Shown: positions 1 to 64,000 of the stretch, piece after piece
How the letters are laid out: each line of letters starts with the position of its first letter
How positions within the stretch are numbered: the first letter of the stretch is position 1
Source of the DNA: Candidatus Hadarchaeota archaeon
GTDB taxonomy: Archaea > Hadarchaeota > Hadarchaeia > Hadarchaeales > JAGGTB01
Direction of reading: 5' to 3'
Length of the DNA: 64,000 nt
NCBI GenBank assembly: GCA_964608515.1
Contig: CAZSNS010000004.1
Coordinates: 1,600 to 65,599, forward strand
Notes under the pieces: generated by a model
Databases searched by the model: none
Told to the model about the DNA's origin: nothing
Seen by the model: the letters and a program-made list of their open reading frames with translations, nothing else
Translations under genes and position numbers: made by a program

Positions 1-515
1 TAGGACCCCTCAACCTCTTCCATACAGTATTTTACAGCATCAGACAAATCACCGTTTTTGAAACCTTCCAATAGTTTCTTGCAAAGAAGTTCCGTGTCGG
101 AAGTTGATGAAAGACTTCCAAACTTCTCCTTAAGGTCCTCTCTCAACTGAGTATTGTTAACTAAATTACCATTATAACCAATCGCTATTTTCCTTCCGTT
201 ATGCTCGTCGACATACGGTTGAATATCTTCCCAAAGCTTATCTTTCTCTCCAGAGGTAGCATATCTAACATGGCCAATGCCGACAAAACTTTCTAAGTCC
301 TCTATATCCTTAACTGATCCTCCATTCTTGACGGGGACCAATCCCATTCCATTAACTGTTCTGAACTCATTATCCTGAAAAGTAAGCAGGCCATAAGATT
401 GATGGCCACGATGATTCTGGGAAATCATACCCCAGTATAGAGAAGAAGATACATCGCCTTTCTCAAAATCATATGCTCCAATAATTCCGCACGCTTCTTT
501 TGGATTATCCGACAT
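1..515 (-). CDS. purF: amidophosphoribosyltransferase (PurF), N-terminal part; gene continues past window start
   Basis: Reverse-complement translation from ATG at 513-515 gives MSDNPKEACGIIGAYDF...GIGHVRYATSG. This shows the Ntn Cys nucleophile motif CGI(I/V)G and a conserved PurF block. Purine-biosynthesis genes are adjacent. Confidence 0.6.
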   Translation of the reverse strand, partial: MSDNPKEACGIIGAYDFEKGDVSSSLYWGMISQNHRGHQSYGLLTFQDNEFRTVNGMGLVPVKNGGSVKDIEDLESFVGIGHVRYATSGEKDKLWEDIQPYVDEHNGRKIAIGYNGNLVNNTQLREDLKEKFGSLSSTSDTELLCKKLLEGFKNGDLSDAVKYCMEEVEGS

Positions 516-577
516 TCACATAATCCTTTTCGTGAGATGTTAAATGGTTTTCCATAGAAAATTAGAAAAATAGAAAT

Positions 578-1060
578 TCAAAGACTATCTTTAAGGATCT
601 TATCACTATCTTCAATTCTTTCCCTCAATCGTTCTCGGTAAGATTCTATCCTTTCAGAAAGGGAAGGCTTCTTAAGAGCAAGAATTTTCAAAGCAGCAAG
701 AGCAGCATTCTCCGGATTTAAAACCACAAGAGGTCCGACACCGCTCGGCATTCTTAGAGATGAGAAAATGTCCGATCCTGAAAACTTGTCCGAATAGGGT
801 GGACAAGCTATTACGGGAAAGGTCGTATTCGCATCCACAAAACCAGAGAGGGCATTAGAACGACCTGCTACTGTTATGTATACTATTCCTTCTTCGTCTT
901 CGTATTCTTCTATTATGTTTAGAACTTTTTCTGGTGTCTTATGAGCTGAAGCTATTCTAAGCGTAAAGTCTACATCAAATTCATCTAAGAAATCAGTCGC
1001 GGGCTTAATGAATTCTCGATCCTTTTTGGATCCCAAGATGAATATAACTTCTTCAGGCAC
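578..1060 (-). CDS. purE: 5-(carboxyamino)imidazole ribonucleotide mutase / AIR carboxylase PurE
   Basis: 160 aa with a typical PurE fold sequence (VIFILGSKKD..., ITVAGRSNALSG). It lies in a purine cluster. Confidence 0.75.
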   Translation of the reverse strand: MPEEVIFILGSKKDREFIKPATDFLDEFDVDFTLRIASAHKTPEKVLNIIEEYEDEEGIVYITVAGRSNALSGFVDANTTFPVIACPPYSDKFSGSDIFSSLRMPSGVGPLVVLNPENAALAALKILALKKPSLSERIESYRERLRERIEDSDKILKDSL

Positions 1061-1122
1061 AAGATAAATGATTAGTTAAAAACTATTTAAATTTCTGTGT
1101 AACATTTCCCGGCGCTAAATAA

Positions 1123-2145
1123 TTATAGAGAATTTTTCAAATCTTTAACTACTTTTTTGAGGTCTCTGACTTCAAACAATTTTCTTCCTATGTATTTGTT
1201 TGCACCAGCCTGATACATTTCGCTAACTAACTCTTCTATTCCGAGAGGACTAGGACTTTTATCTACTAGCTTTTTCCAGTTTTTTATCCCTTCGTTTTTC
1301 GCCTTTTCCTTAGCTTCTTTAACTTCATCAACCCAATCAGGTTGTTCTTTCCTGTAAGCTTGCCTCAGTACTTCCTTACTAACTTGAACCGAATCAAAAG
1401 TAAACCTGGCCTCATCGAAAGTTCCAGCAACATCACCGACCACAATATTCCCATCGATATGAAGAAACTCTAGTTTGCCATCATCATGCCTCATACCCAA
1501 ACTCTCTGCCCTTTCTGTAATCGCTTGATTAGACTTATTAGCTAACTCAAAAACTTTTTGAAGAGAAATACCTGAAATCCGTTCAGCCTCTTCATCATCA
1601 ATATACCTATCTTGTTCCTCAAGTTTCGTAGAAGCCTCAACAACAGGATTATCCAAAGAAACAGGACTTTCCGGCCATTCTTTCATGTCCAGTTCTAATT
1701 CTTGAGGAGTGTATCTTCTCCTAGCGGAAGAGCCCTTGGGTATCCTGTTTCGATATATGATTTCAAGTGGGATCAAATAGTTATTTACTGAAGGGTTTTG
1801 AAATTTCGAGTAATCATATTCACCGTTCCTAAATTCCGGTTCTAGTACGTTTACTAGTTTTATGTGCATTTTTTCGGAAGGACTGTCAAGTTCATCTAAT
1901 TTTTTTATCTCGCCGTCTTCTTCTAATCCAAGATAGTGAGTTTTTATCCCTTTCTGTTCTAGTATTTCGAAAGTGTAGGCACCCATAAGTGCTAAGGATT
2001 CACCCTTTCTATCTATGTTTACCGGCATTTCACCCCAATCAAAAACGGAATATCTGTCAGAAAAGTGAAAGATTGCTCGTCCCGGTTTATCAGAAGTAGG
2101 TTCCTTTATTACTTCTAAATCCTTTACACTTCCCATCTTTATCAC
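1123..2145 (-). CDS. purC: SAICAR synthetase (PurC, long eukaryote/yeast-ADE1-like form)
   Basis: 340 aa. Blocks resemble ADE1-type SAICAR synthetase (GSVKDL..., SDRYSVFDW, LIPLEIIYRN, IVVGDVAGTFDEARF). Purine context. Confidence 0.7.
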   Translation of the reverse strand: MIKMGSVKDLEVIKEPTSDKPGRAIFHFSDRYSVFDWGEMPVNIDRKGESLALMGAYTFEILEQKGIKTHYLGLEEDGEIKKLDELDSPSEKMHIKLVNVLEPEFRNGEYDYSKFQNPSVNNYLIPLEIIYRNRIPKGSSARRRYTPQELELDMKEWPESPVSLDNPVVEASTKLEEQDRYIDDEEAERISGISLQKVFELANKSNQAITERAESLGMRHDDGKLEFLHIDGNIVVGDVAGTFDEARFTFDSVQVSKEVLRQAYRKEQPDWVDEVKEAKEKAKNEGIKNWKKLVDKSPSPLGIEELVSEMYQAGANKYIGRKLFEVRDLKKVVKDLKNSL

Positions 2146-2227
2146 TCATATTTTTCTTTAAACTATAATTAAATCTGTTTATCGAAAACGGTTTTATTAT
2201 CACAAAATAAAACGTTTAAAACAACCT

Positions 2228-3328
2228 ATGATTGGTAAGAAAAAGATTGATGAGAAAATTTCCGAGTATGGGGATGACCTAACTATAGGAGTCTTGTGTT
2301 CTCATTCGGCACTCCAAATAATACACGGGGCTAAACTGGAAGGATTTAAAACGATTGGAATTTGTCCGGAAGAGAGGAAAAGAACTTATAATGCATTCCC
2401 CCGGGCCAGACCGGATGAGTTTTTGGAGGTTGATGAATTTGGGAATGTGCTCGATGAGGAGAATCAGGAGAAACTATTGGAGGAGAATACGATTATTATT
2501 CCTCATGGTTCTTTTGTGGAGTATGTGGGTGCTGAGAATCTTTTGAGAGAGTTTGAAGTTCCTATTTTTGGAAATAGAGATTCTTTGAAACAGGAGGGTA
2601 AGAGAAGTAAGCAGAGAGATTGGTTGGAAAAGGCGGGTGTTAGTATGCCAAAGTATTACGATGATCCTTCAGAAATTGATGAGAAAGTTTTTGTGAAATT
2701 TAGTGGGGCTAAAGGCGGAAGAGGTTTCTTTACTGCTAAGTCAGAAGAAGAGTTCGATGAAAAAATACAAGATAGATTGAACGACGGGATTATATCCGAG
2801 GAAGATTTAGAAGATATTGCCATTCAAGAATTCGTTCCCGGTGTAAGGTATTATCCTCATTATTTTTACTCAGTTTTTAACAAACAGGGAGCTGAAGTCG
2901 GTGAAGGTGCTCTTGAAATTCTTGGAATGGACCGTCGGATAGAACCTATTGACGAAGTTTATAGAGGATTGCCTGAAGTTTCCAACGAATTTTTTGATTA
3001 CACCGTGACTGGAAACGAACCTCTAGTAATTAGGGAAAAATTACTCGTTGATCTAGTAGAGATAGGGACAAAAGTAATCGAAGAATCTTCGGAACTTTTC
3101 CCTCCAGGATTAGTGGGTCCTTTTTGTCTTGAAACAGTATATCATCCTGAGAGAGGCTTTACTGTATTTGAAATTTCAGGAAGGATTGTAGCGGGCACGA
3201 ACTTGTTTACTCAAGGGTCTCCTTATTCTTATTATTATTTTGAAGAACCTATGTCTACAGGAAGAAGAATAGCAAGAGAAATTAAGGAAGGAAAAAAAAG
3301 AGAACAGTTAGAGAAAATAATTTACTAA
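2228..3328 (+). CDS. purP: 5-formaminoimidazole-4-carboxamide ribonucleotide (FAICAR) synthetase PurP, ATP-grasp
   Basis: 366 aa. N-terminal IGVLCSHSALQI motif and ATP-grasp blocks typical of archaeal PurP. Confidence 0.7.
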   Translation: MIGKKKIDEKISEYGDDLTIGVLCSHSALQIIHGAKLEGFKTIGICPEERKRTYNAFPRARPDEFLEVDEFGNVLDEENQEKLLEENTIIIPHGSFVEYVGAENLLREFEVPIFGNRDSLKQEGKRSKQRDWLEKAGVSMPKYYDDPSEIDEKVFVKFSGAKGGRGFFTAKSEEEFDEKIQDRLNDGIISEEDLEDIAIQEFVPGVRYYPHYFYSVFNKQGAEVGEGALEILGMDRRIEPIDEVYRGLPEVSNEFFDYTVTGNEPLVIREKLLVDLVEIGTKVIEESSELFPPGLVGPFCLETVYHPERGFTVFEISGRIVAGTNLFTQGSPYSYYYFEEPMSTGRRIAREIKEGKKREQLEKIIY

Positions 3329-3338
3329 AGGTGATGTT

Positions 3339-4547
3339 ATGTCGAAACGTGAAGAAATTGAAAGGTCGAAAGTTCAGGAAATAGCTTCTGAATACGATCC
3401 TGAAAATATTACAATTGGTATTTTCGGTTCTCATTCCGCCTTACCGATTGGTTATTCAGCTAAAAAGGCTGATTTTTCCACGATGATTTTCACAAAAAGT
3501 GGCAGAGAAAGAACCTACGCCGAACACAACTCAGCCTTATATGATGACATTATGGTGCTGGACGATTGGGAGGAAATGCTTTCAGAAGAAAAACAAGGAA
3601 AAATGAGAGAAAAAAACGTAGTGTTTATCCCGAACAGGTCCTTCGTCGTGTATGTGGGTTTAGAAAATATAGAATCCGATTTTAAAGTGCCTCTTTACGG
3701 AGCCAGACACTTATTACGGGCTGAAGAAAGAAACGCATCTCCGCCGAGAAACCAGTATTATTTATTAGAACAATCCGGGATAAGAACACCTAAACTTTTC
3801 GATAATCCTGAAAATATCGATAGACTCTCCGTTGTAAAAGTCCATCAAAAAGACAACCCTCTAGAAAGAGCTTACTTCTACCCCAGCAATCCAGAAGAAT
3901 ACCATCAAATGGCTGAAGAAAAAATTGAATCAGGAGAAATAAGTGAGAAAGGGTTGGAAGAGGCAGCGATAGAGGAATTTATTGTTGGTCCTATGTTGAA
4001 TGCTAACTTTCACTCGTATGCATTGAATCATTCTGATTCGAAAATATTTTCGAACGATATTGATTTGGTTGGTTTCAGTGATCGAGAGCAAACTAACGAG
4101 ACAGGTTTTAGAAACCTTCCTGCTGATTTACAGTTGGAGCTTTCGGAGAAAGATCTTACCCGGACGAATGAGGAAATCTGTCACCAAGGTAAAACTCTTA
4201 GAGAATCGAAACTGGAAATGATTTATGAAACTGCAGAATCACTTATGGAGACTTTAAATGAAGAAGTCCCGCCGGGAATGATTGGGCCGATTGGTATTCA
4301 GGGTGCGGTTCCTACTGATGAGGGTAATCGTCCTGAGTTTGTGGTTTTTGATTTGAGTTTTAGGGTTCCTGGTGATCCTGCGATGGGTCCGACTTCCCCA
4401 TATCTTAGGTATTTGGATGTTAAACATTCTGAAATTTATGGTGAGTTTATGCCTTCCGATTGGAAGGTTGAGGATCCGGTTGATTTGTCAATGCTTGAGA
4501 TAGGAAAAGCTGCGGAAGAAGGAATTTTGGAGAAAATAGTTTCTTGA
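3339..4547 (+). CDS. purP: PurP paralog (FAICAR synthetase family), tandem to the first
   Basis: 402 aa. IGIFGSHSALPIGY N-terminal motif and the same ATP-grasp architecture. It starts 11 bp after the preceding purP. Confidence 0.6.
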   Translation: MSKREEIERSKVQEIASEYDPENITIGIFGSHSALPIGYSAKKADFSTMIFTKSGRERTYAEHNSALYDDIMVLDDWEEMLSEEKQGKMREKNVVFIPNRSFVVYVGLENIESDFKVPLYGARHLLRAEERNASPPRNQYYLLEQSGIRTPKLFDNPENIDRLSVVKVHQKDNPLERAYFYPSNPEEYHQMAEEKIESGEISEKGLEEAAIEEFIVGPMLNANFHSYALNHSDSKIFSNDIDLVGFSDREQTNETGFRNLPADLQLELSEKDLTRTNEEICHQGKTLRESKLEMIYETAESLMETLNEEVPPGMIGPIGIQGAVPTDEGNRPEFVVFDLSFRVPGDPAMGPTSPYLRYLDVKHSEIYGEFMPSDWKVEDPVDLSMLEIGKAAEEGILEKIVS

Positions 4548-4551
4548 ACTA

Positions 4552-5061
4552 TTAATCGTCTTTCTGTGTTTCATCTTCTTTTTCTAGCTTATTTTTTAAT
4601 TCTTCACACCATTCTTCGATCTTTTTTGTTTTCTCTTCCTTGTTTTTCGAAACTTTACTAACCACAAGTTTTCCGATTGGTTTTTGATCATTTGCCAATT
4701 CTTGCATAATAGAGAAAGTGTTTTGGGTTTCATCCGAATCATTTGTATTGAAAAAAGCGATACGGTTATCTGATAAATCAAATCTTTTGAGATAAACCCT
4801 CATAGCCGGCGGTAATTTTCTCGCCCAGACCGGGCAACCAAGTAATACTAAATCATAATCATTTGGCGAAAACTCTGGAGGTTTAATTTCTGTCTCACCT
4901 GCCACCATCGCCTCAACCGCCGATCTTAAAAATCCAAATTTTCCAGTTCTATCTGTTTTGTCTATTATCTCTTCGATTTCTGCATCTAAGAATTCTGCTA
5001 TTTTTTCGGCTACAGATTGAGTTTTTCCTGATCGGGAATAGTAGATTACTAGTGGGTTCAT
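4552..5061 (-). CDS. flavodoxin-like protein
   Basis: 169 aa. N-terminal VIYYSRSGKTQSVAEKIAE FMN-binding loop motif. Confidence 0.55.
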   Translation of the reverse strand: MNPLVIYYSRSGKTQSVAEKIAEFLDAEIEEIIDKTDRTGKFGFLRSAVEAMVAGETEIKPPEFSPNDYDLVLLGCPVWARKLPPAMRVYLKRFDLSDNRIAFFNTNDSDETQNTFSIMQELANDQKPIGKLVVSKVSKNKEEKTKKIEEWCEELKNKLEKEDETQKDD

Positions 5062-5094
5062 TCTGGTTTTTGTTTTGTGTTGGTTTGATAAATG

Positions 5095-5120
5095 TTTTTT
5101 GTTATGGGTGTAACAAAAAA
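5095..5120 (+). repeat. 25-bp palindromic intergenic element, copy 1 (TTTTTGTTA-TGGGTG-TAACAAAAA)
   Basis: Exact sequence read. 9-bp arms with a 6-nt loop and T/A tracts on both sides. Confidence 0.9.
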
Positions 5121-5167
5121 TTTTGAAGAATGTTTTAAAGGATAATAGTAAATTTTAGAACGATTTT

Positions 5168-6556
5168 ATGAATTCGAAAGAAGGATTGACTATTTTAGTT
5201 TTAATTTGGATCATTACTTTGCCCGTATTTCATCATTTTTACCCTTTCGTAGGGGAAGTTACTGATAATCCTTCATACCCTCCTGGGATAGACCATTCTA
5301 CTAGAGAAAATAGGTACAAAAATTACAATCAGTTGGCGAGTAAGATTGATGAAAATATTCCCGTTTTTAATGTTATTGGAAATCATGAATTGAAATCTAT
5401 CGAAAATTATGAGGAAGTTCATAACGATTATTATGGATATTTTCAATACTCGGACAAACCTTCAGCTGCCCCTAATAGTTTATCTCCATATTATTGGTAT
5501 TCCTGGAACCTTAACGGTTACCACTTTATCGCGCTAAATACAAACGAAAATTATACAAATCCATTTCTTCATGGTCACGGCCCTAAACATTTTTTTGGCG
5601 GAGCTTTTTCGATGACCAAAAAACAAATTGAATGGCTTAAGAATAACTTGAAAAAAACTGAAAATCCGACAATCGTCTTTTGTCACGTTCCTCTGGACGG
5701 TTACGGTCTGACAAGTTATGACACTCTCACTAATCAAGAGAAAATAAGAAATATTTTTGAAAAAAGCGGTAAAGTTGCGGCAGTTATTCAGGGGCATACA
5801 CATCATATGGCTAGTCCTGAATATAACGGGTATAAATGGGTTGATAATGGAATTCCTTATTTTTATTTACCAGCTCTAGGCTCACCTCTCGGCGGGCCTA
5901 GATATTCTGTTTTGAATCTAATGCCTGAAAAAAAGAGGATTGAGATTAGAACTGAAGCTATAGAAGAGGTAACTTCTCTTTTTTCGGATGAAAATTGGAA
6001 TGTTTCTTATCAAAAAAATCATGCTGAATCTTTCAAAATAAAAACTAGTTTCCACGTTTCTGAAGGTAAGAATCATTTTACTCTTAGAGACTTAGATTCA
6101 GATGTAGAATATGAAGCTAGTATTGGTTGGGAAAACTATACAGAGAACGAAATGGGAGATGTTGCAAATAAAGTTTTGAAAAAAAGAATTGTTAAAGGTC
6201 AGAGTAAAAATTTCAAGTTTAAACCCACCGAAAGTTTTGATTTCAGTAACATCGCTGGGGAAGATAATAAACCAGTTAAGATAGAGAACGTTAAGACTGT
6301 CGGTGATGTGACTAAGATCATTTACAGTTCAAGCTCCGAACTCTTCAAAACAAATCTCCAAATAAATAATTCAACTTCAAGAAATGTAGAAATTGCTGTT
6401 ATCAACGATTTTCACTCGGGTCCAAAAAGACTAGAATTATTTTCCCAAGAAAATGCAAACCGAATTTTTAAAAAATTTTCAGGAATTGTAAATTCACAAA
6501 AATTCAATTTTGTTGTAAACAATGGGGACTGGATAGACGGTCACCAAGCGAGGTAG
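5168..6556 (+). CDS. calcineurin-like metallophosphoesterase, N-terminally membrane-anchored or secreted
   Basis: 462 aa. Hydrophobic N-terminus, GNHE motif (VIGNHE), and the later GHTHH block of metallophosphoesterases. Confidence 0.5.
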   Translation: MNSKEGLTILVLIWIITLPVFHHFYPFVGEVTDNPSYPPGIDHSTRENRYKNYNQLASKIDENIPVFNVIGNHELKSIENYEEVHNDYYGYFQYSDKPSAAPNSLSPYYWYSWNLNGYHFIALNTNENYTNPFLHGHGPKHFFGGAFSMTKKQIEWLKNNLKKTENPTIVFCHVPLDGYGLTSYDTLTNQEKIRNIFEKSGKVAAVIQGHTHHMASPEYNGYKWVDNGIPYFYLPALGSPLGGPRYSVLNLMPEKKRIEIRTEAIEEVTSLFSDENWNVSYQKNHAESFKIKTSFHVSEGKNHFTLRDLDSDVEYEASIGWENYTENEMGDVANKVLKKRIVKGQSKNFKFKPTESFDFSNIAGEDNKPVKIENVKTVGDVTKIIYSSSSELFKTNLQINNSTSRNVEIAVINDFHSGPKRLELFSQENANRIFKKFSGIVNSQKFNFVVNNGDWIDGHQAR

Positions 6557-6559
6557 ATT

Positions 6560-7003
6560 ATGGAGAATTCCGTAAATTTAGACTCTCATTCCGAGAAAAA
6601 TGTTCTTGGGAGGCGGATAATCGGCGCTATTATTGATATCTTGTTAATCGTGCCGATTACATCCTGGATACTTTATTTTTGTCATAAGTTCGGTTTGATT
6701 GATTTAGGATCTATAGCTTATATTTTAGCAATTGGAACATTTGTCGGCTTATTGTTCATCTACACCTCTCTTTCAGAGGGGAAATCAGGACAAACTTTGG
6801 GCAAAGTAATTGCTAAAATTAAAGTTGTGAAAAAAGACGGGCGCGAATGTACTTATAAAGCATCATTGGTTAGAAACTTAGTCAGAATATTCCCCGACGG
6901 TTTATTTTTATATCTCGTCGGTTTAATTTCCATGATTTTCTCAGATAAGTCTCAAAGACTGGGAGATTACATGGCTAGTACTATTGTGGTGAAAGTTGAG
7001 TAA
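6560..7003 (+). CDS. RDD-family membrane protein
   Basis: 147 aa. RRIIGAIIDILL RDD-like N-terminus plus TM helices. Confidence 0.45.
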   Translation: MENSVNLDSHSEKNVLGRRIIGAIIDILLIVPITSWILYFCHKFGLIDLGSIAYILAIGTFVGLLFIYTSLSEGKSGQTLGKVIAKIKVVKKDGRECTYKASLVRNLVRIFPDGLFLYLVGLISMIFSDKSQRLGDYMASTIVVKVE

Positions 7004-7030
7004 TTTTTTTGTTATGGGTGTAACAAAAAA
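7004..7030 (+). repeat. 25-bp palindromic element, copy 2
   Basis: Exact match. It directly abuts the stop codon at 7001-7003. Confidence 0.9.
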
Positions 7031-7073
7031 TTTGAAGTGGGTAAATTTATTTGTGTTGTCCTGATGAGGATAG

Positions 7074-7631
7074 ATGGAGTCAGATATTTTGGCTGAAGAA
7101 AATGAAGAAGAAATAGAAGAAGAGGTAGAAGAAACCGAAGAAGTAGAAGAAGAGATCGAAGAGGAGCCGGAAGAGGAAGAGCCGCAAGAACTTGATAATA
7201 GTGAAATTGATGCTGTGCCGATGATTATGTGTTCTGACGATTCTGTTTTGATGGAAATTGAAGGAACTGAAATCAAGGAAACAGAGGAAAGGAGTTTTCT
7301 CTTTTCGACAAGTACTGAAAGTCATATGAATCTGAAGTATGTTTGTCCCAAATGTGGAAGACATTACTTCTACGACATGGAGCAAAAAAGACAGGGATGC
7401 TTTATAGCCACTGCAGCTTACGGAACTCCCTTCTCTCAAGAAATAAATGTACTTCGTAGATTTAGAGACTCTTATCTTGTACATAGAGAATGGGGACAGG
7501 AAATTGTTAACATGTATTATACCATCTCCCCGCCGATAGCTAATATTATTGAAAAAGACGATAATCTTAGAAAAATAGTCAGAACTTGCCTAAAACCCTT
7601 AGTAGAGCTCTTCAAAGAAAAAGATTCATAA
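7074..7631 (+). CDS. hypothetical protein: poly-E acidic N-terminus plus CPKC Zn-ribbon and a CFIATAAYG segment
   Basis: 185 aa. EEEIEEEVEE low-complexity run, CPKCGRHYFY, CFIATAAYGTP. Confidence 0.4.
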   Translation: MESDILAEENEEEIEEEVEETEEVEEEIEEEPEEEEPQELDNSEIDAVPMIMCSDDSVLMEIEGTEIKETEERSFLFSTSTESHMNLKYVCPKCGRHYFYDMEQKRQGCFIATAAYGTPFSQEINVLRRFRDSYLVHREWGQEIVNMYYTISPPIANIIEKDDNLRKIVRTCLKPLVELFKEKDS

Positions 7632-7826
7632 AAAATCAAAAACCAGTTCCATTCTTAATATTAGAGATTGGAAAACTCTTCGAAAAATCTAGATTTTAGG
7701 AACTGGATAGGCGTTTTTCGATCCGAGAAGTTAGTGTTTGGTAACAGTTTTCTCACGAATCCTAACTAAACGGGACACTTCATTCAGAATAGAATTTATG
7801 ATAAATAGCGACTCTAATAAAAGAGG

Positions 7827-7855
7827 TTTTTTTGTTATGGGTGTAACAAAAAAAA
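7827..7855 (+). repeat. 25-bp palindromic element, copy 3
   Basis: Exact match. It sits between convergent genes and abuts the stop at 7856-7858. Confidence 0.9.
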
Positions 7856-8416
7856 TCAGGAAATCTTCTCACGTAACGGTCTTATCCTTTCTTCCAACTT
7901 TTTAGAAAATTCTTCATTATCAGTCCAATCATGTCTCAATAAATTTTGGCATTCCTCTACTACCCTTCTGATTCTTTGAAGTTCTTCATTTCCAACTTTA
8001 TCTCGAGAGTCTATCGATAACAAGGAATCGATCTCAGAGTTCAAAGATTCTTCTCGTGTAACCTCAACCCTCTCCAAGACCCCTTTCATAGCTTTCATTC
8101 GGTCTTCTGATGGAAGAATTCCGTCGAAGGAGTATAAGTCGATTTTTTCCCATTTAGGATCGTTGAAAAAGTTATCGAGCGAGTTTTGAGCTGATTTTGG
8201 GATGGCGATTACGCTTTTTCCTAAACGTAAGTGAGGGAGAGGGGTGACGATGCCAGGGTAAAAATTTTCATAGACATTTTCTCGACCGTTTTTGTCCTCC
8301 CTAGTTGTTTTGGAGTTGAAACCGAAGAGTTTTCTATAAAATTTAGTTCTTTTTCCTCCTTTGAATTGGAGGTCGAAACTGTAAACTCGGGCTAATGTGT
8401 TTTTTTCTATTTTCAT
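7856..8416 (-). CDS. hypothetical protein (187 aa)
   Basis: The ORF-track N-terminal extension (CYTHNKK x2) is a translation of the palindromic repeats. The likely real start is the ATG at 8416 (MKIEKN...). Confidence 0.45.
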   Translation of the reverse strand: MKIEKNTLARVYSFDLQFKGGKRTKFYRKLFGFNSKTTREDKNGRENVYENFYPGIVTPLPHLRLGKSVIAIPKSAQNSLDNFFNDPKWEKIDLYSFDGILPSEDRMKAMKGVLERVEVTREESLNSEIDSLLSIDSRDKVGNEELQRIRRVVEECQNLLRHDWTDNEEFSKKLEERIRPLREKIS

Positions 8417-8420
8417 TGAT

Positions 8421-8444
8421 TTTTTGTTATGGGTGTAACAAAAA
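8421..8444 (+). repeat. palindromic element, copy 4 (right A-tract shortened)
   Basis: TTTTTGTTATGGGTGTAACAAAAA, located 5 bp upstream of the start codon at 8416. Confidence 0.85.
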
Positions 8445-8460
8445 TAAAACTTGTGAACCA

Positions 8461-8488
8461 CACACCCACCCCTTCGTTTCGACTGGAG
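8461..8488 (-). promoter_or_regulatory. ORB-like origin recognition box A (inverted)
   Basis: Minus strand reads CTCCAGTCGAAACGAAGGGGTGGGTGTG. That is a TCCAGTnGAAA dyad followed by a G-string. Confidence 0.45.
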
Positions 8489-8514
8489 TATAATAAAAAA
8501 TAAAAAAACAATTA

Positions 8515-8541
8515 TTTTTTTGTTATGGGTGTAACAAAAAA
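8515..8541 (+). repeat. 25-bp palindromic element, copy 5 (inside the AT-rich tract between the ORB-like boxes)
   Basis: Exact match. Confidence 0.9.
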
Positions 8542-8641
8542 TAAATAATAAACATAAGTACAAACAACAGTCAAGAAACAAAACAGAAAACGTCTATTAC
8601 TTATTAATAATAATTTTGCGCGGACACGGACTGATAATGGC

Positions 8642-8666
8642 TTCCAGTGGAAATGGGGGGGTGGGG
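8642..8666 (+). promoter_or_regulatory. ORB-like origin recognition box B
   Basis: TTCCAGTGGAAAT followed by GGGGGGGTGGGG. It matches the archaeal ORB dyad + G-string architecture and is inverted relative to box A across a 150-bp AT-rich tract. Confidence 0.5.
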
Positions 8667-8680
8667 TATGTTTTTCAATT

Positions 8681-9724
8681 TTATCTTGTAACTTCCTGTT
8701 GTTTTATGAATTCGTAAAGTTCTCTAGCTTCTTCGTCTTCTTGGAAGTGTTTTCGGATCGGTTTTACTAGTTTGTTTATATATCTTGATACGTTTTTCTT
8801 GAGATCTAGAGGGTGGAGTTCCCCTTGACGATAATCTTTCTCTAATTCAGAATATTTTTCATAGTTGAGGTCTCCGCCATAATCGTCCTTCCTTTCAATT
8901 TTCACAGTGTCGAAACTTTTGAAAATCAAATGTTTGGTATAATCTAAGATAGGATTTCCTTTGACTTGTTTTTCGGGACAGTAAGCTCCTTCTATTTTTT
9001 CCCAAATTTCTTCTTCAGAATCATGAACAAAAATCGAAGTCGATGGTTTACTCTTACTCATTTTCTCCCCCCCACTTTCACCTTGCAAACCCATCAACAT
9101 GTGATGTGAAACAGTCACAGGCTTCTCCCTACCAATCTTAGGAGCAATATCCCTCGCCAACATGTTCGCCCGTCGCTGATCCTGCCCTAACTGGCACATG
9201 TCCACATCAAGATGAAAAATATCAGTAGCCTGCATGCTCGGATAAAAAACCCAGGCCGCAGGGTTTTCCCCAGCGCTTTCTCTACCAGCTATTTTCAGGG
9301 CTCTTTGGGTTCTGTTTAGGGTGTGGTTTTTGGCTATTTTTAGGACGGTTTTCCAATATTTTTGGTCCATTATTTCGGAGGACCATAATATTTCTACTTT
9401 GTCCATTGGGACTCCGGCGGCTTTCCAAACTTCGATGAAATACTTTCCGACTTTTTGAATTTTTTCTAAATCCCCGTCCATTTTTTCGTTGATCCAGGCG
9501 TACCAATCAGCTAATAATAGCTTGAATCTTACACCGGCTTTGATCATTTTTTTGAGGTTCATTGCTCTGTATACTCCGAAAGCTATGTGTGCTTGGCCGG
9601 ATGGTTCGAATCCGTCGTAGGCTGTGGGGTGTTTTTTTGTTTCGAGTAGTTCTTCTAGTTCTTCGTTTGTGATTATTTCTTCTCCTACGTCTTTGATTAG
9701 GTTGAGTCTTTTTGTTACGTTCAT
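8681..9724 (-). CDS. tyrS: tyrosyl-tRNA synthetase (archaeal type)
   Basis: 347 aa. KMSKS motif and a C-terminus closely resembling M. jannaschii TyrRS (GNPI..., GGDL..YE.LE, ELHP.DLK). Confidence 0.8.
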   Translation of the reverse strand: MNVTKRLNLIKDVGEEIITNEELEELLETKKHPTAYDGFEPSGQAHIAFGVYRAMNLKKMIKAGVRFKLLLADWYAWINEKMDGDLEKIQKVGKYFIEVWKAAGVPMDKVEILWSSEIMDQKYWKTVLKIAKNHTLNRTQRALKIAGRESAGENPAAWVFYPSMQATDIFHLDVDMCQLGQDQRRANMLARDIAPKIGREKPVTVSHHMLMGLQGESGGEKMSKSKPSTSIFVHDSEEEIWEKIEGAYCPEKQVKGNPILDYTKHLIFKSFDTVKIERKDDYGGDLNYEKYSELEKDYRQGELHPLDLKKNVSRYINKLVKPIRKHFQEDEEARELYEFIKQQEVTR

Positions 9725-9834
9725 TGTTTTCCCTTCTTGTTTTGACCGTTGTTATTTTTAATCTGTGTTTGTTGGGAAAATCTACTGTATTATTCCTTTT
9801 TATATGTCTTTTTCCCAAATTGAAGAGGGTGAAG

Positions 9835-10659
9835 ATGAAAAAGAAATCACGATCTATTGCAATTTCTTCCGGAAAAGGGGGAACCGGGAAGACGACACTC
9901 ACGGCAAACCTCGGAATAGCACTAGCAAACGAAGGCCACGATGTCACAATTTTGGACGGTGATCTTAGTATGGCGAATCTTGGAATAGTGCTGGGGATGA
10001 AAAATCCCGCGGTTAGCTTTCTTGATGTCATTTCTGGCGATGCAGAATATGAAGATGCGATATATGAGGATTACGGAGTGAAAGTAATTCCCACAGGTTT
10101 CAGGTTTGAAGACATTCACGAATCTCTATCAAAAGTCGATCAAGACTTAGTAGAAGAAACAATCTCAAAAATATTACGAGAAACCGAATTCTTACTCATA
10201 GACGCACCCGCCGGCATGACAGACACAGCAATCATCTCAATAGCAGCAGCAAGAGAAATGTTACCAGTCACAAATCCAAACTACTCAAGCCTAGTCGACT
10301 GTTACAAAACCATCCGTTTGGCAAATGTTGTAGATACTTGGACTAGGGGCCTGGTGGTAAACCGGATAGGAAGATCCTCAGACATATCAAAAGGAGAGAT
10401 AGAACACTTTATGGGAGAAACTTTAGGATCCCTAAAAATATTGTCAGAGATTCCAGAAGATGAAACAGTCCAAAAAGCGGAAAGAGCCGAAACACCAGTC
10501 ATCATTTACGAACCCGAGGCCCAGGCGTCAAGACAAATATATAAACTTGCAGAAGTCATAACCGGAGAATCAGACTTACCTTACAAACCTTTTGAAGACG
10601 CTGAGATAGACAAAACCGTTGAGAGACTCTCCCGAGCACTTACCGGTTCTAGAAATTAG
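9835..10659 (+). CDS. MinD/ParA-family P-loop ATPase
   Basis: Deviant Walker A SSGKGGTGKTT. The start was reassigned to the ATG at 9835; the track's N-terminal extension overlaps tyrS. Confidence 0.7.
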   Translation: MKKKSRSIAISSGKGGTGKTTLTANLGIALANEGHDVTILDGDLSMANLGIVLGMKNPAVSFLDVISGDAEYEDAIYEDYGVKVIPTGFRFEDIHESLSKVDQDLVEETISKILRETEFLLIDAPAGMTDTAIISIAAAREMLPVTNPNYSSLVDCYKTIRLANVVDTWTRGLVVNRIGRSSDISKGEIEHFMGETLGSLKILSEIPEDETVQKAERAETPVIIYEPEAQASRQIYKLAEVITGESDLPYKPFEDAEIDKTVERLSRALTGSRN

Positions 10660-10666
10660 CATTTTA

Positions 10667-11416
10667 TTATTGTTCGAAACTTTCGGAAGGGATTTTTGTA
10701 AATATTCCGCTTATCCATAAAACCAGAACTATAAATGAAACTATACTTCCTCCTATCAGTCCCAATTGCAAACTGGAAGATTGAAGTATTTGGGCCTGTT
10801 TTGTTCCTAAAAATCCTTCAATAATTGCACCAATTATAATTAATAAAACTACAGAAGGGATCAGATCTTTCACTTCCCTCCCGGCTTTCTTTAATGGTGT
10901 TGTTTTTCGGTTTAGCACTGTTTTGATGCTCCCGATTCCTAGTCTTATTCCACAAGTTGTGGCGATTACATAACCGGTGAGTTCGAAAACTCCGTGAGGT
11001 AATAAAAATGCTAATCCTTGTTGTAATGGCATGCTGGCTTGGGATGTTATATATCCTATCATAAACCCGTTTAACAGTAACGCATAGAGAGAAAAAAGGC
11101 CGAAAGCTGTTCCTAGGCCGATTATTTGTATCGTGCTTGTTAGGTTGTTTCTTGCTAGGAATGTTATCCATTCTATGATTGTTCTTTCCTTTTGTGATTG
11201 GTTTGTTAACATTCTTCTGAAGGGTTCTGTTTGTGATTCGACTAGTTCGTTGATTGGGTTTGAACCTACTTGGTTTGCAATTAGGGCTATTCCTATTGCT
11301 AGGCCGAATATTATTGTTACTGTGATAAGGATGTGTTTATTTTTTCGAATTGATTTTGGGAAGTTTTTTCCAAAACTTTTCTTGGCTTTTTCTTTGAGTG
11401 ACGTTTTTTCGGTCAT
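10667..11416 (-). CDS. SpoIIM-like / DUF95 family integral membrane protein
   Basis: Multiple TM helices and LPHGVFELTGYVIA block. The start was reassigned to ATG 11416 (MTEKTS); the track extension overlaps the upstream gene's 3' end. Confidence 0.45.
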   Translation of the reverse strand: MTEKTSLKEKAKKSFGKNFPKSIRKNKHILITVTIIFGLAIGIALIANQVGSNPINELVESQTEPFRRMLTNQSQKERTIIEWITFLARNNLTSTIQIIGLGTAFGLFSLYALLLNGFMIGYITSQASMPLQQGLAFLLPHGVFELTGYVIATTCGIRLGIGSIKTVLNRKTTPLKKAGREVKDLIPSVVLLIIIGAIIEGFLGTKQAQILQSSSLQLGLIGGSIVSFIVLVLWISGIFTKIPSESFEQ

Positions 11417-11499
11417 TGTTCCAGAGGATTTTTTGATTCTTATCAATAATGAAACCTGCGAATTAAAATAAAAAAGAAAGAAGTGGTGGAATGTCTTTT

Positions 11500-13110
11500 T
11501 TAATCTGTTAGGAGTCTTTCGTACATGTCTGAGTCTACTTCGTTCATCATCGGCAGGTCGGTTACTTCGGCTGCTCTTTCTGTTAGAGCTGCTAGGTCGT
11601 CTCTTCCTGCTAGTTCTAGATCCCATTTTCTAGTTCCTGCTAGTAGTTGTCTTAGTCCTACACCCATTCTGTCGTGTAGGTATGTGTAGACAGCGTGGGC
11701 TCCTGACGGAACCTTGTCATAATCATGACCGCATTCTTCTTTCAACTCGCTAGCTGTGATGTAGAATTTTTCTACTGTATCTCCGTATTTGTCTTCGAAC
11801 TGAGAAGGTAGATTGTCTTCTTCAGCCATCTCGGCGAAATAACTTCCTTTGAATGCAGCTGTTATCGGTGCTCTCGCCATAGTGATGGATTTCACATATG
11901 GACCGTCGCCGAAGTTGGACATGGCTAAAGATTTCAAGATTTGTGTTTCTTGGATAAATCCTCCTGCCATGCTAATGTCCGGGACGTATTTTCCTTTTTC
12001 GTCGAGTATTTTTGCACATTTCATAACTTGGGCTTGTAGATATACTGTAGGTGTACTCATTTCGTTCATCATCGGTACAGGGCTCATTCCTGTTCCTCCT
12101 CCAGCTCCGTCGAAAGTTACATAATCGACTTCTGCGTCGGAGGCTGCTCTCATTGTCCAAGCAACGTCGGCTGGTCTGTAGGCTCCGGTTTTTAGTGTTA
12201 CTTTTTTAGCTCCTTTTTCTCTCAACTGTTCGACGTCTTCCACGAAGTCTCTTCTTTCGGGCATACCTACCCTGCTGTGTCTTTCAAAGGAGTTGATAGT
12301 TCCGTCGCGATATGCTTCTTGAACTGCAGTCTTTTCCGGATCAGGTAGAACGATATATCCTCTATTTTTTAATTCAATAGCTCTATCAATGTCGTCAGTT
12401 CTAACTTCTCCTCCGATAGCCTTTGCGCCTTGGCCCCATTTTCTTTCGATTACGTTTACTTCTAGGTCTGATATTGCGTATTCGTCTACTCCTAGTCTTT
12501 CGTCTTCTACGTTTGTTTGTACGGATACGTCTCCGTGTTTTCCGTCCCAGAATTCTCTGTATTTTTCTATTCTGTATTCAAGATCTGGAGATTTCTCTAT
12601 TTTTCCGTTTGAGAATTTTGCGTCCGGGTCCATTCCGCAAACGTTTTCGCCGATTACTAATATTGCTCCGGATAGTGCTGCTCCTATAGATAGGGCGTCC
12701 CAGTGCCTTTTGGCGACTTGGGTTGATCCATAGGCTCCGGATGCTATGGGCACTTTTAGAGGTATTCCACCCATTTCTGATGAAATATCTACGTTTTTGA
12801 ATATCGCTTCGTCTGGATCTTCTTCGATTCCTCTAGCTCCTCTGAGTCTTGATAAGATGTTTATGTCTGACCAGTCGAGTCCGTAGTTTTTGAGTGATGC
12901 TGCTGTGCTAGTTCCGAATTCTTCTGGTTCTGGGTATAGTACTTCTCTTCCGCGAAAAGCGGAGAGGCTTATTTCACAAAGCACTGGACATTCTTCGATA
13001 CATATAGGACACATGCCACTAGTCGGACTTACGTCTTGTACTCTGGTTCTTGTTCCTGTAGTTGACATTCCGTTTAGATATGATGAATCTTCTGGCACTC
13101 TAGAAGCCAT
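11500..13110 (-). CDS. archaeal glutamate synthase large-subunit-like FMN-binding domain protein (GltB family)
   Basis: 536 aa. GltB central-domain-like blocks and a Cys cluster CPICIEECPVLC. Confidence 0.65.
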   Translation of the reverse strand: MASRVPEDSSYLNGMSTTGTRTRVQDVSPTSGMCPICIEECPVLCEISLSAFRGREVLYPEPEEFGTSTAASLKNYGLDWSDINILSRLRGARGIEEDPDEAIFKNVDISSEMGGIPLKVPIASGAYGSTQVAKRHWDALSIGAALSGAILVIGENVCGMDPDAKFSNGKIEKSPDLEYRIEKYREFWDGKHGDVSVQTNVEDERLGVDEYAISDLEVNVIERKWGQGAKAIGGEVRTDDIDRAIELKNRGYIVLPDPEKTAVQEAYRDGTINSFERHSRVGMPERRDFVEDVEQLREKGAKKVTLKTGAYRPADVAWTMRAASDAEVDYVTFDGAGGGTGMSPVPMMNEMSTPTVYLQAQVMKCAKILDEKGKYVPDISMAGGFIQETQILKSLAMSNFGDGPYVKSITMARAPITAAFKGSYFAEMAEEDNLPSQFEDKYGDTVEKFYITASELKEECGHDYDKVPSGAHAVYTYLHDRMGVGLRQLLAGTRKWDLELAGRDDLAALTERAAEVTDLPMMNEVDSDMYERLLTD

Positions 13111-13253
13111 TTTTATCCTCTTCCCGCATTAGATAGTCTTCTTTTTATTACTTTTGAGAAAGAAATAGGAAACCTTTTTCCTAAGAATCATCTTGCCTAA
13201 AACCCAAAAATCATATTACCACAACAAACAAACAAAAAAATTAGAGAAAAAAC

Positions 13254-14378
13254 ATGACATCAAACAAAATCGGCCTAATAGTAAACCCTATAGCAGGTAT
13301 GGGTGGCAAAGTCGGATTAAAAGGAACAGACGGTCCTGAAATAGTAGAAAAAGCCCGAGAATTAGGCGCGGACCCTGTAGCTCCGGAAAGAGCGGTTAAA
13401 GCATTAGAGAAATTAAAAGAATCAGATATAAACTTCAATATTTTCACCTGTTCTAACGAAATGGGGGAAAAAGAAGCTGAAGAGGCTGGTTTAGAGTTTA
13501 AAATAATTTATGATATTGAATCAGGAAAAACAAATCCTGAAGATACTAAAAGAGCAGCTAAAAATTGTCTGGAGAAAGAAGTAGATATAATTTTATTTGC
13601 TGGTGGTGATGGAACCGCTAGAGATATCCTTGAAGTTATAGATCAAGAAATTCCAATGCTGGGCATTCCCACAGGTGTCAAAATGCATTCAGCAGTTTTT
13701 GCAAATACTCCCGAAATCGGAGGAAGATTAGTAGCTAGATATTTACACGGAAATGGGCTTCCGTTGAGGGAGGCAGAGGTTGTTGACGTCGATGAAGACG
13801 CTTTCCGCCGCAACGAATTGGATACAGATTTGAAAGGTTATGGAAAATCTCCCTATGATCCTAGCTGGGTTCAGGCAGCAAAGTCCCCAACAGTCACATC
13901 CGGTTCAGAGGTTGAAGATCAAGAATCTATAGCAGAATGGATAGTTGAACAAATGGAAGAAGATCGATTATATGTTTTAGGGCCTGGCACCACTACTCGA
14001 GCTGTTGCAGAAGAATTGGGAATTTCAGAATTCACATTATTAGGAATAGATTTGGTTAAGAATGGAAATCTTGTAGCTGGGGATGTTAGGGAAAAAGAAA
14101 TTTTAGAAAAATTAGAACAAAACCCCGAAGCTACCATAATAGTTAGCCCTATCGGTAAACAAGGATTTATCTTCGGTCGGGGGAACCAACAAATCAGTCC
14201 AAAAGTAATCAGAGAAGTGGGTACTGACAATATTCTGATTCTAGCTACTCCGGGCAAACTGGCTGAGACTCCCCAGCTTAAAGTTGACACTGGAGATTCA
14301 GATTTAGACGAAGAATTCCGAGGTTATGCGAGAGTGATTCTAGACTACGGCACGAAAAGACCGATTCCAGTGACTTGA
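13254..14378 (+). CDS. ATP-NAD kinase family protein (NadK-like)
   Basis: 374 aa. IGLIVNPIAGMGG N-terminus and GGDGT motif (FAGGDGTARD). Confidence 0.5.
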   Translation: MTSNKIGLIVNPIAGMGGKVGLKGTDGPEIVEKARELGADPVAPERAVKALEKLKESDINFNIFTCSNEMGEKEAEEAGLEFKIIYDIESGKTNPEDTKRAAKNCLEKEVDIILFAGGDGTARDILEVIDQEIPMLGIPTGVKMHSAVFANTPEIGGRLVARYLHGNGLPLREAEVVDVDEDAFRRNELDTDLKGYGKSPYDPSWVQAAKSPTVTSGSEVEDQESIAEWIVEQMEEDRLYVLGPGTTTRAVAEELGISEFTLLGIDLVKNGNLVAGDVREKEILEKLEQNPEATIIVSPIGKQGFIFGRGNQQISPKVIREVGTDNILILATPGKLAETPQLKVDTGDSDLDEEFRGYARVILDYGTKRPIPVT

Positions 14379-14489
14379 AACTCTAAAATTTTTCCAATCT
14401 CAAAAACAAATCTTTACTATCCTAACAATCAATACTGTAAAAAAGGTGAAAACCCTCTTTTAGAAAGTATTCTCTAAAAAGGTGAATAA

Positions 14490-15947
14490 ATGAAAAACAA
14501 GCTCATAAAAATACTTCCAATTATTATCATTACAGTTTTGATTTCTTACCCTTCAGTAACAGGGGTCGAAAATTCTCATTCCCAAGAATACGAACATGTG
14601 AAGACTTTAACAAACATCGGACCGCGCCTTGCTGGAACGGAAGCGGAAGATGAAGCAGTCCAGTATATTGAAAACGAATTCAAAAACTACGGATTATCCA
14701 CGAACGTTAAAAAATTCCAACTGGAAAACGGTTACATTTTCAAAAAAGGACAATTATCAATCCAAACCCCCTTCAAAGAAAACCTAAAATTTTCACCCCT
14801 CATAAGATCCCCACCCACACAAGGAGAAATAATAGACAATCTAATATACCTCGAAAACGTTCCAGAAAACACAACATCCCTCCAAGACCAAATAATCCTA
14901 ACCCGAAAAAAGAACATATTCGAAATCAAAAAAACACCCACCCAAGCAACAATACTATTCCAAGAAAACAAACCCGACTGGTCAAATATTTGGCCCCCGG
15001 ATTCTTTGAAATCCCCAACTGTGACGGTTTCTTATGAAACAGCTGAATTTTTGATTAAGTTGTTGGAGGGTTCTGATGTGGATAATGTAACGGTTAAGCT
15101 TGAGTTAGATTCGGAGATGAAAACTCTCACTTCACATAATGTGATTGCTACTCTTCCGGGGGAGATCGATGAGACGATAATTGTGAGTGCTCATCATGAC
15201 TCTGTTTTGACGCCAGGGGCTATTGATGATGGCACAGGTGTGGCGATTTTGTTGGAGACTGCTAGAGAATTATCTGACGAGAATTTGTTAAGGACTGTGA
15301 AATTCGTTTCTTTTGGAGCTGAAGAGTATGGACTTATCGGCAGTAAGGAATTTGTTGAGGATGTTGAAAAGGATAAGATTGCAGGTGTTTTAGATTTCGA
15401 TGTTATTGGTCCTGGGTCTTCAAATGGTTTGAGGATTGGTGTTAGAGATTATTTTGAGAAGAGTACTACCCGTTGGCTTGATGTGTATGTTGGAAATGTT
15501 GCTGAGGATAAAGGGTTGAGTTATTCTTTTGGGACTTTCGAGGAGGTGAATGGTTATAGTGATTATGTTAGTTTTATTGAGAAGAATATTCCGGCGACTT
15601 GGATATATTGGGTGTCGGATCAGGATGATGATCCTTTGTGGATGGTTCATACTTCTGAAGATAATTTGGATTTAGTGAGTGAGAATAATTTGAAAGTTAC
15701 TTCTCGTTTTTCTGTTAATTCGGTTACCAGTCTTAGTACTGGCAGAACTCGCGGTTGGTTTTGGGATTATGGTTCGCCTGAAAAAATTTCGATATTTTTG
15801 ATTTTTTCTTCCGCACTTGTTATTGTAGGGATTGCTGGTTCAAGTTATTTGCGTTATGTTCGGAAGAGAAAAAATTGGTTATTGGTGGTCGAGACGGGAT
15901 TGCTTGTGACGATTGGAATATTTGTTTTATATTTCTGGCTGTTTTGA
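14490..15947 (+). CDS. M28-family zinc aminopeptidase, signal peptide plus C-terminal TM anchors
   Basis: HHDSV, DDGTGVA and GAEEYGLIGS metal-ligand blocks typical of M28. Hydrophobic N- and C-termini. Confidence 0.65.
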   Translation: MKNKLIKILPIIIITVLISYPSVTGVENSHSQEYEHVKTLTNIGPRLAGTEAEDEAVQYIENEFKNYGLSTNVKKFQLENGYIFKKGQLSIQTPFKENLKFSPLIRSPPTQGEIIDNLIYLENVPENTTSLQDQIILTRKKNIFEIKKTPTQATILFQENKPDWSNIWPPDSLKSPTVTVSYETAEFLIKLLEGSDVDNVTVKLELDSEMKTLTSHNVIATLPGEIDETIIVSAHHDSVLTPGAIDDGTGVAILLETARELSDENLLRTVKFVSFGAEEYGLIGSKEFVEDVEKDKIAGVLDFDVIGPGSSNGLRIGVRDYFEKSTTRWLDVYVGNVAEDKGLSYSFGTFEEVNGYSDYVSFIEKNIPATWIYWVSDQDDDPLWMVHTSEDNLDLVSENNLKVTSRFSVNSVTSLSTGRTRGWFWDYGSPEKISIFLIFSSALVIVGIAGSSYLRYVRKRKNWLLVVETGLLVTIGIFVLYFWLF

Positions 15948-15997
15948 GCCGTCTAACTTTTTAGTGCTCTCGGTGAAATAGTTTCATAAGGAAGATA

Positions 15998-17185
15998 ATG
16001 TACGAGGATATGTTTGAGGAAGAGATGGGAAAAGAGTCGATTTTTAAAGACCAGTCGATACTTTCTCCGGATTATGTACCTGAAAAGCTTGTTCATAGGG
16101 AAGAAGAGTTTAGGGAATTGGTACAACTGTTCAAACCCGTGTTGGAGGATGAAGCAAGTCAGAGAGTTCTAATCTCAGGCTCTGTTGGGGTTGGAAAAAC
16201 GGCTCTTGCTTCAAGATTTGGCGAGGTATTGGAAAAAGAAGCTAAAAAGAGAGACATGAATCTCACTTATGTTCATGTGAACTGTCGTAAACAGGGAACT
16301 CCTCAGATGGTTCTTCACGATTTGGCTTCTAATTTCCCCCTTACTGTTCCGAAGAGAGGTTTTGCCCCGCAAGAAATCATGAATCATGTGATTGACCATC
16401 TGGAGAAGAAAGATGTTTACCTAACGGTTACTCTGGACGAGTTAGATTACTTTATACGGCAAAACGGTCCCGATTTACTATACTCACTTTCCAGAGCTGC
16501 TGAAGAATCTGACGCGCAGAACAGGGTTAGCATAATAGCTACCTCCTTCTCACCAGACTTTTTGGAAACACTGGACGAAGCAACCCGAAGCACATTCATG
16601 CATAATCTGATAGAAATGGACAAGTATAACTCAGAACAACTCTTCGACATTCTTAATGAGAGAGCAGAAAAAGCCTTCAAACCAGGCACGGTCAAGGAAG
16701 AAACGCTCGATCTAATATCGAATATTGCATCAAGGAGAGGAGATGCAAGATTTGCTTTAGAATTATTATGGTTTTCAGGAAGGATAGCTAACAAAGGAAA
16801 CAAGGAAAATGTCTCACCTAACCATGCAAGAAAAGCAAAATCGGAAATAAATCCAGAAATTAGAAAAGACGTACTCCAAGACCTAAAAAAACACGAGTTA
16901 TTATCTTTACTAGCAATTTCCCGTCGTTTAAAAATTTCTGACGAAGCCTTCGCTCTCACAGGGGATGTAAAAGAAGCTTATAAGATAGTTTGCGAAGAAT
17001 ATGAAGAAGAACCTAGAAAACACGTACAATTCTTGTCCTATATAGACAAACTGGAAAACCTAGGACTGGTAGACACAGAAGAATCCAGAGGCGGACACAG
17101 AGGTCAAAGCCAAAAAATCAGCATATCAGACGCACCACCAGACCTGATGGAAGAAGAAATACAAAAAATCCTAAACAAAAAATAA
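15998..17185 (+). CDS. cdc6: Orc1/Cdc6 replication initiator
   Basis: 395 aa. Walker A GSVGVGKT, AAA+ plus a C-terminal winged helix. Confidence 0.85.
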   Translation: MYEDMFEEEMGKESIFKDQSILSPDYVPEKLVHREEEFRELVQLFKPVLEDEASQRVLISGSVGVGKTALASRFGEVLEKEAKKRDMNLTYVHVNCRKQGTPQMVLHDLASNFPLTVPKRGFAPQEIMNHVIDHLEKKDVYLTVTLDELDYFIRQNGPDLLYSLSRAAEESDAQNRVSIIATSFSPDFLETLDEATRSTFMHNLIEMDKYNSEQLFDILNERAEKAFKPGTVKEETLDLISNIASRRGDARFALELLWFSGRIANKGNKENVSPNHARKAKSEINPEIRKDVLQDLKKHELLSLLAISRRLKISDEAFALTGDVKEAYKIVCEEYEEEPRKHVQFLSYIDKLENLGLVDTEESRGGHRGQSQKISISDAPPDLMEEEIQKILNKK

Positions 17186-17194
17186 CCCAAAACC

Positions 17195-17286
17195 GGGGCG
17201 GTAGTCTAGCTAGGTTTCGGACACCAGCTTCGGGACCAACAAGGCGAAAAAGCTGGAGATCCGGGGTTCGAATCCCCGCCGCCCCA
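17195..17286 (+). tRNA. tRNA-Pro (anticodon CGG) with a 16-nt intron at canonical position 37/38
   Basis: Hand-folded cloverleaf: acceptor GGGGCGG/CCGCCCC, D-stem GTCT/GGAC, anticodon stem CCAGC/GCTGG, loop TTCGGG[intron 17235-17250]A, T-arm CGGGG-TTCGAAT-CCCCG, discriminator A. No encoded CCA. Confidence 0.7.
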
Positions 17287-17301
17287 TCGCACCAAAGGTT
17301 C
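17275..17301 (+). repeat. direct repeat DR1 (3' end of tRNA-Pro plus 15 bp trailer); putative attL
   Basis: CCCGCCGCCCCATCGCACCAAAGGTTC. Repeated at 36903-36929 (26/27 identical) and partly at 37825-37846. Confidence 0.8.
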
Positions 17302-17396
17302 GAATCTTTCCCAATTTTTAGTGAAGGAAAAGGGTCAAGGGGGTTTCAACCTTAAGGACTGTTACAAATCGATTGGAAAAGCCGAATAGTCTCGGA

Positions 17397-17422
17397 TTTT
17401 TTGTTATGGGTGTAACAAAAAA
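17397..17422 (+). repeat. 25-bp palindromic element, copy 6
   Basis: Exact match, 110 bp downstream of the tRNA and abutting the 3' end of the wHTH gene. Confidence 0.9.
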
Positions 17423-17431
17423 TTACTCATT

Positions 17432-17743
17432 TTACTGAGTTTCAACACCAGCGTTTATCATTTCGTTCCATTTTTCTATAACCTCTTGACCATTCTCAGT
17501 TATGGAGAGGACATCACTGTCTTTTCTCCCTATTTCTGGTTCGTCCTTTGCTTCTATAAGATTCATGTCAATTAGTTTTTCTATCCTATCGTAGAGGGTT
17601 TCGTAAGATCCTCCTATTTTTTTCTGTATTTCGGATAATATTCTCTTTTCCTTCTTAACGAATCGAAGAATTTCCACTGTTTTTGAGTTTCGGAGTAGTT
17701 CTTCTAATTTCCGCCTTTTTCTATCTGCAAGTTTTCTACTCAT
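17432..17743 (-). CDS. small winged-helix DNA-binding regulator
   Basis: 103 aa. wHTH-like core (VEILRFVKKEKRILSEIQKKIGGSYETLYDRIEKLIDMNLIE). It is divergent from the ImmA-like gene. Confidence 0.4.
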   Translation of the reverse strand: MSRKLADRKRRKLEELLRNSKTVEILRFVKKEKRILSEIQKKIGGSYETLYDRIEKLIDMNLIEAKDEPEIGRKDSDVLSITENGQEVIEKWNEMINAGVETQ

Positions 17744-17928
17744 TTCATTTCATAATTAATATCCTAAATAAATAAAGTTTACTTAATATGTAAATATTTG
17801 CTCTTATTAGTTTACATATTTACGATATCCGTAAAGAATTAGTTTACATATGGTGTTAAATAGACCAAATAAAGCAAAATTTAAGCGTTAAATATAAATA
17901 ACAGGTAAAGTAAACTTTCTAATGAATT
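17744..17928. promoter_or_regulatory. divergent promoter/operator region with a repeated GTTTAC-containing motif
   Basis: 13-bp direct repeat TTAGTTTACATAT at 17807-17819 and 17839-17851. Inverted AAAGTTTACT (17774-17783) and AGTAAACTTT (17909-17918). The region is very AT-rich. Confidence 0.4.
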
Positions 17929-18849
17929 ATGAAGGCTAAAGAATCTCTATATGATGAATTTGAATGCCTTAGAGTTGGCGAGGGTTTTTCAGAGAAGGAG
18001 GCATTTAGGGAAATTTTAAATCGAGAAGTTAGAAGTAAGTTTACAGATTTAATGAAGGAAATAGAAGACGAGAGGATGTCGCCACCATTTGATTTAAAAA
18101 AAGTGGCTGAAGATTTAGTTTCTCAAGATATAGGAGAAAAAATAGAAGTAATTGAGGAGGATCTTGCTAGAGCCGGTTATGTACGGGAAGATTTTGACAA
18201 TGACGATGGTAAAATAATACATATTGATAAGGATGCTCCGACTTATAGAAAGAATTTTACTTTGGCTCATGAAATTGGACATATATATGGACACCTTATT
18301 ATGAAAAGAAATAAGATAGTCGAATTACGCAAAAATTTAGAAGAAGAATTTTTGGATAATATTGTCGAAAATGTTATGGATGATTTTGCTGGAAGCTTGT
18401 TAATGCCGAAAGGATATATAGAAGATATTGAAGATGAGATAAATAACAATTTGAACTACGATACTCTTATGGATATTTCTAAAAAGTTTAGTGTAAGCAA
18501 GCAGTCTCTAATTATAAGGTTAAATGAATTGGATATACTGGAACATCCTAATATCATTATTCTATTTAAGAATACTTTTTATTTTGACAAAAGGAAACCA
18601 GAAAAGATGAATAGAGATAGGGCTTGGCGTGTTTATTGTCGATCTACCCCTTCCGGATTATTTATCCCAGTCAACGCAAAGGCGGCATCTCTGGGTTTTG
18701 ATGTTGATTATTGGGAAGAGATAAATAGAAGTAATTTTGCCATGCAGGATTTGATAAAAATTGATGGTAATGAAATTGAATTAATCTATAAAGCAAGAAG
18801 GAACAAAAAGTATAGAACTTTACTTAGTTTTGGGAAGATAAGGAAATGA
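17929..18849 (+). CDS. ImmA/IrrE-like HExxH zinc metallopeptidase domain protein
   Basis: 306 aa. LAHEIGHIYGHL (HEIGH). Paired divergently with a small HTH regulator, as in ImmR/ImmA modules of mobile elements. Confidence 0.4.
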   Translation: MKAKESLYDEFECLRVGEGFSEKEAFREILNREVRSKFTDLMKEIEDERMSPPFDLKKVAEDLVSQDIGEKIEVIEEDLARAGYVREDFDNDDGKIIHIDKDAPTYRKNFTLAHEIGHIYGHLIMKRNKIVELRKNLEEEFLDNIVENVMDDFAGSLLMPKGYIEDIEDEINNNLNYDTLMDISKKFSVSKQSLIIRLNELDILEHPNIIILFKNTFYFDKRKPEKMNRDRAWRVYCRSTPSGLFIPVNAKAASLGFDVDYWEEINRSNFAMQDLIKIDGNEIELIYKARRNKKYRTLLSFGKIRK

Positions 18850-18864
18850 ATAACATTTCTTGCT

Positions 18865-21273
18865 TTAGGAATACTCTTCTTCTATTTTTTCCACGATTCT
18901 TTCTTGGATTTTGTCCATTATCTCTACTTTTTTTTCACTTTCCCCTCTTTCACCTATCACATCTACAGTTTCTTTACAAGCCTTTATTATAATATCGGGA
19001 TTTACATCCTCTCTAAATTTCTCAACAGCGGCCGTATTTGCACCACGCTTATCAGGTTCTGAATAGTGTGAAATTTCTGTTGTCCATATATCATCAAAAA
19101 GTTCAAAAAAATCCTCTTTAGAACTAGGTAATTCCTCTCTTGAATATTTATGAATCTCTTCTTCTATTTTTTTGAATATTTCCTCAGTGAGGAGATATTC
19201 TTCTACCTTTCTACTTTTATTCTTTCTCCACTCTTCAAGATAGTTTTCTTTAAGTTTTTCAGTGGGTTTATAATCCATATGGGTTACTACTTTTTCGTTC
19301 TCAATTAAATCTTCTTTCGGTTGATTTAATTCCTCTGCCAAATATTCTAAAAAATTAGTTACAATCTTGCTGACAATAATTTCGTTTTTAGCGTCATCCG
19401 GATGGATGAACAAGAAAAAATTCCATAAGCGTTCATATCTTTCTTCGGATAGCAACTCAATTTCTTTCTGTATGTCTAAGCCTTCACTCCTATTTGTCAG
19501 AGGCTCTAATCTAACTTCGTCATGTTTTTCTTGAATGAATGTTCCTATCTCTTTAGCTTGAGGGTGTCTTTCAGGACAATACACAAAGGTATCCCTTTCC
19601 ACCTTACATTCACTTTCGATTTTTTCTAATTCTTCAGGGGTTGCGTGATAAGTGTCTATAAAATCATTAAGATTACTAGCAAGGTCATTAAAAAGAGTAA
19701 ATGGAATTATTGCTCCTACTTTGTTAAGTTTTCTTTCTTTAAACCTAGTCAGTAATTCATTATCAGCCCTACTTTTTATGTAATGAATCAGTTCGCTATC
19801 AGTAAGATTAAGAATAGACTTTTCTTCACCCTCATAAGGATTAGAGTCCTTAGGTTTTCTCCCTCTTAATAATTTGAGTAACATAGTACTTGCTGCTGCT
19901 TTTGTTTTATGGTAGTATACCCTTTCAGCTAAAGTATGCCTAGTATCCATTATATTGAGTATTTCTGTTATTATATCTCCTTTTTCTGCTCCCCTTTTAC
20001 CATAAATAGATAAACCTAAACGGAGGGGAGAAGTCGTGTCGTATTCAACCATAGAGTTATCTTCTCCTATGATGAAATATCTGAATATTCTCTCGTCATA
20101 CCCTTTCGATTTTATACCGCAGTTTCGTAAGTCCCGTCGAATGTAGTCTAACATATCAGCACAGATAGTATTTCCGACAATATCTGCCATAAAAGGGTGG
20201 AAGATATCTCTTTCAGAAAATTTCTCTAAACTTTTTGAAAGTTTTTCGAATATTTCTTCTACTCTAGGTTGGGATTCACCGTTTTTTACTTCAGATCTAA
20301 TGTTTTCAAGTTTGTCTTCAAAGCTTTCAATTTTACCTGTATGTTTAATTTCATGTTTGAATTTGAGAATAAGGAAGAGCAAGTCTCTAAGATCTTTATT
20401 AGAGATTGGTGATATCCATCTTCCATCATTTTCTTCGGGAAGCCAATCATCCTTCGGATTAACAAGGATTTTTCTAATTTCGCTATTTTCGTCAAAAAGT
20501 AAATACCATAATCTGGGACTTTTTATTTCATCATGCCCTTGAAATTCATCGAACTCATCTTCTAAGGTGTGTCCAAAAGGAATATGGGTTATATCGTGAA
20601 GAAGTGCGGCTATTGAGACAATTTTCTTTATTGATTTCATTTTATTGGAAAATTCTTTGTATGAATCCCTAGTATCTGGATTGGAGTAGTATTTTGAACT
20701 TCCGTTCAAATAAACGTTTAGTTTTCCATCTTCTTTTCTAATATTGTGATGGTATCCCTTATTTTTGTCGTTTAATCTCCACAATCGGTTTTCTTCTACA
20801 ACCTCAACGGTAAAGTTCTCAGAAAGAGTAAGACCGTTTCTCTCGTACTTTTCTTTAAGTGTCGTCGTTTCGGTTTCATTTAAGCTTTCCACTAGATCAC
20901 CTATATTTTCTTCTATAGTAAACAGATACTCATCCAAGAAAATATCAGAAATTTTTGAATTGAATGGTTCGAGATCCAACCTCTTATGGTTTTTCGGTAT
21001 GTTATTACATATTTTTTTAGCTAAATGATATACACCAATTGAATGCTGAAACCTTGTATGTTTGGCTCCTCGGTAAACGAGGTCGGCGAGGTTTAATTGT
21101 TTGAGTCCATCTAATCTTTCAAATTCTTTAGTATCAATTAATTTTTCCGCCAGGCCAGAAAATTCTATGTCTCCCCAGATATTATCTTTATAAATCATTC
21201 TATTCGCACCAGCCATCCCCCTAGAGGAGGGTGATGAGATTTTATGAGTTCGTTTAAATAAAAAACTTACCAT
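18865..21273 (-). CDS. dGTPase/SAMHD1-like HD-domain dNTP triphosphohydrolase with ~300-aa charged C-terminal extension
   Basis: 802 aa. FQHSIGVYHLA (H), AALLHDITHIPFGH (HD), and the DMLDYIRRD motif typical of the Dgt/SAMHD1 family. The conserved N-terminal block (NIWGDIEFSGLAEKLIDTKEFERLDGLKQL) suggests the true start is at ATG 21216 or 21198. Confidence 0.55.
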   Translation of the reverse strand: MVSFLFKRTHKISSPSSRGMAGANRMIYKDNIWGDIEFSGLAEKLIDTKEFERLDGLKQLNLADLVYRGAKHTRFQHSIGVYHLAKKICNNIPKNHKRLDLEPFNSKISDIFLDEYLFTIEENIGDLVESLNETETTTLKEKYERNGLTLSENFTVEVVEENRLWRLNDKNKGYHHNIRKEDGKLNVYLNGSSKYYSNPDTRDSYKEFSNKMKSIKKIVSIAALLHDITHIPFGHTLEDEFDEFQGHDEIKSPRLWYLLFDENSEIRKILVNPKDDWLPEENDGRWISPISNKDLRDLLFLILKFKHEIKHTGKIESFEDKLENIRSEVKNGESQPRVEEIFEKLSKSLEKFSERDIFHPFMADIVGNTICADMLDYIRRDLRNCGIKSKGYDERIFRYFIIGEDNSMVEYDTTSPLRLGLSIYGKRGAEKGDIITEILNIMDTRHTLAERVYYHKTKAAASTMLLKLLRGRKPKDSNPYEGEEKSILNLTDSELIHYIKSRADNELLTRFKERKLNKVGAIIPFTLFNDLASNLNDFIDTYHATPEELEKIESECKVERDTFVYCPERHPQAKEIGTFIQEKHDEVRLEPLTNRSEGLDIQKEIELLSEERYERLWNFFLFIHPDDAKNEIIVSKIVTNFLEYLAEELNQPKEDLIENEKVVTHMDYKPTEKLKENYLEEWRKNKSRKVEEYLLTEEIFKKIEEEIHKYSREELPSSKEDFFELFDDIWTTEISHYSEPDKRGANTAAVEKFREDVNPDIIIKACKETVDVIGERGESEKKVEIMDKIQERIVEKIEEEYS

Positions 21274-21442
21274 TTTAGTTTTAGTTTTGATTTTAATCTT
21301 CGTATTTTCTCTTGATTACTGAAGGGGTTAGATATCTATCAATTATGGAAAAATAAGATAGGAAGGACTTCTTCAGTTGCATGTCGTATTTTTATATTCC
21401 CCAATTTTATTAGTACTGTCCAGTTCTAGAATAAGATGGAAA

Positions 21443-21556
21443 ATGATATGTCCTCATTGCGACATTGAAATGAAATTAGTTGAATCGGAGGGGAATACAG
21501 AGGATAACAAGTGCCCCAAATGTGGTTTTCAAAAAACAGTAATAAGAGACAAGTAG
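21443..21556 (+). CDS. small 4-Cys zinc-ribbon protein (37 aa), below the ORF-track cutoff
   Basis: Hand translation: MICPHCDIEMKLVESEGNTEDNKCPKCGFQKTVIRDK. Two CPxC knuckles. Confidence 0.3.
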   Translation: MICPHCDIEMKLVESEGNTEDNKCPKCGFQKTVIRDK

Positions 21557-21626
21557 TTTTTAATATTTTTTGAAAGAATTGCTTTGCATGATTAAAGGGT
21601 TTGTTTTGGCTATCCCGGTATAATTT

Positions 21627-21968
21627 TTAGGACTCTACTTCTTCTTTATAACGATCATTTACCTGTTTTTGAAAATAAAGGACAAGGCCGATACAAGCAA
21701 ATATTATGGCAAATTGGATTATCAAGACTGCACATAATTTATAAGAGATTATCAGTAAAGAGCCCCTTGCTTCTAGAATCCAACTACCTACACCTATAAT
21801 TATCATTATGGCAATTAATGGTGAAACTGGAATCCAGATACTTACATATTTACGGCGATTATCGAGAGCATTCTTGTAGCGGTCGTTTTCGTGCCTATCG
21901 TAATTGTCCATAAGGGAGTGCTGTGAGGCAGCCCAAGACTGAGCTCTACTAAACACAAAGCCAGCCAA
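21627..21968 (-). CDS. small integral membrane protein (2-3 TM)
   Basis: 113 aa. Hydrophobic segments PVSPLIAIMIIIGVGSWIL and LCAVLIIQFAIIFACIGLVLYF. Confidence 0.4.
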   Translation of the reverse strand: MAGFVFSRAQSWAASQHSLMDNYDRHENDRYKNALDNRRKYVSIWIPVSPLIAIMIIIGVGSWILEARGSLLIISYKLCAVLIIQFAIIFACIGLVLYFQKQVNDRYKEEVES

Positions 21969-22011
21969 GATTCCTAAAGCCGTTAATGTTAAAGGTAGGA
22001 CTTCTATATTG

Positions 22012-22620
22012 TCACTCTCCTTGGTTCTCGATTTCTTCTTCTATCCAATCCAGAAGATTTTTAGCATGAGTTTTAGCTTCCACTTTGAACTTTTTTTTAT
22101 GCCCACTATGGCTCACAGTTTTGGGCTTAATCGCCCCCTCAACACTTTCATATTCTCCCTCATGTTTGTCAAAGATCTCTCTGAGTAAATCCCATAATTC
22201 AGATTCTAGTAAGATATAGTGGTCTTCAACTTCCTCTCCGAATTTTTTAACAAGTTTCTCAAATTTTTTCTTTAAATCCTTAAACATATTACCTTTTAAA
22301 TTACTATATCTGTTAGGTTCTTCAGTTTTCAAAGCTCTAATTAAATAAGTCGCCTGTCCGTCAGTTATGTTAAACTTATTGGTTAACACATCTCTTTCTG
22401 GCTTCCATCCAAATTCTTCACATAAGGGCCATATTATTCTGGCCATAAGCTCCGAGGTACTTGAGGGGCGAGGCTTTTCTGCTGTAATCCACTCAAAAAA
22501 GAACCGTTCCCCCTCCTCTTTCACAGTATCTCTTATAACTTCATCTTCTTCCTCGTCCCCAATCTGAAACTGATTCTTTAAATCTACAAATAGTTCATCA
22601 ATTGATTTCCTATCAGGCAC
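22012..22620 (-). CDS. hypothetical protein
   Basis: 202 aa, charged, no recognisable motif. It lies between the HD gene and the membrane gene on the same strand. Confidence 0.35.
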   Translation of the reverse strand: MPDRKSIDELFVDLKNQFQIGDEEEDEVIRDTVKEEGERFFFEWITAEKPRPSSTSELMARIIWPLCEEFGWKPERDVLTNKFNITDGQATYLIRALKTEEPNRYSNLKGNMFKDLKKKFEKLVKKFGEEVEDHYILLESELWDLLREIFDKHEGEYESVEGAIKPKTVSHSGHKKKFKVEAKTHAKNLLDWIEEEIENQGE

Positions 22621-22857
22621 CTTATTCTCCCCCCACTTCCCAAAGCAAGATAAGTCTGTCTTATTTAAAGTTTTTATGAGTTATTACTGTTTTCCGATGG
22701 TTCTAGTGCCTCGGCGACCTCACCACTTAATATTTAGCCAAGCGTGGTTTCACTTTGTGGAGTTTATCTCCGGTCCCTTTCTCCCTTTGAACCCCTGAAT
22801 AGAGGGCTACTTCGTGGACGATATCGTCTTGGGGAGTAGGAGGAATGCAATGTTTTC

Positions 22858-23664
22858 TTAGCTATCTCTTCTCTCTTCAAAATAGTCTTGAGCTTTCACT
22901 TCAATAGAGAAAGGTTCAATATTTTCACAATCCTCTAAGACAGAGTTCACTTTTTCAATTTCTTCTCTAAGTTCTTCTATTTGTTTCCCCGAAACTTCTT
23001 CCTCATGAACTATCACTAAGATTTTTCCCCCTTCTCTCACTAAAACAGATTCTATATTCATGTGGCCCTTCCATATTTCCTCATCTAGTTCTTCTTGAAG
23101 AATATCATAAACTACTTCTGGTGCTCTACGATTATCAATGTCACATGAATCAGCTATACGGAATAAAGTAGCTAACAATTGGACTTTTATCTCATCTCCG
23201 CAACTGTGAGTACGTTCTGGAATATCATCTAATTCTTCTTCTGAACGATGTCTTTTAACCACTGTCTTAAGACCACTTTCAACAGGATTATCTAAATCAA
23301 ACAAGTAGTTTTGTCTCTTTAATGTATCCCACATTTCACAAGATTTTTCGGCATGACTTTCTCTATCCTCCAAGTTCCCAATATCATGGATCCAAGCTGA
23401 AGCATATAAAATAAAAATTTCTTTTTCATTCAATTCCCCCCCTGACTCTTGATAAATATCAATAACATCATTGAGGTATCCAATAATTCTCTTAGAATGC
23501 TCATAACCGTGATCTGTAAATTTGGGAATTTCTCGCGGTATATATCTCAAAATATAAGTAATTGCCTTTTTTATCACATACAGTTTATGTTCGTATGCAG
23601 TGCTTCCATTTCCCTGATTAGCTAGTTTTTTGTATTTTTGATTATTGTTCCCCATCAACAACAA
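22858..23664 (-). CDS. HD-domain metal-dependent phosphohydrolase/nuclease-like protein
   Basis: 268 aa. H (DHGYEHSKRI), HD (AWIHDIGN), H (HAEKS), H (RHRSEE) and D (RIADSCD) in HD-superfamily order. Confidence 0.5.
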   Translation of the reverse strand: MLLMGNNNQKYKKLANQGNGSTAYEHKLYVIKKAITYILRYIPREIPKFTDHGYEHSKRIIGYLNDVIDIYQESGGELNEKEIFILYASAWIHDIGNLEDRESHAEKSCEMWDTLKRQNYLFDLDNPVESGLKTVVKRHRSEEELDDIPERTHSCGDEIKVQLLATLFRIADSCDIDNRRAPEVVYDILQEELDEEIWKGHMNIESVLVREGGKILVIVHEEEVSGKQIEELREEIEKVNSVLEDCENIEPFSIEVKAQDYFEERRDS

Positions 23665-23866
23665 TTATTGAAATTTGGATAATTAAGCTTTTAACATTGA
23701 ATTTTTAAATAACGAGTTAATTATTCAATATTGAGTTGAAATTTTGAGATGGAAAAAGACTTATAAGATGGATATTATATATCTATTTTGGTAAAAAAAA
23801 TGAAAAGATTTATAAAAAATGAACCTCCTGGTGAGGAAGAGTTTGCAGTGAAGAAAATTACCTGAG

Positions 23867-24157
23867 GTGTTTATATTGGAAGAGATACTATCCGAGGAAT
23901 TGAAGGTGGCATTAAAAGTATTCGAGTACGACAAGAAAAAAAATGAGCCTATTTATCTTAATAAACTCGATGAAGTTATCAATGATGTCAGTAAGAACAA
24001 AATAAGTAGCTCGGTTGACGAACTGTTTGACTTAGGGATAATAAATGCGAAGTGGGAGAAATCAGGGGGTAATTGGGCTAGAGTACTCACTATCAGTGGA
24101 GAAGCTGAGGACTTTTTAGAGGATCTCGACGAGCGAGTAAAGGAATTAGAGGAATAA
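23867..24157 (+). CDS. hypothetical protein (GTG start per track)
   Basis: 96 aa ORF with no motif. Confidence 0.25.
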   Translation: MFILEEILSEELKVALKVFEYDKKKNEPIYLNKLDEVINDVSKNKISSSVDELFDLGIINAKWEKSGGNWARVLTISGEAEDFLEDLDERVKELEE

Positions 24158-24341
24158 AGTTACTACATATGCTTTTTTTTCTTCAAGGTAGATAATTTTA
24201 ATAGCCTAGCTCGCTGTTTAAATTTGGTTTCTATCACTTATCTAGCATTTTTTCGGTTCGATTAATCACTAGAATTTAAAACTGACACTCTATCAAAGAT
24301 GGTTTTAAAAAGGTCAAGCTATAAACTCATTCTGTATATAT

Positions 24342-25457
24342 ATGGGTTTAGACGATTTAGAGAAGTATAAAGAGGAAGGAGAGACCTTTGGCTTAAAAGA
24401 CATAATAGATGAAAAAGAGACTTTTGATTTAAAAGAGGAATTTGAGGAGTTTATTGGAGATCATATCAAAGAACTATCTGAAAAAGATAATATTATTGCA
24501 CTAAAGAGAAAAGGGAATGTTTTTTTTGAGCATTTGAGGGAAAAATTTCCATCTTTAAAAACCCTTGGACATCTTTCACAAAATCATATCCATGTAAAAA
24601 AGGAAGAATTAGACAATTCTAAGATAATAATATTCGATGATTCAATTGATGAGGGAAATAATTTTGGAAATATCATGAAAGTATTTGAGAAACTAAATAT
24701 AAATCCGAAAGAAGTTTTAGTTCTAAATGTAATAGTGAATGAAAATGCAATCGAAAAAATAAAAGAAAAATATCAAGATGGTGACCTAAAATTTTTATAC
24801 CTCGAATCAGTTTCAGATGAGGAATACGGTAAGCTGTATCCTAAATGCATGTTTGGATATATAGATTATATAAATGAATCCTTAAACAAAGATTTTTCAA
24901 TTATTACCTTAGAATTGGATAAGAGAATTAACATTGAAGAGCTTAAAGAATGCTTTAATGAAAAATTTGATATAATGGATTTAGAACATAAATTAGATTT
25001 GGAGAGTTTAGAAAGAAATAAAGAACATATAGTCTCGAAGATTTCTTTGGACGCTGAAAAGTTTTTTAATAATAAAAGGGAAAGTTTCCCAGAAATAGAA
25101 AATATGAAGCAAACGAAAGTAAGAATTTTCTTAAGAGATAGAGAAACTAACAGCTCTATTGATATTATACCAATTTTAATCCCAGAAAATCCTCCTGTAA
25201 TGGAGTGTAAAGATAAAGAGATATGTAAACTTGATGAATTTAAGAAAAAACATCTAGAAAACTCAGAGCCTGATGAAGAATGCTTGGAAAGATACTGTAT
25301 AAAGTGTTTACAAGAAAACCTATCTAAAGATTTCGATAATAAATTTCAAAGCTATTTAATAAAAAAATTGAAAAAAAAGGGTATTCAAATAATGAGAAGC
25401 AAGACTGAATATCCAATAATTCCTGATTATTTCCCCCTTCTTGAATTTCCAACCTAA
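24342..25457 (+). CDS. PRTase-like (phosphoribosyltransferase type I fold) domain protein with Cys-rich C-terminal extension
   Basis: NIIALKRKGNVFFEHL followed by KIIIFDDSIDEGNNFGNIMKVFEKL...VLVLNVIV resembles the PRPP-binding loop (hhhhDDhhxTGxT) of type I PRTases. C-terminus has CKDKEICKLD...CLERYCIKC. Confidence 0.35.
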   Translation: MGLDDLEKYKEEGETFGLKDIIDEKETFDLKEEFEEFIGDHIKELSEKDNIIALKRKGNVFFEHLREKFPSLKTLGHLSQNHIHVKKEELDNSKIIIFDDSIDEGNNFGNIMKVFEKLNINPKEVLVLNVIVNENAIEKIKEKYQDGDLKFLYLESVSDEEYGKLYPKCMFGYIDYINESLNKDFSIITLELDKRINIEELKECFNEKFDIMDLEHKLDLESLERNKEHIVSKISLDAEKFFNNKRESFPEIENMKQTKVRIFLRDRETNSSIDIIPILIPENPPVMECKDKEICKLDEFKKKHLENSEPDEECLERYCIKCLQENLSKDFDNKFQSYLIKKLKKKGIQIMRSKTEYPIIPDYFPLLEFPT

Positions 25458-25981
25458 AAATTATAATCGACTTCATTCAAAATCTCTGGCTTTTGAGATC
25501 TCATTTCTTTGACTTTTTTTACCATATTCTCCTTCTTATTGATTTTTCCTTTTACTAATTAGATGTTTTTGATAGATATTGTTTTCTTTTTGGATTCCAG
25601 TCTTTCTAGGAAGATTTGGATAATAGATTAGAAAAAGTCGAAAAAAGATAATGTATAGCTTCCATAAACCTGATTCAAATAATGTATACACTTCCGAAGC
25701 TTCAGAGAAGAATAAGAGGGGAATTGAACGGTTGATTTTGAAGCCTTGAAGAGATTTTAACCTTCCATTCTCTTTTCATTTTTCGAAAAACGCTATCTAA
25801 TTCTCCGAACCTATATGGCTAGAATTTGGAGGTTAATAGTGTGTTAACTTTTCCGAAATCGGAAAACTATTCGCCTTTTCCTATCGTTTGTTACAAGACT
25901 ATTGGATTTGTCGCTTAGTCTTCTCAATAAATCACTATAAAGAGGAAAATAATATTAGATTCTGATTTAATAGCATAAAAC

Positions 25982-26872
25982 ATGAGCTTACGAGATTTAT
26001 ATTTGGATAGATGGAAACGAGTGAGGGCCGCGGGGATTAAAATATATGATAATAAAGGTCTAGAACAGGCAATTAATTTTATAAATAAAAATTTGAATGA
26101 TCCTCGTAAAATTGCAGGATTGGAAGCTGAACTTCTCTTCTATGATGAGTACAAGGAAAAGCATTCTTTAATACCTACTACGCTGATGGATGATATGCTA
26201 AAATGTGATTTTGCTGGTGATTATAAAGGTGGAGCGGCTCGTTTTGATGTGACGACGAACCCCGAATATAAAGATCTTTCCGAATATGAGAGTCTTCAAG
26301 AGCAGGGAGAATATTATATCGTCGTCGTTGATAGAGAGGGGAAAGATTTCCAAATATTAGATATAAACTTTCCTACATGTTCCTTTTGTGAAGGGTTAGA
26401 GGATAAAAAAGGGAGGCTTATTCCGATAGTAAATATTTCTAAACTTGGTGGAGAGTCAGTATGTAGCTCTCGTTTGAGATTTTCTAGAATATGTTCTTAT
26501 TGTGGAAAAGAAGAGCAGATTGCCTATGATGAACTATTGGAATTTTCTCCTTCATCAATCCGTTATGAGGTGGAGAAAAGATTTGAAGAGCGACTTAGGT
26601 GGGCAGAGGAAGAACGTGGTGAAGAAAAAAGGAAAGAAATAGAGAAAGAATATGAAGAGACATTAGAAGAAGAGCTAGAAGGTTATGCTAGTACTATTAA
26701 AGATTTCTGTAAAAATCAGTATGGAGGAATACCTAGGTTAGTTGGTAGTCCTGGGGGTAAGATGATTCATGGAGAAGTGGTGGAACGCTTTGAGCCCTTT
26801 TGGGTGCATCCGACTATTGATGAGTTTTTTGATCCGTTAGCAATTTCTGATCTTGTTCCCCCCCGTCCATAA
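25982..26872 (+). CDS. hypothetical Zn-finger protein (two CxxC pairs)
   Basis: 296 aa. CSFCEG...CSYCGK, with a charged coiled-coil-like C-terminus. Confidence 0.3.
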   Translation: MSLRDLYLDRWKRVRAAGIKIYDNKGLEQAINFINKNLNDPRKIAGLEAELLFYDEYKEKHSLIPTTLMDDMLKCDFAGDYKGGAARFDVTTNPEYKDLSEYESLQEQGEYYIVVVDREGKDFQILDINFPTCSFCEGLEDKKGRLIPIVNISKLGGESVCSSRLRFSRICSYCGKEEQIAYDELLEFSPSSIRYEVEKRFEERLRWAEEERGEEKRKEIEKEYEETLEEELEGYASTIKDFCKNQYGGIPRLVGSPGGKMIHGEVVERFEPFWVHPTIDEFFDPLAISDLVPPRP

Positions 26873-26975
26873 GTAGAGATAGAGAAAATACTAATGGGTT
26901 ACTGTATTCGGAATAGTCTGGTATTATCTTATTCGTGAAAACCTGTCCGGAAAGTATTGTCCAAAAATAAGTAAA

Positions 26976-27533
26976 TCATATTTTTACTTTTTCAGCTAAA
27001 CTTAAGTTTACCCTTTTCACTTTTTCTGGTTCAGCAAGTTCAAATCTCTCTAATTTTCTGTATAATTCGTTTATCGTACGTTTCCAGCCCCAGTTCGGCC
27101 GATTTCTTTTCCGAAATACTTTGTCCAATTCATTTTCGAAGTAGTCGGTAAGCTCATACTTCTCCAGCTCTTCTTGGATTTCGTCTGCTTTTGAAATGGT
27201 TTCTTTTTCAAAATCGTCACTGTTTGAAACTTTCTCACAAAAGTCAATGATTTCGGAAATCCTGTCAGTTAATGAAACTTCAATATCTAGTATTTTATCG
27301 TTCCAATTTCCTGCTTGTTTGAATATTTCTATAGTATCTTCTATTTCTTCGGTGTTTCCGACATGTTTTCGGTTGTCATCTGATTTTATCGTATCGAATA
27401 TCTCTACCCTGTCGTCCTCTATTATCGGAATATCGAAAATCATCGTTTGGTCATCCATTTCTACACCTCCAAATCCTTCCTCGCCTCCTACTATTAGGAA
27501 CTGTGTTTCTGTACGACCGCTCGTATAATCCAA
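26976..27533 (-). CDS. hypothetical acidic protein
   Basis: 185 aa ORF. Confidence 0.3.
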   Translation of the reverse strand: MDYTSGRTETQFLIVGGEEGFGGVEMDDQTMIFDIPIIEDDRVEIFDTIKSDDNRKHVGNTEEIEDTIEIFKQAGNWNDKILDIEVSLTDRISEIIDFCEKVSNSDDFEKETISKADEIQEELEKYELTDYFENELDKVFRKRNRPNWGWKRTINELYRKLERFELAEPEKVKRVNLSLAEKVKI

Positions 27534-27881
27534 GTTTGCTAAAACTAGATATTCTCCCTGCTTTTTTTCCAGCGAATCCTCTTGAAAAGCTATGAATTCT
27601 TTTTTGCCAATTAAAGGCCTTAAATGTTCTTAAAAAAATAATGAAACCTCCTTTCCTAATGTTATTAAAAAATGATGGCTCTCTGCCGAATTTTAATTAA
27701 TTACTTGGATAGAAGTTGAGGGTTTAAGTGGTTTTTCAAGGGCAATTTATTTAAAAATGGAGTGTTGTTCCCATAGAAGTGGTGGCAGAAAGAGGCTATC
27801 AACCCTGATGAGCACATAGAAACCCTTTTCAAGATATCAAAACTTAATAATGTGAGAAAGAAGTTAACATTAAAGTGAGGG

Positions 27882-28532
27882 GTGTTCTCAGTGGATGAAG
27901 ATTTTTCATTTAACCGTTTATTTTTATGCTTTCCTTTAGTCCTCCCCAATGATATTAATGAGAAGGTGGATGATTTTTTTGAAAGAATTTCCCCTGAAAA
28001 AATTTCAAATATAAAATCGGTGGAGAGGACGGATAAACACGTCTATAAGTTAATAACGGAGGAAAAGAAAGGGGCCTTTCACATTGGAGAGTTGGACACT
28101 ATACATCTAGTTATCAATGATCCCTCACATGCAGATATAGAAAATTTAAACTCAGCACTCAACGACATAGTTGGGCTTTTAAAAAGTGTTCTTGAGATAG
28201 ATAAAATCGAAACAGAAGATGGAACACTGCGGCTAGAGATTGAATCTGACTCGGATTTGGAGAAATATCTATCCAAGCTAATTTCTGAGGAAGATAGAAA
28301 AGGTTTTAGAGAAAATCTAAACTCAGATATTACTGGCTTACAATTTAAGCCTCTTACGGATACGATAGATCGCTTTAGTATAGAAAAGGAAGATGACAAT
28401 CTAGTGGGGGTCTGTGGAAAAAAGTATGACACCAAAATTGAATACGAGGAGGATTTCCTTGAGAGTGAAATTGAAAATGTAATAGAATTTTACGAATCAA
28501 AGTTAAAGGAGGTTCTTGAATATGAACCATAG
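27882..28532 (+). CDS. hypothetical protein, first gene of 3-gene operon
   Basis: 216 aa. GTG start per track; overlaps the next gene by 11 bp. Confidence 0.3.
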   Translation: MFSVDEDFSFNRLFLCFPLVLPNDINEKVDDFFERISPEKISNIKSVERTDKHVYKLITEEKKGAFHIGELDTIHLVINDPSHADIENLNSALNDIVGLLKSVLEIDKIETEDGTLRLEIESDSDLEKYLSKLISEEDRKGFRENLNSDITGLQFKPLTDTIDRFSIEKEDDNLVGVCGKKYDTKIEYEEDFLESEIENVIEFYESKLKEVLEYEP

Positions 28533-29022
28533 AGAATGCTTTACCCCAATAGAAGAGAAACATCTAACAAGGACTCTTGATTTGATAGGAATTGATAAAA
28601 GTCATCCAGAAGACCACACTATGATTTCAGAAACCACAGGACGGTTTGGATTCTTTGCATCTGTTTCGACTTGTGAACCACATCTTAAAGAAGAAGACTT
28701 GTTTGAGAAAGATATTCGAAATAATGTGACCAAAAAAATGAAAGAGAGAGCAAAAAACATCCCGACGTTAAAGAATTCTCTTGAACTTTCGATTAAAAAA
28801 ATGAAAGAATTTCTAAATTCGAAAGATATAAAATATGAATTAGAAGCTGATGTTTGGCAACCTGTGGAGTTTGAGGATAGCGGTGGAGAAAACTCCATAA
28901 CTATTCATATAGAATGTGATGATTTTGATAAAAGGAGAGAGATAGAGGACGAAATTCGAGATATAGTAAGGGAATCTGAAAAAGATGATTTAATCATATA
29001 TACCATGATTAAACGATTTTAG
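28522..29022 (+). CDS. hypothetical protein, middle gene of operon
   Basis: ATG at 28522 is preceded by AAGGAGG 10 nt upstream. 167 aa. Confidence 0.4.
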   Translation: MNHRECFTPIEEKHLTRTLDLIGIDKSHPEDHTMISETTGRFGFFASVSTCEPHLKEEDLFEKDIRNNVTKKMKERAKNIPTLKNSLELSIKKMKEFLNSKDIKYELEADVWQPVEFEDSGGENSITIHIECDDFDKRREIEDEIRDIVRESEKDDLIIYTMIKRF

Positions 29023-29032
29023 GTTGAATATT

Positions 29033-29422
29033 ATGCCGGTTAATCCGAAGGATTTTTTTGAGATTTCGCAAATGTTTACGGCCGAGATTGGTAGTGAGAT
29101 TTCTTATAGAACTGCTATAAACCGTGTTTACTATAGCTTGTTTCATCTTGTGAAAAACACTACTAAGGAGATTGAGGGTTACAAGTACAAAGGGAAGTCA
29201 AAAGATCATGGTATAACCATAGAGGCTGTAAAGGATATTTGCGGTAAAGACATAGCTGATGATTATCAAAGTTTATTTGAAGCAAGGAAAGACAGTGATT
29301 ACAATTTAGACAAAAAGATAGATGAATTAGAATATGATCATTGGAAACATAAATACAAAGAAATAAGTGAAAAATTTCGCAAGGAAGCGCCGGAATATGA
29401 GAAACTTGAGAAGTTCATTTAG
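29033..29422 (+). CDS. HEPN-domain protein
   Basis: Rx6H motif in TAINRVYYSLFH, in an alpha-helical context. It starts 11 bp after the preceding stop. Confidence 0.45.
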   Translation: MPVNPKDFFEISQMFTAEIGSEISYRTAINRVYYSLFHLVKNTTKEIEGYKYKGKSKDHGITIEAVKDICGKDIADDYQSLFEARKDSDYNLDKKIDELEYDHWKHKYKEISEKFRKEAPEYEKLEKFI

Positions 29423-29538
29423 GGATATAGTTTCTGCTGATGATGCTGACTTAAATATTCCACTTTTTTAACGTCACCAGATACATAAATTGATATGAAT
29501 TCTGGCTTCCGACCGATGTTCACAAAAACAAAAGCCGG

Positions 29539-29994
29539 ATGAGACATAAGTCTGATGAGGAAAAAACCGATATAGGAGACGAAGAGATAGATTTAAGAAT
29601 TGACTCAGTGGGAGCTAAAAACGAACTCAAAGAGTTGTTTAAAGAGAAAGAGTTCTACGACCCAGTAAGGGCGAAGGGGGCTTCCGAAGAGGTACAATCT
29701 TGGCCTAAAACGGTCAAGAAACATATGGAGGGATTGATTGGAGAGGAAGTTGATGGTGGTAGGATTGAAAAAAGCTCTACTGGAGGTTTAAATTTTTATC
29801 AGAGAAATTACTGTTCTACGGTCTGCGAAATGAAAAGGAAAGCGAAGAAGAAATGTGATGAAGAAGATGACGAGGCAGCCTGCGAAAAGAAAGAAACGCT
29901 TGGAAAGATTGAAGATGATCTTAACTGCAGTTGTCAAGTAAAGCCCCACCGTACTGAGTATTCCTCTCCAGAAAGATGGAATCGTCCTGCTTAA
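29539..29994 (+). CDS. hypothetical Cys-containing charged protein
   Basis: 151 aa. CSTVCEMK...CDEEDDEAACEK...CSCQ. Confidence 0.3.
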   Translation: MRHKSDEEKTDIGDEEIDLRIDSVGAKNELKELFKEKEFYDPVRAKGASEEVQSWPKTVKKHMEGLIGEEVDGGRIEKSSTGGLNFYQRNYCSTVCEMKRKAKKKCDEEDDEAACEKKETLGKIEDDLNCSCQVKPHRTEYSSPERWNRPA

Positions 29995-30164
29995 TTAACG
30001 GAGGTGAGCTTGTGGATATAGTAGAAGCGACTGGACAAGGTATAGGTGCCTTGATTTTAATTATTGTTTTTTTAAAGTATATTTTACCTGCTCTTTTGAG
30101 TATTTAATAAGTAAGGAGAGTATCTTATTAAGAAAAAGTAATAAATTTGAGAAATTACAAACGA

Positions 30165-30485
30165 TTATCCTAAATTTAGTTCATTTTTAATGTATTCTTC
30201 TACCTTTGGCATTTGTACTTTTAAAAAAATTTCGTCTAGCACATGCCCATAGATAAAATACAATTTGGTAAATCGATTTTCACCAGCAACAAAGACCAGC
30301 TTTATGCCTTTATTACTTAATTTTTTAAGCTCTTTTTCTTTGTTTTTTCCGATTCTTGAGTTAATTCTATCTATCTTTATGGCTATTTCGGGTCTTCTAT
30401 AATCTTTAAGAGCAAAATCAAAATATAAGCTATACCCTGCTAGTTGCCAGTGTTTAAAATATTCAATATTGTTTCGATCTAGCAT
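30165..30485 (-). CDS. small DUF559/Vsr-like (PD-(D/E)xK fold) endonuclease-like protein
   Basis: 106 aa. YSLYFDFAL...EIAIKIDR...KGIKLVFV parallels the YIVDF / IELDG / VLRF blocks of DUF559. Confidence 0.3.
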   Translation of the reverse strand: MLDRNNIEYFKHWQLAGYSLYFDFALKDYRRPEIAIKIDRINSRIGKNKEKELKKLSNKGIKLVFVAGENRFTKLYFIYGHVLDEIFLKVQMPKVEEYIKNELNLG

Positions 30486-30901
30486 TTTTTGGAGTTTCCA
30501 ACGGGGCAGACGAAAATTGCTTATTTTTGTCAGAAAAAACCCTCACTCAACAATTTGTAGTAAGTATTTGAAAAATTTATCAAAAGAGAGGGTTGTCGGT
30601 AAAATTCTAAAAAAATCAAAATTTTAGACTTATAATATTCAGACAAAATAAATAAAAGTCAGATTGTTAAAAGATGGTGAATCCGTCTTATGAAAATAAA
30701 AAAGGGTTAGAAACCTTGCTCGAGGACGGTACCCCAGATATTCTCGAACTCTTTTTGAAGTTAAAAGTATATTTTGGCAGCTTAGTTTTTAAACTCATTA
30801 AAAGATTATTAGTAGAGAATAACTCAACCGATATTTTACTTTCAGGCATCCCTCCCGAAAAGAGATAATTGTTGGAAACTTAATCGATTAAGAGGAGGTG
30901 A

Positions 30902-31198
30902 ATGATGGTATATTATTACATAAAGTGTGTCAACGAAGACGGAGATGGAAATATTGCATCGGTGGGGTATGGTAATGATTTGGACGATAAGATAAATAAG
31001 GATCTTAAGCCGAAAGAAGAGGTTATTTCCGATATTGACGAAGAGGGTCGTTTAGTGAAGACTGCATATTATTCCGATCAAAAGAGAGAATGGGTGACTG
31101 GTGATGAAGTTCACACAGTTGAGGGGGAGTACATAAGAACTGACGGGAACGATATTGAGTCCGATAACCTAGGCGAATTACAGAGTTGTCCGAGCTAA
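30902..31198 (+). CDS. hypothetical small protein
   Basis: 98 aa ORF with GGAGG 8 nt upstream. Confidence 0.3.
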   Translation: MMVYYYIKCVNEDGDGNIASVGYGNDLDDKINKDLKPKEEVISDIDEEGRLVKTAYYSDQKREWVTGDEVHTVEGEYIRTDGNDIESDNLGELQSCPS

Positions 31199-31609
31199 AT
31201 CTTATTGTGAAAGAGGAAAGTTCCATGCTGAATATTCCTAATTAGTCTAAGTAGGAGGTGATTGTTTGGATCGGAAAGTTAGAAAAGCACTTGAGATAAC
31301 GGCTGGTGTGGGTTCAATTGCAGGAACTATACTTTTTGTGGATGAATTTCTTGTTTCTGATTGAATAGTGTTTATAATCGTTACAGGGATATTATGAGTA
31401 GACTTAATTTTCTTGAAAAAAATGGAAAAATAAAAAAGGAAAAATATTACGAAGGTAAAGTTTGTTCTATTAGCTGTTCTATACCTAGCCGTGATAGTAT
31501 TTTTGTAATCATTGTGTTAAATCTAAGAATAAGTATATTTTAGAATTAAATCGGGTGGATTGAGACTTAACATATTAGAGGACTACATTAAAAGACTAAA
31601 TAATTGATT

Positions 31610-32803
31610 TTACAGTTTATTCAAAAGTGTATCGTAAATATCATCAATTGTGGCTTCTAGACCCCAAGCGAAGTTTGCAACTCTTCTGAAAATATCTGAA
31701 GTTATTCGAAATCTATTAGGTCTTCTAAAATTATGATTTAGGTTCTTTTCCCCCTCTACTTTTTCCCTAATCGACTCTAACTTCTCTGCATTTTCCGGTT
31801 TTCCTTCGGTTGGTTTTAATTCATCCATAACTCTTCCAGGAATCATGTTTGAGAAGGATATCCGGAAAATGTAGTCCCAATTTGACCTACCCATTGTGTC
31901 CTGATAAACTTCATTTAATACATTCATTAGTTTCTCTCTATTTTTTGTCAGTATATTAAGCAGTGCGTCTAATCCTCTCTGGTCAAGAAAATCTAGAGAT
32001 CTCTTAAGGAAAAATAATAAATCATCATGACTCAATGAATCCAGTTTATTACTTTGTTCGTAAATCAGCTGTAGCATTCTCGCTCCCTTGGAGAGAGTTA
32101 CAGCCCTATCTTTCATTTTCCAAACTAATGGTAGGAGTTCCTTTACTTCATTTTTGGTTATTTCTTCGTATTCTCCGTCAGAGTCGATTACACCATTATA
32201 TAATTTAGTTCTAATATTCCTTACCGATTCTCTAAAAGGAGAATTACCCACATAGAGGTTATAGATGAGATTGGATCTTTTAAACTCCCTTTCTAAGTCT
32301 TTTGTAGTCCAGAGCTCTACCTCGGGTTTTTCATCAGCTGTTTCTAAAAATGATTGGGTGGCACCCTTTGTATATAAATAGATTTTTCTATCAGCATCTT
32401 GTTGATGGAGTAATTCAAGTTGTGATATATCTTTTTGCATTGGCTTTCTTTTCACTCCGATCAGAATAGTTTCTGAATTATTATCACATTCGAGATCTAC
32501 GCCTTTTTCGTGTGATGGGTCGTTTTCGTGCCGCCATCTTACTTTATATCCTAGGCACTCAAAGTGTATTTTTAAGAGTGCGTGAATCTCTTTTTCCTGA
32601 AAATCGGTCCAAGGGATTTTTGTCTCTTCCCACTCTCTTAGCTCAGGCGGCAGAGATTCTTCCGAGTCCTCATCAAAATTTTCATTCATTTTTATAGGTC
32701 TATCTTCATTTGAGTAGGCTAATGATTTAACTGTAACTAAATAGATGAATAGAATAACTAAGATTTTTTTGATAAGAAAGAGAATTAAAAAACGAAATGT
32801 CAT
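31610..32803 (-). CDS. N-terminally membrane-anchored hypothetical protein with possible restriction-endonuclease-like core
   Basis: 397 aa. N-terminal TM helix. HFECLGYKVRW...KGVDLECDN...ETILIGVKRK resembles Mrr/NERD-like PD-(D/E)xK cores (weak). Confidence 0.3.
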   Translation of the reverse strand: MTFRFLILFLIKKILVILFIYLVTVKSLAYSNEDRPIKMNENFDEDSEESLPPELREWEETKIPWTDFQEKEIHALLKIHFECLGYKVRWRHENDPSHEKGVDLECDNNSETILIGVKRKPMQKDISQLELLHQQDADRKIYLYTKGATQSFLETADEKPEVELWTTKDLEREFKRSNLIYNLYVGNSPFRESVRNIRTKLYNGVIDSDGEYEEITKNEVKELLPLVWKMKDRAVTLSKGARMLQLIYEQSNKLDSLSHDDLLFFLKRSLDFLDQRGLDALLNILTKNREKLMNVLNEVYQDTMGRSNWDYIFRISFSNMIPGRVMDELKPTEGKPENAEKLESIREKVEGEKNLNHNFRRPNRFRITSDIFRRVANFAWGLEATIDDIYDTLLNKL

Positions 32804-33075
32804 TTAAAGTTGAATGTAGTTTCTGTGATGATTTTGAAGAAGAATACGAAGTTAGGGATGAAGCTAGGGAAGCGGGAAGAGAACACTTACTAGAGGAACA
32901 TGATTCGGAATTAAGAGAAAATTATCCTGGTTCGAGAGATAGATGTCAACAAGGATGTGGACACAAAATTGATGAAAACCTCATATGTAAAGGGCCGGAA
33001 AGACATGATAACATAAACTGGTATGCAGGGATATATGCTTCTATAGGAATGGTTGAGGAAGTTAAAGAAGGATGA
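32797..33075 (+). CDS. small Cys/His-rich putative metal-binding protein
   Basis: 92 aa. CSFCDD...HLLEEHD...CQQGCGHK...CKGPERHD. Confidence 0.3.
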   Translation: MSFKVECSFCDDFEEEYEVRDEAREAGREHLLEEHDSELRENYPGSRDRCQQGCGHKIDENLICKGPERHDNINWYAGIYASIGMVEEVKEG

Positions 33076-33416
33076 ATTATTGAAAGAGGCACTACGATTT
33101 AGTTATGAATTAGATTAAGTTATTGATTCCTTTGTTTGTGTTAAGATATGATTGGTTTTAGTATATAAATATAGATAAAGATTTGATAAAAGAAGCTTTC
33201 TTTTTACCATTTCGTATTCAACCTCTTGCAATAATAGATCCTATTTGTAATCGAGGATGCAATATATATAGATTTTCCGAGAAGTCTAAATGGAAATGTC
33301 GGGTTAGGTTGGATTTTTATTTAAGTGTTTATGGGGGCGAGGTAGTTAATATCGAATTTTAATATTGTTCGAAGGGGTACCAATCTCCTTTACCTCCTTT
33401 AGATAAAGATCTTAAA

Positions 33417-33722
33417 GTGGAAGATGAATGGATAAAAACTGATGGAAGTTTTCGGCCGACAAAATCACTCGGTGAGTTAAGGAACGCTAAAGTTTGTATA
33501 ACTGAGTATTTTGCCCCGAGTATTCACTGGGGTGGAATATGGGAGGATAAAAATTATGGGAATAGAATCGACTATGAACCGTTTGATTTGAATGTGGAAA
33601 TTGAACCTAAATCACCACGTAATAGAATTACACATACATATTTAGGGAAATTGGAACCCGGAGGTAAATTTAAACAAAGGAAGGGTTTGATTTCTTTTAG
33701 TTCTCCATTTAAAATATTATGA
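33417..33722 (+). CDS. hypothetical protein
   Basis: 101 aa ORF. Confidence 0.25.
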   Translation: MEDEWIKTDGSFRPTKSLGELRNAKVCITEYFAPSIHWGGIWEDKNYGNRIDYEPFDLNVEIEPKSPRNRITHTYLGKLEPGGKFKQRKGLISFSSPFKIL

Positions 33723-33872
33723 GTGATGTAGAATTGCTAGGATTAATAGCAGTATTTGCCGTAATATTTGGAATGATTTGTAATTGATGGAGTAATCAAT
33801 AATAGAGTCTGCTAGGATTTCCGATAATATTCCTTTAAACGATATATCGGCCGAATCGCCGGAGGGAATCTT

Positions 33873-34802
33873 TTGACTCCTTCTCGTTACAGTAAACAAG
33901 CAAGAAGCAAAGTTCTTAAGGAGGAATTTAATTATCTAGAATCGATGGATATACAATTAAAAGATTCAGAATTAATTACTGATACTGTTAGAAATGTTAA
34001 TGAAGATATTGGGAATATAGTATCTAACGCAGCGTGGGTACTTGATGGGGCTACTAGTCTTTCTGATAAAAATATAACTCCACTAAAAACAGAAGCAAAA
34101 TGGTATGTTGAAAAACTCAATCATTATTTTGAAAATCACATGATGGATAACTCAAGTAAAGAACTTTCTTCAATAGTTAAAGAGTCAATTAAGAAGACAC
34201 GATTAGAGTTCTTTGATTTTTTAGACAAAGAGATAGATGAAGTAGATGAACCAGCTGCTAGTTGTGCCATGGTTAGGTGGGAGAATAATATATTAGAGTA
34301 TTTCGTTCTATGTGACTGCACATTTGTTCTTTTTAGAAACGGAAAGGTGGTAAAAAAAATAACAGATGACAGAATCGACAAGTTCGAAGAAGAGATTAGA
34401 AAAAAAATTAAGCATTTGATTGAAGATAGGAGAATGTCTCTCACGAATGCTCGTAGAAAAGTTTTCCCAATAATCAAAAAAGTTCGGCGTTTAAGAAACG
34501 AGGCAGGGAATTATTGGGTTCTCAGTTTTGACCCAAAAGCTGTAGAAAAAGCAATTCATGATAAGATCGAACTAAAGAAGGGCGATGAAGTCTATCTTTT
34601 TACCGATGGATTTGGTCGTATAGTAGATAAATACTCAGAGTTTGAGGACTGGCAAGAGGCAATTGAATATATAAATAGCCAAGGAGGAGAAAAAGTTTTT
34701 TCTTTGCTTCGAAGAATAGAAAAAAATGATGTGGAAGGAGAAAAATACATTCGAACGAGGGCATCCGATGATGCCACCCTTTCTATTCTAAAGTTTGGTT
34801 AA
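33873..34802 (+). CDS. possible PP2C/SpoIIE-like (PPM-family) phosphatase-like protein
   Basis: 309 aa. WVLDGATS (DGxxG-like), YLFTDGFGR (DGxWD-like), ASDDATL (terminal DN/DD block). Their order matches PPM motifs but the match is weak. Confidence 0.3.
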   Translation: MTPSRYSKQARSKVLKEEFNYLESMDIQLKDSELITDTVRNVNEDIGNIVSNAAWVLDGATSLSDKNITPLKTEAKWYVEKLNHYFENHMMDNSSKELSSIVKESIKKTRLEFFDFLDKEIDEVDEPAASCAMVRWENNILEYFVLCDCTFVLFRNGKVVKKITDDRIDKFEEEIRKKIKHLIEDRRMSLTNARRKVFPIIKKVRRLRNEAGNYWVLSFDPKAVEKAIHDKIELKKGDEVYLFTDGFGRIVDKYSEFEDWQEAIEYINSQGGEKVFSLLRRIEKNDVEGEKYIRTRASDDATLSILKFG

Positions 34803-34845
34803 CTCACTTTAATTACAAAAATTTTAATTAAATTAGGAGGGTAGA

Positions 34846-35949
34846 ATGGGATTTAATGAAGATTTAGTTTTTGAAGAGGAGATTGAGAATCTAGAAATGA
34901 GTGACTCTGTAAATCATGAGGATATTGTTGATTTCCTTCAAAATTTGCCCGAACCAAGAAATATAGAATTTCAAGTAAATATAGCCAACTTAGTACAGAG
35001 AGTGTCTGAATCATCATTTTATCTTGAGAAAATATTAGAAGATGGCTTATCGAAAGATATTCGATTCAAGGCTTTTTATGCTCTTCAAACCTATTACAGA
35101 AGAAATAAGGATTTAAGTGACTTAGAAGAACTTTACAAAAATTATAGTCACATTTTTTCCGACCGAACCATGTACAAAGTCCTCCATTCCGTTCTTCTGC
35201 GTCTAAGAAATAAACCGGAGTCTATTTTCCAAGCAATTGAAGAACAGAGCGTTGTTTTAAACGAAATAAGTGATAATCCCGGTATATATCAAGCAAAAGC
35301 AAATACAATCGTACAAGCAATTGAAGATGGTATTATTTCCGATGATAGGCGGGATCAATATCTTAACGATGCAAAAAAAGCTATCAGAAATGCAATTAGT
35401 ATATGGCCGGATTACGGTAAGTATCATGTGACTCATGGACGGATTTTGAAATTAGAAGGAAAATATGAGGCTGCTCGTGAAGAAATTGAAAAGGGCATAG
35501 ACCTTGAAGAAGCTAATAAGGAAGATTATGCTATTAGAATTGCTAGTTTCCAACAGCACCTTTTAAAAGTTGATTTTGAGGAATACCATAATGAATTAGA
35601 AAAGCAAATTGATAGGGAAGAAAAAAGGGTTGAGAGTTTAAGTAAAGATTTGGATGATGCCTTGCAGGGTTTTCGAAAATCCAATCTACAATTTTTGGGC
35701 TTTTTCGCTGCTATTTTGGGTGGCGTGATAATAACAATGCAAGTAGCTACAAACTATCCAGCAATACAAGCTGGTCCTCTAATTCTAATAATATTTGGAG
35801 GGCTATCTACTTCTTTTGGCTTGTTTAGTTTGATTGTTCCGAGAAAAGAAGAAACAAATCTCGGTCTAAAAATAGTTGGTGTAGGAATACTAATACTATT
35901 ATTCGGATTCATTATTTTGTGGATTCATTATTTTTTTCTCAGTATATAA
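34846..35949 (+). CDS. TPR-like repeat protein with C-terminal polytopic membrane anchor
   Basis: 367 aa. Helical repeat region with W/Y-rich turns, then 3-4 TM helices. Confidence 0.35.
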   Translation: MGFNEDLVFEEEIENLEMSDSVNHEDIVDFLQNLPEPRNIEFQVNIANLVQRVSESSFYLEKILEDGLSKDIRFKAFYALQTYYRRNKDLSDLEELYKNYSHIFSDRTMYKVLHSVLLRLRNKPESIFQAIEEQSVVLNEISDNPGIYQAKANTIVQAIEDGIISDDRRDQYLNDAKKAIRNAISIWPDYGKYHVTHGRILKLEGKYEAAREEIEKGIDLEEANKEDYAIRIASFQQHLLKVDFEEYHNELEKQIDREEKRVESLSKDLDDALQGFRKSNLQFLGFFAAILGGVIITMQVATNYPAIQAGPLILIIFGGLSTSFGLFSLIVPRKEETNLGLKIVGVGILILLFGFIILWIHYFFLSI

Positions 35950-36304
35950 ATAGGGAATCTAATTAGTTTCAATCCGATAAATTTGCCTTTCGGGCTTCCG
36001 AAAATCGTGTTCCTAACTAAACAATGGCAATTTTATGGTTAAGAGATTTTGTAGGATTGCTGTTGCAAGATTTTATTCTCCTTCTAATTTTCGGAAATTC
36101 CAATCTTTTGGAATTTTCGGCAAGCTGATTGGATACTTTCTAGATAGGTAATATTGAGGAAGGGAAAATGAAGACTAAAAAACTGATATTTAAAACCCCC
36201 CGAAACCCTTTAATAAAATAAGTGATGAACTCTGCCTTGGCTCCACTCGTCTTCTTCCTCCCGTGCCAATGCTTTCTTTTTTCTCTCTTTGAAGGACTTC
36301 CAGC

Positions 36305-36589
36305 TCATCGTTTCTCTTTCACCTTGTTCCGCTTTAAATCGATAATGAGCTTCTCCACTCGTAACTCGAAAACGTTCCTCTTGGCTTCCGGATTGTAATC
36401 CTTTTCCACGATCTCTAGGTCGGACAATCTGTTCAATGATTTGTAGAAGCTAATCCTGTTCCCAAGCTCGTCACACTCCTCCCTCAGCTCCATTGCAGTT
36501 TTCGGACCATCCGCTAGGTGTTCCAAGAGCGCCCTGCTATCCTTTAAAGAGATTTCCTTCAGAAGCTTCTCCGTTTCCATTTTCCCCAA
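36305..36589 (-). CDS. small winged-helix transcriptional regulator
   Basis: 94 aa. LLEHLADGPKTAMELREECDELGNRISFYKSLNRLSDLEIVEK is typical of ArsR/TrmB-like wHTH. Confidence 0.45.
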   Translation of the reverse strand: MGKMETEKLLKEISLKDSRALLEHLADGPKTAMELREECDELGNRISFYKSLNRLSDLEIVEKDYNPEAKRNVFELRVEKLIIDLKRNKVKEKR

Positions 36590-36902
36590 TCAAGTGTCCA
36601 AACCCGAATTCAAATGGGCTTGTTGTCTGCCGGGAAACGAAAAAAAGCATAGAAAGAATCTATCTCAGTTGGAAAATATATTGAGGAAATAGAGTTCGTT
36701 TGAGGGCTGTGTTGCGGAAGGGTGAGGGAAAGGAGAAAGGGAAGGATGGAATCAGCATGTATGTCCGCAAAGTCCTAGTTCTTGTAGTTCGGAAGTTTCT
36801 CCGCCCGGTCTGAGAAAAACCTTTATTCCAAGAAGACGCTATTTACTACCGAGAGGGGTTGAAGGCTCTAGAAGGGAGATTCGAACCCGTTCGTAAGGCT
36901 TT

Positions 36903-36929
36903 CCCGCCGCCCCATCGCACAAAAGGTTC
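36903..36929 (+). repeat. direct repeat DR2 (copy of tRNA-Pro 3' end plus trailer); putative attR
   Basis: CCCGCCGCCCCATCGCACAAAAGGTTC versus DR1: 26/27 identical. There is no tRNA body upstream. Confidence 0.8.
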
Positions 36930-37078
36930 TAAACTTGTGTGAAGAGAAAAACCCATTTACCACTTTTTTCGATTTTACTTCTTAAGATACAAAGCTAAAG
37001 GGATTGGAAACAGTATATCTTGAGAACCTGGTTCAACCTTATTCTCATCAAAAAATTGCTTAAACAAAAGAATGTTTT

Positions 37079-37663
37079 TCAAGATTTTTCGAGAGACTTT
37101 CTTATTTTCTTCAATTCTTTCAAAATTTCGGGTTGGAGACCTTCCTCGCTCTCTTCGGTTGCTGTGGTGTAGGGTCCTGTTTCTCGCTTTTTGACTTGGT
37201 TTAGAATAGTTTCTTTGATCTCTTCGTAGTTCTGCACGCAAAATATTTCTGCTTCGGGCAAGGATCTTTGCCCTGAGTGTCCGGCTGTTTCGATCTTGTC
37301 TTTGCCGAGCCCGAAGAACCGGTATATCGGTCCTTGTTCCACTGTCACGTTCATTATGAGTCTATAAGGCACGTTTTGAGATTTTTTGAACCATACACCT
37401 TTTTTGACTATTACTCTGTCTTCGGTCAGTTTGAATGAGATTGAAGAATAAAACTTCGAAATCCAGTAGAGGATGAAAATTGAAGGAGGTAAGAATCCAA
37501 GCCAAGTAAGACCTGTACCGAGAACAGCTTGTTCTCTGGGGAAGAAAAGAAGAAGTATAACTGTAATGAAGAGAGGAATCAACAAGATAAATCCGACATA
37601 GACCCGATAGTAGGTCTTCATACTCGGATCAGGTTTAAACGACTCATTTACTTCTACGGTCAT
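37079..37663 (-). CDS. bacterial-PH-like (YdbS/YdbT, DUF304-type) membrane protein
   Basis: 194 aa. Two N-terminal TM helices then a PH-like domain (VIVKKGVWFKKSQNVPYRLIMNVTVEQGP). Confidence 0.45.
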   Translation of the reverse strand: MTVEVNESFKPDPSMKTYYRVYVGFILLIPLFITVILLLFFPREQAVLGTGLTWLGFLPPSIFILYWISKFYSSISFKLTEDRVIVKKGVWFKKSQNVPYRLIMNVTVEQGPIYRFFGLGKDKIETAGHSGQRSLPEAEIFCVQNYEEIKETILNQVKKRETGPYTTATEESEEGLQPEILKELKKIRKSLEKS

Positions 37664-37824
37664 AAGACTCCCCCGAAACGATTATAGACTTCATATCTTT
37701 TTCAATACGAACGATTTATAAATTCTAGTAAAATCTGAGTTCTCATCTGACTTGTTACTAATAAAGCGAATTTAATCCGCAGACGGTCTCTTAAGAATAC
37801 GTTAAGAACTTTTCGTTCCATTCT

Positions 37825-37846
37825 CCACCCCATCGCACCAAAGGTT
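37825..37846 (+). repeat. direct repeat DR3 (partial third copy of tRNA-Pro 3' end/trailer)
   Basis: CCACCCCATCGCACCAAAGGTT. 19 bp are identical to 17282-17300, including the CACC found in DR1 but not DR2. Confidence 0.75.
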
Positions 37847-38679
37847 TGAGGAATTTCCAATTTTTCAATGTTTGAAAAAGAACAGTTAATGTGACCTGTT
37901 GAAAAGGTATAGCTAGGGTCGGTAAGAATATTTTTGGGGATTATACCCATTTCAATCCTAGGTCTGTCGATGATGGGTGAGTTCTGCTTCTGGCTTTTGA
38001 AGGTGTTTTCTTTTCCGGCTTCTCATTTACTAAATCTCGGTGATCTTCGCACCACCACATGCCGTGCATAAGAAACGCAGCTTCTTTGCCACATATACAA
38101 CACTTTGCCAAACTCAGCACCTCGGTCCAGCCGTCCTTTCACTACAGTTGGAGGGTATTAAAAATCTTCGGCTTTATAAATTAAGACTCCAAATTTTTAT
38201 CTTCAATTCGACTATTAGGCTCCTAAAAACGAGATTATAAACATTCAAGGAAAATTTGGAATTATTTTAATTCTAATAATTCATTTCGCTACAACATTTC
38301 AACATGATTGCTAAGATAAAACATCGAACTTACTGCGAGTTATTTCTCTTCTTCCCCAAAAACCCGAATCAAATTACAAGAACAATTTAATTCCGACATA
38401 CCACTTTATCAATCTCGAAAAACCACTTCTAAGGATTTTAATAACCATTCAAATCTCGATTTATCATTACCAAATTCTGAAAGCTCTCACTTTCAAAAGA
38501 AGATAGAAAGACAAAGCAAAACCTTTCTAAAACAAAAATTAGAAAGAGACGAGAAAAAATTGTTAGAACAACAAAACAAAAGTATTCAAACCCGAAAAAT
38601 ACCTTCCTTATACCTAAATACTAAAATTCCTCCCAAAATAAATTCCAGAAAAAAGACCAAACACAAAGAGGAAAACAAT

Positions 38680-39522
38680 ATGAAAACTCAGCCAGGAAAA
38701 ATAAAAAACATAACTCGGATTGATAATGAAATATTTCTAATAAATTCTCCCGAATATCCAAACTCCAGCTCAATTCTAATCCAAGATGAGATAAACACAC
38801 TTATCGACACAGGGGCAAAAAGAAAAATCTTGAAAAAAATCAAAAAACACATCGACCAAGTCATCAACACCCATTTTCACACAGATCACAACCGCAACAA
38901 CGACCTCTTCAAAAAAGTCAAAATCAGCCAAATCGAAACAGAAGGCCTGAAAGATTTTGATGGATATTTCAAAATAGCAGGAGCTTCAGATCCCGAGTTA
39001 AAAAAAGAAATGAAGAAAAACTCACCTACAAGTAGATTATGGCCGGAAGAAATAGTTCCGCTTGAAAAGGGAGAAGTTTTGGACTTTGGAAAAACCGAAT
39101 GGGAAATAATACATACTCCGGGACATTCTCCTGGTCACTTTTGTTATTATGAAAAAAATAGAAACATTTTACTCGCTGGGGATTATGGGCCGGAAGATTT
39201 TGGTCCTTGGTATGCTTGGCCTTCTAGTGATTTGGAGGATTTTGTGAGTTCTGTTGAGAAAATTATTGATTTGGATCCGGATTTGCTTTTGTCTGGACAT
39301 GCGGGCCCGGTCGAGGGAAATGTAGCTACTGTCATGAAGGAGTATTTGGATATTATTTGGGAGAGGGATGAGTTAATTTCTGATCTTTATGAGAAGGGGA
39401 AGTCTGTTGATGATATTCTTGAAGAAGATATTTTTTATAGTTCTCGAGCTAAAGAAGCACCCATTATCAAATATTTTGCGAGAACTATGATTTCAAAACA
39501 TATCAAAAATCAGCTGACATAA
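38680..39522 (+). CDS. MBL-fold metallo-hydrolase
   Basis: HFHTDH (HxHxDH) motif. The start was reassigned to ATG 38680. Confidence 0.6.
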   Translation: MKTQPGKIKNITRIDNEIFLINSPEYPNSSSILIQDEINTLIDTGAKRKILKKIKKHIDQVINTHFHTDHNRNNDLFKKVKISQIETEGLKDFDGYFKIAGASDPELKKEMKKNSPTSRLWPEEIVPLEKGEVLDFGKTEWEIIHTPGHSPGHFCYYEKNRNILLAGDYGPEDFGPWYAWPSSDLEDFVSSVEKIIDLDPDLLLSGHAGPVEGNVATVMKEYLDIIWERDELISDLYEKGKSVDDILEEDIFYSSRAKEAPIIKYFARTMISKHIKNQLT

Positions 39523-39602
39523 CTAATTGTTTAAAATTAGTAATCCGAGCAAATTTTCTTAGTTCTAGCTAAGAAATTTTAACAAAACTAGAAAAAATAA
39601 TA

Positions 39603-40115
39603 ATGGAGTTCAAAGGAGGTGAGTCAGTGAAAATAGGAATAATGGCCGACACGCATGATCATTTGAATGCTACTGAGAAAGCTATCGGTTTTTTTAACGG
39701 TAAAGGAGTGGAGCATGTGCTCCATGCAGGAGATTTGATTTCTCCATTTACCGCTGGCATGTTTTCAGATTTGGAAGCGGAATTTCACTATGTTTGGGGA
39801 AATAACGATGGCGACCATTTACACACCAATTCTAAATTGGAAGAAATAGGAGCGGACCCCGGAGAAGAATTCAAATCTCTAGAAATAGATGGTCTCAAAA
39901 TAGCGTTATTGCATGGCACCGATAGGAACATAGTCGACTCTTTAGCAAAAAATGAAGAATTTGATTTAGTGGTTCGAGGACATACTCACGAACCAGAAAT
40001 CCAAGAAGATCCTCTAATGATAAACCCAGGACCAACTTCAGGCTATCTAGCCGAAAGACAAACAGTAGCAGTTTTCGACACGGAAAAAATGGAAGGAAAA
40101 ATCTCCGAACTATAA
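39603..40115 (+). CDS. YfcE/MJ0936-family metallophosphoesterase
   Basis: 170 aa. IGIMADTHDH, GDLISP, GNNDGD, GHTHEP. Confidence 0.65.
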   Translation: MEFKGGESVKIGIMADTHDHLNATEKAIGFFNGKGVEHVLHAGDLISPFTAGMFSDLEAEFHYVWGNNDGDHLHTNSKLEEIGADPGEEFKSLEIDGLKIALLHGTDRNIVDSLAKNEEFDLVVRGHTHEPEIQEDPLMINPGPTSGYLAERQTVAVFDTEKMEGKISEL

Positions 40116-40293
40116 TTTAAAAATACAAGAAAAATTTCTCGATTTAAAACCTCAAAAGCGGAGAAATACCGGAAACACTCTCCGAAATACAAAAAACATA
40201 TTGTGAAAAATTTTTCTTACCCTCCTGTTTCAAAAAATAAAAAAGAAAAGTAGAGCTTTATTTTTAAGAATACATCCAAAGAAAGGTGACTAT

Positions 40294-42516
40294 ATGCCAA
40301 CCGAACTATACCTGAAAGGATTATCAGAAAACTCAGGCCCCGGAGACGTGCTGGGAGCCATCGCGAATGAGGCTAATGTTGATGGGGATAGAATAGGGAA
40401 TATAGATATAAAAGGTTCTATAGCCTCTGTTTCCGTCGATGAAGAAATAGCTGATAAAATTCTTGAAGATTTAGAAAAAGTTTCAGGAAAATCAGTCACA
40501 GTTGCCCGTATAGATCGGGAAAATAAAAAATCTCATTTTTTCAAACTCGCAAAATTAGTCGAAATAGAAAGAGAAGAGGAAATGAAAAGACACGAAGAAG
40601 AAATAAAAAATATGTCAGGCCCTGAGAGAGAAGGGAAAGGAAGGGCTATACTTCATTTGAAAGGAAGGGATGAAGGGACGGGATTGGGCGGCAAGTTTTT
40701 GATTAAGTTCCTAAGACAGAGACAGGGTGAAACTCTTCCCGATACCGAGATAAGTATTGGGGACTTAGTAATGCTTTCAAAAGATGACCCTCTCAGAGAA
40801 GACAATCCAACAGGAACTGTATCGAAAAAGACGAACTATTCAATAACCGTCGCTTTTGACAATGAACCCCCAGGATTCCTTTACGGCAAAGGACTTAGAT
40901 GCGACCTATATGTCAACGATATCACATATCAAAGACAACTAGAAGCACTCTCAAGAGTAGTGGAGTCGGAAAACGAAAGAGTTGAGAGCCTCGCAAAAAA
41001 AGCTCTAAAAAAACAAGATATCGAATTTGGAGAAAAAAGAGAAAATATAAAATTTTTCAACGAAAATTTGAACCCTTCACAAAGACAAGCCGTCGGAAAA
41101 GCATTGTCGGCAAAAGATTATTTCCTTATCCACGGCCCGCCCGGGACTGGTAAGACTGTAACTTGTGTTGAGGTTGCTAGGCAACTGGTGGAGGAGGGGG
41201 AGGATGTTATTTGCACTGCTGATTCTAATACCGCGGTAGATAATTTAGTGGAATGGTTAGCGGAGGCTGGGGAGAAAGTTGTCAGAGTTGGTCATCCTGC
41301 TAGGGTGACTCCAACTTTAAGAAGTCATACTTTAGATGAAATTGTTCAACAAAATGAAAAATATCAGGAAAGTCAGGAGCTCAGAGAAAAAGCAAATGAT
41401 TTGATGGATAAGCAAGACGACCTAACTCACCCGAGTGGAAGATGGAGAAGAGGGATGAGCGATGAAAAAATAAAAGCTCTAGCCGAAAAAGGAAAAGGTT
41501 CGAGAGGAGTGTCCTCCTCCAAAATAAAGGAAATGGCTTCATGGTTAGAAATTCAGGAAAAAATCAACAATATTTTCTCAAAAATAGAAAGACTCGAGGA
41601 TGAAGCTGTGAATGAGATCTTGGAATGGGCAAATATAGTTTGCGCCACAAATTCCGGTTGCGGCTCTGAGTTATTGTCTGGTAAAGAATTTGACACGGTA
41701 GTAATAGACGAAGCCACTCAATCAACCGAACCGAGCTGTTGGATACCAATAACCCTAGCCAAAAAAGCGATAATGGCTGGAGATCACAAACAGCTTCCGC
41801 CCACAATTCTAAGCGAAAAAGCTAAAGAATTGAACCAAACGTTATTCTCTTCTCTTATAGAGAGATATGGAGAAAGAATCAGAAACATGTTAAAAATCCA
41901 GTACAGAATGCACGAAGATATTATGAATTTTTCAAATCACGAATTTTACGACGGGGTTTTAGAGGCTGATGATTCTGTGGCTAAGCATACTTTGAATGAT
42001 TTGATTGATTTTGAATCGGAAGGAGAGAATTGGTGTGAAAATGCGATAGCTCCGGATGTTCCTGTTGTTTTTGTTGATACTGTTGATATTGAAGCTGGTG
42101 AAAGGACCAGAAAAGGTTCTACTTCGAAAGAGAATCCTAAAGAAGCTGAACTTGTAGAATCAGTGGTTTCCAGACTTTTGGATACAGGTTTGGAGTCAGT
42201 CGATATTGCTGTGATTACCCCTTATGATGATCAAGTTGATTTGATAGACAGAAAATTAGATTTAGAAGATTTGGAAGTCGATACTGTCGACGGTTTTCAG
42301 GGGAGAGAAAAAGAAACTGTGATATTGTCTCTGGTCCGCAGTAATAGTAACGATAATATTGGGTTTTTAGAAGATGTTCGAAGACTAAATGTTTCTCTGA
42401 CAAGAGCTAAACGAAAATTGGTGATTATAGGGGATTCTTCAACTATAAGCGGACATGAAACTTATTCGAACTTGCTTGATTATGTCTCGGAAGTGGGAAA
42501 AATATTAAGATTATAG
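40294..42516 (+). CDS. Upf1-like superfamily-1 DNA/RNA helicase
   Basis: 740 aa. GPPGTGKT, VIDEATQ, GDHKQLPPT, VDGFQGREKE, SLTRAKRKLVIIG. Confidence 0.75.
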   Translation: MPTELYLKGLSENSGPGDVLGAIANEANVDGDRIGNIDIKGSIASVSVDEEIADKILEDLEKVSGKSVTVARIDRENKKSHFFKLAKLVEIEREEEMKRHEEEIKNMSGPEREGKGRAILHLKGRDEGTGLGGKFLIKFLRQRQGETLPDTEISIGDLVMLSKDDPLREDNPTGTVSKKTNYSITVAFDNEPPGFLYGKGLRCDLYVNDITYQRQLEALSRVVESENERVESLAKKALKKQDIEFGEKRENIKFFNENLNPSQRQAVGKALSAKDYFLIHGPPGTGKTVTCVEVARQLVEEGEDVICTADSNTAVDNLVEWLAEAGEKVVRVGHPARVTPTLRSHTLDEIVQQNEKYQESQELREKANDLMDKQDDLTHPSGRWRRGMSDEKIKALAEKGKGSRGVSSSKIKEMASWLEIQEKINNIFSKIERLEDEAVNEILEWANIVCATNSGCGSELLSGKEFDTVVIDEATQSTEPSCWIPITLAKKAIMAGDHKQLPPTILSEKAKELNQTLFSSLIERYGERIRNMLKIQYRMHEDIMNFSNHEFYDGVLEADDSVAKHTLNDLIDFESEGENWCENAIAPDVPVVFVDTVDIEAGERTRKGSTSKENPKEAELVESVVSRLLDTGLESVDIAVITPYDDQVDLIDRKLDLEDLEVDTVDGFQGREKETVILSLVRSNSNDNIGFLEDVRRLNVSLTRAKRKLVIIGDSSTISGHETYSNLLDYVSEVGKILRL

Positions 42517-42922
42517 AATTTTTCTAAGAATCCTGTAGTTTTTTGGATTAAGGTCTATCTTTTTTGTTTGGAAAGCGTGTTAATTTCCAACTTTGTATTT
42601 CAATATTAGCCAAGTTACGAGCAAGATTGCTCCAATTCCAACATATAGCAAACCTTTCCTTAAATACGAAGGATATGAGTTGTTCACTTGCGTCAGAGAA
42701 AATACTGATAGGGACAAAATCTTCTCATAGTGATGATTTTCATTCTGATTTGGAGTCTTTACCGTTTTTTTCATTGGAACCGTTTCAACTTTTACTTTAG
42801 ATATTTAAAATGATGTTACTTTCTATTGGAGAATAATTTTTCAGATTTTTTGAAAATAAAAATAATTAAAAACTTTCATTAAGGAAGTTTTTACAGTATC
42901 AGTTTGTTGAAAAGGGAAAAAA

Positions 42923-43972
42923 ATGAAAGAAGAATCTAAAAACGATAAAATTGCTGAAAATATTTTCGAGACTATTGGAAACACTCCCTTAGTGAAATTG
43001 GAAAAGCTACCCGAATTAGATGAAAGAAACGGTTCTATTTTAGGCAAACTTGAAATGTTCAACCCTACAGGGAGCTTGAAGGATAGGATATATTACAAAA
43101 TGATTACCGAAGCTATGGAAAGAGGGGAGCTAGAACCTGGAATGAGTATAATTGAGGCTTCAACAGGAAACGCTGGAATTGCTTGCTCCTTCACTGGAAA
43201 CCTGCTCGGTTTCGACGTAACGATCGTAATGCCTGAGGGTATGAGTGAAGAGCGACAAAAAATTATGGAAGCATATGGAGCAAATCTACTCTTCACCCCG
43301 GGAGGCGAAAGCGACGTAGATTTAGCTCTTGAAAAAGTACAAGAAATGAAAGATGAAAACCCAGGCCAATATTGGGAACCTGGCCAGTTTGAGAATGAGG
43401 ATAATCTTTTAGCTCATTATGAGACTACTGGTCCGGAGATTTGGGATCAAACTGATGGGGATTTAGATGCTTTTGTTGCCACTCAAGGGACGGGGGGGAC
43501 TATTTCGGGCATTGGTAGATTTTTGAAGGAGAAGGATTCCTCTATAAAACTTTATGCTGGAGAGCCTGAGGAGGCTCCGCTTCTTTCGGAGAGACAGTGG
43601 GGTAGTCATCGTATCGAAGGGATTGGGGATGGTTTTGTTCCGAGAAATCTTGATTTGTCAATACTGGACGGGATTATAACTTCTCGTTCTCAAGAATCGA
43701 TTGAAATGGCTCAACGTTTATCTAGAGAAGAAGGGCTTTTTTGTGGGATTTCTTCTGGGGCCAATGTTGTGGCTTGTCTTAAGCTTATGGAAGAGCATGA
43801 GGATTTCGATAGAATTGTGACCATGATTAACGATTCTGGTGAGAGATATTATTCTACGCCGTTGTGTGGTGTGGAGAAAGAGCTTGATGTTCCGGATAGG
43901 GAACATCCGATGGATGAGTACACTATTAAACAGCTTGATAAGTATCAGGAAGATTGGGAAATTATTAGGTGA
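42923..43972 (+). CDS. PLP-dependent cysteine synthase / cystathionine beta-synthase family enzyme
   Basis: GSLKDRI lysine motif and SIIEASTGNAGIA glycine-rich loop. Confidence 0.7.
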   Translation: MKEESKNDKIAENIFETIGNTPLVKLEKLPELDERNGSILGKLEMFNPTGSLKDRIYYKMITEAMERGELEPGMSIIEASTGNAGIACSFTGNLLGFDVTIVMPEGMSEERQKIMEAYGANLLFTPGGESDVDLALEKVQEMKDENPGQYWEPGQFENEDNLLAHYETTGPEIWDQTDGDLDAFVATQGTGGTISGIGRFLKEKDSSIKLYAGEPEEAPLLSERQWGSHRIEGIGDGFVPRNLDLSILDGIITSRSQESIEMAQRLSREEGLFCGISSGANVVACLKLMEEHEDFDRIVTMINDSGERYYSTPLCGVEKELDVPDREHPMDEYTIKQLDKYQEDWEIIR

Positions 43973-43973
43973 A

Positions 43974-45338
43974 TTATTTAATCCCAGCTTTTCTCATTAT
44001 TCCTCTAGCAGCTAGTATTCCTGTGACGCTTGCGTTGATAATGTCTCGGGAAAGTCCGGCTCCGTCTCCTGCTACGAATAAGTTCTCCATATCGGTTTCC
44101 ATATTTTCATCCACTTGAATTTGCATAGCGTAAAGTTTGACTTCAGGTGCATATAGAAGAGTGGAGTTTGAAGCTACTCCAGGAATCACATTATCTAATT
44201 GGTCTAACCCTTCTCTCAAGTTTGTCACGATTCTTCCTGGAAGTGCCATTGAAATGTCGCCTGGTGTGACACTTCTCAGAGTTGGTTCTATGTGTCCTCT
44301 TTCGATCCTGCTTAGGGTTGATCTTTGTCCCTGTCTTAAGTCTCCTAATCTTTGAACGACTGGTTTTCCTCCTCCGATTGTTGTCGCGAGATTGCCGATT
44401 GATCCTCCATAGGCGGTGGTGTCGGTTACGGGTTCGGTGAGGGTGACTCTTGAAAGGAATGCGAAATTAGTATTTTCAGATTTTTTGTGCCGAAAGCTGT
44501 GACCGTTGACGCCTATGTGGTTGTCGTATTTTTCTTCTACTACGAATCCTTGGTGATTGGTACAGAAGGTTCGGACGAAGTCGTCGAAAGTTTTTGTTCT
44601 TATGTGAAATTTTGGATCTCTGCTTACTTCCACTGCCGGTTCCATAACAATTGACGGTACTTCCACACGAACCCCTACATCTATAGCTCCGTGTGATAGG
44701 GACAAGCCTAATTTTTGCGCCTGTTTAGAAAACCATATCGCACCCGATCTTCCTGGAGCTGCAAGGATATAATCTGCTTCTATTTTTTCCCCATCTACAA
44801 TTATCCCGTTTTGCACGATATCTTCTACTTTAGATTTCAGTTCGAACTCTACACCTTTGCTTTCTAAATCTTTCTTGTAAGATTCGATAATGTCCGGTAG
44901 ATTTTCAGAACCGATGTGTCGTTGCTTGATAGGGATAAACTTAACATCTGCAGCGGCTGCTTTCCGGGCTAATTCTTCGGTTCCGGAAGTTTTCTTATCA
45001 TAAATCCGGTCCGGAGCTCCGTGTTTTTGAAAAATTGAATCTACATGATCAATCAATTCATAAGCTTCGTCCATATTTACAAACTGAGTAAGGTCACCAC
45101 CGATGTAAGGACTGAGATTTAAAGTCCCGTCCGACATACCTCCCGCCCCTCCTAAACCTCGCATCACATCACAAGGTTCACACTGGACACACTCGGCCGT
45201 ATCAGCAGCTGGACAATCTCTTTCAAGAATTGACTTACCCCTTTCAATAATTTTTATCGATAAGTCAGAGTTTTCTGCTAGTTCTTCAGCAGCGAACAGT
45301 CCGGCTGGTCCGGCTCCGAAGATGATAACATCAGTCAT
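43974..45338 (-). CDS. FAD-dependent oxidoreductase (NAD(FAD)-utilising dehydrogenase family)
   Basis: VIIFGAGPAGLFAA dinucleotide-binding motif. 454 aa. Confidence 0.55.
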   Translation of the reverse strand: MTDVIIFGAGPAGLFAAEELAENSDLSIKIIERGKSILERDCPAADTAECVQCEPCDVMRGLGGAGGMSDGTLNLSPYIGGDLTQFVNMDEAYELIDHVDSIFQKHGAPDRIYDKKTSGTEELARKAAAADVKFIPIKQRHIGSENLPDIIESYKKDLESKGVEFELKSKVEDIVQNGIIVDGEKIEADYILAAPGRSGAIWFSKQAQKLGLSLSHGAIDVGVRVEVPSIVMEPAVEVSRDPKFHIRTKTFDDFVRTFCTNHQGFVVEEKYDNHIGVNGHSFRHKKSENTNFAFLSRVTLTEPVTDTTAYGGSIGNLATTIGGGKPVVQRLGDLRQGQRSTLSRIERGHIEPTLRSVTPGDISMALPGRIVTNLREGLDQLDNVIPGVASNSTLLYAPEVKLYAMQIQVDENMETDMENLFVAGDGAGLSRDIINASVTGILAARGIMRKAGIK

Positions 45339-45401
45339 GTTTAGCCCTCACAAAATAATGGCTTCTGTATAAAAAAATTACCAATCCCGTGTAAACCAAA
45401 A

Positions 45402-46175
45402 TTATTCCTTCAAATTCTCTAGCTCGCCCAAAAAAGTCCCATCAAGCAAATGAACTTCAGCCCGATCCAAATCCACAGCATCCGACTTAAAAAGAGGACC
45501 TAAAAGATCCTCCGGAATCTCCCTATTGAACGCACCTCCACCCACTAACTTACTAAAAGCAGGAACAATCATAACCTCTGGCCCTTCTCCTTCTACAACT
45601 TTTCGAAGATTTTCCGGTAAATTCTCAATTTTTAGTTTCGTTTTAATCCAAGCCGATTCTTTAGCTTTACCACCAAGATCATCTCTAAACTCAATCGTGG
45701 GATGATTATGACCCATCACCAAAAAATCGGCTCTAATCAGGTCTTCTCCAGGCCAAGCATGTCCGTGTAATAATCCGATTTTTCCTTCTCCGATTGTTGT
45801 GCCTTTTGCTTCGTGTAGTTTTACATCTCTAGGGATTAGTCCTTCGATGTCTCCGTCATGGTTTCCAGGTGTGATTTCTACTTTTACCTCTTTGCTCAGG
45901 TCTGCAAAAAAGTCGGGTAAATATTCCCATTCTTCCCAGCTCGTAACTGGAATATTGTGTTTTACATCTCCCAGAAAAAACAATCTGTCCGCCCCTTCGT
46001 CGTTAATAATTTCAAACAAACGGTTCTGTACTTCGGGGACACGGTTTGGGATCTCGATTCCCTTTTTAGCCAGCTCTGCTGCGAGCCCTAAGTGAAGGTC
46101 GCCTACGGCTATAACTATCTCATCATCAAGCACGATTCTTAGCGCTGGAGTGTCGTGGATAGGTATTATTTTCAT
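45402..46175 (-). CDS. calcineurin-like metallophosphoesterase
   Basis: GDLHLG, GDVKHN, GNHD, GHNH motifs. Confidence 0.55.
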   Translation of the reverse strand: MKIIPIHDTPALRIVLDDEIVIAVGDLHLGLAAELAKKGIEIPNRVPEVQNRLFEIINDEGADRLFFLGDVKHNIPVTSWEEWEYLPDFFADLSKEVKVEITPGNHDGDIEGLIPRDVKLHEAKGTTIGEGKIGLLHGHAWPGEDLIRADFLVMGHNHPTIEFRDDLGGKAKESAWIKTKLKIENLPENLRKVVEGEGPEVMIVPAFSKLVGGGAFNREIPEDLLGPLFKSDAVDLDRAEVHLLDGTFLGELENLKE

Positions 46176-46227
46176 TTTAACCCTTGAACAATTAAGAAAA
46201 ATATCCTGACCTAAATTAAGCTAAGGA

Positions 46228-46252
46228 TTTTTGTTATGGGTGTAACAAAAAA
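46228..46252 (+). repeat. 25-bp palindromic element, copy 7
   Basis: Exact match. Confidence 0.9.
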
Positions 46253-46374
46253 TGGTGAATACTCCAAAACATCTTTAGCCATTATAACAATTACGAGAAG
46301 AATTTGTTCAATTTTTCGCAGTGTATGTGTTTTACAGCTTAAAAATCGATGTTTAGATAGAGATTATAGGTCTC

Positions 46375-46722
46375 TCAATCGTTTTCACGTGATATATAGG
46401 ATTTCAAATCCTCAACCACTTCCTCAAGCAAGTCAAGTTTCAGCTTTCCTATTTTCTCCTGTATGTCTTCATGCTTGAGGGTAATAATAACCCAAGGGGC
46501 GACATAGCTCTTTTTTGGAGCGCTACCCTTTATCCAGTGCTCTTCTCTTATCTCGATAACCTCTTCCCTTTTCCTAGTAGTCAAAGTGGCAGCTAAGTAC
46601 TCTTCTCCGTGAAACGGATGCTTTTTATTACTCAAGACCACCCATGGCCTGGGCCTGACCACGGATTTGAACGGTTCAGGACCCCAGACAACGTCTCCGC
46701 GACTGTAGGACAGATTTATCAC
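46375..46722 (-). CDS. possible MazF/PemK-like toxin
   Basis: 115 aa. SRGDVVWGPEPF...RPWVVLSN resembles the RGDIxxVDF...RPxLVLS N-terminus of PemK/MazF. Confidence 0.3.
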   Translation of the reverse strand: MINLSYSRGDVVWGPEPFKSVVRPRPWVVLSNKKHPFHGEEYLAATLTTRKREEVIEIREEHWIKGSAPKKSYVAPWVIITLKHEDIQEKIGKLKLDLLEEVVEDLKSYISREND

Positions 46723-47120
46723 TCCCGATCGAGCCAGTCTTCCTCGAGTTCTTCACCGAGCTTCTCGTTTGCAGTCTTTGTCCCGTAAACTTCGGATGCC
46801 AAGGTCGCTATTTTATCGTCCTCGGCTAAGGCCCAGTAGTTACCTTTGTGTCTCACCAGTCCTTTCTCCTTCAGTCTGGAGAGTGTCACTCCTATGCTTC
46901 CTTTTTTAATTCCGGTAGCTTCCATTATTTCCTTCCTTGTGAAGGCTTTGTCGGGGTTTTTCAGGAGGAATTTCAGAGTTTTTCCGGCGTTCGTTCCCTC
47001 CTCTATTTCGAGTGCTTTTTCTGGAGCCTTTTTGAACTGATCGATACTCACGGGCATATTGTGTAACAATATGTAACTAAAAGTAATAAAAGTTGAGGAT
47101 CGGGTGGGGAAAACGATCAA
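46719..47120 (-). CDS. winged-helix regulator (candidate antitoxin)
   Basis: 133 aa. FTRKEIMEATGIKKGSIGVTLSRLKEKGLVRHKGNYWAL. Overlaps the downstream gene by 4 bp. Confidence 0.4.
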   Translation of the reverse strand: MIVFPTRSSTFITFSYILLHNMPVSIDQFKKAPEKALEIEEGTNAGKTLKFLLKNPDKAFTRKEIMEATGIKKGSIGVTLSRLKEKGLVRHKGNYWALAEDDKIATLASEVYGTKTANEKLGEELEEDWLDRE

Positions 47121-47238
47121 AGGATACTTGCGACATTATCCGCTCAAGTGAAGCTTATCCACGATATAATAACTGTAAGATCGGGAAAAAGCCATTTACT
47201 GCGGTCCTAATGAAAGGTTACGGGCAAAAAATCCCTAA

Positions 47239-47264
47239 TTTTTTGTTACACCCATAACAAAAAA
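47239..47264 (-). repeat. 25-bp palindromic element, copy 8 (only copy in reverse orientation, loop CACCCA)
   Basis: TTTTTTGTTACACCCATAACAAAAAA. Confidence 0.9.
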
Positions 47265-47313
47265 TACACTATTAAAACCGACAATCGAAAATACAATTGT
47301 CTGAAAAGGTAAA

Positions 47314-47796
47314 ATGATAAAAAATCCTCACGAACCCGGTCTAGGACCGGAACATCCCTACGGGGATTTCATCCAGTTCTTAATGTTCGTACTATTTTTC
47401 GTAATCTTGGGGTTAGATTCTTTCATATATGGTTTCTCCACTCTGAGTGATTTACTTCCTTTATACATTCGTGTGGTTATTTCCATTCCCGTTTTTGTTT
47501 TAGGCGGATATTTGGCAGTTAAGTCACATTTTGTAATTTTTAGAATTGAAGGCGAAGACGAACTTGTCGAAAAGGGCCTTTATTCGTTAGTTAGGCATCC
47601 GATGTATCTTGGAGGGCTTTTGTTTTTCTTGGGATTTGTTATTCTCACTTTCTCAATTTTGTCTTTTTTGATATGGTGTGGACTGTTTGCGGTTTATGAT
47701 TGGTTGGCCTCCTATGAGGAAAACGAACTAATCCGATTGCTTGGTGAAGAATACGAGAAATATCAAGAAGAGGTACCAAAATGGATTCCAGTTTAA
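47314..47796 (+). CDS. ICMT/phospholipid methyltransferase-family membrane protein
   Basis: LVRHPMYLGGLL signature and TM helices. Confidence 0.6.
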   Translation: MIKNPHEPGLGPEHPYGDFIQFLMFVLFFVILGLDSFIYGFSTLSDLLPLYIRVVISIPVFVLGGYLAVKSHFVIFRIEGEDELVEKGLYSLVRHPMYLGGLLFFLGFVILTFSILSFLIWCGLFAVYDWLASYEENELIRLLGEEYEKYQEEVPKWIPV

Positions 47797-47861
47797 GATT
47801 CTTTTTGTTTAATTCCGATTATCAGAATTTTTCGGGCTAGATTCTTTTCAAATTAGTTTTA

Positions 47862-49679
47862 TTAAATCAAGTCTTCCATATTTAGTTCTTCCAGTTTTTC
47901 TTTAGTAGGTCCGGTCTTATCCCAGCCTCGAATTTTGTAATATTTATCGATTGTTTTTTGCAAATCTTTTTCAGGCACGGTTTTATTTGCACTAGAGCCT
48001 TGGGGCATTGGTTCTTCGAATCTTTTCGGCAAGTGGTCTTTTTCCTTTCCAATACCTTCTCTGCTTGCGAGCATTTTCAAGAGGTTGATGTTACGTTCGC
48101 CGATTTTCAACATCTCTTCTTTTCCGATTTCCATTCCGGTCGCTGCTTCGTGTATTTCCCGAATCTCTGGATAGGTATAGGCTCCATTGGAGTAAGCTAC
48201 CCAAGCTGTATAAGCACAAACGATAGAGGAGTTTGAGAAAGATACTACTTCTTCATAAATTTTGCAAAATTCTGGTTTTGATTCTAGATCAAATCTGTCA
48301 ATAGGTTCTTCAATTTCTAATTCCTCAGGATGAGTCTTGAAAGTATCATGTAAAACTTCCATATGATTAGCCCCTCTAGGAGTAACCGAATAGGTCAAAG
48401 CCAACGCGTTCTTACCCCGCGGCTCGTGCATCGGAATTTCTTGACCTTTTACCTCCATTGCAAAATCAGCATCGACTTTCTCAGAAACTTTATCGATCCC
48501 ATTGGCTAACATATCACCAATACCTTCACGATGTGCGATTTTATCAACCAATTCAACCATCTTTTCCGCGTCTCCCCACTCAATATCTTCATCAATCAAC
48601 CCTTTTTCCGAAGCTTCCATCGCAAAAGCAATGGTATCACCCGTACTAATAGTGTCCAAACTATAACGGTTACATTTTTGATTAGCCAAAGCAATAGCGT
48701 CCAAATTATCATTCATACACAAAGAACCAAAAGCTCCAATGGTCTCATATTCAGGACCGCCGTATTTTTCCTCAACTTTCTCTTCATTGAATTGGGTTTT
48801 TACCACTCTTTTACATCTAACTGGGCATCCTGCACAAGTGTCTCTTTCTTCTAGGATTTTTTTGTACATTTCCTCGCCGCTAATTTTTTCTGCGCCGTCA
48901 AAAACTCCTTCTTGAAAATTTTTAGTAGGTAAGACACCCGTTTCGTTCAAACTGGTGACAACACCAGAGGAACCGTATTTTCCCCACTCGATCGCTGGAG
49001 ATAATTTTTCCACATATTCCGAACGGATTTCTTTCAACTTCTCTTCATCGTCAATGGGCTTATCTAAGTTCCCGTCGACTAGAACGGCTTTTAATTTTTT
49101 TGAACCCATTACGGCGCCAAATCCTGGTCTTCCTGCTGCTCTATTTCTATCATTTATTACGCAAGCAAATTTGACTAGGTTTTCTCCTCCGATTCCAATA
49201 CTTGAAACTCTCCCACCGTCATGCTTATCCTTAAGTTCCTTTTCGGTTTCAGCGACATCCTTACCCCAAAGATTCTCAGCGTCGTGAATATGCCCTTCAC
49301 CATCAATCAAAGTTACATATTTCGGAGAGTCAGCTTTTCCCCTAACAATAATTCCATCATATCCTGACTGTCCAATTTGATGAGCGAAGAAACCACCCGC
49401 ATAAGAATCATTCACACTACTAGTTTTTGGAGACTTAGCCATAACCACATGCCTACCGGCACCAGGTACTCCGGTCCCTTGAAGAGGACCAGTTGCAAAA
49501 ATTAGAATATTTTCCTCACCTAGAGGGTCTTCTCCACCTTCTAACTCTTCCCAGAGTATTCTGGCACCAAGTCCACGTCCTCCTAGGTATTTTTCTATCC
49601 ATTCTTCTGGAATATTATAGTCCTGAATTTCATTATCGGAAAGATTTATATCTAAAAATTTTCCAAATAATCCTTTCAC
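47862..49679 (-). CDS. aor: tungsten-containing aldehyde:ferredoxin oxidoreductase family
   Basis: 605 aa. Close block similarity to P. furiosus AOR (FGKFLDINLS..., RNRAAGRPGFGAVMGSKKLKA, EPMPQGSSANKTV, KYYKIRGWDKTG). Confidence 0.8.
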   Translation of the reverse strand: MKGLFGKFLDINLSDNEIQDYNIPEEWIEKYLGGRGLGARILWEELEGGEDPLGEENILIFATGPLQGTGVPGAGRHVVMAKSPKTSSVNDSYAGGFFAHQIGQSGYDGIIVRGKADSPKYVTLIDGEGHIHDAENLWGKDVAETEKELKDKHDGGRVSSIGIGGENLVKFACVINDRNRAAGRPGFGAVMGSKKLKAVLVDGNLDKPIDDEEKLKEIRSEYVEKLSPAIEWGKYGSSGVVTSLNETGVLPTKNFQEGVFDGAEKISGEEMYKKILEERDTCAGCPVRCKRVVKTQFNEEKVEEKYGGPEYETIGAFGSLCMNDNLDAIALANQKCNRYSLDTISTGDTIAFAMEASEKGLIDEDIEWGDAEKMVELVDKIAHREGIGDMLANGIDKVSEKVDADFAMEVKGQEIPMHEPRGKNALALTYSVTPRGANHMEVLHDTFKTHPEELEIEEPIDRFDLESKPEFCKIYEEVVSFSNSSIVCAYTAWVAYSNGAYTYPEIREIHEAATGMEIGKEEMLKIGERNINLLKMLASREGIGKEKDHLPKRFEEPMPQGSSANKTVPEKDLQKTIDKYYKIRGWDKTGPTKEKLEELNMEDLI

Positions 49680-49756
49680 TTTACCCCGATAAAGAATTGT
49701 TTTACCGCAGATTTTAAGTTTTGTTCGAAATCAATTCCCGATTTTTTGGATAAGGT

Positions 49757-50383
49757 TCACTTTTTTTTCAAATAGTTGATTATGGTTGAGTGTTCTTCTT
49801 CGCCTATTTTTGTGCTTTCTTTTAAGTAGTCGACTAGTTCTGTGATGGTGTAGCATGAGTGTAGTTTTATATCATCTTTCTCTAGTTTTTCTTTAGCTCC
49901 TTCTTCTCTATCCAGTATGACTACTGCGTGGTTTACCTTTCCTCCTTCCTCTCTTACGGTTTCAGCCGCTTCCTTTATGCTCCCACCAGTTGTAGTGACA
50001 TCATCTACGAGAATTAATTCTCCTTCTTGGAATTTTCCTTCTATTCCTTTCTTTCGCCCGTGAGATTTTTCCTTCTTCCTGACATAGAGAAGTGGTAAAC
50101 GTAATTTTTGACTTATCAAAGTCGCAATAGGTAGTCCCGCAGTAGGCACTCCTGCAATTTTGAAATAATCTTTTTTTATTTCTTCTCTAATCATATCGGC
50201 ACAAACATCTGTAACCTTATCAAACAAGTTTGGATGAGAAGGCATCACCCTCAAATCCACATAATAAGGACTAGTTTTTCCAGAGGTAAGAGTAAATTCT
50301 CCAAACTTAATACCGTCAATCTCATACAAACTAATCGCTATACCTTTCTTTCTCCCAATACTTTCTCTAGAATCATCACTCAT
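49757..50383 (-). CDS. pyrE: orotate phosphoribosyltransferase
   Basis: LILVDDVTTTGGSI PRPP motif. Pyrimidine cluster. Confidence 0.75.
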   Translation of the reverse strand: MSDDSRESIGRKKGIAISLYEIDGIKFGEFTLTSGKTSPYYVDLRVMPSHPNLFDKVTDVCADMIREEIKKDYFKIAGVPTAGLPIATLISQKLRLPLLYVRKKEKSHGRKKGIEGKFQEGELILVDDVTTTGGSIKEAAETVREEGGKVNHAVVILDREEGAKEKLEKDDIKLHSCYTITELVDYLKESTKIGEEEHSTIINYLKKK

Positions 50384-50389
50384 CTAAAA

Positions 50390-51124
50390 TCACTCTTCCA
50401 AAGTTTCGTTAATCTCATCCCTAATCCTAGCAGCAGAACCCCCAGGAGAATCAGAAGTATAAATAGCTCTCCCAACAATCTCATAATCCGCACCAAACCT
50501 AATAGCATCACCAGCCTTACCACCCTGCGCACCAATCCCAGGAGTCAAAATCAACAAATCATCACCAGCCCTAGAACGCAAATCCCTAACTTGCTCAGGC
50601 CTCGTGGCCGGGCCGATTATTCCTGTTGCGTTTACTTCTTTGGATAAGTCTAGGAGTTGATCGCTCACTGGTTGGATAAATTGTTCTCCTCCTGGGTGTG
50701 ACATATTTGAAACTACGAAGACTCCTTTTCCGTCTTCTTGTTTTGCGGCTTGGATTATTGCTTCAAGGCTGTCTTTTCCTGTAAATCCATGGCTAATTAC
50801 TGCGTTTGCTCCTGCATTGTATGCTCTTTTGGCGATTTGTTGGCTAATATGAGGTACATCTGCAATTTTGAAATCTGAGATTATTGGAATGGAAGTTTTT
50901 TGACTTATTTCTGTGATAATTTCTATTCCTGTGTTTAGGACAAGTGAATAACCTATTTTCACTCCAGCAATATAGTTGGAAGTTTCTTCTAACACATCTA
51001 GGCATTTTTCTCTTACTTTCTTTTTGCCAGTGTTTTCTTCGGAGACATCAAGGGCTAGGATTAGTCTTGAATCGTTGGCTTCAGTCTTTTCTTTAAATGT
51101 TTCTCTAAATTTTTCTCCGACCAA
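50390..51124 (-). CDS. pyrF: orotidine-5'-phosphate decarboxylase
   Basis: RLILALDV and the IISDFKIADVP lysine block. Confidence 0.7.
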   Translation of the reverse strand: MVGEKFRETFKEKTEANDSRLILALDVSEENTGKKKVREKCLDVLEETSNYIAGVKIGYSLVLNTGIEIITEISQKTSIPIISDFKIADVPHISQQIAKRAYNAGANAVISHGFTGKDSLEAIIQAAKQEDGKGVFVVSNMSHPGGEQFIQPVSDQLLDLSKEVNATGIIGPATRPEQVRDLRSRAGDDLLILTPGIGAQGGKAGDAIRFGADYEIVGRAIYTSDSPGGSAARIRDEINETLEE

Positions 51125-51130
51125 TTTTAC

Positions 51131-51604
51131 CTACTCCGAGAATTGATCGAACAGCTCATCTTCTTCCGTTATTCTTTCACAATAGGTACATCGTAAACTT
51201 ATCGGTGTTTCGCTAACTACTTCAAATTTTAGTTGCGTTGGTTCGGAAGTGTTGGTAATACATGCTGGATTAGAGCATTCCACAACGCCTTCGATTATTT
51301 CAGGAAGTTCAACTTCCTTCTTTTCCACGACTTCATAGTTTTCAATTACGTTGATTGTAGCGGTCGGCGCTACCAAAGCTATTTGGTTAACCTCTTCCTC
51401 TTCCAGCTCTCGACCTTCGATTTTTACAATATCTTTTTCACCGAGCTCTTGACTAGGCACGTTCATCAAAACCGAAACAGTATCTTCAGCGCCTGGAGTT
51501 ATTCCTAAAATCTCTAAAACAGTCAAAGCTCTCCCTGACGGTATATGATCAATTACGGTTCCAGCCTCAATCTTGCTAACTCTCAATTTTTCTTTATCTA
51601 CCAT
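51131..51604 (-). CDS. pyrI: aspartate carbamoyltransferase regulatory subunit
   Basis: 157 aa. C-terminal Zn domain CSNPACIT...CTYCE. Confidence 0.8.
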   Translation of the reverse strand: MVDKEKLRVSKIEAGTVIDHIPSGRALTVLEILGITPGAEDTVSVLMNVPSQELGEKDIVKIEGRELEEEEVNQIALVAPTATINVIENYEVVEKKEVELPEIIEGVVECSNPACITNTSEPTQLKFEVVSETPISLRCTYCERITEEDELFDQFSE

Positions 51605-51608
51605 GTTA

Positions 51609-52550
<942 letters not shown>

Positions 52551-52592
52551 TTATTTTAATTAAATATTTCCACTCAATCTAAAAGGGGTAGT

Positions 52593-53891
52593 TTGAAAAA
52601 AGTTGACCTTTGTCTCAAAAACGGGAAAATTCCCACATCTAACTCTTTGGTAGAAGCGGGAATAGCAATTGACGAAGGAAAAATAGTTTCCATATCTAAG
52701 AAATCCTCCTTGCCCGACTCTGAGGAAACAATTGATGTTGAGGGGAAACTCATTCTTCCTGGAGTGGTAGATACTCATGTTCACTTTCGAGACCCTGGGT
52801 TTCCTGAGAAAGAAGATTTTTCAACTGGTTCTAAAGCTGCGGCAGCTGGAGGGGTTACAACGGTTTGTGATATGCCTAATACGTCTCCGAAGACAGATAG
52901 TCGTGAAAAATTTAGAGAAAAAAAAGCGATAGGAGATAAGAAATCTTATATCGACTTCGGTTTGCATGGGATGTTTACTTCCGCCATTAAAGAGGGAAAA
53001 AAATTACTTGAAGAGGGTGCGGTTTCTCTAAAACTTTACCCGGAGATTTGTGACGATTCTAAAATTTCCGAAGTTAGCGATGAGCAAGCAATAATTACAA
53101 TCCATCCTGAAGATCCGACTTTTTTGAGTGAAGGGCAGAACTCGGGCGATGTTGATGACTTTGTTGAATCTCGACCGGATAAGGCTGAGGTTTCGGAGAT
53201 ATTTAGAATATTGAGTATGGTTTCGAACTTTCAGCCTCATTTTTGCCATATTACAACTGAAGAGTCGCTAAGCGTTATTACCAGAGCTAAATCCGATAAG
53301 GGTATTTCTTGTGAAGTGACTCCTCATCATTTGTTCTTAGATCGTTCACATCTTAGAAAATTTGGACCTATTGCGAAGACGTATCCTCCTGTGCGTTCCG
53401 AATTTGATAGGGAGAAACTTTTGTCCGGACTTGAAATGGGTCTTATAGATATTGTAGCTACTGATCACGCTCCTCATACTCTTGAAGGGAAGGAAAAAGA
53501 CATGATTAAAGCCCCTCCTGGAATAGCGGGTATAGAAACGTCACTTCCTCTCCTTTTTACACTGGTGGAGAAAGGCAAACTTTCCCTGTCTAGACTGATA
53601 GAATCGATGTGTTTGGAACCTGCTAGAATTTTCGGACTAAAAAATGAAAACGGTATCCAAAAAGGTGTTTTAAAGCCGGGTGCAGATGCAGATATCGTGG
53701 TTTTAAATCAAAACAAGACTTGGAAAATAAAAGGTAAAGACTTACACGGAAAAACCAAATTCACACCATTTGAAGGTAGAAAAGTCAATGGCAAACCAGA
53801 ACTCACCCTAGTAAGAGGAGAAAAGGTGTACCAGAAAGGAAAAATAGTAGGTGAAAAAGGAAATGGAAAATTCATCCCCCGTAGAACATAA
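52593..53891 (+). CDS. pyrC: dihydroorotase (TTG start per track)
   Basis: VDTHVHFRDPG metal-binding motif and the DHAPH block. Confidence 0.7.
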   Translation: MKKVDLCLKNGKIPTSNSLVEAGIAIDEGKIVSISKKSSLPDSEETIDVEGKLILPGVVDTHVHFRDPGFPEKEDFSTGSKAAAAGGVTTVCDMPNTSPKTDSREKFREKKAIGDKKSYIDFGLHGMFTSAIKEGKKLLEEGAVSLKLYPEICDDSKISEVSDEQAIITIHPEDPTFLSEGQNSGDVDDFVESRPDKAEVSEIFRILSMVSNFQPHFCHITTEESLSVITRAKSDKGISCEVTPHHLFLDRSHLRKFGPIAKTYPPVRSEFDREKLLSGLEMGLIDIVATDHAPHTLEGKEKDMIKAPPGIAGIETSLPLLFTLVEKGKLSLSRLIESMCLEPARIFGLKNENGIQKGVLKPGADADIVVLNQNKTWKIKGKDLHGKTKFTPFEGRKVNGKPELTLVRGEKVYQKGKIVGEKGNGKFIPRRT

Positions 53892-54681
53892 GCCAACAGT
53901 AGTACCCATAAACAATATTGTGAAAGAAACCCCCAAAATCAGAACAATTTACACAAAAGCACCAAAAATCACCTCCACAACAACTCCAGGACAATTCATA
54001 ATGGTATGGGTAATAGGAGAAGACGAAATCCCAATGGCCGTCTCAACCGCTGAAGAGGATGGAACTGTCAGCTTTTCAGCCGAAAAAATAGGAGACGCAA
54101 CAACAAAACTTCATAAACTGGAAGAAGGCGACCTCGTAGGACTTCGAGGGCCTTATGGAAATGGGTTTGACTTGTCCGGAGAAAAATTGTTAATGATTGG
54201 TGGAGGTTGTGGAATGGCACCCCTTGCCATTACCGCTGAGAGAGCGGTGGAAAAGGGTAAAGATGTTACGGTTATAATATCGGCTGAGTCCGAAGAGGAT
54301 CTTTTGTTTAAATCAAGGATTGAGAGCTTAGATGCGGAATTATTGCTTGGTACTGAGGATGGTTCCGCAGGAGTTGAAGGTGTTACCACGGACGTTTTAC
54401 GACAGGAATTACCGGAGGAAGATTATGATTCTTGCTTAATTTGCGGGCCAGAACGGATGATGGTTGCAACTGCTGAGTTTATTGAAGAAAGGGGTATTCC
54501 CTTGCAGATAAGTTTGAACAGGTATATGAAGTGCGGTTTTGGTCTTTGCGGGTCTTGTTCTTTGGACCCTTCGGGTTTGAGAGTTTGTGAGGAAGGTCCT
54601 GTTTTTACCTATGAGGAGATTAAAGATTCGGAGTTTGGAGAATATAAGAGGGATGCGGCCGGTAGGAAAACTGAAGTTTAA
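53851..54681 (+). CDS. pyrK: dihydroorotate dehydrogenase electron-transfer subunit (FAD/2Fe-2S)
   Basis: C-terminal CGFGLCGSC cluster and a ferredoxin-reductase-like fold. The 5' end overlaps pyrC; the real start may be the ATG at 53863. Confidence 0.7.
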   Translation: MKKEMENSSPVEHKPTVVPINNIVKETPKIRTIYTKAPKITSTTTPGQFIMVWVIGEDEIPMAVSTAEEDGTVSFSAEKIGDATTKLHKLEEGDLVGLRGPYGNGFDLSGEKLLMIGGGCGMAPLAITAERAVEKGKDVTVIISAESEEDLLFKSRIESLDAELLLGTEDGSAGVEGVTTDVLRQELPEEDYDSCLICGPERMMVATAEFIEERGIPLQISLNRYMKCGFGLCGSCSLDPSGLRVCEEGPVFTYEEIKDSEFGEYKRDAAGRKTEV

Positions 54682-54684
54682 TTT

Positions 54685-55587
54685 TTAGTGAGCTTCTCCT
54701 ACTAGGTTTTCTATTTTTTTGGTTTGGATTTTTTCTTTTGCTTCTTCGCAAACTTTTTCGAAAATTTTTAAATCTCTCTGCATTATTCCGGTTCCTATTT
54801 CTACTGCTGAGGCTCCTGCGAGAATATATTCTAGCATATCTTCGCCTGTTGTTATTCCGCCTGCTCCTATTATCGGAATATTTGTTTCCTCAAAAACTTC
54901 ATAAACTAGACGGACTCCTACAGGTTTTATTGCGGGACCTGATAGTCCTCCTGTTTTATGTCCTAGAACTGGTTTTTTGGCTGTGGTGTCTATTGTCATT
55001 CCTGGCAAAGTATTTGTTAAAACGATAGCGTTAGCTCCAGCTTTCTCAACTGCTTTCGCCACATCTACCAGGTTAGGAATATGCGTGTTTCCGGGTAGTT
55101 TTGCCCATATCGGAATATCGTAATTTTTACTGATTTTCGTTATTTTTCCAGCAAGTTCGGGATTTTGCCCGATTAGTGATAATCCTTCTGCGTGAGGGCA
55201 GGAAAGATTTAACTCTACGGCGTTAACTTTAGCTTCAATCATTTTTTCTGCTAGTTCTTCGAAATCTTTCCGATTTTCTCCGAAAATACTTCCAATAACT
55301 GTTCTTCCCTCCCCCTTCACTGATTCAATTTCTTCCATCATGTTTTCTATTCCTGGATTTGGAAGACCCATTGCATTGAGTAATCCGCAAGGAGTTCCCA
55401 CGACATTCGGACCCTTATAACCCTCTTTTGGTTGGAGACCTACAGTTTTGGTGATGACTCCGCCGGCTCCGGATTTCCAGACTCTTTCTAGGTTTGCTCC
55501 TGTTTGCCCTAGGATTCCTGCGGCTAGAAGTGTTGGGTTTCTAAGTTCAAGATCACCCACGTTTACGGATAGATCGATTTCTGACAT
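54685..55587 (-). CDS. pyrD: dihydroorotate dehydrogenase catalytic subunit (class 1B)
   Basis: 300 aa. NPTLLAAG, GAGG.TKTV, NLSCPH blocks. Confidence 0.8.
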   Translation of the reverse strand: MSEIDLSVNVGDLELRNPTLLAAGILGQTGANLERVWKSGAGGVITKTVGLQPKEGYKGPNVVGTPCGLLNAMGLPNPGIENMMEEIESVKGEGRTVIGSIFGENRKDFEELAEKMIEAKVNAVELNLSCPHAEGLSLIGQNPELAGKITKISKNYDIPIWAKLPGNTHIPNLVDVAKAVEKAGANAIVLTNTLPGMTIDTTAKKPVLGHKTGGLSGPAIKPVGVRLVYEVFEETNIPIIGAGGITTGEDMLEYILAGASAVEIGTGIMQRDLKIFEKVCEEAKEKIQTKKIENLVGEAH

Positions 55588-55680
55588 CCATTTTTTTATT
55601 TATTTCATGTTCCTAATAGTTTCTTTAATAGGAAATTCTGCGGAAATTTTTTAGGTAGGTTTTACATCAATCTTTTCTGT

Positions 55681-57384
55681 ATGACGAGATTCTTATTTGT
55701 AACCGGGGGCGTACTTTCAGGGATAGGAAAAGGCGCCGTTGCGGCATCAGTAGGAAAGGCATTCCAATTTCGAAGTCTAGATGTTGACATGATTAAGATA
55801 GATCCTTACTTGAATGTTGATCCAGGAACTCTCAACCCGATAGAGCATGGTGAGGTTTTCGTTACTGATGATGCGTGGGATTTTCAACCATCTCAAGATT
55901 CCTCGTTTACAATTGCTGAAATAGATCAGGATTTCGGAACTTACGAAAGATTTCTAGACAAAACGATGCATCCGAGAAATAATATAACCAGCGGACAGGT
56001 TTACCTGTCGGTTTTGTTGCAAGAGAGAGCTGGAAGTTATCTAGGTAGAACAGTACAAATAATTCCTCACATTACGGACGAGATAAAAGATAGAGTAAGA
56101 GCAGTGGCAGAAAGAAATGATCCCGATATACTAATCTCGGAAATAGGAGGAACAGTAGGAGATATAGAAGCAAGTCCTTTCCTAGAAGCCATTAGACAGC
56201 TAAGAATAGAAGAAACTGACGATTCAACCGGTCTTATTCATGTAACTCTAGTTCCATACTTGGAAACTATCGGCCAATTGAAAACAAAACCCACCCAACA
56301 TAGCGTTAAAACTTTGCTTTCAGCAGGACTGCAGCCAGATATGATAGTTGGAAGGAGTGATAGAGAACTTTCCGACACCGCTCAAGAAAAAATAAGCCTA
56401 TACGGCAATGTTCCTAAAGAAGCTGTGATTTCAGATCCCAGAATGGATGTTCTTTACGAACTTCCGTTGCTGTTTGAGAAACAAGGTGTGGGGGACTATC
56501 TTTGTGATATTTTAAGGATTCGAGCGAGAACTCCTGAGATTTCGGATTGGGAGGAGACTGTTCAGGAATTCAAGGAAGCTGATGAAGAGGTCCGTATAGC
56601 TATGCCTGGTAAGTATACTCAAATTCTAGACAGTTACATTAGTATTAATAATGCTTTGAAACATTCTGCAGCGAAGCATGGTGTTGATTTAAGTATAGAA
56701 TTTGTTGATACGGAACCTTTTGAGGAGAACCCATCTAAGCTGGAAGTTTTAGAGCAATATGATGGTGTAGTGTTGACGCCAGGATTTGGAACACGAGGAG
56801 CTGAGGGTATGATTAAAGCCTCTAGAAAGGTTTTATCTACAAATATTCCGTTTTTGGGTATTTGTTTCGGCGCGCAATTACTTTTCATCGCTTATTGTCG
56901 AGAAAAAGGTTTAGAAAATGCCAATAGTACTGAAGTTGATTCTGACACTCCACATCCTGTCGTAGATTTACTGCCCGAGCAGAAAGAAATCTCCAAAAAA
57001 GGAGGAACTATGAGGTTAGGTGGACAGGAGGTTATAATTAAACCAGGTACAAGAATGCACGAAGCGTATGATAAGAAAAAAGTCGTAGAACGTTTCCGTC
57101 ATAGATACCATCTCATACCCGAATATGTAGAGCGGATGAAAGATGAAGGCTTAATACTTTCCGGAACAGATGAGGAAGGAAGAATTGTCAACGTTGTTGA
57201 GATGGAAGGGGATCATTGGGTAGTGGGGGTTCAGTTCCATCCTGAATTTACCTCACGTCCTGGTAATCCAAATCCGGTTTACCTTTCCTTTGTAGAGGCT
57301 GCATTGAAGAATAAGAGAGAATCCGGGTCTAAAAAATCCGGAAAATCAGGCGATGATTTAGGAATAAAGAGTGTTGAACCCTGA
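55681..57384 (+). CDS. pyrG: CTP synthase
   Basis: 567 aa. N-terminal [13 protein letters not shown] and a C-terminal GATase GICFGAQ. Confidence 0.85.
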
Positions 57385-57453
57385 GATACAATAGGATTTT
57401 ATTAACTTCATAAGTAATTTTTTAATAGATGGAACTAGCCTTAGGGGGATATT

Positions 57454-58200
57454 TTGAGTTCTATTGAGAAAGTTGCCAAAATTTTGAAAGATTCGGAAAC
57501 GGCTGTAGCTTTTACTGGAGCAGGCATTTCTACAGAAAGTGGTGTTCCTGATTTTAGAAGTCCTGGAGGAGTTTGGGATAGATTTGATCCGGACCTTTTC
57601 ACTATTCAAAAGCTGAAATCGGACCCTGAAGGTACTTGGGAGAAACTTGTCCAGGTTGGGGAAGAGATGATGGATGAGGAGATAAAACCAAATCCTGGAC
57701 ATTTAGCACTGGCAGATTTGGAAGAGTTAGGAATTTTGGAGGCAGTGATAACTCAAAATGTTGATAATTTGCATCAAGAAGCCGGAAATTCTCCTAATAA
57801 TGTGATAGAGGTTCATGGAAATTTGAGAAAATTAGAATGCATGAATTGTGGCGAGAGGAGAGACTTTTCGGAAGAATTAGAGGAAATACCGCCAACTTGC
57901 AATGATTGCAGTTCTATTATGAAACCGGCGGCAGTGTTATTCGGTGAACAATTACCTCAAGAAGCGTTGTTGAGGTCCCAATCACTTTCTGAGAAATCAG
58001 ACGCTTTTCTAGTTATTGGCTCATCTCTCACAGTCCAACCAGCAGCGTCTTTTCCTTCTAAAGCAGCTCAGACCGGTGCAGAGTTAATAATCGTAAATCG
58101 AGATCCCACACCACTAGACGACAAAGCAGAAGTTGTACTCCAAGGGAACGCGGGAGAAATTTTGCCGAAGATAGTCAAAAAAATCAAAGAACTCCAATAA
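57454..58200 (+). CDS. NAD-dependent protein deacylase Sir2
   Basis: GAGISTESGVPDFR, two CxxC zinc pairs, HG.L motif. Confidence 0.75.
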   Translation: MSSIEKVAKILKDSETAVAFTGAGISTESGVPDFRSPGGVWDRFDPDLFTIQKLKSDPEGTWEKLVQVGEEMMDEEIKPNPGHLALADLEELGILEAVITQNVDNLHQEAGNSPNNVIEVHGNLRKLECMNCGERRDFSEELEEIPPTCNDCSSIMKPAAVLFGEQLPQEALLRSQSLSEKSDAFLVIGSSLTVQPAASFPSKAAQTGAELIIVNRDPTPLDDKAEVVLQGNAGEILPKIVKKIKELQ

Positions 58201-58262
58201 AATAATGAAAAATGAACAATAGACATACTTATCAAGCTTAACGGAACCAAAAGAGGAGAAAA

Positions 58263-58769
58263 ATGATAAGAGAATTCAAAGGAAAAAAACCCGAAATAGC
58301 AGACTCAGCATACATAGACGAAAACGCCGTGGTAATAGGAGATGTGAAAATAGGAGAAGACAGCAGCGTGTGGCCGGGTGCGGTTATTCGTGGTGATGGT
58401 GGGCCTATAGAGATTGGGGAGGGGACTAGTATTCAGGATAATGCGGTTGTTCATGTGAATGTGGGGAGTTATTCGGAGATTGGTGATGGTTGTACTGTTG
58501 GTCATGGTGCGGTTGTTCATGGTCAGGAGGTTGGTGATAGGGTTCTCATTGGTATAAATGCGACGGTTTTGCAAGGGGTTAAAATTGGTAAAGAATCTAT
58601 CGTAGCTGCTAATAGTTTAGTTATGGAGGGTACGGAAATCGCTGAAAGATCTTTTGTAGCTGGTAGTCCTGCTGAAGTGAAGAAGCAGTTGGATGATGAT
58701 CAAGTTGGGAGAATAGAGTTGGCTTCTGATCATTACTCTGAGTTAGGTAAGGAATATATGTCAGAATAG
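58263..58769 (+). CDS. gamma-carbonic-anhydrase-like hexapeptide-repeat protein
   Basis: 168 aa left-handed beta-helix repeats. Family of ferripyochelin-binding/PaaY-like proteins. Confidence 0.6.
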   Translation: MIREFKGKKPEIADSAYIDENAVVIGDVKIGEDSSVWPGAVIRGDGGPIEIGEGTSIQDNAVVHVNVGSYSEIGDGCTVGHGAVVHGQEVGDRVLIGINATVLQGVKIGKESIVAANSLVMEGTEIAERSFVAGSPAEVKKQLDDDQVGRIELASDHYSELGKEYMSE

Positions 58770-58851
58770 GTTTAATTGGTTTTACTCTTTTCGTATTTTT
58801 CGAAATTATTTTTATTAAGAAGAAAGGTACACCTTCTACAAGAGGAGAAAG

Positions 58852-61179
58852 ATGACAGATAAAAATGTTGCATGGTTCGAAGATCTTACTAAGGCCGATG
58901 TAGAGATTGCTGGTGGAAAAGGTGCTAGTCTCGGTGAGATGATAAACGCTGATTTGCCAGTTCCTCCAGGTTTTGCAGTGACTGCGCAAGCTTATGAAAG
59001 ATTTGTTCACGAGGCAGGGATTATCGAAGAAATAAACGAGCTTTTAGGCGAAGTAGATGTGGATGATTCCGAAGGTTTGAGTGAAACAGGTGAAAAAGTT
59101 AGAAACATGATTTTGGAGGCTGAAATGCCGGCCGAGGTCAGAGAAGATATTTTAGAGGCTTATCGAGAGCTTTCCGATCGAAGTCAAGAACCCGACGTTT
59201 CTGTTGCTGTTAGATCTTCTGCTACAGCAGAAGATATGCCAGACGCATCTTTTGCAGGGCAACAAGATACGTATCTTAATGTAAGCGGTGAAGAAGAGCT
59301 TCTAGAAAATATTCAAAAATGTTGGGCGTCTCTTTTCACTGACAGAGCGATATTTTATAGAGAAAAAAATGACTACGCTCACGACCAGGTTTTGATTTCA
59401 GTACCAGTACAAAAGATGGTTAATGCGGAAAAGGCAGGGGTAATGTTCACTTCACACCCCTCGACAGGCGACAAAGAAAAAGTAGTTATCGAAGCAAACT
59501 GGGGACTTGGAGAAACGGTCGTTTCCGGTTCCGTAACTCCGGATACTTACGTGGTGAATAAGGAAACACAAGAAATCATGGACGTAACAATTGGATCCAA
59601 AGAAGCAACAATTACACGAGACCCGGAAACGGGAGAAACTATAGAAGAGCAAACACCCTCCGAAAAAAGAGAAGCTCAAGTCATAAACGAAGAAGAAGCT
59701 GCAGAATTAGCAGAACTCGGAGCGAAACTAGAAGAACACTATGGCCGACCGCAAGATGCAGAATGGGCTAAAGAAAATGGAAAAATGTATCTAGTCCAAT
59801 CAAGACCTATCACAGTACTTTACGGAGAAGAGGAAGAAGAAACTGAAGAAGCGGGAGAATTAGGAGAAGTTCTTGTCAAAGGATTAGGCGCTAGCCCTGG
59901 CAGAGGTTCAGGAAAAGTAAAAGTCATACCAAGTGCAGACGAAATTGGCAGAGTAAAAGAAGGCGACATCTTAGTAGCTGAAATGACCGCACCCGATTGG
60001 GTTCCGGCCATGAGAAGAGCTAAGGCGATTGTTACTGATGAAGGTGGCACTACTTGTCATGCTGCTATTGTTTCTAGAGAGTTAGGTACTCCCGCGGTTG
60101 TTGGTACTGGTAACGCGATGGAAATTTTGGAAGAAGAAATGGGAGTTACAGTTGATGGTTCTTCAGGTGTTGTTTACGAGGGAATAGAGAAAGAAAAAGA
60201 AGAACAGGAGAAGGAGAAAACTGGACCTACAGAAGCAGTTACCCCTGTAATACCAACTGCCACGCAGGTGAAAGCTAATATTAGTCTTCCGGATGTTGCT
60301 GAGAAGGTAGCTAGAGAGACCGAACCAGATGGTGTTGGTCTTCTTCGAGCGGAACATATGCTTCTCACTATTGGAAAGCATCCACGAAAGATACTGGAAG
60401 AAGGCGGAGAAGATGAAATGTTGGAACAATTCGCAGACGGTATTCACACTGTTGCGGAAGCAGTTTCACCACATCCTGTTTATTACAGAACTCTTGACTT
60501 GAAAACTGCCGAATTTAGAAATCTTGAAGGTGGAGAAGACGAACCGGAAGAACCGAATCCGATGATAGGATGGCGAGGTGTGCGAAGATTCGTAGATCCA
60601 GACAATCCCAAAGAACAAGAAATTCTAAAAATCGAACTTAGAGCGATAAAACAAGTAGCAGAAGAAGGTTTGGATAACGTAGGAGTAATGCTCCCGATGG
60701 CTCAACACCCTGATGAATTAAAGAGATTCAAAAGAGTTGCCAGAGAGGTTGGTTTAGAACCTCACGAAGATTTTGATATAGGTATCATGATAGAAATTCC
60801 AGCAGCTGCTTTGATTATCGAAGAATTTATCGAGGAAGGAATAGACTTTGTGAGTTTCGGAACTAACGATTTGACCCAATTCACACTAGCTGTCGATAGA
60901 GACAATGAGAGAATTGCAAGACTTTACGATGAAAGACATCCAGCAGTACAAAAACTGATCAAAAGAGTAATCAAGAAATGTAACGAAGCAGGAGTTGAAT
61001 CCAGCATCTGTGGACAAGCAGGAAGCTATCCAGATGTTGTCAAAAAACTAGTCAACTACGGTATAACTAGCGTATCAGCAAATCCGGACGCAGTTCAAGA
61101 AGTTAGAAAAATGGTCAACAGAACAGAAAGACAAATAATGCTTTCCAAAGCTAGAGAAGATGTGGAAGACGAAGAATAA
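58852..61179 (+). CDS. ppsA: phosphoenolpyruvate synthase (pyruvate, water dikinase)
   Basis: 775 aa. ATP-grasp N-terminus, central TTCHAAIVSRELG phospho-His motif, C-terminal PEP-utilising domain. Confidence 0.85.
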   Translation: MTDKNVAWFEDLTKADVEIAGGKGASLGEMINADLPVPPGFAVTAQAYERFVHEAGIIEEINELLGEVDVDDSEGLSETGEKVRNMILEAEMPAEVREDILEAYRELSDRSQEPDVSVAVRSSATAEDMPDASFAGQQDTYLNVSGEEELLENIQKCWASLFTDRAIFYREKNDYAHDQVLISVPVQKMVNAEKAGVMFTSHPSTGDKEKVVIEANWGLGETVVSGSVTPDTYVVNKETQEIMDVTIGSKEATITRDPETGETIEEQTPSEKREAQVINEEEAAELAELGAKLEEHYGRPQDAEWAKENGKMYLVQSRPITVLYGEEEEETEEAGELGEVLVKGLGASPGRGSGKVKVIPSADEIGRVKEGDILVAEMTAPDWVPAMRRAKAIVTDEGGTTCHAAIVSRELGTPAVVGTGNAMEILEEEMGVTVDGSSGVVYEGIEKEKEEQEKEKTGPTEAVTPVIPTATQVKANISLPDVAEKVARETEPDGVGLLRAEHMLLTIGKHPRKILEEGGEDEMLEQFADGIHTVAEAVSPHPVYYRTLDLKTAEFRNLEGGEDEPEEPNPMIGWRGVRRFVDPDNPKEQEILKIELRAIKQVAEEGLDNVGVMLPMAQHPDELKRFKRVAREVGLEPHEDFDIGIMIEIPAAALIIEEFIEEGIDFVSFGTNDLTQFTLAVDRDNERIARLYDERHPAVQKLIKRVIKKCNEAGVESSICGQAGSYPDVVKKLVNYGITSVSANPDAVQEVRKMVNRTERQIMLSKAREDVEDEE

Positions 61180-61221
61180 TTCCAAAACCTTTCAATATCT
61201 TTAAAAACGGCTAATAATCCT

Positions 61222-62235
61222 ATGGATTCCAGATACGATCTCGAACCTGAAACCGTCAAAAAATTCCTAAAAGAAAAAGAAGTGAAAAAAGTAGCCATAC
61301 AGATACCTAACGGATTAAGACCCGGAATTAAGAAGATAAAAAAAATTATCACAAATCAAGGAACCGAACCAGTTTTTTTAGCCACAAGTTGTTACGGCGC
61401 TTGCGATATTGCCGATAAAGAAGCTGAAGAATTAGGATGCGACGCTCTAATACATTATGGCCATTCCACTATGGAGATTCAAACAAAACTTCCTATTCTT
61501 TTTGTAGAGGCTAGAATGCAAGTTGATCCTTTAAATGTTTTACAGGAAGCTATTCCGGTTTTGAAGGGAAAAAAATGGGGTTTGATAACGACTGTTCAAC
61601 ATATTCACTTTATTGAGAAAGTTCAGGAGTATCTTGAGAATGAAGGGATTGAATCTTTTATTGGTGAGGGTGGACCTAGAGCGAATTATGCAGGGCAAGT
61701 TTTAGGTTGTGATTGGGGTAGTGCGAGGTCTGTAGTTGAGAATGTTGATGGGTTCCTTTACATAGGTACTGGAGAATTCCATCCTTTGGGAGTGGGTCTT
61801 GCTACAGGTGAAAAGGTGGTTTCGATAAATCCTGTAACTGAGGAATTCGAAAAATTAGAACCGGAATTAGATGATTTTTTAAAGAAAAGAATGGCTTTAA
61901 TTGCAAGAGCAGAATCTGGGGAAGAATTTGGGATTTTAGTGAGTACTAAAAATGGGCAAAATCGTTTGGAGTTGGCAGAAAAATTATGTACGGAATTGGA
62001 AGAAAACGGTTATAATTCTTATATTCTTGCTTTTGATGATATAAGTTTGGAAGTTTTGGAAGATTTTCAACTTGATGCATATGTTAATACTGCTTGTCCT
62101 AGAATACCGTTCTCAGATCAAGATTTGGTTCAAAAACCAGTCCTGACCCCGTTTGAGGTTAGAGTAATGTTAGGCGAGGAGGAGTGGGAGGAGTATAAAC
62201 TTGACGAATTTTCCACCGGTTCTGAAAATGGATGA
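61222..62235 (+). CDS. dph2: diphthamide biosynthesis enzyme Dph2
   Basis: 337 aa. Typical Dph2 three-domain signature with conserved Cys. Confidence 0.65.
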   Translation: MDSRYDLEPETVKKFLKEKEVKKVAIQIPNGLRPGIKKIKKIITNQGTEPVFLATSCYGACDIADKEAEELGCDALIHYGHSTMEIQTKLPILFVEARMQVDPLNVLQEAIPVLKGKKWGLITTVQHIHFIEKVQEYLENEGIESFIGEGGPRANYAGQVLGCDWGSARSVVENVDGFLYIGTGEFHPLGVGLATGEKVVSINPVTEEFEKLEPELDDFLKKRMALIARAESGEEFGILVSTKNGQNRLELAEKLCTELEENGYNSYILAFDDISLEVLEDFQLDAYVNTACPRIPFSDQDLVQKPVLTPFEVRVMLGEEEWEEYKLDEFSTGSENG

Positions 62236-62239
62236 TAAT

Positions 62240-62848
62240 ATGAAGAAAAAAGAACTGGAGATTAAATTACAAAAATTATCTTCTCATCCCAATCCCAAAC
62301 CCGAACTTGAACAATATATGACACCGGGAGATGTAGCGGCTAGTTTACTGAGATTGGCTTACAATCACTCTTCTATAGAAGGAAAGGATATCTATGATTT
62401 AGGTTGTGGAACCGGTCGCCTTGCGATTGGTGCTGCTTTACTTGGAGCTCAAAACGTAGTAGGTATAGATATAGATGAAGAAGCTCTGGAAATTGCAAGA
62501 GAAAATGCTCAGAAAGCTGGTGTCGATGTTGAATGGAAGCGTGCAGATGTTAGCGAATTGGATATGCCAGAGGTTTCAACTGTCATCCAGAATCCCCCTT
62601 TTGGCGTCCAAAAAAAGGGAGCGGATATGGTTTTTTTAAAAAAAGCGGTTCAGTTAGGAAGAGATATTTATTCTATACATAAAGCGGTGCCAAAGAACAG
62701 GGATTTTATATCCGAACAGACTAAAGAAATAGGTGGAAAAATAACACATAGGGTAGAAAAAGAATTTCATATACCTGCCCAGTTTGATTTCCACACTCAA
62801 GAAGTATATAGGTTTAAAGTTGACCTTTATAGAATTGTTAGGAGGTAG
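62240..62848 (+). CDS. METTL5-like N6-adenine RNA methyltransferase
   Basis: DLGCGTGRL SAM motif and NPPFG catalytic motif. The start was set at the ATG immediately after the dph2 stop. Confidence 0.6.
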   Translation: MKKKELEIKLQKLSSHPNPKPELEQYMTPGDVAASLLRLAYNHSSIEGKDIYDLGCGTGRLAIGAALLGAQNVVGIDIDEEALEIARENAQKAGVDVEWKRADVSELDMPEVSTVIQNPPFGVQKKGADMVFLKKAVQLGRDIYSIHKAVPKNRDFISEQTKEIGGKITHRVEKEFHIPAQFDFHTQEVYRFKVDLYRIVRR

Positions 62849-62855
62849 ATAGAAA

Positions 62856-63437
62856 ATGACAGATGAGATTAAATCCGGAGACTTTGTAGTTCCAGGCGAT
62901 TTTCTGGCTACGGTAGAAGAATTCATCCCAAATGAAGGAGTTTACGAAGAAGGACATAACGTATACTCTTCTCGGACAGGTGTAGTTCTCAAAGATGCTG
63001 ATTCTAAAAAAATATCTGTACATCCAAAAACAGGAACTCCGCCAATTATCAAAAATGGCGACATAGTGATAGGTACAATTGATCAAATAAGAGGACAAAT
63101 TGCAAATGTGGATATCGCAGCGATTCGGGGTAATGAAGATAGAGAAACTTCATTTTCGGGCGATTCGATAATTCATATATCTAATATTTCTGATGACTAC
63201 GTTGAAGAGATTGAGGATGAGTTTAAACCAGCTGATATCGTGAGAGCTAAAGTTACTGATTTGGGAAAAAATTCGGTAAAACTTACGACAGTTGATGATA
63301 GTCTTGGAGTTCTAGTGGCGTTTTGTTCGGAGTGTAGATCCGAACTTGAGAAGGATAATTCAAAATTGAAATGTCCGAACTGTGGAAGTGTTGAAAAACG
63401 GAAAATCGCTAACGATTATCGTCAGGGTATTTTGTGA
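62856..63437 (+). CDS. csl4: exosome complex RNA-binding subunit Csl4
   Basis: S1-like domain plus a C-terminal CxxC...CxxC zinc ribbon. It is adjacent to rpoL, as in many archaea. Confidence 0.7.
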   Translation: MTDEIKSGDFVVPGDFLATVEEFIPNEGVYEEGHNVYSSRTGVVLKDADSKKISVHPKTGTPPIIKNGDIVIGTIDQIRGQIANVDIAAIRGNEDRETSFSGDSIIHISNISDDYVEEIEDEFKPADIVRAKVTDLGKNSVKLTTVDDSLGVLVAFCSECRSELEKDNSKLKCPNCGSVEKRKIANDYRQGIL

Positions 63438-63649
63438 AAATGTCTGAAACCAAACGCGTCTTAAAATTCCCAATTGAAGATAGTAATCAACTGGTTGAGT
63501 TAGTTGAAGGACTGACTGAGATAAAAGTAGATATGGATGTAGATTCAACTCCCTCTTCAATAGAGATTTGTGTTTACGGGTCAGAGCAAAAAGTTAAAGG
63601 TGCAGTTGAAAAGATTAAAAAACTAGTTAAAGAATCCAAATCATCTTAA
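63434..63649 (+). CDS. small hypothetical protein (71 aa)
   Basis: ORF overlapping the csl4 stop by 4 bp. No motif. Confidence 0.35.
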   Translation: MKMSETKRVLKFPIEDSNQLVELVEGLTEIKVDMDVDSTPSSIEICVYGSEQKVKGAVEKIKKLVKESKSS

Positions 63650-63696
63650 AACATTAATACTTTAAATGAAAAAAGCACTCTTTCACTGGTGTCATT

Positions 63697-63978
63697 ATGG
63701 AAGTAGAACTGTTAGAAAAAGAAGGAACGAAAATGAAACTTAGAATCGTGGGAGAAGGACACACCTTTTCGAATGTCCTCAGAAAGAAACTCCACGAGGA
63801 TGAAAGAATAGAAACTGCGGCTTATAATATAGCTCATCCGTTACTTTCCGACCCAGAGCTTCATGTTAAGACGGAAAAGAAGAAATCTCCGAAAAGAGCG
63901 TTGATAAGAGCGGCGGACGAATTATCAGATGAGTACGGAGAAGTAAAAAAGAAGCTTGAGAAGGCGTTAGAAGAGTGA
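63697..63978 (+). CDS. rpoL: DNA-directed RNA polymerase subunit L (Rpb11 homolog)
   Basis: GEGHTFSNVLRKKL...ETAAYNIAHPL matches the RpoL signature G.HT.GN.L...L...V.FAGY..PHPL. Confidence 0.7.
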   Translation: MEVELLEKEGTKMKLRIVGEGHTFSNVLRKKLHEDERIETAAYNIAHPLLSDPELHVKTEKKKSPKRALIRAADELSDEYGEVKKKLEKALEE

Positions 63979-64000
63979 TTTCAGAGTGGTTTTCTGATTT

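Follow-up and report, generated by a model that had tools for sequence, protein, structure and literature searches.

A 24-nt palindrome, TTTTTGTTATGGGTGTAACAAAAA, occurs as eight exact matches in the 64-kb window (the whole stretch of DNA analysed here) of an uncultured Hadarchaeota archaeon, and the reading that we favour, at a probability of about 45%, is that it may be recognised by a dimeric, sequence-specific dsDNA-binding protein peculiar to Hadarchaeota and MSBL1. The family to which it belongs probably represents deeply conserved protein-docking sites, neither simple terminators nor junk repeats, because its copies lie in an origin, bracket an orphan gene and mark gene ends. The sequence, symmetry, positions and conservation of the sites are read directly from the DNA; binding by a protein, the identity of the binder and a roadblock or origin-regulating effect are what we infer from them. 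The interpretation offered in the initial annotation is partly supported. The observation itself, an identical palindrome in eight copies, is confirmed, all of them being intergenic by both ORF and Pfam-supported gene calls, whereas the unit is 24 nt (28 bp with flanks) rather than 25 bp, and the positions first given for the correct sites were off by 0–2 nt because of a variable T-run.

With its flanks, the element has the consensus A-T6-GTTA-TGGGTG-TAAC-A6-T, an 11-6-11 arrangement of 28 bp in which GTTA and TAAC are one helical turn apart and T5–7 runs are present on both strands. The chance expectation for the window is 0 (no match in 100 dinucleotide shuffles). Allowing 1–3 mismatches gave no additional match within the window, nor were half-sites or variant centres found there, and neither a target-site duplication nor a longer conserved body surrounds the copies. 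Twenty-two positions never vary, and 116 full sites in 705 kb of related DNA are essentially without internal variation. The hairpin has low stability (−4.4 to −5.8 kcal/mol), and in RNA the U-run would stand ahead of the stem, not behind it. The strand bias emphasised initially holds as a count (seven plus-strand copies and one minus-strand copy; two-sided binomial about 0.07), but it is probably not functional, because orientation shows no relation to gene direction and no switch across the origin, and in one ortholog, that of copy 7 in L016, the centre is precisely inverted. This flipped ortholog, together with the 6:6 orientation split of the copies adjoining stop codons, argues for recognition of DNA, not RNA.

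Table 1. Copies of the 24-mer and associated features in the window.
Feature	Coordinates	Strand	Context
Copy 1	5096..5119	+	Divergent intergenic; flavodoxin start 34 nt off, metallophosphoesterase start 48 nt off
Copy 2	7006..7029	+	Begins 2 nt past RDD-family stop; 44 nt upstream of CFI-box-CTERM ATG
Copy 3	7829..7852	+	3 nt past stop codon of minus-strand 186-aa orphan gene
186-aa gene	7856..8416	-	Lineage-specific; bracketed by copies 3 and 4
Copy 4	8421..8444	+	4 nt upstream of 186-aa gene ATG
Putative oriC	about 8460-8668		Inverted ORB boxes around AT-rich unwinding region
ORB1 (origin recognition box)	8460..8490	-	TCCAGTCGAAACGAAGGGGT (minus-strand reading); conserved in 4 genomes
AT-rich duplex-unwinding region	8491..8639		Part of putative oriC
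Copy 5	8517..8540	+	Within AT-rich unwinding region
ORB2	8640..8668	+	TTCCAGTGGAAATGGGGGGGTGGGG; inverted relative to ORB1
Copy 6	17398..17421	+	111 nt past intron-containing tRNA gene, which follows orc1/cdc6; 10 nt past stop codon of convergent PadR/wHTH gene
Copy 7	46228..46251	+	52 nt upstream of minus-strand 257-aa metallophosphoesterase ATG; 123 nt past MazF-like gene
Copy 8	47240..47263	-	Divergent intergenic; 50 nt upstream of PEMT-like methyltransferase, 119 nt upstream of MarR-like gene; sole minus-strand copy

A protein-binding site, one of the possibilities raised initially, is now the best supported reading, by virtue of purifying selection, arm spacing, symmetric centres in relatives and an operator-like position. 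The search of related genomes that had been suggested recovers the same 24-mer in at least six related species, at ~20 copies per genome, unchanged while the flanking genes are only 65–75% identical. The three origin-region copies are invariant across four species in which the other intergenic DNA there is unalignable, and they are at least as conserved as the ORB boxes; judged from these comparisons, the element is under purifying selection across species. Copy 2 is kept in L038 and L077. Copy 3 is invariant in L018, L014, L005 and L077, with a variant at the same place in L076 and L074, and the position of copy 5 is kept in L005, L014, L018 and L077, its equivalents in L076 (5892), L074 (3741) and L081 being variants. 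In more distant relatives and in MSBL1 the same positions are occupied by TTGTTA-N6-TAACAA, the centres being different and mostly palindromic, and likewise in relatives whose orphan protein is about 45–50% identical (TTTGTTAC-AYRT-GTAACAAA and TTGTTA-TATATA-TAACAA), and such variant sites are kept even in a genome of 59% GC. Centres differ inside single loci of relatives (CACGTG, CATATG, CATGTG and TATATA, or TGGGTG with CAGGTG). Across the family the arms stay constant while the centre changes with the lineage, as expected of a dimer-binding site and not of an RNA hairpin.

Placement follows gene ends closely: 17 of 60 copies lie 0–4 nt from a stop codon (4.1 expected), and a second mode falls 41–54 nt upstream of start codons, in agreement with the early impression that the copies hug stop and start codons. 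About 20% are situated between convergent genes, several pairs of which are parted by little beyond one copy, and about 20% in divergent promoter regions. Around the origin the copies are enriched, with eight per 64 kb in the window and, in the MAG CAYLJV, 7 of 19 on the 88-kb contig that bears the origin and none along 527 kb of a second contig. The putative oriC is newly recognised here, its boxes corresponding to the ORB core motifs TTCC..GAA and TTCCAGTGGAACT (PMC1904270) and its arrangement to the general layout of replication origins (PMC4010727). The site in its unwinding region is retained in relatives where both adjoining genes are transcribed away from the origin.

Between the TATA-like box TTTATTTTT (minus-strand reading) and the start codon of the 186-aa gene lies copy 4, which thus occupies a putative operator position for this leaderless gene. 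The same layout is repeated in L005, L014, L018, L077, L027 and L076, so that in at least six lineages a site stands between TATA-like box and ATG, 0–4 nt upstream of the start; in L027 it is kept although the gene has left the origin. The encoded protein contains no Pfam domain and has 35 homologs, all from Hadarchaeota or MSBL1; a search of 1.84 billion representative proteins gave only 47 relatives. Its AlphaFold2 model (pLDDT 93.5) comprises a basic ferredoxin-like N-terminal domain (pI 9.7) and an acidic four-helix C-terminal domain; a fold search with this model returned no significant match and no recognisable DNA-binding fold, and some remote relatives give weak winged-helix signals at the C-terminus. 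The 186-aa product is possibly the binder of the 24-mer and is the leading candidate.

In the predicted mechanism, the GTTA and TAAC arms would be contacted one helical turn apart, the centre being also read or constrained in shape. The ancestral sites would be those at the chromosomal origin: one in the unwinding region, a second between an ORB box and the orphan gene, where it would cover the TATA-to-ATG interval and act as an operator, and a third abutting the stop codon of that gene. If the 186-aa protein is the binder, it would be autoregulated. In the clade of the window, the site would then have been copied to about 20 identical places, enriched near oriC and situated at gene boundaries, where the bound protein and the T/A runs may form an orientation-independent boundary element. 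We speculate that at 3′ ends this element would be a roadblock or terminator, and upstream of promoters an insulator.

Several observations run against a binding protein. The candidate lacks a recognisable DNA-binding fold or significant structural neighbour, about a fifth of the copies are enclosed by convergent genes, where promoters are unexpected, and no functional theme links the adjoining genes. Sites of ordinary transcription factors are degenerate, and the invariance of the 24-mer and the lack of weak sites in the window suit a classical regulon less well than recognition by an enzyme or the copying of one master sequence. The one-arm hybrids and synteny breaks described below point to recombination.

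Exchange by a XerA-like or integrase protein at tyrosine-recombinase core sites of the dif, pdif or lox type, which would delimit gene modules and attachment sites, seems unlikely. The 11-6-11 inverted repeats (A-T6-GTTA / TGGGTG / TAAC-A6-T), with an asymmetric 6-bp centre identical in every copy of the clade, equal the dif architecture of archaea and bacteria (PMC2958812, PMC11840125). The likeness to dif/XerA and to the pdif sites of Acinetobacter plasmids extends to hybrids beside an integrase gene and to gene content that varies at copy edges. Four one-arm hybrid sites keep TTA-TGGGTG-TA exactly, with the other arm replaced, and two of these, spaced by 95 bp, immediately precede a 531-aa Phage_integrase gene on the MSBL1 contig L073; their foreign arms show 6/9 mutual complementarity, as attL/attR products should. 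Synteny between the window and its relatives ends at the copy edges 5120, 7830, 17398 and 46253, with other gene sets beyond; copy 1 marks such an end against L038 and L077, and copy 6 bounds a 26.5-kb low-GC island on the left. The closeness of copies to ORFs recalls cassette boundaries, and seven of the eight window copies are in direct orientation. However, dif is single-copy near the terminus, in contrast to about 20 copies enriched near the origin; the window ORFs that were scanned include no recombinase, and none adjoins the origin sites at any Hadarchaeota locus. Through deep divergence the three origin sites have stayed stable and in synteny, the centres that vary within loci of relatives, mostly palindromic, would block or scramble productive exchange, and about twenty direct and inverted sites would destabilise a 1.5-Mb chromosome. 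Hybrids and breakpoints are equally explained by mobile elements using a conserved host site as attB, and any dispersed repeat promotes rearrangement too. Integron attC sites, far longer than the 24-mer, are likewise imperfect palindromes right after stop codons with a shared orientation in local arrays, but the order here is GTT...AAC instead of AAC...GTT, IntI is absent, and the array members are syntenic across species, the origin included. Integron attC sites have been reported in archaea, Hadarchaeota included (PMC9668308).

A selfish REP/MITE-like repeat, copied by a dedicated enzyme and tolerated in intergenic DNA with the 186-aa gene as a RAYT analogue, appears quite unlikely. Some copies are lineage-specific (5096 and 17398 of the window, absent from L077, as well as L077 12338 and L016 3506), and since an exact 22-mer cannot recur by point mutation, such gains imply some copying. 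As with bacterial REP/BIME and RAYT, short extragenic palindromes, identical per genome and without degenerate versions, often lie just past stop codons, in both orientations, and flank a small gene, here one with a ferredoxin-like N-terminal domain; several contigs, moreover, end at the repeat. Yet there are about 20 copies rather than hundreds, with neither a body nor target-site duplication, no transposase lies near the window copies, and the 186-aa protein contains neither an HUH nor a Y1 motif and gives no fold match to TnpA or RAYT. The copies flanking its gene are direct, not inverted, repeats. Orthologous positions are strictly kept over deep divergence, under purifying selection across species and in lineages with diverged centres, and the origin-internal and promoter positions look functional, not neutral.

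Plain bidirectional intrinsic termination, in which T-run, hairpin and A-run halt RNA polymerase and nothing else is recognised, is very unlikely as a full account, though termination is a plausible by-product because of the T5–7 runs on both strands and the copies hugging stop codons. Archaeal RNA polymerase terminates at oligo-T, and T5+, which follows 22 of 59 gene ends here, is the usual end of transcription units. What the terminator initially proposed does not explain is the invariance of the 14-bp core, the non-pairing centre included, the copies in divergent promoter regions or just upstream of a start codon, and the origin-internal copy retained in genomes without convergent transcription at that point. 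In distant relatives the arms persist, but only TTTG stands in place of the T-run; the weak hairpin follows its U-run, and only about 1–2% of genes use the element.

Centromere-like or chromosome-organising sites of the parS or SegB type, at which a segregation or SMC-positioning protein would bind and cooperate with a MinD/ParA-type ATPase, are likewise very unlikely. The sites are few per genome, palindromic, as highly conserved as expected of parS and enriched around oriC; they flank a small orphan gene and overlap its promoter, as in par operons, and a MinD/ParA-family ATPase gene (9712-10659) lies beside TyrRS and oriC in the window and also in L074, L076 and L077. Archaeal MinD paralogs are nevertheless common and, to our knowledge, do not act on DNA sites. 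The orphan and ATPase genes do not form a par-like operon, TyrRS and the origin lying between them, and homology to ParB or SegB is lacking. Some copies are distant from the origin contig, and the strictly intergenic location, tied to stop and start codons, would have no rationale.

The preferred reading, a dimeric binding protein, is worth comparing with autoregulated archaeal transcription-factor operators and origin-binding global regulators such as CtrA of Caulobacter. In common are a palindrome with half-sites one helical turn apart, a copy over the TATA-to-start interval, and others in the origin and at promoters. In contrast to these systems, the 24-mer is fixed at 22–24 positions and has no weak versions, a fifth of the copies are enclosed by convergent genes and many adjoin stop codons, the neighbours have no functional theme, and the binder is only a candidate. 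Reb1, Abf1, TTF-I and mTERF are sequence-specific roadblock or boundary factors of eukaryotes, and, as an analogy only, the 24-mer may resemble their targets in that one site is used at 3′ ends, upstream of promoters and at origins, in either orientation; we know of no such factor in archaea. Finally, the peptide CYTHNKK, rightly regarded in the initial annotation as the mistranslated element, belongs to a false extension at the N-terminus of ORF 7856..8581(-), which truly starts at 8416.

The element TTTTTGTTATGGGTGTAACAAAAA occurs as eight exact copies in the window (designated by their start positions), and none was found in shuffled versions of the same DNA (n = 100), placing the eight identical copies of the initial annotation far beyond chance. 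No further copy was detected in the window by allowing up to three mismatches, by relaxing the centre (TTGTTA-N6-TAACAA), or by searching for half-sites. The consensus over 81 related copies is a 28-bp unit of 11-6-11 layout, A-T6-GTTA-TGGGTG-TAAC-A6-T, with the T-run ranging from 4 to 7 and the A-run from 3 to 8 nucleotides; beyond these runs, the flanks of the copies are unrelated, and the conserved unit is no longer than 24–28 bp. All eight window copies are intergenic, as had been noted initially, and the suspected mistranslation of the element as 'CYTHNKK' is borne out by ORF 7856..8581 (−), an artefact that runs through two copies, the true gene starting at 8416. The strand bias pointed out at the same time is probably noise, the orientation relative to the abutting gene being 6:6 among independent cases.

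For the search of related genomes proposed with the initial annotation, the central 18-mer was matched exactly against 185,579 species genomes. This gave 72 loci, 57 of them in five Candidatus Hadarchaeota MAGs and the remaining 15 as single matches in unrelated genomes without the T and A flanks. The window's own contig and that of a close relative, L077, count as the sixth and seventh genomes carrying the site, and a metagenome scan gave 30 further loci. The copy number is about 19–20 per genome (19 in the best-assembled MAG). In 463 kb of Hadarchaeota DNA, 61 exact 24-mers are accompanied by 17 that differ at the outermost base only and by four or five true variants. Viral carriage was rejected, the three matches in IMG/VR lacking the T and A flanks and being attributable to chance, and the window is archaeal by its content (orc1/cdc6, two PurP genes, an aldehyde:ferredoxin oxidoreductase, and an intron-containing tRNA). 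In an Rfam scan, the element falls within no known RNA family, that tRNA being the sole return of the Rfam and tRNA scans, and no described family was found that fits the site; each family tested fails at least one defining feature. Several contigs of the relatives and metagenomes (L033/L025, L085, L088, L091, L100, L101, and L103) end exactly at the palindrome. The repeat therefore breaks short-read assemblies of this group, in which its practical effects are both false N-terminal ORF extensions and MAG contig breaks.

In an alignment of four species over window positions 7800–8700, three palindrome copies and two origin recognition boxes (ORBs) are invariant, the coding DNA being 65–75% identical and the intergenic DNA barely alignable. 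In more distant relatives, whose version of the orphan protein encoded here is only 45–50% identical and one of whose genomes has 59% GC, the same positions are occupied by TTTGTTAC-AYRT-GTAACAAA (a perfect palindrome) or by TTGTTA-TATATA-TAACAA, and one MSBL1 contig holds both TGGGTG and CAGGTG centres. Judged from these alignments, the site is old and under purifying selection, and, because the diverged relatives keep the arms with other centres at the same positions, the arms are considered ancient and the centre lineage-specific, fixed in the window's clade as the asymmetric TGGGTG.

Two of the copies lie in or next to a locus, window 8455–8670, that has the appearance of a chromosomal replication origin missing from the annotation. 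About 150 bp of AT-rich DNA is enclosed by two inverted ORB-like boxes, and both boxes match the core of the Pyrococcus ORB (TTCC..GAA / TTCCAGTGGAACT, including the G-string; PMC1904270); copy 8517 lies within the AT-rich region and copy 8421 just outside ORB1. This layout is repeated in related loci (L005, L014, L018, L077, L086, and L104) and, with variant sites, in L074, L076, and L081; the locus is conserved in at least seven related genomes. The orc1/cdc6 gene is non-adjacent, 7.3 kb from the putative origin. As separate observations, every lineage examined has a conserved archaeal MinD/ParA-family ATPase gene adjoining that of TyrRS at the origin, and a second ORB-like string, CACCCCCCCCCAAATTCGAGAGGAG, is found in L077 (reverse complement, about 1880–1920) next to the flavodoxin gene. 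Synteny is broken there, and palindrome copy 1 takes the place of this string in the window. Around the origin, eight copies are present within 64 kb; in the MAG CAYLJV, the 88-kb contig with the origin accounts for 7 of the 19 copies (P of the order of 1e-5 to 1e-4, more closely about 2e-5 to 7e-5), whereas contig 1, with 527 kb, has none (P about 1e-3 to 4e-3), the enrichment being counted contig by contig.

Coordinates of the palindrome copies and associated features
Feature	Location	Position	Strand	Remark
Palindrome copies	Window	5096, 7006, 7829, 8421, 8517, 17398, 46228	+	Designated by start
Palindrome copy	Window	47240	−	Designated by start
PurP-type genes	Window	2228–4547	+	Tandem
186-aa orphan gene	Window	7856–8416	−	Lineage-specific
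ORB1	Window	8468–8487	−	Reads TCCAGTCGAAACGAAGGGGT
ORB2	Window	8643–8662	+	Reads TCCAGTGGAAATGGGGGGGT
MinD/ParA-family ATPase gene	Window	9712–10659	+	
MinD/ParA-family ATPase gene	L074 (related contig)	1542–2366		
MinD/ParA-family ATPase gene	L076 (related contig)	2034–2858		
MinD/ParA-family ATPase gene	L077 (close relative)	7790–8608		
orc1/cdc6	Window	15998–17185		
Intron-containing tRNA gene	Window	17195–17286	+	92 nt
26.5-kb segment	Window	17422–43973		
MazF/PemK-like and MarR-like genes	Window	46375–47120	−	4-nt overlap
Hybrid sites	L073 (MSBL1 single-cell contig)	2813–2931		
Integrase region	L073 (MSBL1 single-cell contig)	3004–4599		

The 186-aa orphan gene next to the origin is bracketed by the site: copy 7829 begins 3 nt past its stop codon, and copy 8421 separates a TATA-like box (TTTATTTTT) from the ATG, which is 4 nt away from the copy, a geometry that would suit a leaderless gene with an operator. 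The operator position is found in at least six lineages, and the gene is always either beside the origin or preceded by the palindrome; in CAZEBR (L027), the gene lies away from the origin, yet its promoter copy is kept. All close homologs of the protein (n = 35) are from Hadarchaeota or MSBL1, only 47 relatives were retrieved from 1.84 billion representative proteins, and no family was matched in Pfam or NCBIfam. The AlphaFold2 model, a confident one (pLDDT 93.5), predicts a basic N-terminal domain (pI 9.7) of ferredoxin-like topology, beta-alpha-beta-beta-(hairpin)-alpha-beta, followed by an acidic C-terminal domain of four helices (pI 5.1). Foldseek searches of this model against PDB and BFVD gave no significant match, the nearest, non-significant topologies being Cas2- and RRM-like, and winged-helix signals that stay below threshold are seen at the C-terminus of some remote relatives. 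Since homologs of the gene in MSBL1 are accompanied by both an integrase gene and an ORB-like box, this module may have a past on mobile replicons. The invariant core and the promoter and origin positions lead us to favor, with a probability of about 0.45, the reading that the site is a docking site for a sequence-specific dimeric protein, that is, the protein-binding site among the functions initially offered, and our best guess for the binder is the 186-aa product because its gene is constantly bracketed by the site.

At gene boundaries, 74 copies have two called neighbors, and of these copies, 15 lie between convergent, 14 between divergent, and 45 between tandem genes. The stop codon is only 0–4 nt away for 17 of the 60 copies facing a 3′ end (4.1 expected under uniform intergenic placement), a number reached in none of 200,000 simulation runs, with some copies being orthologous and thus not fully independent. 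Distances to the start codon peak at 0–4 nt and at 41–54 nt and, away from the 186-aa gene, range from 0 to more than 100 nt; a fixed spacing between the element and a TATA box was looked for, and no constant distance emerged. As for the bidirectional terminator proposed initially, the element provides the oligo-T feature of such signals (at least five T on the non-template strand just past the gene), and its flanking T/A runs probably terminate transcription, since many transcription units here finish on a T5+ run (22 of 59 gene ends). Oligo-T terminators, however, occur only where transcription must end and have no sequence need beyond the T-run, whereas the 14-bp core of the element is invariant, with no degenerate variants in the window's clade, and distant relatives have the site without the T-run. 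About 20% of the copies are placed in divergent promoter regions; one copy lies 4 nt before an ATG and another inside the origin, and the latter cannot serve as a terminator because the genes beside the origin in L074 and L076 are transcribed away from it. A mere terminator leaves the invariant core, these positions, and the relatives lacking the T-run unexplained; we therefore consider a plain terminator very unlikely and termination at best a side effect. A function as an RNA hairpin was also rejected in view of the random orientation relative to transcription, the unlike loops given by the two orientations, and the weak stem of only −4.4 to −5.8 kcal/mol (37 °C), as was a KOPS- or Chi-like polarity relative to replication, the orientation being the same on either side of the origin. 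Clustering of a conserved palindrome near an origin is reminiscent of parS/ParB or SegB centromeres, whose ParB or SegB is encoded in an operon with a ParA-type ATPase, but here TyrRS and the origin lie between the nearby MinD/ParA-type gene and the orphan gene, and no ParB or SegB signature was found; a centromere-like role seems scarcely probable.

The distribution of copies also bears on a possible role in recombination. Copies 5096 and 17398 are missing from L077, and both L077 and another relative, L016, have additional, private copies. Point mutation cannot create the same exact 22-mer anew, and on this reasoning new copies must come from some copying process. Synteny with the relatives breaks at the edges of copies, namely at 5120 (most of a metallophosphoesterase gene lacking in L038, a further relative), at 5051–5126 (three extra genes and no copy in L077), at 7830 (2.7 kb of extra DNA including another copy in L077), at 17398 (the 26.5-kb low-GC window segment, 17.4–44 kb, being absent here in CAYLJV), and at 46253 (a different gene set in L016); with only two breakpoints against L077, both within 4 of 14 intergenic regions, the statistical support is weak (about 0.07). 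In four 'hybrid' sites, the sequence retains TTA-TGGGTG-TA and one perfect arm, the other arm being replaced. Two of them are 95 bp apart, directly before a 531-aa Phage_integrase (tyrosine-recombinase) gene in the MSBL1 contig L073, and their foreign arms are complementary to each other at 6 of 9 positions; an ORB-like box and a homolog of the 186-aa gene follow. This arrangement looks like a mobile replicon integrated into the palindrome, with the hybrids resembling attL/attR products. In the orthologous copies upstream of a 257-aa metallophosphoesterase gene, the 6-bp centre is exactly reverse-complemented between window 46228 and L016 1766–1789, the arms and left flank still aligning; read as a hairpin-loop-type micro-inversion, it shows that flips occur and are tolerated. 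The hybrids and breaks may be read in two ways, either the perfectly conserved host site being a convenient attachment site for mobile elements or the dispersed repeat promoting rearrangement. The main rival explanation, a site that is primarily for a recombinase, accords with a dif-type anatomy, in which 11-bp arms surround a 6-bp spacer (PMC2958812, PMC11840125), the element having imperfect inverted arms and a spacer of these very lengths. However, dif, which is bound and recombined by a Xer recombinase, is present as one copy per replicon in the termination region, whereas the element has eight copies in the window and about 19 per genome and is enriched at the origin. Furthermore, mixed and palindromic centres occur within single loci of the relatives, the origin sites are stable in the long term, and no recombinase is linked in Hadarchaeota: neither a transposase nor an integrase was found among about 58 ORFs scanned in the window, and tblastn with the MSBL1 integrase gave no match in any Hadarchaeota locus. 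We regard this rival as unlikely. A selfish, REP-like repeat is distinctly unlikely. REPs are a high-copy family of extragenic imperfect palindromes; the copies here are extragenic and palindromic but number only about 19–20 per genome. Their syntenic positions and the lack of an internal body, duplication, or transposase argue against a classical REP, and a MITE is rejected by the lack of terminal inverted repeats around an internal body and of target-site duplications (none found, direct-repeat flanks being no commoner than chance). RAYT genes encode an HUH/Y1 (IS200/IS605-like) transposase between inverted REPs, whereas the copies flanking the 186-aa gene are direct, and the 186-aa protein has no HUH motif among its invariant residues, no TnpA-like fold match, and no Pfam/NCBIfam match. 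Integron attC sites are 50–150 bp long, with R″/L″-L′/R′ boxes (RYYYAAC ... GTTRRRY) and an adjacent IntI/attI; the 24–28-bp element has the order GTTA...TAAC and no integron integrase nearby, and this candidate was likewise rejected.

In the favored docking-site reading, a dimeric DNA-binding protein would recognize the centre as well as both arms. Its sites at the origin would be the unwinding region and the flank of ORB1, and, should the orphan protein be the one that binds, the core promoter of its own gene would be covered too; at the dispersed copies, the bound protein together with the T/A runs may halt polymerases from either side and shield promoters starting about 40–50 nt away. In a more speculative extension, which we hold to be rather doubtful, the palindrome and the 186-aa protein would constitute an unrecognized origin-associated DNA-binding system of Hadarchaeota/MSBL1, in which one factor would combine docking at the unwinding region, repression of its own gene, and binding to about 20 boundary sites concentrated in the origin-proximal part of the chromosome. 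Replication control or chromosome organization would in this way be coupled with insulation of transcription units, and the system would correspond in archaea to CtrA or to factors of the Abf1/Reb1 type, or else represent a novel sort of centromere; integrase-bearing mobile elements would also exploit the site for attachment. Hadarchaeota are uncultured, and we know of nothing on how they start replication, end transcription, or organize their chromosome. In this uncultured phylum, the element has led to a putative oriC that had not been annotated and to a protein that is a new candidate for association with the origin. It offers a sharp experimental handle, 22–28 invariant bases at about 20 places that mark the predicted origin and a lineage-specific candidate partner protein, making culture-free experiments possible. 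If the origin link is real, archaeal origin architecture gains a factor besides Orc1/Cdc6; if the boundary function is real, no sequence-specific element acting as a roadblock or insulator would, to our knowledge, have been described in archaea before this one.

Several neighboring features of the window are also worth describing. In the window, the tRNA-proximal palindrome and an FAD-dependent oxidoreductase gene are separated by the 26.5-kb segment, whereas in CAYLJV they are adjacent; the left part of the segment is low in GC (0.30–0.36). It encodes an M78/IrrE-like peptidase, an 802-aa HD protein, and HD-CE, HEPN/RES, and Mrr-like nuclease domains and is therefore probably a defense island; at the right end of the segment, no integrase or repeat was found, and a search of this far end for partial copies as attachment sites found none. 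The intron-containing tRNA gene is located directly 3′ of orc1/cdc6; Rfam recovers it at 52 bits, whereas ARAGORN does not. Between two palindromes lie a MazF/PemK-like toxin gene and, overlapping it by 4 nt, a MarR-like wHTH gene, and the two may form an unusual toxin–antitoxin pair. Finally, the two PurP-type (DUF1246/DUF1297) genes, encoding proteins of 366 and 402 aa, are directly adjacent to each other.

Follow-up and report, generated by a model that had tools for sequence, protein, structure and literature searches.

Among the archaeal replication origins that have been described, one close counterpart of the locus reported here is oriC1 of Haloarcula hispanica, in which the minimal functional origin was defined genetically as two inverted origin recognition boxes (ORBs) around an AT-rich tract, and in which deletion of either ORB or mutation of either G-string abolishes autonomous replication (PMC3936714). 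Haloarchaeal ORBs carry an extended G-string that is described as 'halophile-specific' and is essential in H. hispanica (PMC1868953, PMC3936714). GGGGGT extensions have also been reported for the non-halophilic Methanomassiliicoccales (PMC4153887), the origins of which were predicted in silico from inverted ORB pairs that are 39–256 bp apart (Borrel et al. 2014, PMC4153887). Published sequences for comparison include the archaeal ORB consensus CTTCCAGTGGAAACGAAAGGGGT (Pelve et al., as quoted in PMC4153887), the euryarchaeal consensus GTTCCAGTGGAAAC-AAA----GGGGG (PMC1868953) and the S. islandicus ORB from work on MCM recruitment, TTTCCAGTGGAAATAAAGGGGT (as quoted in PMC12890983). In origin prediction, adjacency to orc1 is the usual criterion (PMC4010727, PMC3528665).

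The window analysed here, the whole 64-kb stretch of DNA to which all coordinates refer unless a related locus (L001–L017) is named, contains a similar arrangement at 8417–8680. This interval is the entire intergenic spacer, 264 bp in length, between two minus-strand genes: the tyrosyl-tRNA synthetase gene tyrS (8681–9724), which is transcribed towards it, and a gene for a 186-amino-acid protein (7856–8416), which is transcribed away from it, the two genes serving as synteny anchors on either side. From direct observation of its anatomy, statistical uniqueness and conservation, and of the class of initiator encoded nearby, the interval is very probably an origin of chromosomal replication that belongs to the classical archaeal Orc1/ORB type (the oriC1 class).

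The observation made for this interval in the first-pass annotation, namely inverted ORB-like boxes with G-strings pointing outwards, holds upon reading back the sequence and checking the inverted repeat. ORB1, on the tyrS side, occupies 8641–8667 of the plus strand, CTTCCAGTGGAAATGGGGGGGTGGGGT, and is made up of CTTCCAGTGGAAAT and GGGGGGGTGGGGT, its dyad, TTCCA-G-TGGAA, being perfect and the G-string behind it being directed rightwards, away from the spacer; positions 8642–8666 of the same strand read TTCCAGTGGAAATGGGGGGGTGGGG. ORB2, on the side of the 186-aa gene, occupies 8463–8489 of the minus strand, or 8457–8489 with a TGTGGT extension, and has the sequence ACTCCAGTCGAAACGAAGGGGTGGGTG; minus-strand positions 8461–8488 read CTCCAGTCGAAACGAAGGGGTGGGTGTG, the dyad is the imperfect TCCAGTCGAA, and the G/T-string points left, again away from the spacer. 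Both boxes therefore combine a TCCAGTGGAAA-type dyad with a G-string behind it, and together they form an inverted repeat of 23 nt (arms 8465–8487 and 8643–8665, 83% complementary), the left edge carrying a C-run and the right edge a G-run. ORB1 lies 14 nt from the tyrS stop codon, and ORB2 is located about 45–70 nt ahead of the start codon (ATG) of the 186-aa gene. In a gapless comparison, 18 of 22 positions of ORB1 and 17 of 22 positions of ORB2 are identical to the S. islandicus ORB, both boxes fit the archaeal consensus, and seventeen MSBL1 boxes compared in the same manner share 14–20 of the 22 positions.

The spacer between the boxes (8490–8640, 151 bp) is 76% A+T, compared with 62% for the window. 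Within it, the 60 bp beside ORB2 (8492–8551) reach 88% A+T and are the most AT-rich 60-mer in the window, and the ORB1-proximal part is of ordinary base composition. The earlier description of the spacer as extremely AT-rich thus applies to the ORB2-proximal 60 bp but not to the spacer as a whole, and it is the left half that is the presumed DNA-unwinding element. The tract is also strand-skewed, with an AT skew of +0.30 to +0.37 on the plus strand, where it is A-rich, being T-rich on the strand on which ORB2 reads 5′–3′. In the eight origins compared, the spacers are 116–344 bp in length and 68–81% A+T, compared with 48–62% for the respective loci, and the final 60 bp ahead of ORB2 are 77–88% A+T. 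Scans of 7700–9000 for Rfam families, tRNAs and bacterial promoters or terminators gave nothing meaningful, and no tRNA gene was found in the whole 64 kb, so that an RNA family, a tRNA or a bacterial-type terminator was rejected as an explanation of the region.

The boxes stand out clearly from the background. A loose ORB pattern, TCCANNNGAAAN{0,8}GGGG (that is, TCCANNNGAAA, 0–8 nt and GGGG), matches twice in the 64 kb, compared with 0.12 expected, and a pattern built from the published consensus sequences, independently of the window boxes (TCCAGTGGAAA with at most one mismatch and GGGG within 8 nt), finds the same two sites, compared with 0.03 expected. In first-order Markov simulations, an outward-facing pair within 600 bp arose in none of 1000 sequences. 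In a position weight matrix scan, ORB2 scores 43.9 bits and ORB1 36.8 bits, with the next best site in the window at 12.3 bits; the training set consisted in part of these two sites, and several of the related loci were left out of the matrix. No ORB-class site of at least 24 bits was found outside the locus, either in the remainder of the window or in some 144 kb of non-redundant MSBL1-type DNA, and the generic ORB pattern likewise has no match elsewhere in the window or in this related DNA. Over this range the boxes are not scattered; scattering across the genome had been named in the first-pass annotation as evidence against an origin. A search for mini-ORBs with the 11-nt core at up to two mismatches gave 26 matches, compared with 26 expected, and no mini-ORB cluster was found in the window, including beside orc1, leaving a box count of two ORBs. 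The cumulative GC skew has no turning point at 8.5 kb, being dominated by gene strand and uninformative at the scale of 64 kb. An AT-rich tract at 42.78–42.88 kb was considered as a second origin and rejected, as it contains weak ORB-core look-alikes without G-strings and no real repeats.

The window derives, as judged from its proteins, from an uncultured MSBL1/Hadarchaeia-type archaeon: its TyrRS, for which an exact look-up returned no record, shares 75% identity with the enzyme of 'candidate division MSBL1 archaeon SCGC-AAA833F18' and 71% with that of a Candidatus Hadarchaeia MAG. The 186-aa protein belongs to an MSBL1-restricted family with 35 members among 5.8 billion proteins, all of which are MSBL1 or unlabelled. 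It was examined as a possible origin- or palindrome-binding protein and has no match in Pfam or PADLOC; its AlphaFold model, which is confident (pLDDT 93.5), predicts a ferredoxin-like (Cas2/RRM-like) domain at the N-terminus and a three-helix bundle at the C-terminus, and none of the structural neighbours of the model is informative. The proteins of the window are strongly acidic, and a 185-aa open reading frame at 7074–7631 on the plus strand opens with a stretch of about 40 mostly Glu residues. Such acidity is consistent with a salt-in halophile or brine organism.

Related loci were gathered by way of homologues of both TyrRS and the 186-aa protein, and with a single DNA-pattern scan. An inverted ORB pair is present in the same spacer between tyrS and the 186-aa gene in seven independent relatives (L001, L003, L005, L007, L009, L013 and L015); L004 is the same as L003 and L006 the same as L005, L011 and L012 carry the ORB sequences of L007, and the metagenome scan with the pattern of the palindrome (described below) and ORB2 returned two contigs only, both with the L007 ORB sequences. 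In an eighth relative, L010, ORB1 is present and the contig then ends. The boxes are thus kept at this locus among relatives, where their absence would have spoken against the proposal. The TyrRS of L007, L009, L003, L005 and L001 is 71–84% identical to that of the window, and L013 and L015, which were found through the 186-aa protein, share 84% and 49% identity in that protein. An alignment of six spacers contains three conserved blocks, namely ORB1, a unit consisting of a palindrome, a T-rich tract of about 25 nt and ORB2, and a second palindrome right before the ATG; the sequence outside these blocks is unalignable and of variable length, with neighbouring proteins 49–85% identical. Purifying selection across lineages is therefore acting on the boxes and their polarity, as well as on the AT-rich tract and the spacing of the palindrome, and ORB2 is the better conserved box of the pair. 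The linkage between locus and pair is not absolute, because in L008 (3197–3269) an unrelated gene lies downstream of tyrS and no ORB is present, and because in L014 (9989–10000) the 186-aa gene and its upstream palindrome are found in another neighbourhood with no ORB pair. In L015, the most distant relative with the pair, tyrS is inverted and the pair is still beside the 183-aa gene; an intein-containing MCM gene (13485–14398) lies 9.7 kb from the pair in this relative, and orc1 is not visible within the 14 kb examined. In L009, the 344-bp inter-ORB spacer (2312–2655) contains the partial ORB-core look-alikes TTTTCCAGTGTG and ACCAGTTGAAAT, which are without G-strings and may be extra mini-ORBs.

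The presumed cognate initiator, an orc1/cdc6 gene with Pfam Cdc6_lid and Cdc6_C matches, lies on the plus strand at 15998–17185; these coordinates agree with the 7.3 kb downstream reported in the first-pass annotation. Six genes separate it from ORB1, encoding TyrRS, a MinD/ParA-like ATPase, a SpoIIM-like protein, a GltS-like protein, NAD kinase and a peptidase. The best PDB matches of Orc1 are P. aerophilum Cdc6 (1FNN, 2e-56), S. solfataricus Cdc6-1 (2QBY_A, 4e-51) and A. pernix ORC1 (2V1U, 2e-47), whereas the matches to A. pernix ORC2 and S. solfataricus Cdc6-3 are far weaker (1e-22 to 1e-24), and the protein is therefore assigned by homology to the ORB-binding Orc1-1 initiator class. No second orc1 or other replication gene was found in the 64-kb window. 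At this locus orc1 does not directly adjoin the boxes, the arrangement by which origins are usually predicted, and no ORBs were found in the flanks of orc1 in the window, L003, L005 or L013, the four genomes with enough flanking sequence, in which the distance from orc1 to the pair is 7–8 kb. Adjacency is a prediction heuristic and is mechanistically dispensable. In L003, a block of NAD kinase, Usp and orc1 lies on the opposite side of the pair, 8.2 kb away and in the same relative orientation (L003 16221–20621; L005 2745–6328; window 13254–17185), and the L003 Orc1 is an orthologue of the window Orc1 with 67% identity. Such a switch of sides would be expected if rearrangements had occurred symmetrically around an origin. 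In Hadesarchaea YNP_N21, of the sister lineage, the Orc1 (L016/L017, 10001–11194) is 55% identical to that of the window and no ORB-like site is present within ±10 kb of orc1; from this single negative observation, the loose linkage of orc1 and ORBs may be old.

Compared with the oriC1/cdc6-1 (Orc1-1) class, which includes Sulfolobus oriC1, Pyrococcus oriC and haloarchaeal oriC1, the window locus shares the TCCAGTGGAAA dyad, the 3–4 nt linker and GGGG(T), as well as inverted boxes around an AT-rich unwinding tract, distal G-strings and an Orc1-1-type initiator. It differs from this class in that its initiator gene is 7.3 kb away behind unrelated genes, and on either side in relatives, and in that it has no boxes beyond the two ORBs and carries a lineage-specific palindrome at a set distance from ORB2. 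The locus also resembles the H. hispanica minimal oriC1, with two inverted ORBs and an AT-rich region in the same polarity, the C-run on the left and the G-run on the right. Both organisms are brine-dwelling with acidic proteins, although the lineages are unrelated (MSBL1/Hadarchaeia and Halobacteria). Long G or G/T runs continue past the canonical G-string, GGGGGGGTGGGG and GGGGTGGGTGTGTGG in the window, with lengths of 12–15 nt at both ORBs, and may be comparable to the extended G-string of haloarchaeal ORBs; however, the G-rich inverted-repeat enhancer located inside the haloarchaeal ORBs is missing, and the extension is well kept only at ORB2. Among the 12 bases after GGGGT in the relatives, 7–12 are G or T at ORB2 and 6–11 at the more variable ORB1. 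Convergence with haloarchaea is conceivable for this extension, and its link to salt is unproven because of the similar extensions in the non-halophilic Methanomassiliicoccales. The latter have the near-identical sequence GTTCCAGTGGAAATGA-AGGGGT in inverted pairs, also predicted from sequence; however, their pairs immediately flank orc1/cdc6.1, on its upstream or downstream side, and single ORBs are also found in isolation at other places in these genomes. Taken together, the ORB alignment, the H. hispanica layout, the conservation and the Orc1-1-class initiator support the earlier proposal of a canonical oriC layout bound by Orc1/Cdc6.

By analogy with work on Sulfolobus, Aeropyrum and Haloarcula, the binding of Orc1, the loading of MCM, the site of unwinding and the firing of the origin may be pictured as follows. 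One ATP-bound Orc1-1-type monomer, encoded 7.3 kb away, would occupy each ORB, with its winged-helix domain touching the TCCAGTGGAAA dyad and its AAA+ domain touching the G-string. As the boxes are inverted with the G-strings distal, the two monomers would face each other across the spacer and would recruit MCM to it; melting would begin in the 88% A+T, T-skewed tract beside ORB2, and forks would then depart both ways. The palindrome, 30–35 nt from ORB2, would be a lineage-specific accessory, which could be bound by another factor or could halt tyrS transcription that runs into the origin.

Several points count against an origin: orc1 is not adjacent, there are only two ORBs where many characterised origins have more, the cumulative GC skew, uninformative at this scale, does not turn at 8.5 kb, and L008 and L014 are exceptions to the linkage. 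The first and last of these also feed the leading alternative, which is that the site is a dormant, relic or secondary origin that binds Orc1 while the main chromosomal origin is elsewhere. Archaea often have multiple origins, some of which are reportedly dormant (PMC4595724), and only 64 kb of the genome is visible in the window; as this is a MAG contig, other origins elsewhere in the genome are possible. Against this, the boxes, polarity, AT-rich tract and palindrome spacing have been held by sustained purifying selection while the flanking proteins diverged to 49–85% identity, which argues for function rather than a relic. Moreover, since no ORBs flank orc1 in the window, L003, L005 or L013, the pair is the only candidate partner for the Orc1-1-type initiator in about 200 kb. 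We therefore regard a dormant or relic site as unlikely.

Less probable again, and to be given little weight, is the view that the boxes are transcription-control sites of Orc1 or another regulator, serving to repress the 186-aa gene or to block read-through from tyrS, and not an origin. The closeness of ORB2 to the ATG of the 186-aa gene and of ORB1 to the tyrS stop codon would suit such a role, and some Orc1 paralogues, for example Orc1-2, are reported to be transcription regulators (PMC9738581). However, regulators of the Orc1-2 type bind AT-rich promoter regions and not ORB sites (PMC12890983), the Orc1 encoded nearby is of the initiator class, and a strand-skewed, AT-rich tract enclosed by an inverted pair is the layout of an origin and atypical of an operator. 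The rearranged relatives bear on the same question: the relocated 186-aa gene of L014 keeps its promoter-proximal palindrome and has no ORBs, and the pair remains where tyrS is inverted in L015. As the pair is retained irrespective of the orientation of tyrS and does not travel with the 186-aa gene, a purely regulatory role is unlikely. Finally, a chance resemblance, or an origin remnant of an integrated plasmid or virus, is scarcely credible: a capture of archaeal origins from extrachromosomal elements has been proposed (PMC4010727) and a low-GC island with defence-like genes begins right past orc1 (17.4–36 kb), but the simulations produced no outward-facing pair, the island lies beyond orc1, at a distance of 9 kb, and the pair is flanked by housekeeping genes (tyrS, minD and purine genes) in synteny conserved across relatives, with no integrase nearby.

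Returning to the chromosomal origin as the preferred reading, its least familiar component is the palindromic element. The 18-nt sequence TTGTTATGGGTGTAACAA occurs in eight exact copies in the window, compared with 0.07 expected, each between a T-run and an A-run: seven on the plus strand (5099–5116, 7009–7026, 7832–7849, 8424–8441, 8520–8537, 17401–17418 and 46231–46248) and one on the minus strand (47243–47260). All eight lie between listed open reading frames, 10–58 nt upstream of starts or 9–16 nt downstream of stops. Two copies had been placed in or next to the spacer, and this proved correct, with 8520–8537 inside the spacer and 8424–8441 outside the ORB pair. The first of these, P1 (8515–8541 with its flanking runs, as read on the minus strand), consists of a T-run, the 14-nt core GTTACACCCATAAC and an A-run, and is a candidate accessory element of the origin; its core ends 34 nt before the TCCA of ORB2, and the corresponding gap is 30–35 nt in all eight origins compared. 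The second, P2 (8419–8446, likewise read on the minus strand), stops short of the start codon (ATG) of the 186-aa gene by 9 nt when measured from its core and by 7 nt when measured from the 18-nt element. Because of this position, and because it stays with the gene in L014 where the ORBs are lacking, P2 is assigned to the promoter region of the 186-aa gene and not to the origin. In the window, L003, L005, L007 and L013, a third copy follows the stop codon of this gene, so that in these five the gene is bracketed by the element before its ATG and after its stop.

The core GTTACACCCATAAC is identical in relatives with only 60–85% protein identity. At the P1 position, L009 and L015 have the perfectly palindromic variants GTTACACATGTAAC and GTTACATATGTAAC, and L001 keeps the core, TGTACACCCATAAC, with differing flanking arms. 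As single-stranded DNA, the palindrome is computed to fold into a hairpin of 9–10 bp; since L001 keeps the core while the arms differ, the conserved unit is an asymmetric 14-mer and more than a hairpin. No Rfam family covers the palindrome around 7700–9000, and a literature search for its sequence found nothing relevant. In its scattered copies, the palindrome could be a lineage-wide punctuation element of promoters and terminators or the site of a regulator; for the copy in the origin, the site of an accessory protein or a barrier to read-through from tyrS are the likeliest options.

A more far-reaching joint reading, which we consider possible but rather doubtful, is that MSBL1 has a composite origin in which the Orc1 boxes are coupled to the asymmetric 14-bp core GTTACACCCATAAC, otherwise scattered over gene boundaries throughout the genome, and in which the G/T-string extension evolved independently of that of haloarchaea. 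A second factor or a hairpin would then aid the melting of the origin or insulate it from transcription and, if this reading is true, the independently evolved extension would support its having adapted the binding of Orc1 to DNA to high intracellular salt. Beyond this, the peculiarities of the locus are modest, namely an orc1 gene 7 kb away, two ORBs only and a palindrome at a set position, and in other respects it is laid out as a textbook origin.

In a full-text literature search, no paper combining 'MSBL1' with 'replication origin' came up, and it appears that no replication origin of MSBL1 or Hadarchaeia has been described previously. The conserved ORB pair may serve as an anchor for orienting and closing MAGs, for coverage-based (peak-to-trough) estimates of growth rate in brine-pool metagenomes and for the biochemistry of Orc1–DNA recognition at high salt. 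The locus is also a clean counter-example to the heuristic that an origin is adjacent to orc1, and prediction tools that use this heuristic would miss it or rank it down.

The low-GC stretch that begins directly past orc1 (about 17400–36000) has a GC content of 30–35%, compared with 38–42% elsewhere in the window. It opens with a small winged-helix gene (17432–17743) divergent from a gene for an IrrE/M78 CapP-like protease (17929–18849; PADLOC capP, 1.6e-20), followed by genes for an HD-domain protein of 802 aa that weakly matches dGTPase and for an HD-CE protein, and by many genes without a family. In this composition it looks like a defence or variable island.

Follow-up and report, generated by a model that had tools for sequence, protein, structure and literature searches.

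The window that we analyzed is a 64,000-nt stretch of the chromosome of an uncultured Hadarchaeota archaeon, in which orc1/cdc6 is followed by a tRNA-Pro(CGG) gene and then by a genomic island. The tRNA gene (17195..17286, + strand), the only one within the window, is the left anchor of the island. As the preliminary description of the locus had it, the gene is intact, contains an intron and ends at 17286: Rfam RF00005 matches 17195-17286 on the + strand with 52 bits, and ARAGORN, when introns are allowed, calls a tRNA-Pro(CGG) with a 16-nt intron over the same interval, a call that its default settings do not make. An ortholog of this tRNA lies 3' of orc1 in the related genomes L001, L025, L027-L030, L153 and L154.

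The end of the tRNA gene recurs twice downstream. Copy 1 (17275..17319, +), delimited by repeat search and alignment, comprises the final 12 nt of the tRNA and about 33 nt of trailer. Copy 2 (36903..36933, +) consists of 12 nt of the tRNA 3' end and 15-22 nt of trailer, and copy 3 (37825..37865, +), the right edge of the variable region, of 8 nt of the tRNA end and 33 nt of trailer; neither has a tRNA body (ARAGORN, introns allowed). The repeats reported earlier are borne out. Positions 17275-17301 and 36903-36929 are identical at 26 of 27 nt, and copy 3 matches copy 1 exactly over 19 of 19 nt; this latter match is longer than first thought, extending through TTTCC(C)AATTTTT with 34 of 41 nt (83%) identical between 17279-17319 and 37825-37865. 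The sequence CCCCATCGCACCAAAGGTT is found at 17282 and 37828 without mismatch and at 36910 with one, on the + strand throughout. No match with 3 or fewer mismatches appeared in 100 dinucleotide-preserving shuffles, and none of the copies would be expected to arise by chance. The arms to the left of copies 2 and 3 resemble neither one another nor the tRNA body.

The DNA adjoining the tRNA (17287..17385, +) is homologous to the trailer in L025, the closest available genome (87% identity in Orc1). It aligns without gaps to L025 11293-11391 at 61.6% identity over 99 nt, and from +34 to +100 there are 38 matches in 66 nt against 22.8 ± 2.3 under the null (p<0.0005); this flank is either native DNA or a shared element arm. 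The right flanks of copies 2 and 3, in contrast to that of copy 1, show no homology to the single-copy trailer of L025. A bidirectional-terminator-like palindrome, TTTTTTGTTA-TGGGTG-TAACAAAAAA (17396..17422), is a genome-wide repeated motif not specific to the island: it occurs eight times within the window and also directly after tRNA-Pro in L001 and L027. At the other end, the sole gene between copies 2 and 3 encodes a bPH_2 membrane protein (37079..37663, -; Pfam bPH_2, 1.6e-18). A remnant of a flavin reductase gene (36984..37050, -; about residues 13-34) lies there as well. The gene is intact in the L025 slot, and the remnant matches L025 14162-14222 at 79-82% identity (blastn, E 1e-9 to 3.5e-7), with 12 of 19 amino acids identical in frame. 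The first conserved host gene on the right is a small Zn-ribbon gene (37941..38120, -; tblastx to L001 and L025).

Comparison with relatives places the island as a lineage-specific insertion in a collinear backbone, as predicted. Collinearity with L025 spans orc1 and the tRNA, homology stops at about 17304 (weakly at 17385) and it restarts at 37922-37941, about 75 nt past copy 3; homology to L001 restarts at 37971. The tRNA end plus trailer (TCGCACCAAAGGgTC...TTTCaCAtTTTTT) is present once in L025, and the tRNA end is single-copy within 10 kb in each of L025, L001, L027-L030, L153 and L154. A conserved repeated trailer motif, which would have undone the preliminary reading, is thus excluded because L025 and four other relatives have the tRNA end once. 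Five related lineages carry five distinct gene sets after the same tRNA, each relative having its own block of 7-8 kb made up of ordinary metabolic genes without repeats or integrases. The predicted empty site, with tRNA-Pro directly followed by the MBL gene, did not materialize: the slots of the relatives are filled, and a truly empty one was found in none of those examined. No element with this att, free or integrated, turned up in viral or metagenome contigs.

The composition of the island is foreign: its GC content is 0.342 (flanks, 0.384 and 0.398), its tetranucleotide distance 0.021 against 0.0116 ± 0.0022, and its GC3 is lower (p=0.026). Its plausible ORFs number about 24, none of them a housekeeping gene, in agreement with the preliminary count. 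The reported absence of integrase, transposase and capsid genes also holds at the HMM level: Pfam and PHROGs searches of 115 six-frame stop-to-stop ORFs of at least 55 aa revealed no integrase, transposase or virion/capsid gene, and no recombinase signal was obtained with Pfam, PHROGs or NCBIfam. The island has no replication or conjugation genes and no ORF across the repeats of the split SSV-type integrase kind. The left flank is collinear with relatives over genes that are annotated there as housekeeping; in the right flank, which has housekeeping genes at 42.9-62 kb, no integrase, transposase or virion gene was found. All unannotated island proteins of at least 150 aa are acidic (pI 4.4-5.8), unlike DNA recombinases, and the earlier suggestion of an unrecognized recombinase gained no positive support.

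The first island gene encodes a winged-HTH regulator (17432..17743, -; Pfam HTH_45, 26.2 bits versus a cut-off of 25.5) and is divergent from a gene for an M78/IrrE-family metallopeptidase (17929..18849, +; Pfam Peptidase_M78, 2e-14). The 185-nt region between them contains about five copies of an operator-like AGTTTACATAT motif, with an exact 14-mer present twice. The peptidase is CapP-like (best PADLOC match capP, 1.6e-20; RmrA, 3e-15). The adjacent gene (18865..21273, -) encodes an 802-aa HD phosphohydrolase that has the SAMHD1/EF1143 fold, as seen with Pfam HD, PDB phmmer (8e-16 to 1e-12 against the SAMHD1 family; 5e-27 for the family profile against SAMHD1), AF2 (pLDDT 84.9) and Foldseek (SAMHD1 orthologues and EF1143, probability 1.0, TM(target) 0.60-0.69). 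Residues H77, H226-D227 and D373 are invariant, and the protein is predicted to be a dNTP triphosphohydrolase. It shares the HD fold and the H...HD...D residues with SAMHD1, EF1143 and anti-phage dGTPases; its model matches SAMHD1 orthologues and Enterococcus faecalis EF1143 over the full length, and its PADLOC/NCBIfam dGTPase matches are weak, far under curated cut-offs. It differs from SAMHD1 and EF1143 in having only about 15% sequence identity to them and, according to the model, a low-confidence insert with predicted beta strands (about 115-200) and a helical C-terminal extension (about 650-802). Unlike these enzymes and the dGTPases, HD proteins of the island type are obligately paired with an M78 peptidase: the pair is kept in all three other loci examined, and the M78 proteins that accompany HD homologues in L024, L031 and L032 share 28-37% identity with the island peptidase. 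Elsewhere the pair is found next to pAgo and Pycsar genes, namely a Piwi/pAgo gene in L031 and a PycTM gene in L032; the winged-HTH gene is not conserved together with it. The SAMHD1-fold HD protein and the CapP-like peptidase make one convincing defense module.

Next in the island, two genes (21627..22620, -) encode a 113-aa membrane protein and a 202-aa acidic protein without significant family match. They are followed by an HD-CE domain protein (22858..23664, -; Pfam PF24391, 9e-25), a PRTase-like protein with a Cys-rich C-terminus (24342..25457, +; weak, with Pfam UPRTase at 23.7 bits, under the cut-off of 27, and PADLOC PRTase_III-A at 6e-5) and a 296-aa Zn-ribbon protein (25982..26872, +), which has sub-threshold HEPN_RES_NTD1 and ClpX zinc-finger matches only and gave an unusable single-sequence AF2 model (pLDDT 39). 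A further six ORFs of small or medium size (26976..30485), none assigned to a family, include a HEPN-like 132-aa protein (29024-29422) with an R-x6-H motif in its translation and a PADLOC HEPN_IX match of only 0.005. Further along are a DUF3892 protein (30902..31198, +; Pfam, 2e-8) and a Mrr_cat (PD-(D/E)xK) nuclease-like protein with an unassigned C-terminal domain (31610..32689, -; Pfam Mrr_cat, 24.5 bits versus a cut-off of 21), for which a search of 5.8 billion proteins returned a single homologue (58% identity). A PP2C-family phosphatase (Pfam PP2C_2, 28.3 bits) and a TPR-like protein (33873..35949, +) come next; the TPR match is weak, and the C-terminal membrane helices are a hydrophobic stretch judged by eye in the translation. 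The last gene before copy 2 encodes a weak PadR-like winged HTH (36305..36589, -; Pfam PadR, 17.3 bits, under the cut-off of 27). The domains first listed for the island were recovered as matches, but PRTase, HEPN and the right-edge PadR fall under curated cut-offs, so that of the winged-HTH regulators claimed at both edges only the left one scores above its threshold. Likewise, the label defense-like is solid for the HD-M78 module and otherwise relies on weak domain matches; PADLOC models detected no complete known defense system.

Our best explanation of the locus, held with moderate confidence, is a decayed island of about 20.5 kb that arose by successive integrations and likely carries defense cargo. 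At least two circular elements would have integrated in succession, each through a single-crossover, most likely site-specific, recombination at the tRNA 3' acceptor strand and trailer, and each event would have added one copy of the site, giving copy 2 (36.9 kb) and copy 3 (37.8 kb). Integrase modules would have been lost afterwards, deletions would have shortened the older DNA that separates copies 2 and 3, and the island would now be fixed and incapable of moving by itself. In tRNA-targeting integrative elements of archaea and bacteria (tyrosine-recombinase proviruses, integrated plasmids, genomic islands), whose tRNA sublocations have been classified (Williams 2002, as cited in PMC10121019), repeats likewise duplicate the tRNA 3' end and leave the gene intact, the inserts are lineage-specific and atypical in composition, and the presence of several repeat copies points to tandem or successive insertion. 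Unlike such elements, the island has no integrase or integrase remnant and no replication, conjugation or virion genes, its repeat is mainly trailer, its tRNA-proximal flank looks native and it encloses a host-type gene remnant. The designation of the repeats as classic attL/attR thus stands only in part: they do repeat the tRNA end, but about 100 nt beside copy 1 look native, and copies 2 and 3 enclose the remnant of a host gene. In favor of the explanation are the three repeats, confined to this genome, the break and restart of collinearity just after the tRNA and copy 3, the turnover of gene sets in the slot, the foreign composition and the lack of recognizable mobility genes. The L025-slot remnant counts against it, as do the dissimilar left arms of copies 2 and 3, a tRNA share of just 8-12 nt in a repeat that is mostly lineage-specific trailer, the lack of an empty site in relatives and of an element with this att in the contigs searched, and the absence of a complete known defense system.

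The trailer poses a further difficulty. Order-preserving single-crossover integration should leave the native trailer after the last copy, whereas it is observed at copy 1 (to +100 nt). This fits only if the successive elements and the L025 block share similar attP arms, or if the island came in by a different route and at a point 3' of the trailer. We consider it rather unlikely, though a serious alternative, that no integrase was ever involved and that the slot was reshuffled by homologous or illegitimate recombination (double crossover or end-joining) with the DNA of relatives. The tRNA and some 130 nt of trailer would then be native and untouched, the island would start near 17423-17431, and copies 2 and 3 would have arisen as partial duplications or as imported tRNA-end fragments, not as att scars. 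Such a history agrees with the orthology of the copy-1 flank to the L025 trailer up to +100 nt, with the palindrome at +110 shared with L001 and L027, with the metabolic genes, free of repeats and integrases, in the slots of relatives, with the L025-slot gene remnant and with the lack of a recognizable integrase in the window. It provides no simple source of two separate partial copies, in one orientation, of precisely the tRNA 3' end and trailer, and against it stand both the restart of collinearity no more than 75 nt from copy 3 and the confinement of the repeats to the genome with the foreign-composition island.

That the island is still mobile, through an integrase acting in trans from elsewhere in the genome or a recombinase outside the profile libraries, seems improbable to us. 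The repeats are well preserved (26/27 and 19/19), about ten island ORFs are without family assignment, and the winged-HTH and M78 pair recalls ImmR/ImmA-type switches, which belong to integrative elements. Against this, no recombinase signal emerged even from six-frame ORFs, the unassigned larger proteins are all acidic, no split-integrase ORF spans a repeat, the M78 gene pairs with the HD gene in non-mobile contexts, the repeats enclose a truncated host-type gene, and copies 2 and 3 differ in their left arms. Finally, an artifact (chance repeats, a general tRNA-trailer motif or a chimeric join) might be suspected in a metagenome-assembled contig of 68 kb with a trailer motif that is conserved after tRNA-Pro in L025 and partly in L153, but it is very improbable and largely refuted by the shuffles (0 of 100 with a match), the single-copy motif in relatives, the rarity of the exact 19-mer (only 7 occurrences in the metagenome collection, each in unrelated sequence), the copy-3 junction reproduced at 100% identity in L022, an independent assembly of the same strain, and the collinearity of both flanks with relatives, which would require two false joins at syntenic positions.

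The cargo would most likely act against viruses or plasmids, judging from its domains and recurring gene neighborhoods. Defense hot spots of bacteria, 18 of which lie at tRNA loci in E. coli, some without identifiable mobilization means (PMC10121019), and the core hot spots of Pseudomonas aeruginosa (PMC10250203) similarly combine a fixed slot beside a conserved gene or tRNA with lineage-varying cargo enriched in nuclease, HD, HEPN and regulator domains. They differ in that the present island sits in an uncultured archaeal phylum, that relatives fill the slot with metabolic rather than defense genes, and that no canonical system is recognizable with PADLOC models. As in CapH/CapP-regulated immune operons (bioRxiv 10.1101/2022.04.27.489752) and RosmerTA, i.e., RmrT/RmrA (bioRxiv 10.1101/2022.05.11.491447), an M78/IrrE-type metallopeptidase is found beside a small HTH protein and a potentially toxic effector, and the RmrT-RmrA order is the effector-then-peptidase order of the HD-M78 pair in other genomes. 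By analogy with CapH/CapP, the peptidase would relieve repression when stress or infection is signaled, and dNTPs would be depleted by the HD enzyme. Unlike CapH, which is of the XRE type, the island HTH is a winged helix without detected similarity to it; unlike RmrA, the peptidase lacks an N-terminal HTH; and the HD and M78 genes are convergent in the window, not co-directional. For neither system did we find a description of a SAMHD1-like HD effector.

Taken as a whole, the observation in the preliminary description is confirmed and its interpretation partly supported: the block is best read as a decayed, immobile, tRNA-linked genomic island. It is an island of an ordinary, familiar decayed type and calls for no new mechanism; its host is new. 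The differing gene sets of five lineages indicate that the tRNA-Pro slot is a hot spot of recurrent recombination and plasticity.

The tRNA-Pro(CGG) gene adjoining orc1/cdc6 lies at 17195-17286 on the plus strand (52 bits with Rfam) and contains a 16-nt intron; the default bacterial run of ARAGORN overlooked it, and the introns-allowed setting was needed. The Orc1/Cdc6 protein encoded beside it places the DNA in a Hadarchaeota (Hadesarchaea) archaeon. A preliminary description of this DNA had reported that the 3' end of the gene and part of its trailer (copy 1, which we place at 17275-17319) recur twice to the right as direct repeats, and this was borne out. The 19-mer CCCCATCGCACCAAAGGTT is found at 17282, at 36910 (with one mismatch) and at 37828, on the plus strand throughout, and none of 100 shuffles contained any match to it at three or fewer mismatches. 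We likewise reproduced the pairing of 17275-17301 with 36903-36929, identical at 26 of 27 positions. The third copy proved to be longer than first described, 34 of 41 positions being identical between 17279-17319 and 37825-37865. The portion of tRNA is greater in copy 2 (36903-36933; 12 nt) and the portion of trailer is greater in copy 3 (37825-37865; 33 nt). ARAGORN, with introns allowed, detected no tRNA body at either of these two copies, and the sequences to their left are akin neither to each other nor to the tRNA; a longer tRNA-like sequence left of them was considered and rejected, the similarity not being significant. An exact 12-mer, TTTCGTTCCATT, also occurs some 160 nt in from the left end of the island, the block of about 20 kb to the right of the tRNA (17461-17472), and again directly left of copy 3 (37811-37822). 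It could be an arm-type site, but the recurrence is probably due to chance (nominal p of ~0.01-0.03 after multiple testing).

We compared the locus with related genomes carrying the orthologous tRNA-Pro slot. The nearest available relative, L025 (GCA_964400045.1; Orc1 87% identical, DNA about 83%), is collinear with 7830-17304; collinearity returns at 37922-37941, at a Zn-ribbon gene, and extends over the MBL and metallophosphoesterase genes beyond it. The non-collinear segment therefore has its right edge 75 nt past the core of copy 3, and the edges of the variable region match the positions of copies 1 and 3. L025 carries the same tRNA end and trailer, TCGCACCAAAGGgTC..., in a single copy, which indicates that the trailer motif is native to the clade and that the extra copies are particular to this genome. 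The repeats are thus not a conserved, repeated trailer motif, a possibility raised at the outset; moreover, none of the related lineages compared repeats its tRNA end within 10 kb.

The preliminary description had also predicted an empty site in which tRNA-Pro is followed directly by the MBL gene. No such site was found, the slot being occupied in every related lineage. In L025 it holds 7.9 kb (adh_short, flavin reductase, GH30/LamG, CCG/Fer4 and DUF498 genes). Five further genomes, L001 and L027-L030 (Orc1 79-80% identical), carry 7.4 kb encoding ferredoxin, geranylgeranyl reductase, PfkB kinase, cupin, GDE_C, rhodanese/ABM and sulphur transport proteins, with no MBL gene. Of the two more distant relatives (Orc1 72% in both), one, L153, has tRNA-Pro abutting genes that are found at 49.7-54.7 kb in the window, and the other, L154, has another, different gene set. 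Five lineages thus have five different contents after tRNA-Pro, which makes the 3' side of this gene a place where synteny breaks recurrently. On the other side, the M28 peptidase-orc1-tRNA arrangement is kept in most lineages compared and is absent in L154. The adh_short gene was rejected as the ancestral neighbor of the tRNA because the L025 and L153 copies are just 25% identical. Variability reaches slightly past the island, since the MBL-fold gene directly to its right (38560-39522, plus strand) is present in L025 (81% amino acid identity) and missing from the L001/L027 lineage, which has a lone 146-aa ORF between the Zn-ribbon region and the metallophosphoesterase gene.

An empty site in the same strain was not found either; exact protein matches led to two short contigs, L022 and L023, that were occupied or uninformative. 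L022, which was assembled independently from this strain (GCA_905333165.1, contig CAJOTG010000042.1), is 100% identical to 37765-40469 and contains the copy 3 junction too. Synteny with relatives on both sides, together with this junction in L022, makes a chimeric assembly of the island unlikely. Inside the helicase gene, L022 then switches to unrelated sequence (2706-2891 of the contig); this is probably a chimeric join. By eye, the sequence past the switch looks like the C-terminal part of a P4/D5-type primase (...EREGIFRWIVEGYRDF...), a hint that the same community harbors a mobile element.

How do the repeats fit integration? Insertion of a circle by a single crossover, whether site-specific or homologous, preserves order, and the native downstream flank therefore belongs after the last copy. 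The restart of host collinearity 75 nt past copy 3 agrees with this order. The repeats had been described as a classic attL/attR footprint; what stands of this is that they bound the insert and that collinearity restarts after copy 3. The flank of copy 1, on the other hand, resembles the native trailer, and a remnant of a flavin reductase gene lies inside the bounded segment. Well past the repeat, the copy 1 flank matches the single-copy trailer of L025 at 61.6% over 99 nt; between +34 and +100, 38 of 66 positions match against a null expectation of 22.8 +/- 2.3. No homology to the L025 trailer was detected beyond +22 at copy 2 or beyond +33 at copy 3. Consequently, displacement of the native flank to the distal repeat, expected of tRNA-site integration, was not observed. 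The remnant, an in-frame stretch of 57-67 nt (KVEPGSQDILFPIPLALYL) at 36984-37050 on the minus strand, lies to the right of copy 2 and is cut off about 50 nt from it; the corresponding gene is intact in the L025 slot (13631-14257).

On balance we favor, with moderate confidence, a decayed, integrase-less, tRNA-linked island that arose via single-crossover integrations at the tRNA end. An older, L025-like block would already have been inserted in the common ancestor, with copy 3 as its right boundary; the 19.6-kb island would have entered at the tRNA afterwards and given rise to copy 2. The related elements would have shared similar attP arms, and deletions would then have removed most of the older block. 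A second reading, which we regard as doubtful, takes the tRNA together with some 130 nt of its trailer as untouched native DNA; the island would have arrived through recombination at a plastic locus. The homology of the copy 1 flank to the L025 trailer as far as +100 nt speaks for it, as does a terminator-like palindrome at 17396-17422 that follows tRNA-Pro in L001 and L027 too and would here be native DNA. Yet it does not account for two copies that share one orientation and reproduce exactly the tRNA end, one lying at the collinearity boundary. We rank integration first because it alone explains these copies.

The claim that the island has no integrase, transposase or capsid gene held up under a wider search. 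We extracted 115 stop-to-stop ORFs, each 55 aa or longer, in six frames from 17017-38620. Neither these nor the plausible genes matched integrase, recombinase or transposase families in Pfam; PHROGs revealed no integrase, capsid, terminase or portal among the six-frame ORFs, the lone virion-type match being a marginal 'minor head protein' (E 0.004), and NCBIfam revealed no mobility genes. Neither the 19-mer shared by the repeats nor a 20-mer of the tRNA end had a match in IMG/VR (0 matches each); the 7 matches to the 19-mer in a metagenome collection were all unrelated and due to chance, a 14-mer scan gave chance matches only, and the HD protein described below had no match among plasmid records. 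All unassigned island proteins of at least 150 aa are acidic (pI 4.4-5.8), and an acidic pI is atypical of DNA recombinases. For a 296-aa protein, a single-sequence AlphaFold2 model made without an alignment had a pLDDT of 39 and was unusable for a fold test. A cryptic recombinase fold among the ORFans of the island is unlikely. We consider it very improbable that the island is still mobile via a recombinase of an unrecognized family encoded among the ~10 ORFans and targeting a mostly lineage-specific trailer rather than the conserved tRNA body; if true, this would be a new archaeal integration system. Absent the discovery of a recombinase, the locus raises no new mechanistic question about integration.

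Other sources of mobility could be set aside. A pseudogenized integrase was ruled out, as no six-frame ORF of at least 55 aa had a Pfam or PHROGs match of this kind, and an SSV-type split integrase was ruled out because no ORF runs through copy 1 or copy 2; an 82-aa ORF over copy 3 (37702-37950, minus strand) has no family match and is oriented the wrong way for the element that the repeats enclose. An integrase in the right flank was excluded by Pfam, 42.9-62 kb being all housekeeping, and the left flank shares its gene order with relatives in which the genes annotated at this place are housekeeping. A casposon or transposon was ruled out by the lack of inverted repeats of at least 9 nt between the ends and of any Cas1 or transposase family (Pfam), and a provirus by the lack of hallmark genes (PHROGs).

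In composition the island stands apart from its surroundings. Its GC content is 0.342, against 0.384 and 0.398 in the flanks; in tetranucleotide composition it departs from the flank mean by a distance of 0.021, compared with 0.0116 +/- 0.0022 for flank windows; and its GC3 is lower than that of the flanks (p=0.026). Both foreign composition and variable occupancy of a fixed slot, features of defense islands, are thus present.

Solid assignments among the cargo include a winged-HTH protein (17432-17743, minus strand; HTH_45/PadR-like), an HD-CE protein (9e-25), DUF3892, an Mrr_cat nuclease-like protein, a PP2C phosphatase and a bPH_2 membrane protein. Equally solid are an M78/IrrE metallopeptidase at 17929-18849 on the plus strand (Pfam Peptidase_M78, 53.8 bits; best PADLOC match capP at 1.6e-20, with RmrA second) and an 802-aa HD protein of the SAMHD1/EF1143 type at 18865-21273 on the minus strand. 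The PRTase-like, HEPN-like and TPR proteins and the right-edge PadR-like wHTH had weak or sub-threshold matches, and about 10 island ORFs had no family assignment. For the Mrr_cat protein (31610-32689, minus strand), a word-seeded search of 5.8 billion clustered proteins returned one homologue (58% identity). The label 'defence-like' given to the block holds in part: the HD and M78 genes adjoin defense genes elsewhere, but PADLOC models found no complete known defense system in the island, and beyond capP/RmrA there were weak matches to dGTPase, PRTase_III-A, HEPN_IX and a Csa3/CARF-like wHTH.

The HD protein matched SAMHD1 structures in phmmer and family-profile searches, down to 5e-27, and the metal ligands of the H...HD...D motif (H77, H226-D227, D373) are invariant across 82 HD homologues. 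Its AlphaFold2 model (pLDDT 84.9) matched SAMHD1 orthologues and EF1143 over the full length in Foldseek (probability 1.0, target TM score 0.60-0.69). The protein is a SAMHD1/EF1143-type enzyme and a predicted dNTP triphosphohydrolase. In all three other loci examined, an M78 homologue (28-37% identical to that of the window) directly follows the HD homologue. The pairs, with HD proteins of ~700-800 aa and M78 proteins of ~300 aa, span 17929-21273 in the window, 894-3962 in L024, 1132-4324 in L031 and 7001-9987 in L032; the pair lies beside a Piwi/pAgo gene in L031 and beside a PycTM gene in L032. Thus, HD and M78 form a conserved two-gene module in defense company. Among the island genes, recurrence next to known defense genes was established for this pair alone; the wHTH gene is not conserved with it, and their orientation in the window is convergent, not co-directional. 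We found no prior description of such a module.

HD-M78 is a reasonable candidate for a nucleotide-depletion defense system with protease-based control. The HD enzyme would deplete dNTPs, and the M78 peptidase may control the enzyme or its expression, by analogy with CapH/CapP (bioRxiv 10.1101/2022.04.27.489752) or RosmerTA (bioRxiv 10.1101/2022.05.11.491447). The likeness to CapH/CapP lies in the CapP-type peptidase; its neighbor in the window is an HTH_45/PadR-like wHTH gene, itself not conserved with the pair, that has an operator-like array upstream. Between the divergent wHTH and M78 genes lies a promoter region of 185 nt (17744-17928) with about five AGTTTACATAT-like sites, the motif AGTTTAC(A/T)TAT being present in both orientations; these sites include two exact occurrences of a 14-mer, ATTAGTTTACATAT, at a spacing of 32 nt. 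As a sequence pattern, the AGTTTACATAT-like array upstream of the wHTH gene fits a putative repressor-operator switch.

The palindrome at 17396-17422 has near-identical counterparts of 26-27 nt elsewhere, TTTTTTGTTA-TGGGTG-TAACAAAAAA, with a 10-bp stem and T6/A6 flanks. There are eight copies in the 64 kb, apparently intergenic: five grouped at 5.1-8.5 kb (5094-5120, 7004-7030, 7827-7853, 8419-8445 and 8515-8541), that at 17396-17422, and those at 46226-46252 (plus strand) and 47239-47265 (minus strand). Others occur in L025 (148-194, 1934-1957 and 2519-2551), L001 (3173-3199) and L027 (11346-11371). Rfam gave no family match; the palindrome has the look of a bidirectional terminator or of a small repeated element.

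In bacteria, genomic islands and defense hot spots beside tRNA genes are textbook knowledge. Many bacterial defense hot spots sit at tRNA loci, some without identifiable means of mobilization (PMC10121019); bacterial hot spots also include the core defense hot spots of Pseudomonas aeruginosa (PMC10250203). Among known systems, the nearest counterparts of the locus are tRNA-targeting integrative elements, genomic islands and bacterial defense hot spots. The island shares with tRNA-targeting integrative elements the repeats that duplicate the tRNA end, but has neither their defining integrase nor the displacement of the flank. With bacterial defense hot spots and islands it shares variable occupancy and the HD-M78 neighborhoods, without their recognizable defense systems. 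A limited literature search found no specific description of a tRNA-linked island in Hadarchaeota.

Hadarchaeota are a deep-subsurface, uncultured archaeal phylum. Here, the 3' side of tRNA-Pro(CGG) by orc1 is a recurrent breakpoint in at least five lineages, and in one it is filled with compositionally foreign, defense-type genes. The practical value is modest: the locus offers a defined hot spot in which archaeal immune genes can be sought, and it points to a conserved HD-M78 module, present in archaea and bacteria, that occurs beside pAgo and Pycsar components.

Follow-up and report, generated by a model that had tools for sequence, protein, structure and literature searches.

The 64,000-nucleotide stretch of Candidatus Hadarchaeota archaeon DNA analysed here (the window) carries a gene for an HD enzyme that is, on profile and alignment evidence, of the SAMHD1/EF1143 type (COG1078) with every catalytic residue present. 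The helical tail of this enzyme marks out a subfamily whose members are invariably accompanied by an M78 peptidase gene, and this gene is a conserved partner of the enzyme, not a chance neighbour. The pair points to an undescribed two-gene module. In our judgement, chances are about even that this module consists of a tailed SAMHD1-type dNTPase effector and of an IrrE/CapP-like M78 protease that controls it, acting by dNTP depletion and probably against viruses. The two genes and their parts are the following.

18865..21273, minus strand: whole ORF of the SAMHD1-like HD enzyme, 802 codons counted from the first ATG
19324..21198, minus strand: catalytic core, residues 1-625 (HD lobe and C-lobe), from Pfam, family alignment, AlphaFold2, Foldseek and profile search
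20674..20931, minus strand: lineage-specific insertion of 86 aa, residues 90-175, from alignment, model, Pfam and spacing comparison
18868..19323, minus strand: E/K-rich C-terminal helical tail, residues 626-777, from structure model, composition and searches
19270..19272, minus strand: codon of Y643, from the model and the alignment of the tail region
17929..18849, plus strand: M78 zinc metallopeptidase, IrrE/CapP-like, 306 aa, from Pfam, PADLOC, profile and Foldseek matches

The HD enzyme and its family

The ORF of the HD enzyme is intact, without any interruption. Its true start is likely the ATG at 21198 (777 aa), which has a GGTG 8 nt upstream, or the ATG at 21216 (783 aa). Both internal starts had been proposed in the original prediction, and an internal start is supported by the N-termini of homologues, found 3-10 residues ahead of a conserved [LI]Y[RK]D strand. 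Residues are numbered here according to the 777-aa form. The HD quartet and the DxxDYxxRD motif that had been read in the protein are borne out (RFQH52S, LLH201D202ITH205IPFGH210 and CAD348MLDY352IRRD356). The HMM search suggested at that time gave significant matches, to Pfam HD (31.5 bits for a 22-bit cutoff) and, with the family profile against the PDB, to SAMHD1 chains at E 1e-28 to 1e-31.

The core comprises H52, H201, D202, H205, H210, D348, Y352, D356, R420, Y428 and H430, together with the invariant C-lobe residues C541-P542...K549 and W592. The metal quartet (H...HD...D: H52, H201-D202, D348) is invariant among 34 family members. In HMMER alignments, R164, H167, H206, D207, H210, H215 and D218 of SAMHD1 correspond to R49, H52, H201, D202, H205, H210 and E213, and D311, Y315, D319, R366, Y374 and H376 to D348, Y352, D356, R420, Y428 and H430; almost all of these catalytic and substrate residues are invariant or nearly so across the same 34 members. 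The enzyme is predicted to hydrolyse dNTPs to deoxynucleoside and triphosphate. With the AlphaFold2 model (pLDDT 84, pTM 0.79), Foldseek retrieves the SAMHD1/EF1143 structures 6pwy, 3irh and 8gb1; the alignments span ~650-690 columns, with an E of about 1e-12 to 1e-13 and a target-normalised TM of 0.6-0.68.

The enzyme thus shares with SAMHD1 (human, mouse, C. elegans ZK177.8) and with bacterial EF1143-type proteins the two-lobe fold, the H..HD..D metal site and catalytic and substrate residues identical in kind, for a sequence identity of ~15%. It differs from them by its insertion and its tail of ~150 aa and by an obligatory adjoining M78 protease gene, a neighbour that SAMHD1 and EF1143 lack. 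Unlike SAMHD1, it has no SAM domain and keeps the allosteric-site residues only in part: by sequence alignment alone, D137 is kept, whereas Q142 is replaced by E27 (Q in the family), R145 by D30 and K523 by P542.

The protein had been announced as a dGTPase/SAMHD1-like triphosphohydrolase. The SAMHD1 half of this label holds by profile and by fold, whereas a dGTPase of the Dgt type is rejected: the enzyme scores 32 bits against TIGR01353 (152 needed), 15.4 against the anti-phage dGTPase model NF041026 (400 needed) and 17 against NF003701 (383 needed). The PADLOC dGTPase model gives 26.5 bits, and the matches to Dgt models are confined to about 30-60 residues around the HD motif. No PADLOC model recognises this effector.

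The tail and the M78 peptidase gene

Model and alignment both indicate that residues ~450-625 are an ordinary SAMHD1 C-lobe, because the Foldseek alignments run over nearly the whole core, family conservation extends up to about residue 600 (invariant C541, P542, K549, Y588, L591 and W592) and the family motif YCPxxxPQAKE aligns to the FYCK523 region of SAMHD1. Hence, of the 300-aa charged C-terminal domain initially described, about half is normal C-lobe, while an E/K-rich extension of ~150 aa does exist (21% E and 13% K in residues 626-777). Pfam searches run separately on insertion, C-lobe segment and tail gave nothing significant. A HMMER scan of 1.84 billion representative proteins with the tail retrieved, apart from the tail itself, only two long repetitive proteins, in which many short stretches were matched. 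Tails are barely alignable among homologues, one Tyr excepted, which indicates fast evolution. This Tyr, Y643, is the sole nearly invariant residue of the tail region and lies in a predicted coil linker past the last core helix; it could be where the partner protease recognises or cuts the enzyme. That all tails share one cleavage site is only a guess, since so little else of them can be aligned.

The 86-aa insertion, which the original prediction did not mention, lies between the first His (H52) and the HD dyad (H201) and is unique to the enzyme of the window, where these motifs are 149 aa apart (36-85 aa in those 75 homologues that keep both motifs intact). A beta-meander is predicted for it with low confidence, and Pfam gives no match.

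The M78 gene is convergent with that of the HD enzyme, 15 nt separating their stop codons. Its product matches Pfam Peptidase_M78 at E 2e-14 and carries H114-E115-xx-H118 and E147, and this HExxH + Glu set is invariant in 30 partners. The partner profile matches 8slm (3e-19), 3dte (7e-18) and 7t5t (1e-15) in the PDB, up to model position ~207-223 of 288; these matches to IrrE/PprI (E 3e-19) and CapP (1e-15) cover the peptidase and HTH regions. The PADLOC CapP model gives 1.6e-20, and Foldseek with the partner model retrieves 3dte, 8sln and 7t5t with E values of 5e-4 to 8e-4. In size the protein is also close to IrrE and CapP (about 290-300 aa). As in IrrE/PprI-DdrO, CapP-CapH and ImmA-ImmR, an M78 peptidase with HExxH + Glu is followed by an HTH-like region; Pfam detects no HTH in the 306-aa protein. 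In IrrE/CapP-type proteases, a C-terminal GAF-like sensor domain forms a groove for single-stranded DNA (ssDNA); the presumed sensor part of the partner (residues 212-306) is modelled with a pLDDT below 50.

The association between tail and protease was surveyed across archaea and many bacterial phyla, in 82 homologous loci that could be assessed. An M78 gene lies near each of the 41 tail-bearing enzymes (at least 93 aa past W592) and near none of the 41 tail-less ones (at most 58 aa past W592). The Fisher p of about 5e-24 is uncorrected for phylogeny, and the count of 82 loci overstates independence because these loci are related. In most linked loci, the M78 gene directly follows that of the enzyme on the same strand, with an overlap or a gap of a few bases. 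The two genes of the window are convergent and not co-transcribed as in most loci, which counts against reading them as a module; the same convergent order is seen in four other loci (L026, L027, L042, L043). Furthermore, a subgroup of 526-595 aa nested within the linked clade has lost the tail, and the protease gene is also absent in the three members (3/3) with enough downstream sequence. The initial picture, an enzyme acting alone with an orphan domain fused to it, is contradicted by this strict co-occurrence.

The island and the distribution of the family

The two genes lie in an island whose landmarks are listed below.

17195..17286, plus strand: tRNA with an intron, marking the left edge of the island (Rfam 52 bits, missed by ARAGORN)
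17282..17300, plus strand: attL-like 19-nt core, CCCCATCGCACCAAAGGTT, overlapping the 3' end of the tRNA
17432..17743, minus strand: wHTH regulator, 103 aa, divergent from the M78 gene and specific to the locus of the window
17786..17851, no strand assigned: operator-like repeats between the wHTH and M78 genes, ATTAGTTTACATAT twice (17806 and 17838, spacing 32 nt) and inverted ATATGTAAA at 17786
21443..21556, plus strand: Zn-ribbon ORF, CxxC...CxxC, 37 aa, divergent from the HD gene
36910..36928, plus strand: att-like core, second copy (1 mismatch)
37828..37846, plus strand: att-like core, third copy (exact)

The island measures 19.6-20.5 kb and lies beside a tRNA, with direct repeats of the tRNA 3' end at its bounds. 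This tRNA is probably tRNA-Pro(CGG), as its anticodon loop reads TTCGGGA by eye. Synteny with a relative picks up again at about 37941, and this relative, whose flanks are 83% identical, does not have the island. The enzyme had been placed inside an island, and this is confirmed: the island is variable, mobile and flanked by a tRNA. Since the relative with syntenic flanks lacks the enzyme, it is not a conserved housekeeping gene of this locus; such a housekeeping gene had been named as fatal to the prediction. Neither Pfam nor PHROGs detected an integrase in the island.

The Zn-ribbon, ImmA-like (M78) and HTH genes lie where they had been reported. The ImmA-like half of the "ImmA/HTH module" proposed for them is the conserved partner, whereas the HTH gene is not conserved with the enzyme: the wHTH has no counterpart in other homologous loci and HTH_3 is found in only 2/133 flanking ORFs. 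In the same way, the Zn-ribbon ORF and the neighbours encoding a membrane protein, a 202-aa protein, an HD-CE and a PRTase-like protein have, like the wHTH, no counterpart in 84 homologous loci. The Zn-ribbon ORF is probably not part of the module, as it is not conserved beside homologues; the small ORFs found upstream of the enzyme at other loci are mutually unrelated. The operator-like motif has no copy upstream of the HD gene.

Relatives of any form are rare and patchy (238 among 185,579 species genomes). Some are adjacent to a pAgo, to a PLD-SNF2 helicase with an MmeI-type methylase, to DISARM proteins, or to integrase, resolvase or toxin-antitoxin genes. Others adjoin a ribonucleotide reductase (L167), dnaA/dnaN or housekeeping genes; because many bacterial loci have such ordinary neighbours, there is no statistical case for enrichment in defence islands. 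Five linked loci also carry a gene of the nucleoside 2-deoxyribosyltransferase family, which fits deoxynucleoside chemistry. The enzyme family is not typically viral: among viral contigs, only one carries a full-length relative, there with an M78 gene, and the other matches are giant-virus SAMHD1-like genes, partial and mostly limited to the N-terminal 60-100 residues of the query. PHROGs likewise match only the N-terminus of the HD enzyme.

Proposed mechanism and alternative explanations

Nucleotide depletion serves against viruses both in animals, through SAMHD1, and in bacteria, through dCTP deaminase, Dgt-type dGTPase and Clover. To our knowledge, all bacterial enzymes proven to defend by dNTP hydrolysis (the anti-phage dGTPase and CloA of Clover) belong to the Dgt branch, and the substrates of known M78 regulators are HTH repressors, not enzymes, which speaks against the HD enzyme as a substrate. 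The IrrE, CapP and ImmA pairs encode a cognate HTH repressor, whereas none is conserved with the enzyme/M78 pair, where the only conserved candidate substrate is the tail of the enzyme itself.

SAMHD1 depletes dNTPs against viruses and its C-terminal tail is targeted by regulation and by viral antagonists (PMC3321004). IrrE and CapP are proteases stimulated by ssDNA, and they cut the C-terminal regions of partner proteins (bioRxiv 10.64898/2026.05.16.725639). In the mechanism proposed here, the HD enzyme would be potentially toxic because it would empty the dNTP pool, and the protease would restrain or license it through its tail. In response to infection or to a DNA-damage cue such as ssDNA, by analogy with IrrE and CapP, the protease would act on the tail, most simply by a cut in the linker near Tyr643, and this would release a core resembling the tail-less stand-alone enzymes. 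The resulting dNTP depletion would stall the replication of an invading virus or plasmid. The contact or cleavage between the two proteins, the trigger and the antiviral role are inferred. The most specific version, an undescribed immune system across archaea and bacteria in which a sensor protease cuts an autoinhibitory, fast-evolving tail upon infection and thereby licenses a SAMHD1-type dNTPase, is possible but doubtful.

This logic has a precedent in Clover (CloA dGTPase and CloB nucleotidyltransferase), where the anti-phage dNTPase is toxic by itself and depends on a regulatory partner (PMC12265719). Clover and the Dgt-type anti-phage dGTPase (Tal et al. 2022, known here through its citation in PMC12265719) are also HD-superfamily dNTPases that starve phages of dNTPs, like the role proposed here, but they belong to a different branch of this superfamily. 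Furthermore, CloB makes an inhibitory nucleotide, whereas the regulator would here be a protease. Membership of Clover is rejected, the conserved partner being an M78 peptidase and not a nucleotidyltransferase; of the Pfam families seen in the 133 flanking ORFs, the 25 most frequent include no NTase.

The M78 protein could instead be an antitoxin, as in RosmerTA (RmrT toxin, RmrA HTH-M78 antitoxin), neutralising the dNTPase through binding or constant trimming of its tail, so that loss of this labile partner, through infection or loss of the element, frees a toxic enzyme. RosmerTA likewise joins an M78 gene to a variable, potentially toxic effector, and the best RmrA model match to the partner reaches E 3e-15. 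ImmA-type proteases act as a hub antitoxin domain, associated with many unrelated toxins in variable gene order (PMC10440598), and the Clover partner can restrain dNTPase toxicity (PMC12265719). Binding would account for the co-occurrence of tail and protease as readily as cleavage would, and the cassette is found beside integrase, resolvase and toxin-antitoxin genes. However, the RmrA matches cover only model positions ~190-314 of 380, that is the peptidase part, and the partner has no N-terminal Xre HTH, so that the RmrA architecture is rejected. Its length and profile are nearer to the sensor proteases IrrE and CapP, the effectors here form one defined enzyme family that has its own dedicated tail, and the invariant HExxH + Glu argues for selection on proteolysis rather than on mere binding. 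An antitoxin role thus seems unlikely. A non-immune stress module, in which an IrrE-like sensor of DNA damage tunes the dNTP pool through the regulated dNTPase for host repair or replication, appears somewhat less likely still. It would agree with the regulation of the DNA-damage response by IrrE/PprI, with the DNA-damage responsiveness of CapP (bioRxiv 10.64898/2026.05.16.725639) and with the loci next to ribonucleotide reductase, dnaA/dnaN and housekeeping genes. It accords poorly with the rare and patchy distribution, with the absence of the pair from a close relative, its place in an att-bounded island, its occurrences beside pAgo, DISARM and restriction-type genes and on mobile-element backbones, and the very fast evolution of the tail, expected under conflict.

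Two further readings separate the enzyme from its neighbour. The M78 and wHTH genes diverge from an intergenic region with operator-like repeats, the M78 gene lies outside the operon of the HD gene, with which it is convergent, and the island is an integrated element; all this would suit an ImmA/ImmR-like switch of this element, adjoining a self-sufficient HD enzyme by coincidence. This is quite improbable, as M78 genes of the same kind are found at 40 other assessable tail-bearing loci, without a conserved HTH gene, and as the convergent order recurs at four of the other loci. The original prediction, a stand-alone dGTPase-type defence enzyme with an accessory fused domain and unrelated neighbours, has in its favour the weak matches to dGTPase models around the HD motif. 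It is hardly credible any more, given that every dGTPase cutoff is missed by far, that fold and profile are SAMHD1/EF1143-like and that tail and M78 neighbour strictly co-occur.

The pairing of HD/SAMHD1 with M78/ImmA/IrrE was not found in PADLOC (2023) or in the searched literature. The SAMHD1 branch itself is seen here in prokaryotes as a mobile, patchy two-gene cassette with a protease partner, which offers a testable counterpart of SAMHD1 immunity in archaea and bacteria. This cassette may represent a new means of silencing a toxic dNTPase, by a tail and a protease instead of allosteric nucleotides, and possibly the first ImmA/IrrE/CapP-type protease with an effector enzyme as substrate. 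If proteolytic licensing is true, there is a regulated counterpart in prokaryotes to SAMHD1-style immunity by nucleotide depletion, and the direct target of ImmA/IrrE proteases would here be an effector enzyme instead of a repressor. As the presence of at least 93 residues past the conserved Trp predicted an M78 neighbour in every tail-bearing locus (41/41), this feature is usable for annotating such genes.

Catalytic core of the HD enzyme

The gene of the SAMHD1-like HD protein, hereafter the enzyme, has the following layout.

18865-21273, minus strand: enzyme ORF, intact, 802 codons from the first ATG
20674-20931, minus strand: insertion of 86 aa (residues 90-175) between the first His and the HD dyad

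Since homologues begin only 3-10 residues ahead of a conserved [LI]Y[RK]D strand, the real start is probably internal, as the original prediction suspected: the ATG at 21198 (777 aa, the form numbered here; GGTG 8 nt upstream) or that at 21216. The motifs reported in that prediction were found (RFQH52S, LLH201D202ITH205IPFGH210TLEDE and CAD348MLDY352IRRD356). They are backed by Pfam HD, which scores above its cutoff, by a profile built from 34 family members, which matches SAMHD1 chains (E 1e-28 to 1e-31), and by the fold, the AlphaFold2 model (pLDDT 84, pTM 0.79) resembling C. elegans SAMHD1, human SAMHD1 and Enterococcus EF1143 (E about 1e-12 to 1e-13, about 650-690 alignment columns). The enzyme belongs to the SAMHD1/EF1143 (COG1078) branch. 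It is not a Dgt-type dGTPase: curated dGTPase and anti-phage dGTPase models reach 15-32 bits, around the HD dyad only, against cutoffs of 152-400.

In HMMER alignments, R164, H167, H206, D207, H210, H215, D218, D311, Y315, D319, R366, Y374 and H376 of SAMHD1 correspond to R49, H52, H201, D202, H205, H210, E213, D348, Y352, D356, R420, Y428 and H430 of the enzyme. Nearly all of these catalytic positions are invariant within the family, so the catalytic machinery is intact. The SAMHD1 allosteric-site residues are only partly kept (Q142, R145 and K523 are replaced by E27, D30 and P542). The spacing from the first His to the HD dyad is 149 aa, versus 36-85 aa in 75 homologues with both motifs intact, none of which has the 86-aa insertion; the AlphaFold2 model predicts it, with low confidence, as a beta-meander.

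Family conservation extends to about residue 600 (C541, P542, K549, Y588, L591 and W592 are invariant), the FYCK523 region of SAMHD1 has its aligned counterpart in the YCPxxxPQAKE motif, and in closer homologues the stretch before it is covered by Pfam HD_assoc_2. Residues of about 450-625 are therefore the usual SAMHD1 C-lobe. Thus, the charged C-terminal domain of 300 aa originally described shrinks to a true extra part, the tail (residues 626-777).

The tail and the M78 peptidase gene

In the model, the tail (21% Glu, 13% Lys) starts with a coil linker, and five or six helices come after it. Pfam gave no match and, among 1.84 billion representative proteins, the tail matched itself and two long repetitive proteins only. 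The tails of homologues are almost unalignable, apart from one nearly invariant Tyr, Y643 (context HMDYKP in the window, AYRKVR or RYVD in other homologues), which lies in the coil right after the point where tail-less enzymes stop.

What goes with the tail is a gene encoding an IrrE/CapP-like M78 peptidase.

17929-18849, plus strand: M78 peptidase gene (306 aa), convergent with the enzyme gene, stops 15 nt apart

Homologous loci were gathered from metagenome assemblies, species genomes of GTDB and viral contigs, and their ORFs were searched with enzyme and M78 peptidase profiles. Among assessable non-redundant loci, window included, an M78 gene lies near 41/41 enzymes in which 93 or more residues follow the conserved W592, and near none of the 41 with 58 or fewer (Fisher p about 5e-24, counting loci as independent and ignoring shared ancestry). 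One tail-bearing locus (L005) stops at a contig edge, and three linked loci (L019, L050, L057) were left unscored due to split ORFs. In the majority of linked loci, the M78 gene directly follows the enzyme gene in the same orientation, and the two overlap or are separated by a few bases; the convergent layout also occurs in four actinobacterial loci. The M78 product ranges from 122 to 374 aa, usually about 240-350 aa. This is a strong association that extends across two domains of life, but what the pair does is entirely inferred.

In a crude neighbour-joining tree, the tail-less enzymes of about 420 aa form one clade, and a tail-less subgroup of 526-595 aa (L006, L007, L009, L010 and L012, from Planctomycetes and Anaerolineae) is nested within the M78-linked clade. 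Three of these (L006, L007, L009) have downstream sequence long enough to be judged; all three are devoid of the M78 gene, as if tail and partner had been lost together. Of the other genes around the enzyme in the window (wHTH, Zn-ribbon ORF, membrane protein, 202-aa protein, HD-CE, PRTase-like gene), none recurs beside homologues. The Zn-ribbon ORF (37 aa, CxxC...CxxC, 21443-21556, plus strand), divergent from the enzyme gene and of uncertain gene status, has no counterpart near any homologue.

The zinc site of the partner is intact, as H114, E115, H118 and E147 are kept in all 30 aligned partners. Across the peptidase and HTH-like regions, the profile of these partners resembles IrrE/PprI (E 3e-19 and 7e-18) and CapP (1e-15), proteins of similar length; the best PADLOC models are CapP (1.6e-20) and RmrA (3e-15). 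The predicted structure of residues 1-205 resembles IrrE, the PprI-ssDNA complex and CapP; the last 100 residues may plausibly form a GAF-like sensor domain.

A putative two-gene module and its alternatives

IrrE and CapP, proteases stimulated by ssDNA, cleave a partner repressor within its C-terminal part (bioRxiv 10.64898/2026.05.16.725639). Across the homologous loci, no conserved repressor gene was found beside the pair; the protease co-varies with the enzyme's own tail. With moderate confidence, we propose that the two genes form a module: a SAMHD1-type dNTPase, potentially toxic, would be controlled through its tail by the protease, most likely for antiviral or anti-plasmid dNTP depletion. 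Clover provides a precedent of a toxic anti-phage dNTPase held back by a partner gene (PMC12265719). The step we favour, more tentatively, is that the protease, once stimulated, would cut near Y643 and free an active core, as the analogy with IrrE, CapP and ImmA, joined to the co-occurrence of tail and partner, suggests.

It is somewhat unlikely that the protease instead acts as a Rosmer-like antitoxin (PMC10440598), and a little less likely that the module serves the DNA-damage response or dNTP homeostasis. An ImmA/ImmR-type island switch formed by the M78 gene and the local wHTH would fit the operator-like repeats between these divergent genes (17786-17851: a 14-nt direct repeat, ATTAGTTTACATAT, present twice 32 nt apart, and the inverted ATATGTAAA), but seems improbable. 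The motif was not found upstream of the HD gene. The stand-alone dGTPase originally predicted is the least probable reading, and very doubtful. PADLOC-DB 2.0 detects the enzyme only weakly, as 'dGTPase', and has no system model for it. A full-text literature search found no HD/SAMHD1 and M78/ImmA/IrrE pairing. The proposed module would add a variant to the known class of nucleotide-depletion enzymes with a partner regulator.

Genomic setting of the pair

The host is an archaeon (Cdc6, TFIIB genes), and the surroundings of the pair include the following features.

17195-17286, plus strand: intron-containing tRNA, probably Pro-CGG (Rfam match, missed by ARAGORN)
17282-17300, 36910-36928 (1 mismatch) and 37828-37846 (exact), plus strand: tRNA 3'-end repeat CCCCATCGCACCAAAGGTT
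22858-23664, minus strand: HD-CE protein (E 9e-25)
24342-25457, plus strand: PRTase-like protein (weak match)
25982-26872, plus strand: HEPN/RES-NTD1 and ClpX-type zinc-finger protein (weak matches)
31610-32803, minus strand: Mrr_cat restriction-type protein
33873-34802, plus strand: PP2C-like phosphatase, then a 367-aa membrane protein

The two further copies of the repeat, for which chance expectation is 0, lie about 19.6 and 20.5 kb downstream of the tRNA 3' end and bound the island like attL/attR sites, with a possible second remnant of 0.9 kb. A relative, GCA_964400045.1 (contig CAYNSN010000001.1; L165/L166), shares 80-85% nucleotide identity with the window on both sides of the island, as far as position 17304 on the left and from 37941 onwards on the right. 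The roughly 8 kb between these flanks in the relative consist of unrelated genes, with one copy of the repeat, and the island proteins (17305-37940) have no homologue there. The enzyme and its partner therefore lie within an insertion of 19.6-20.5 kb next to the tRNA and an Orc1/Cdc6 gene, a site that is a replacement hotspot; the relative has adh_short, flavin reductase, GH30/LamG and CCG-Fer4 genes there. The HD-CE, PRTase-like, HEPN/RES-NTD-like, Mrr-type and PP2C genes of the island are conflict-type. No integrase was found within it, and the sole virus-like gene noticed is a 132-aa ORF (29024-29422, plus strand) matching PHROG 5176, a virus protein family of unknown function (E 3e-12).

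Of 185,579 species genomes, 238 contain a relative of the enzyme in some form, and the long form is rare in viruses. Elsewhere, the pair adjoins pAgo (L004), a PLD-SNF2 helicase with a MmeI-type methylase (L002), DISARM proteins, or integrase, resolvase and HigBA-like genes (L169); some pairs sit among housekeeping genes. In five loci of different phyla, it is accompanied by a gene of the nucleoside 2-deoxyribosyltransferase family (PF05014).

L002, 11235-11738: PF05014 gene beside the pair
L027, 8740-9225: same
L043, 1158-1784: same
L057, 3427-3927: same
L080, 8917-9414: same

This family acts on deoxynucleosides, the product of dNTP triphosphohydrolases, and the gene may be a third, optional component working on that product. 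In another locus (L167), a class II ribonucleotide reductase gene (4032-7007) lies about 1 kb upstream of the pair, which may be a coincidence or a link to dNTP metabolism.
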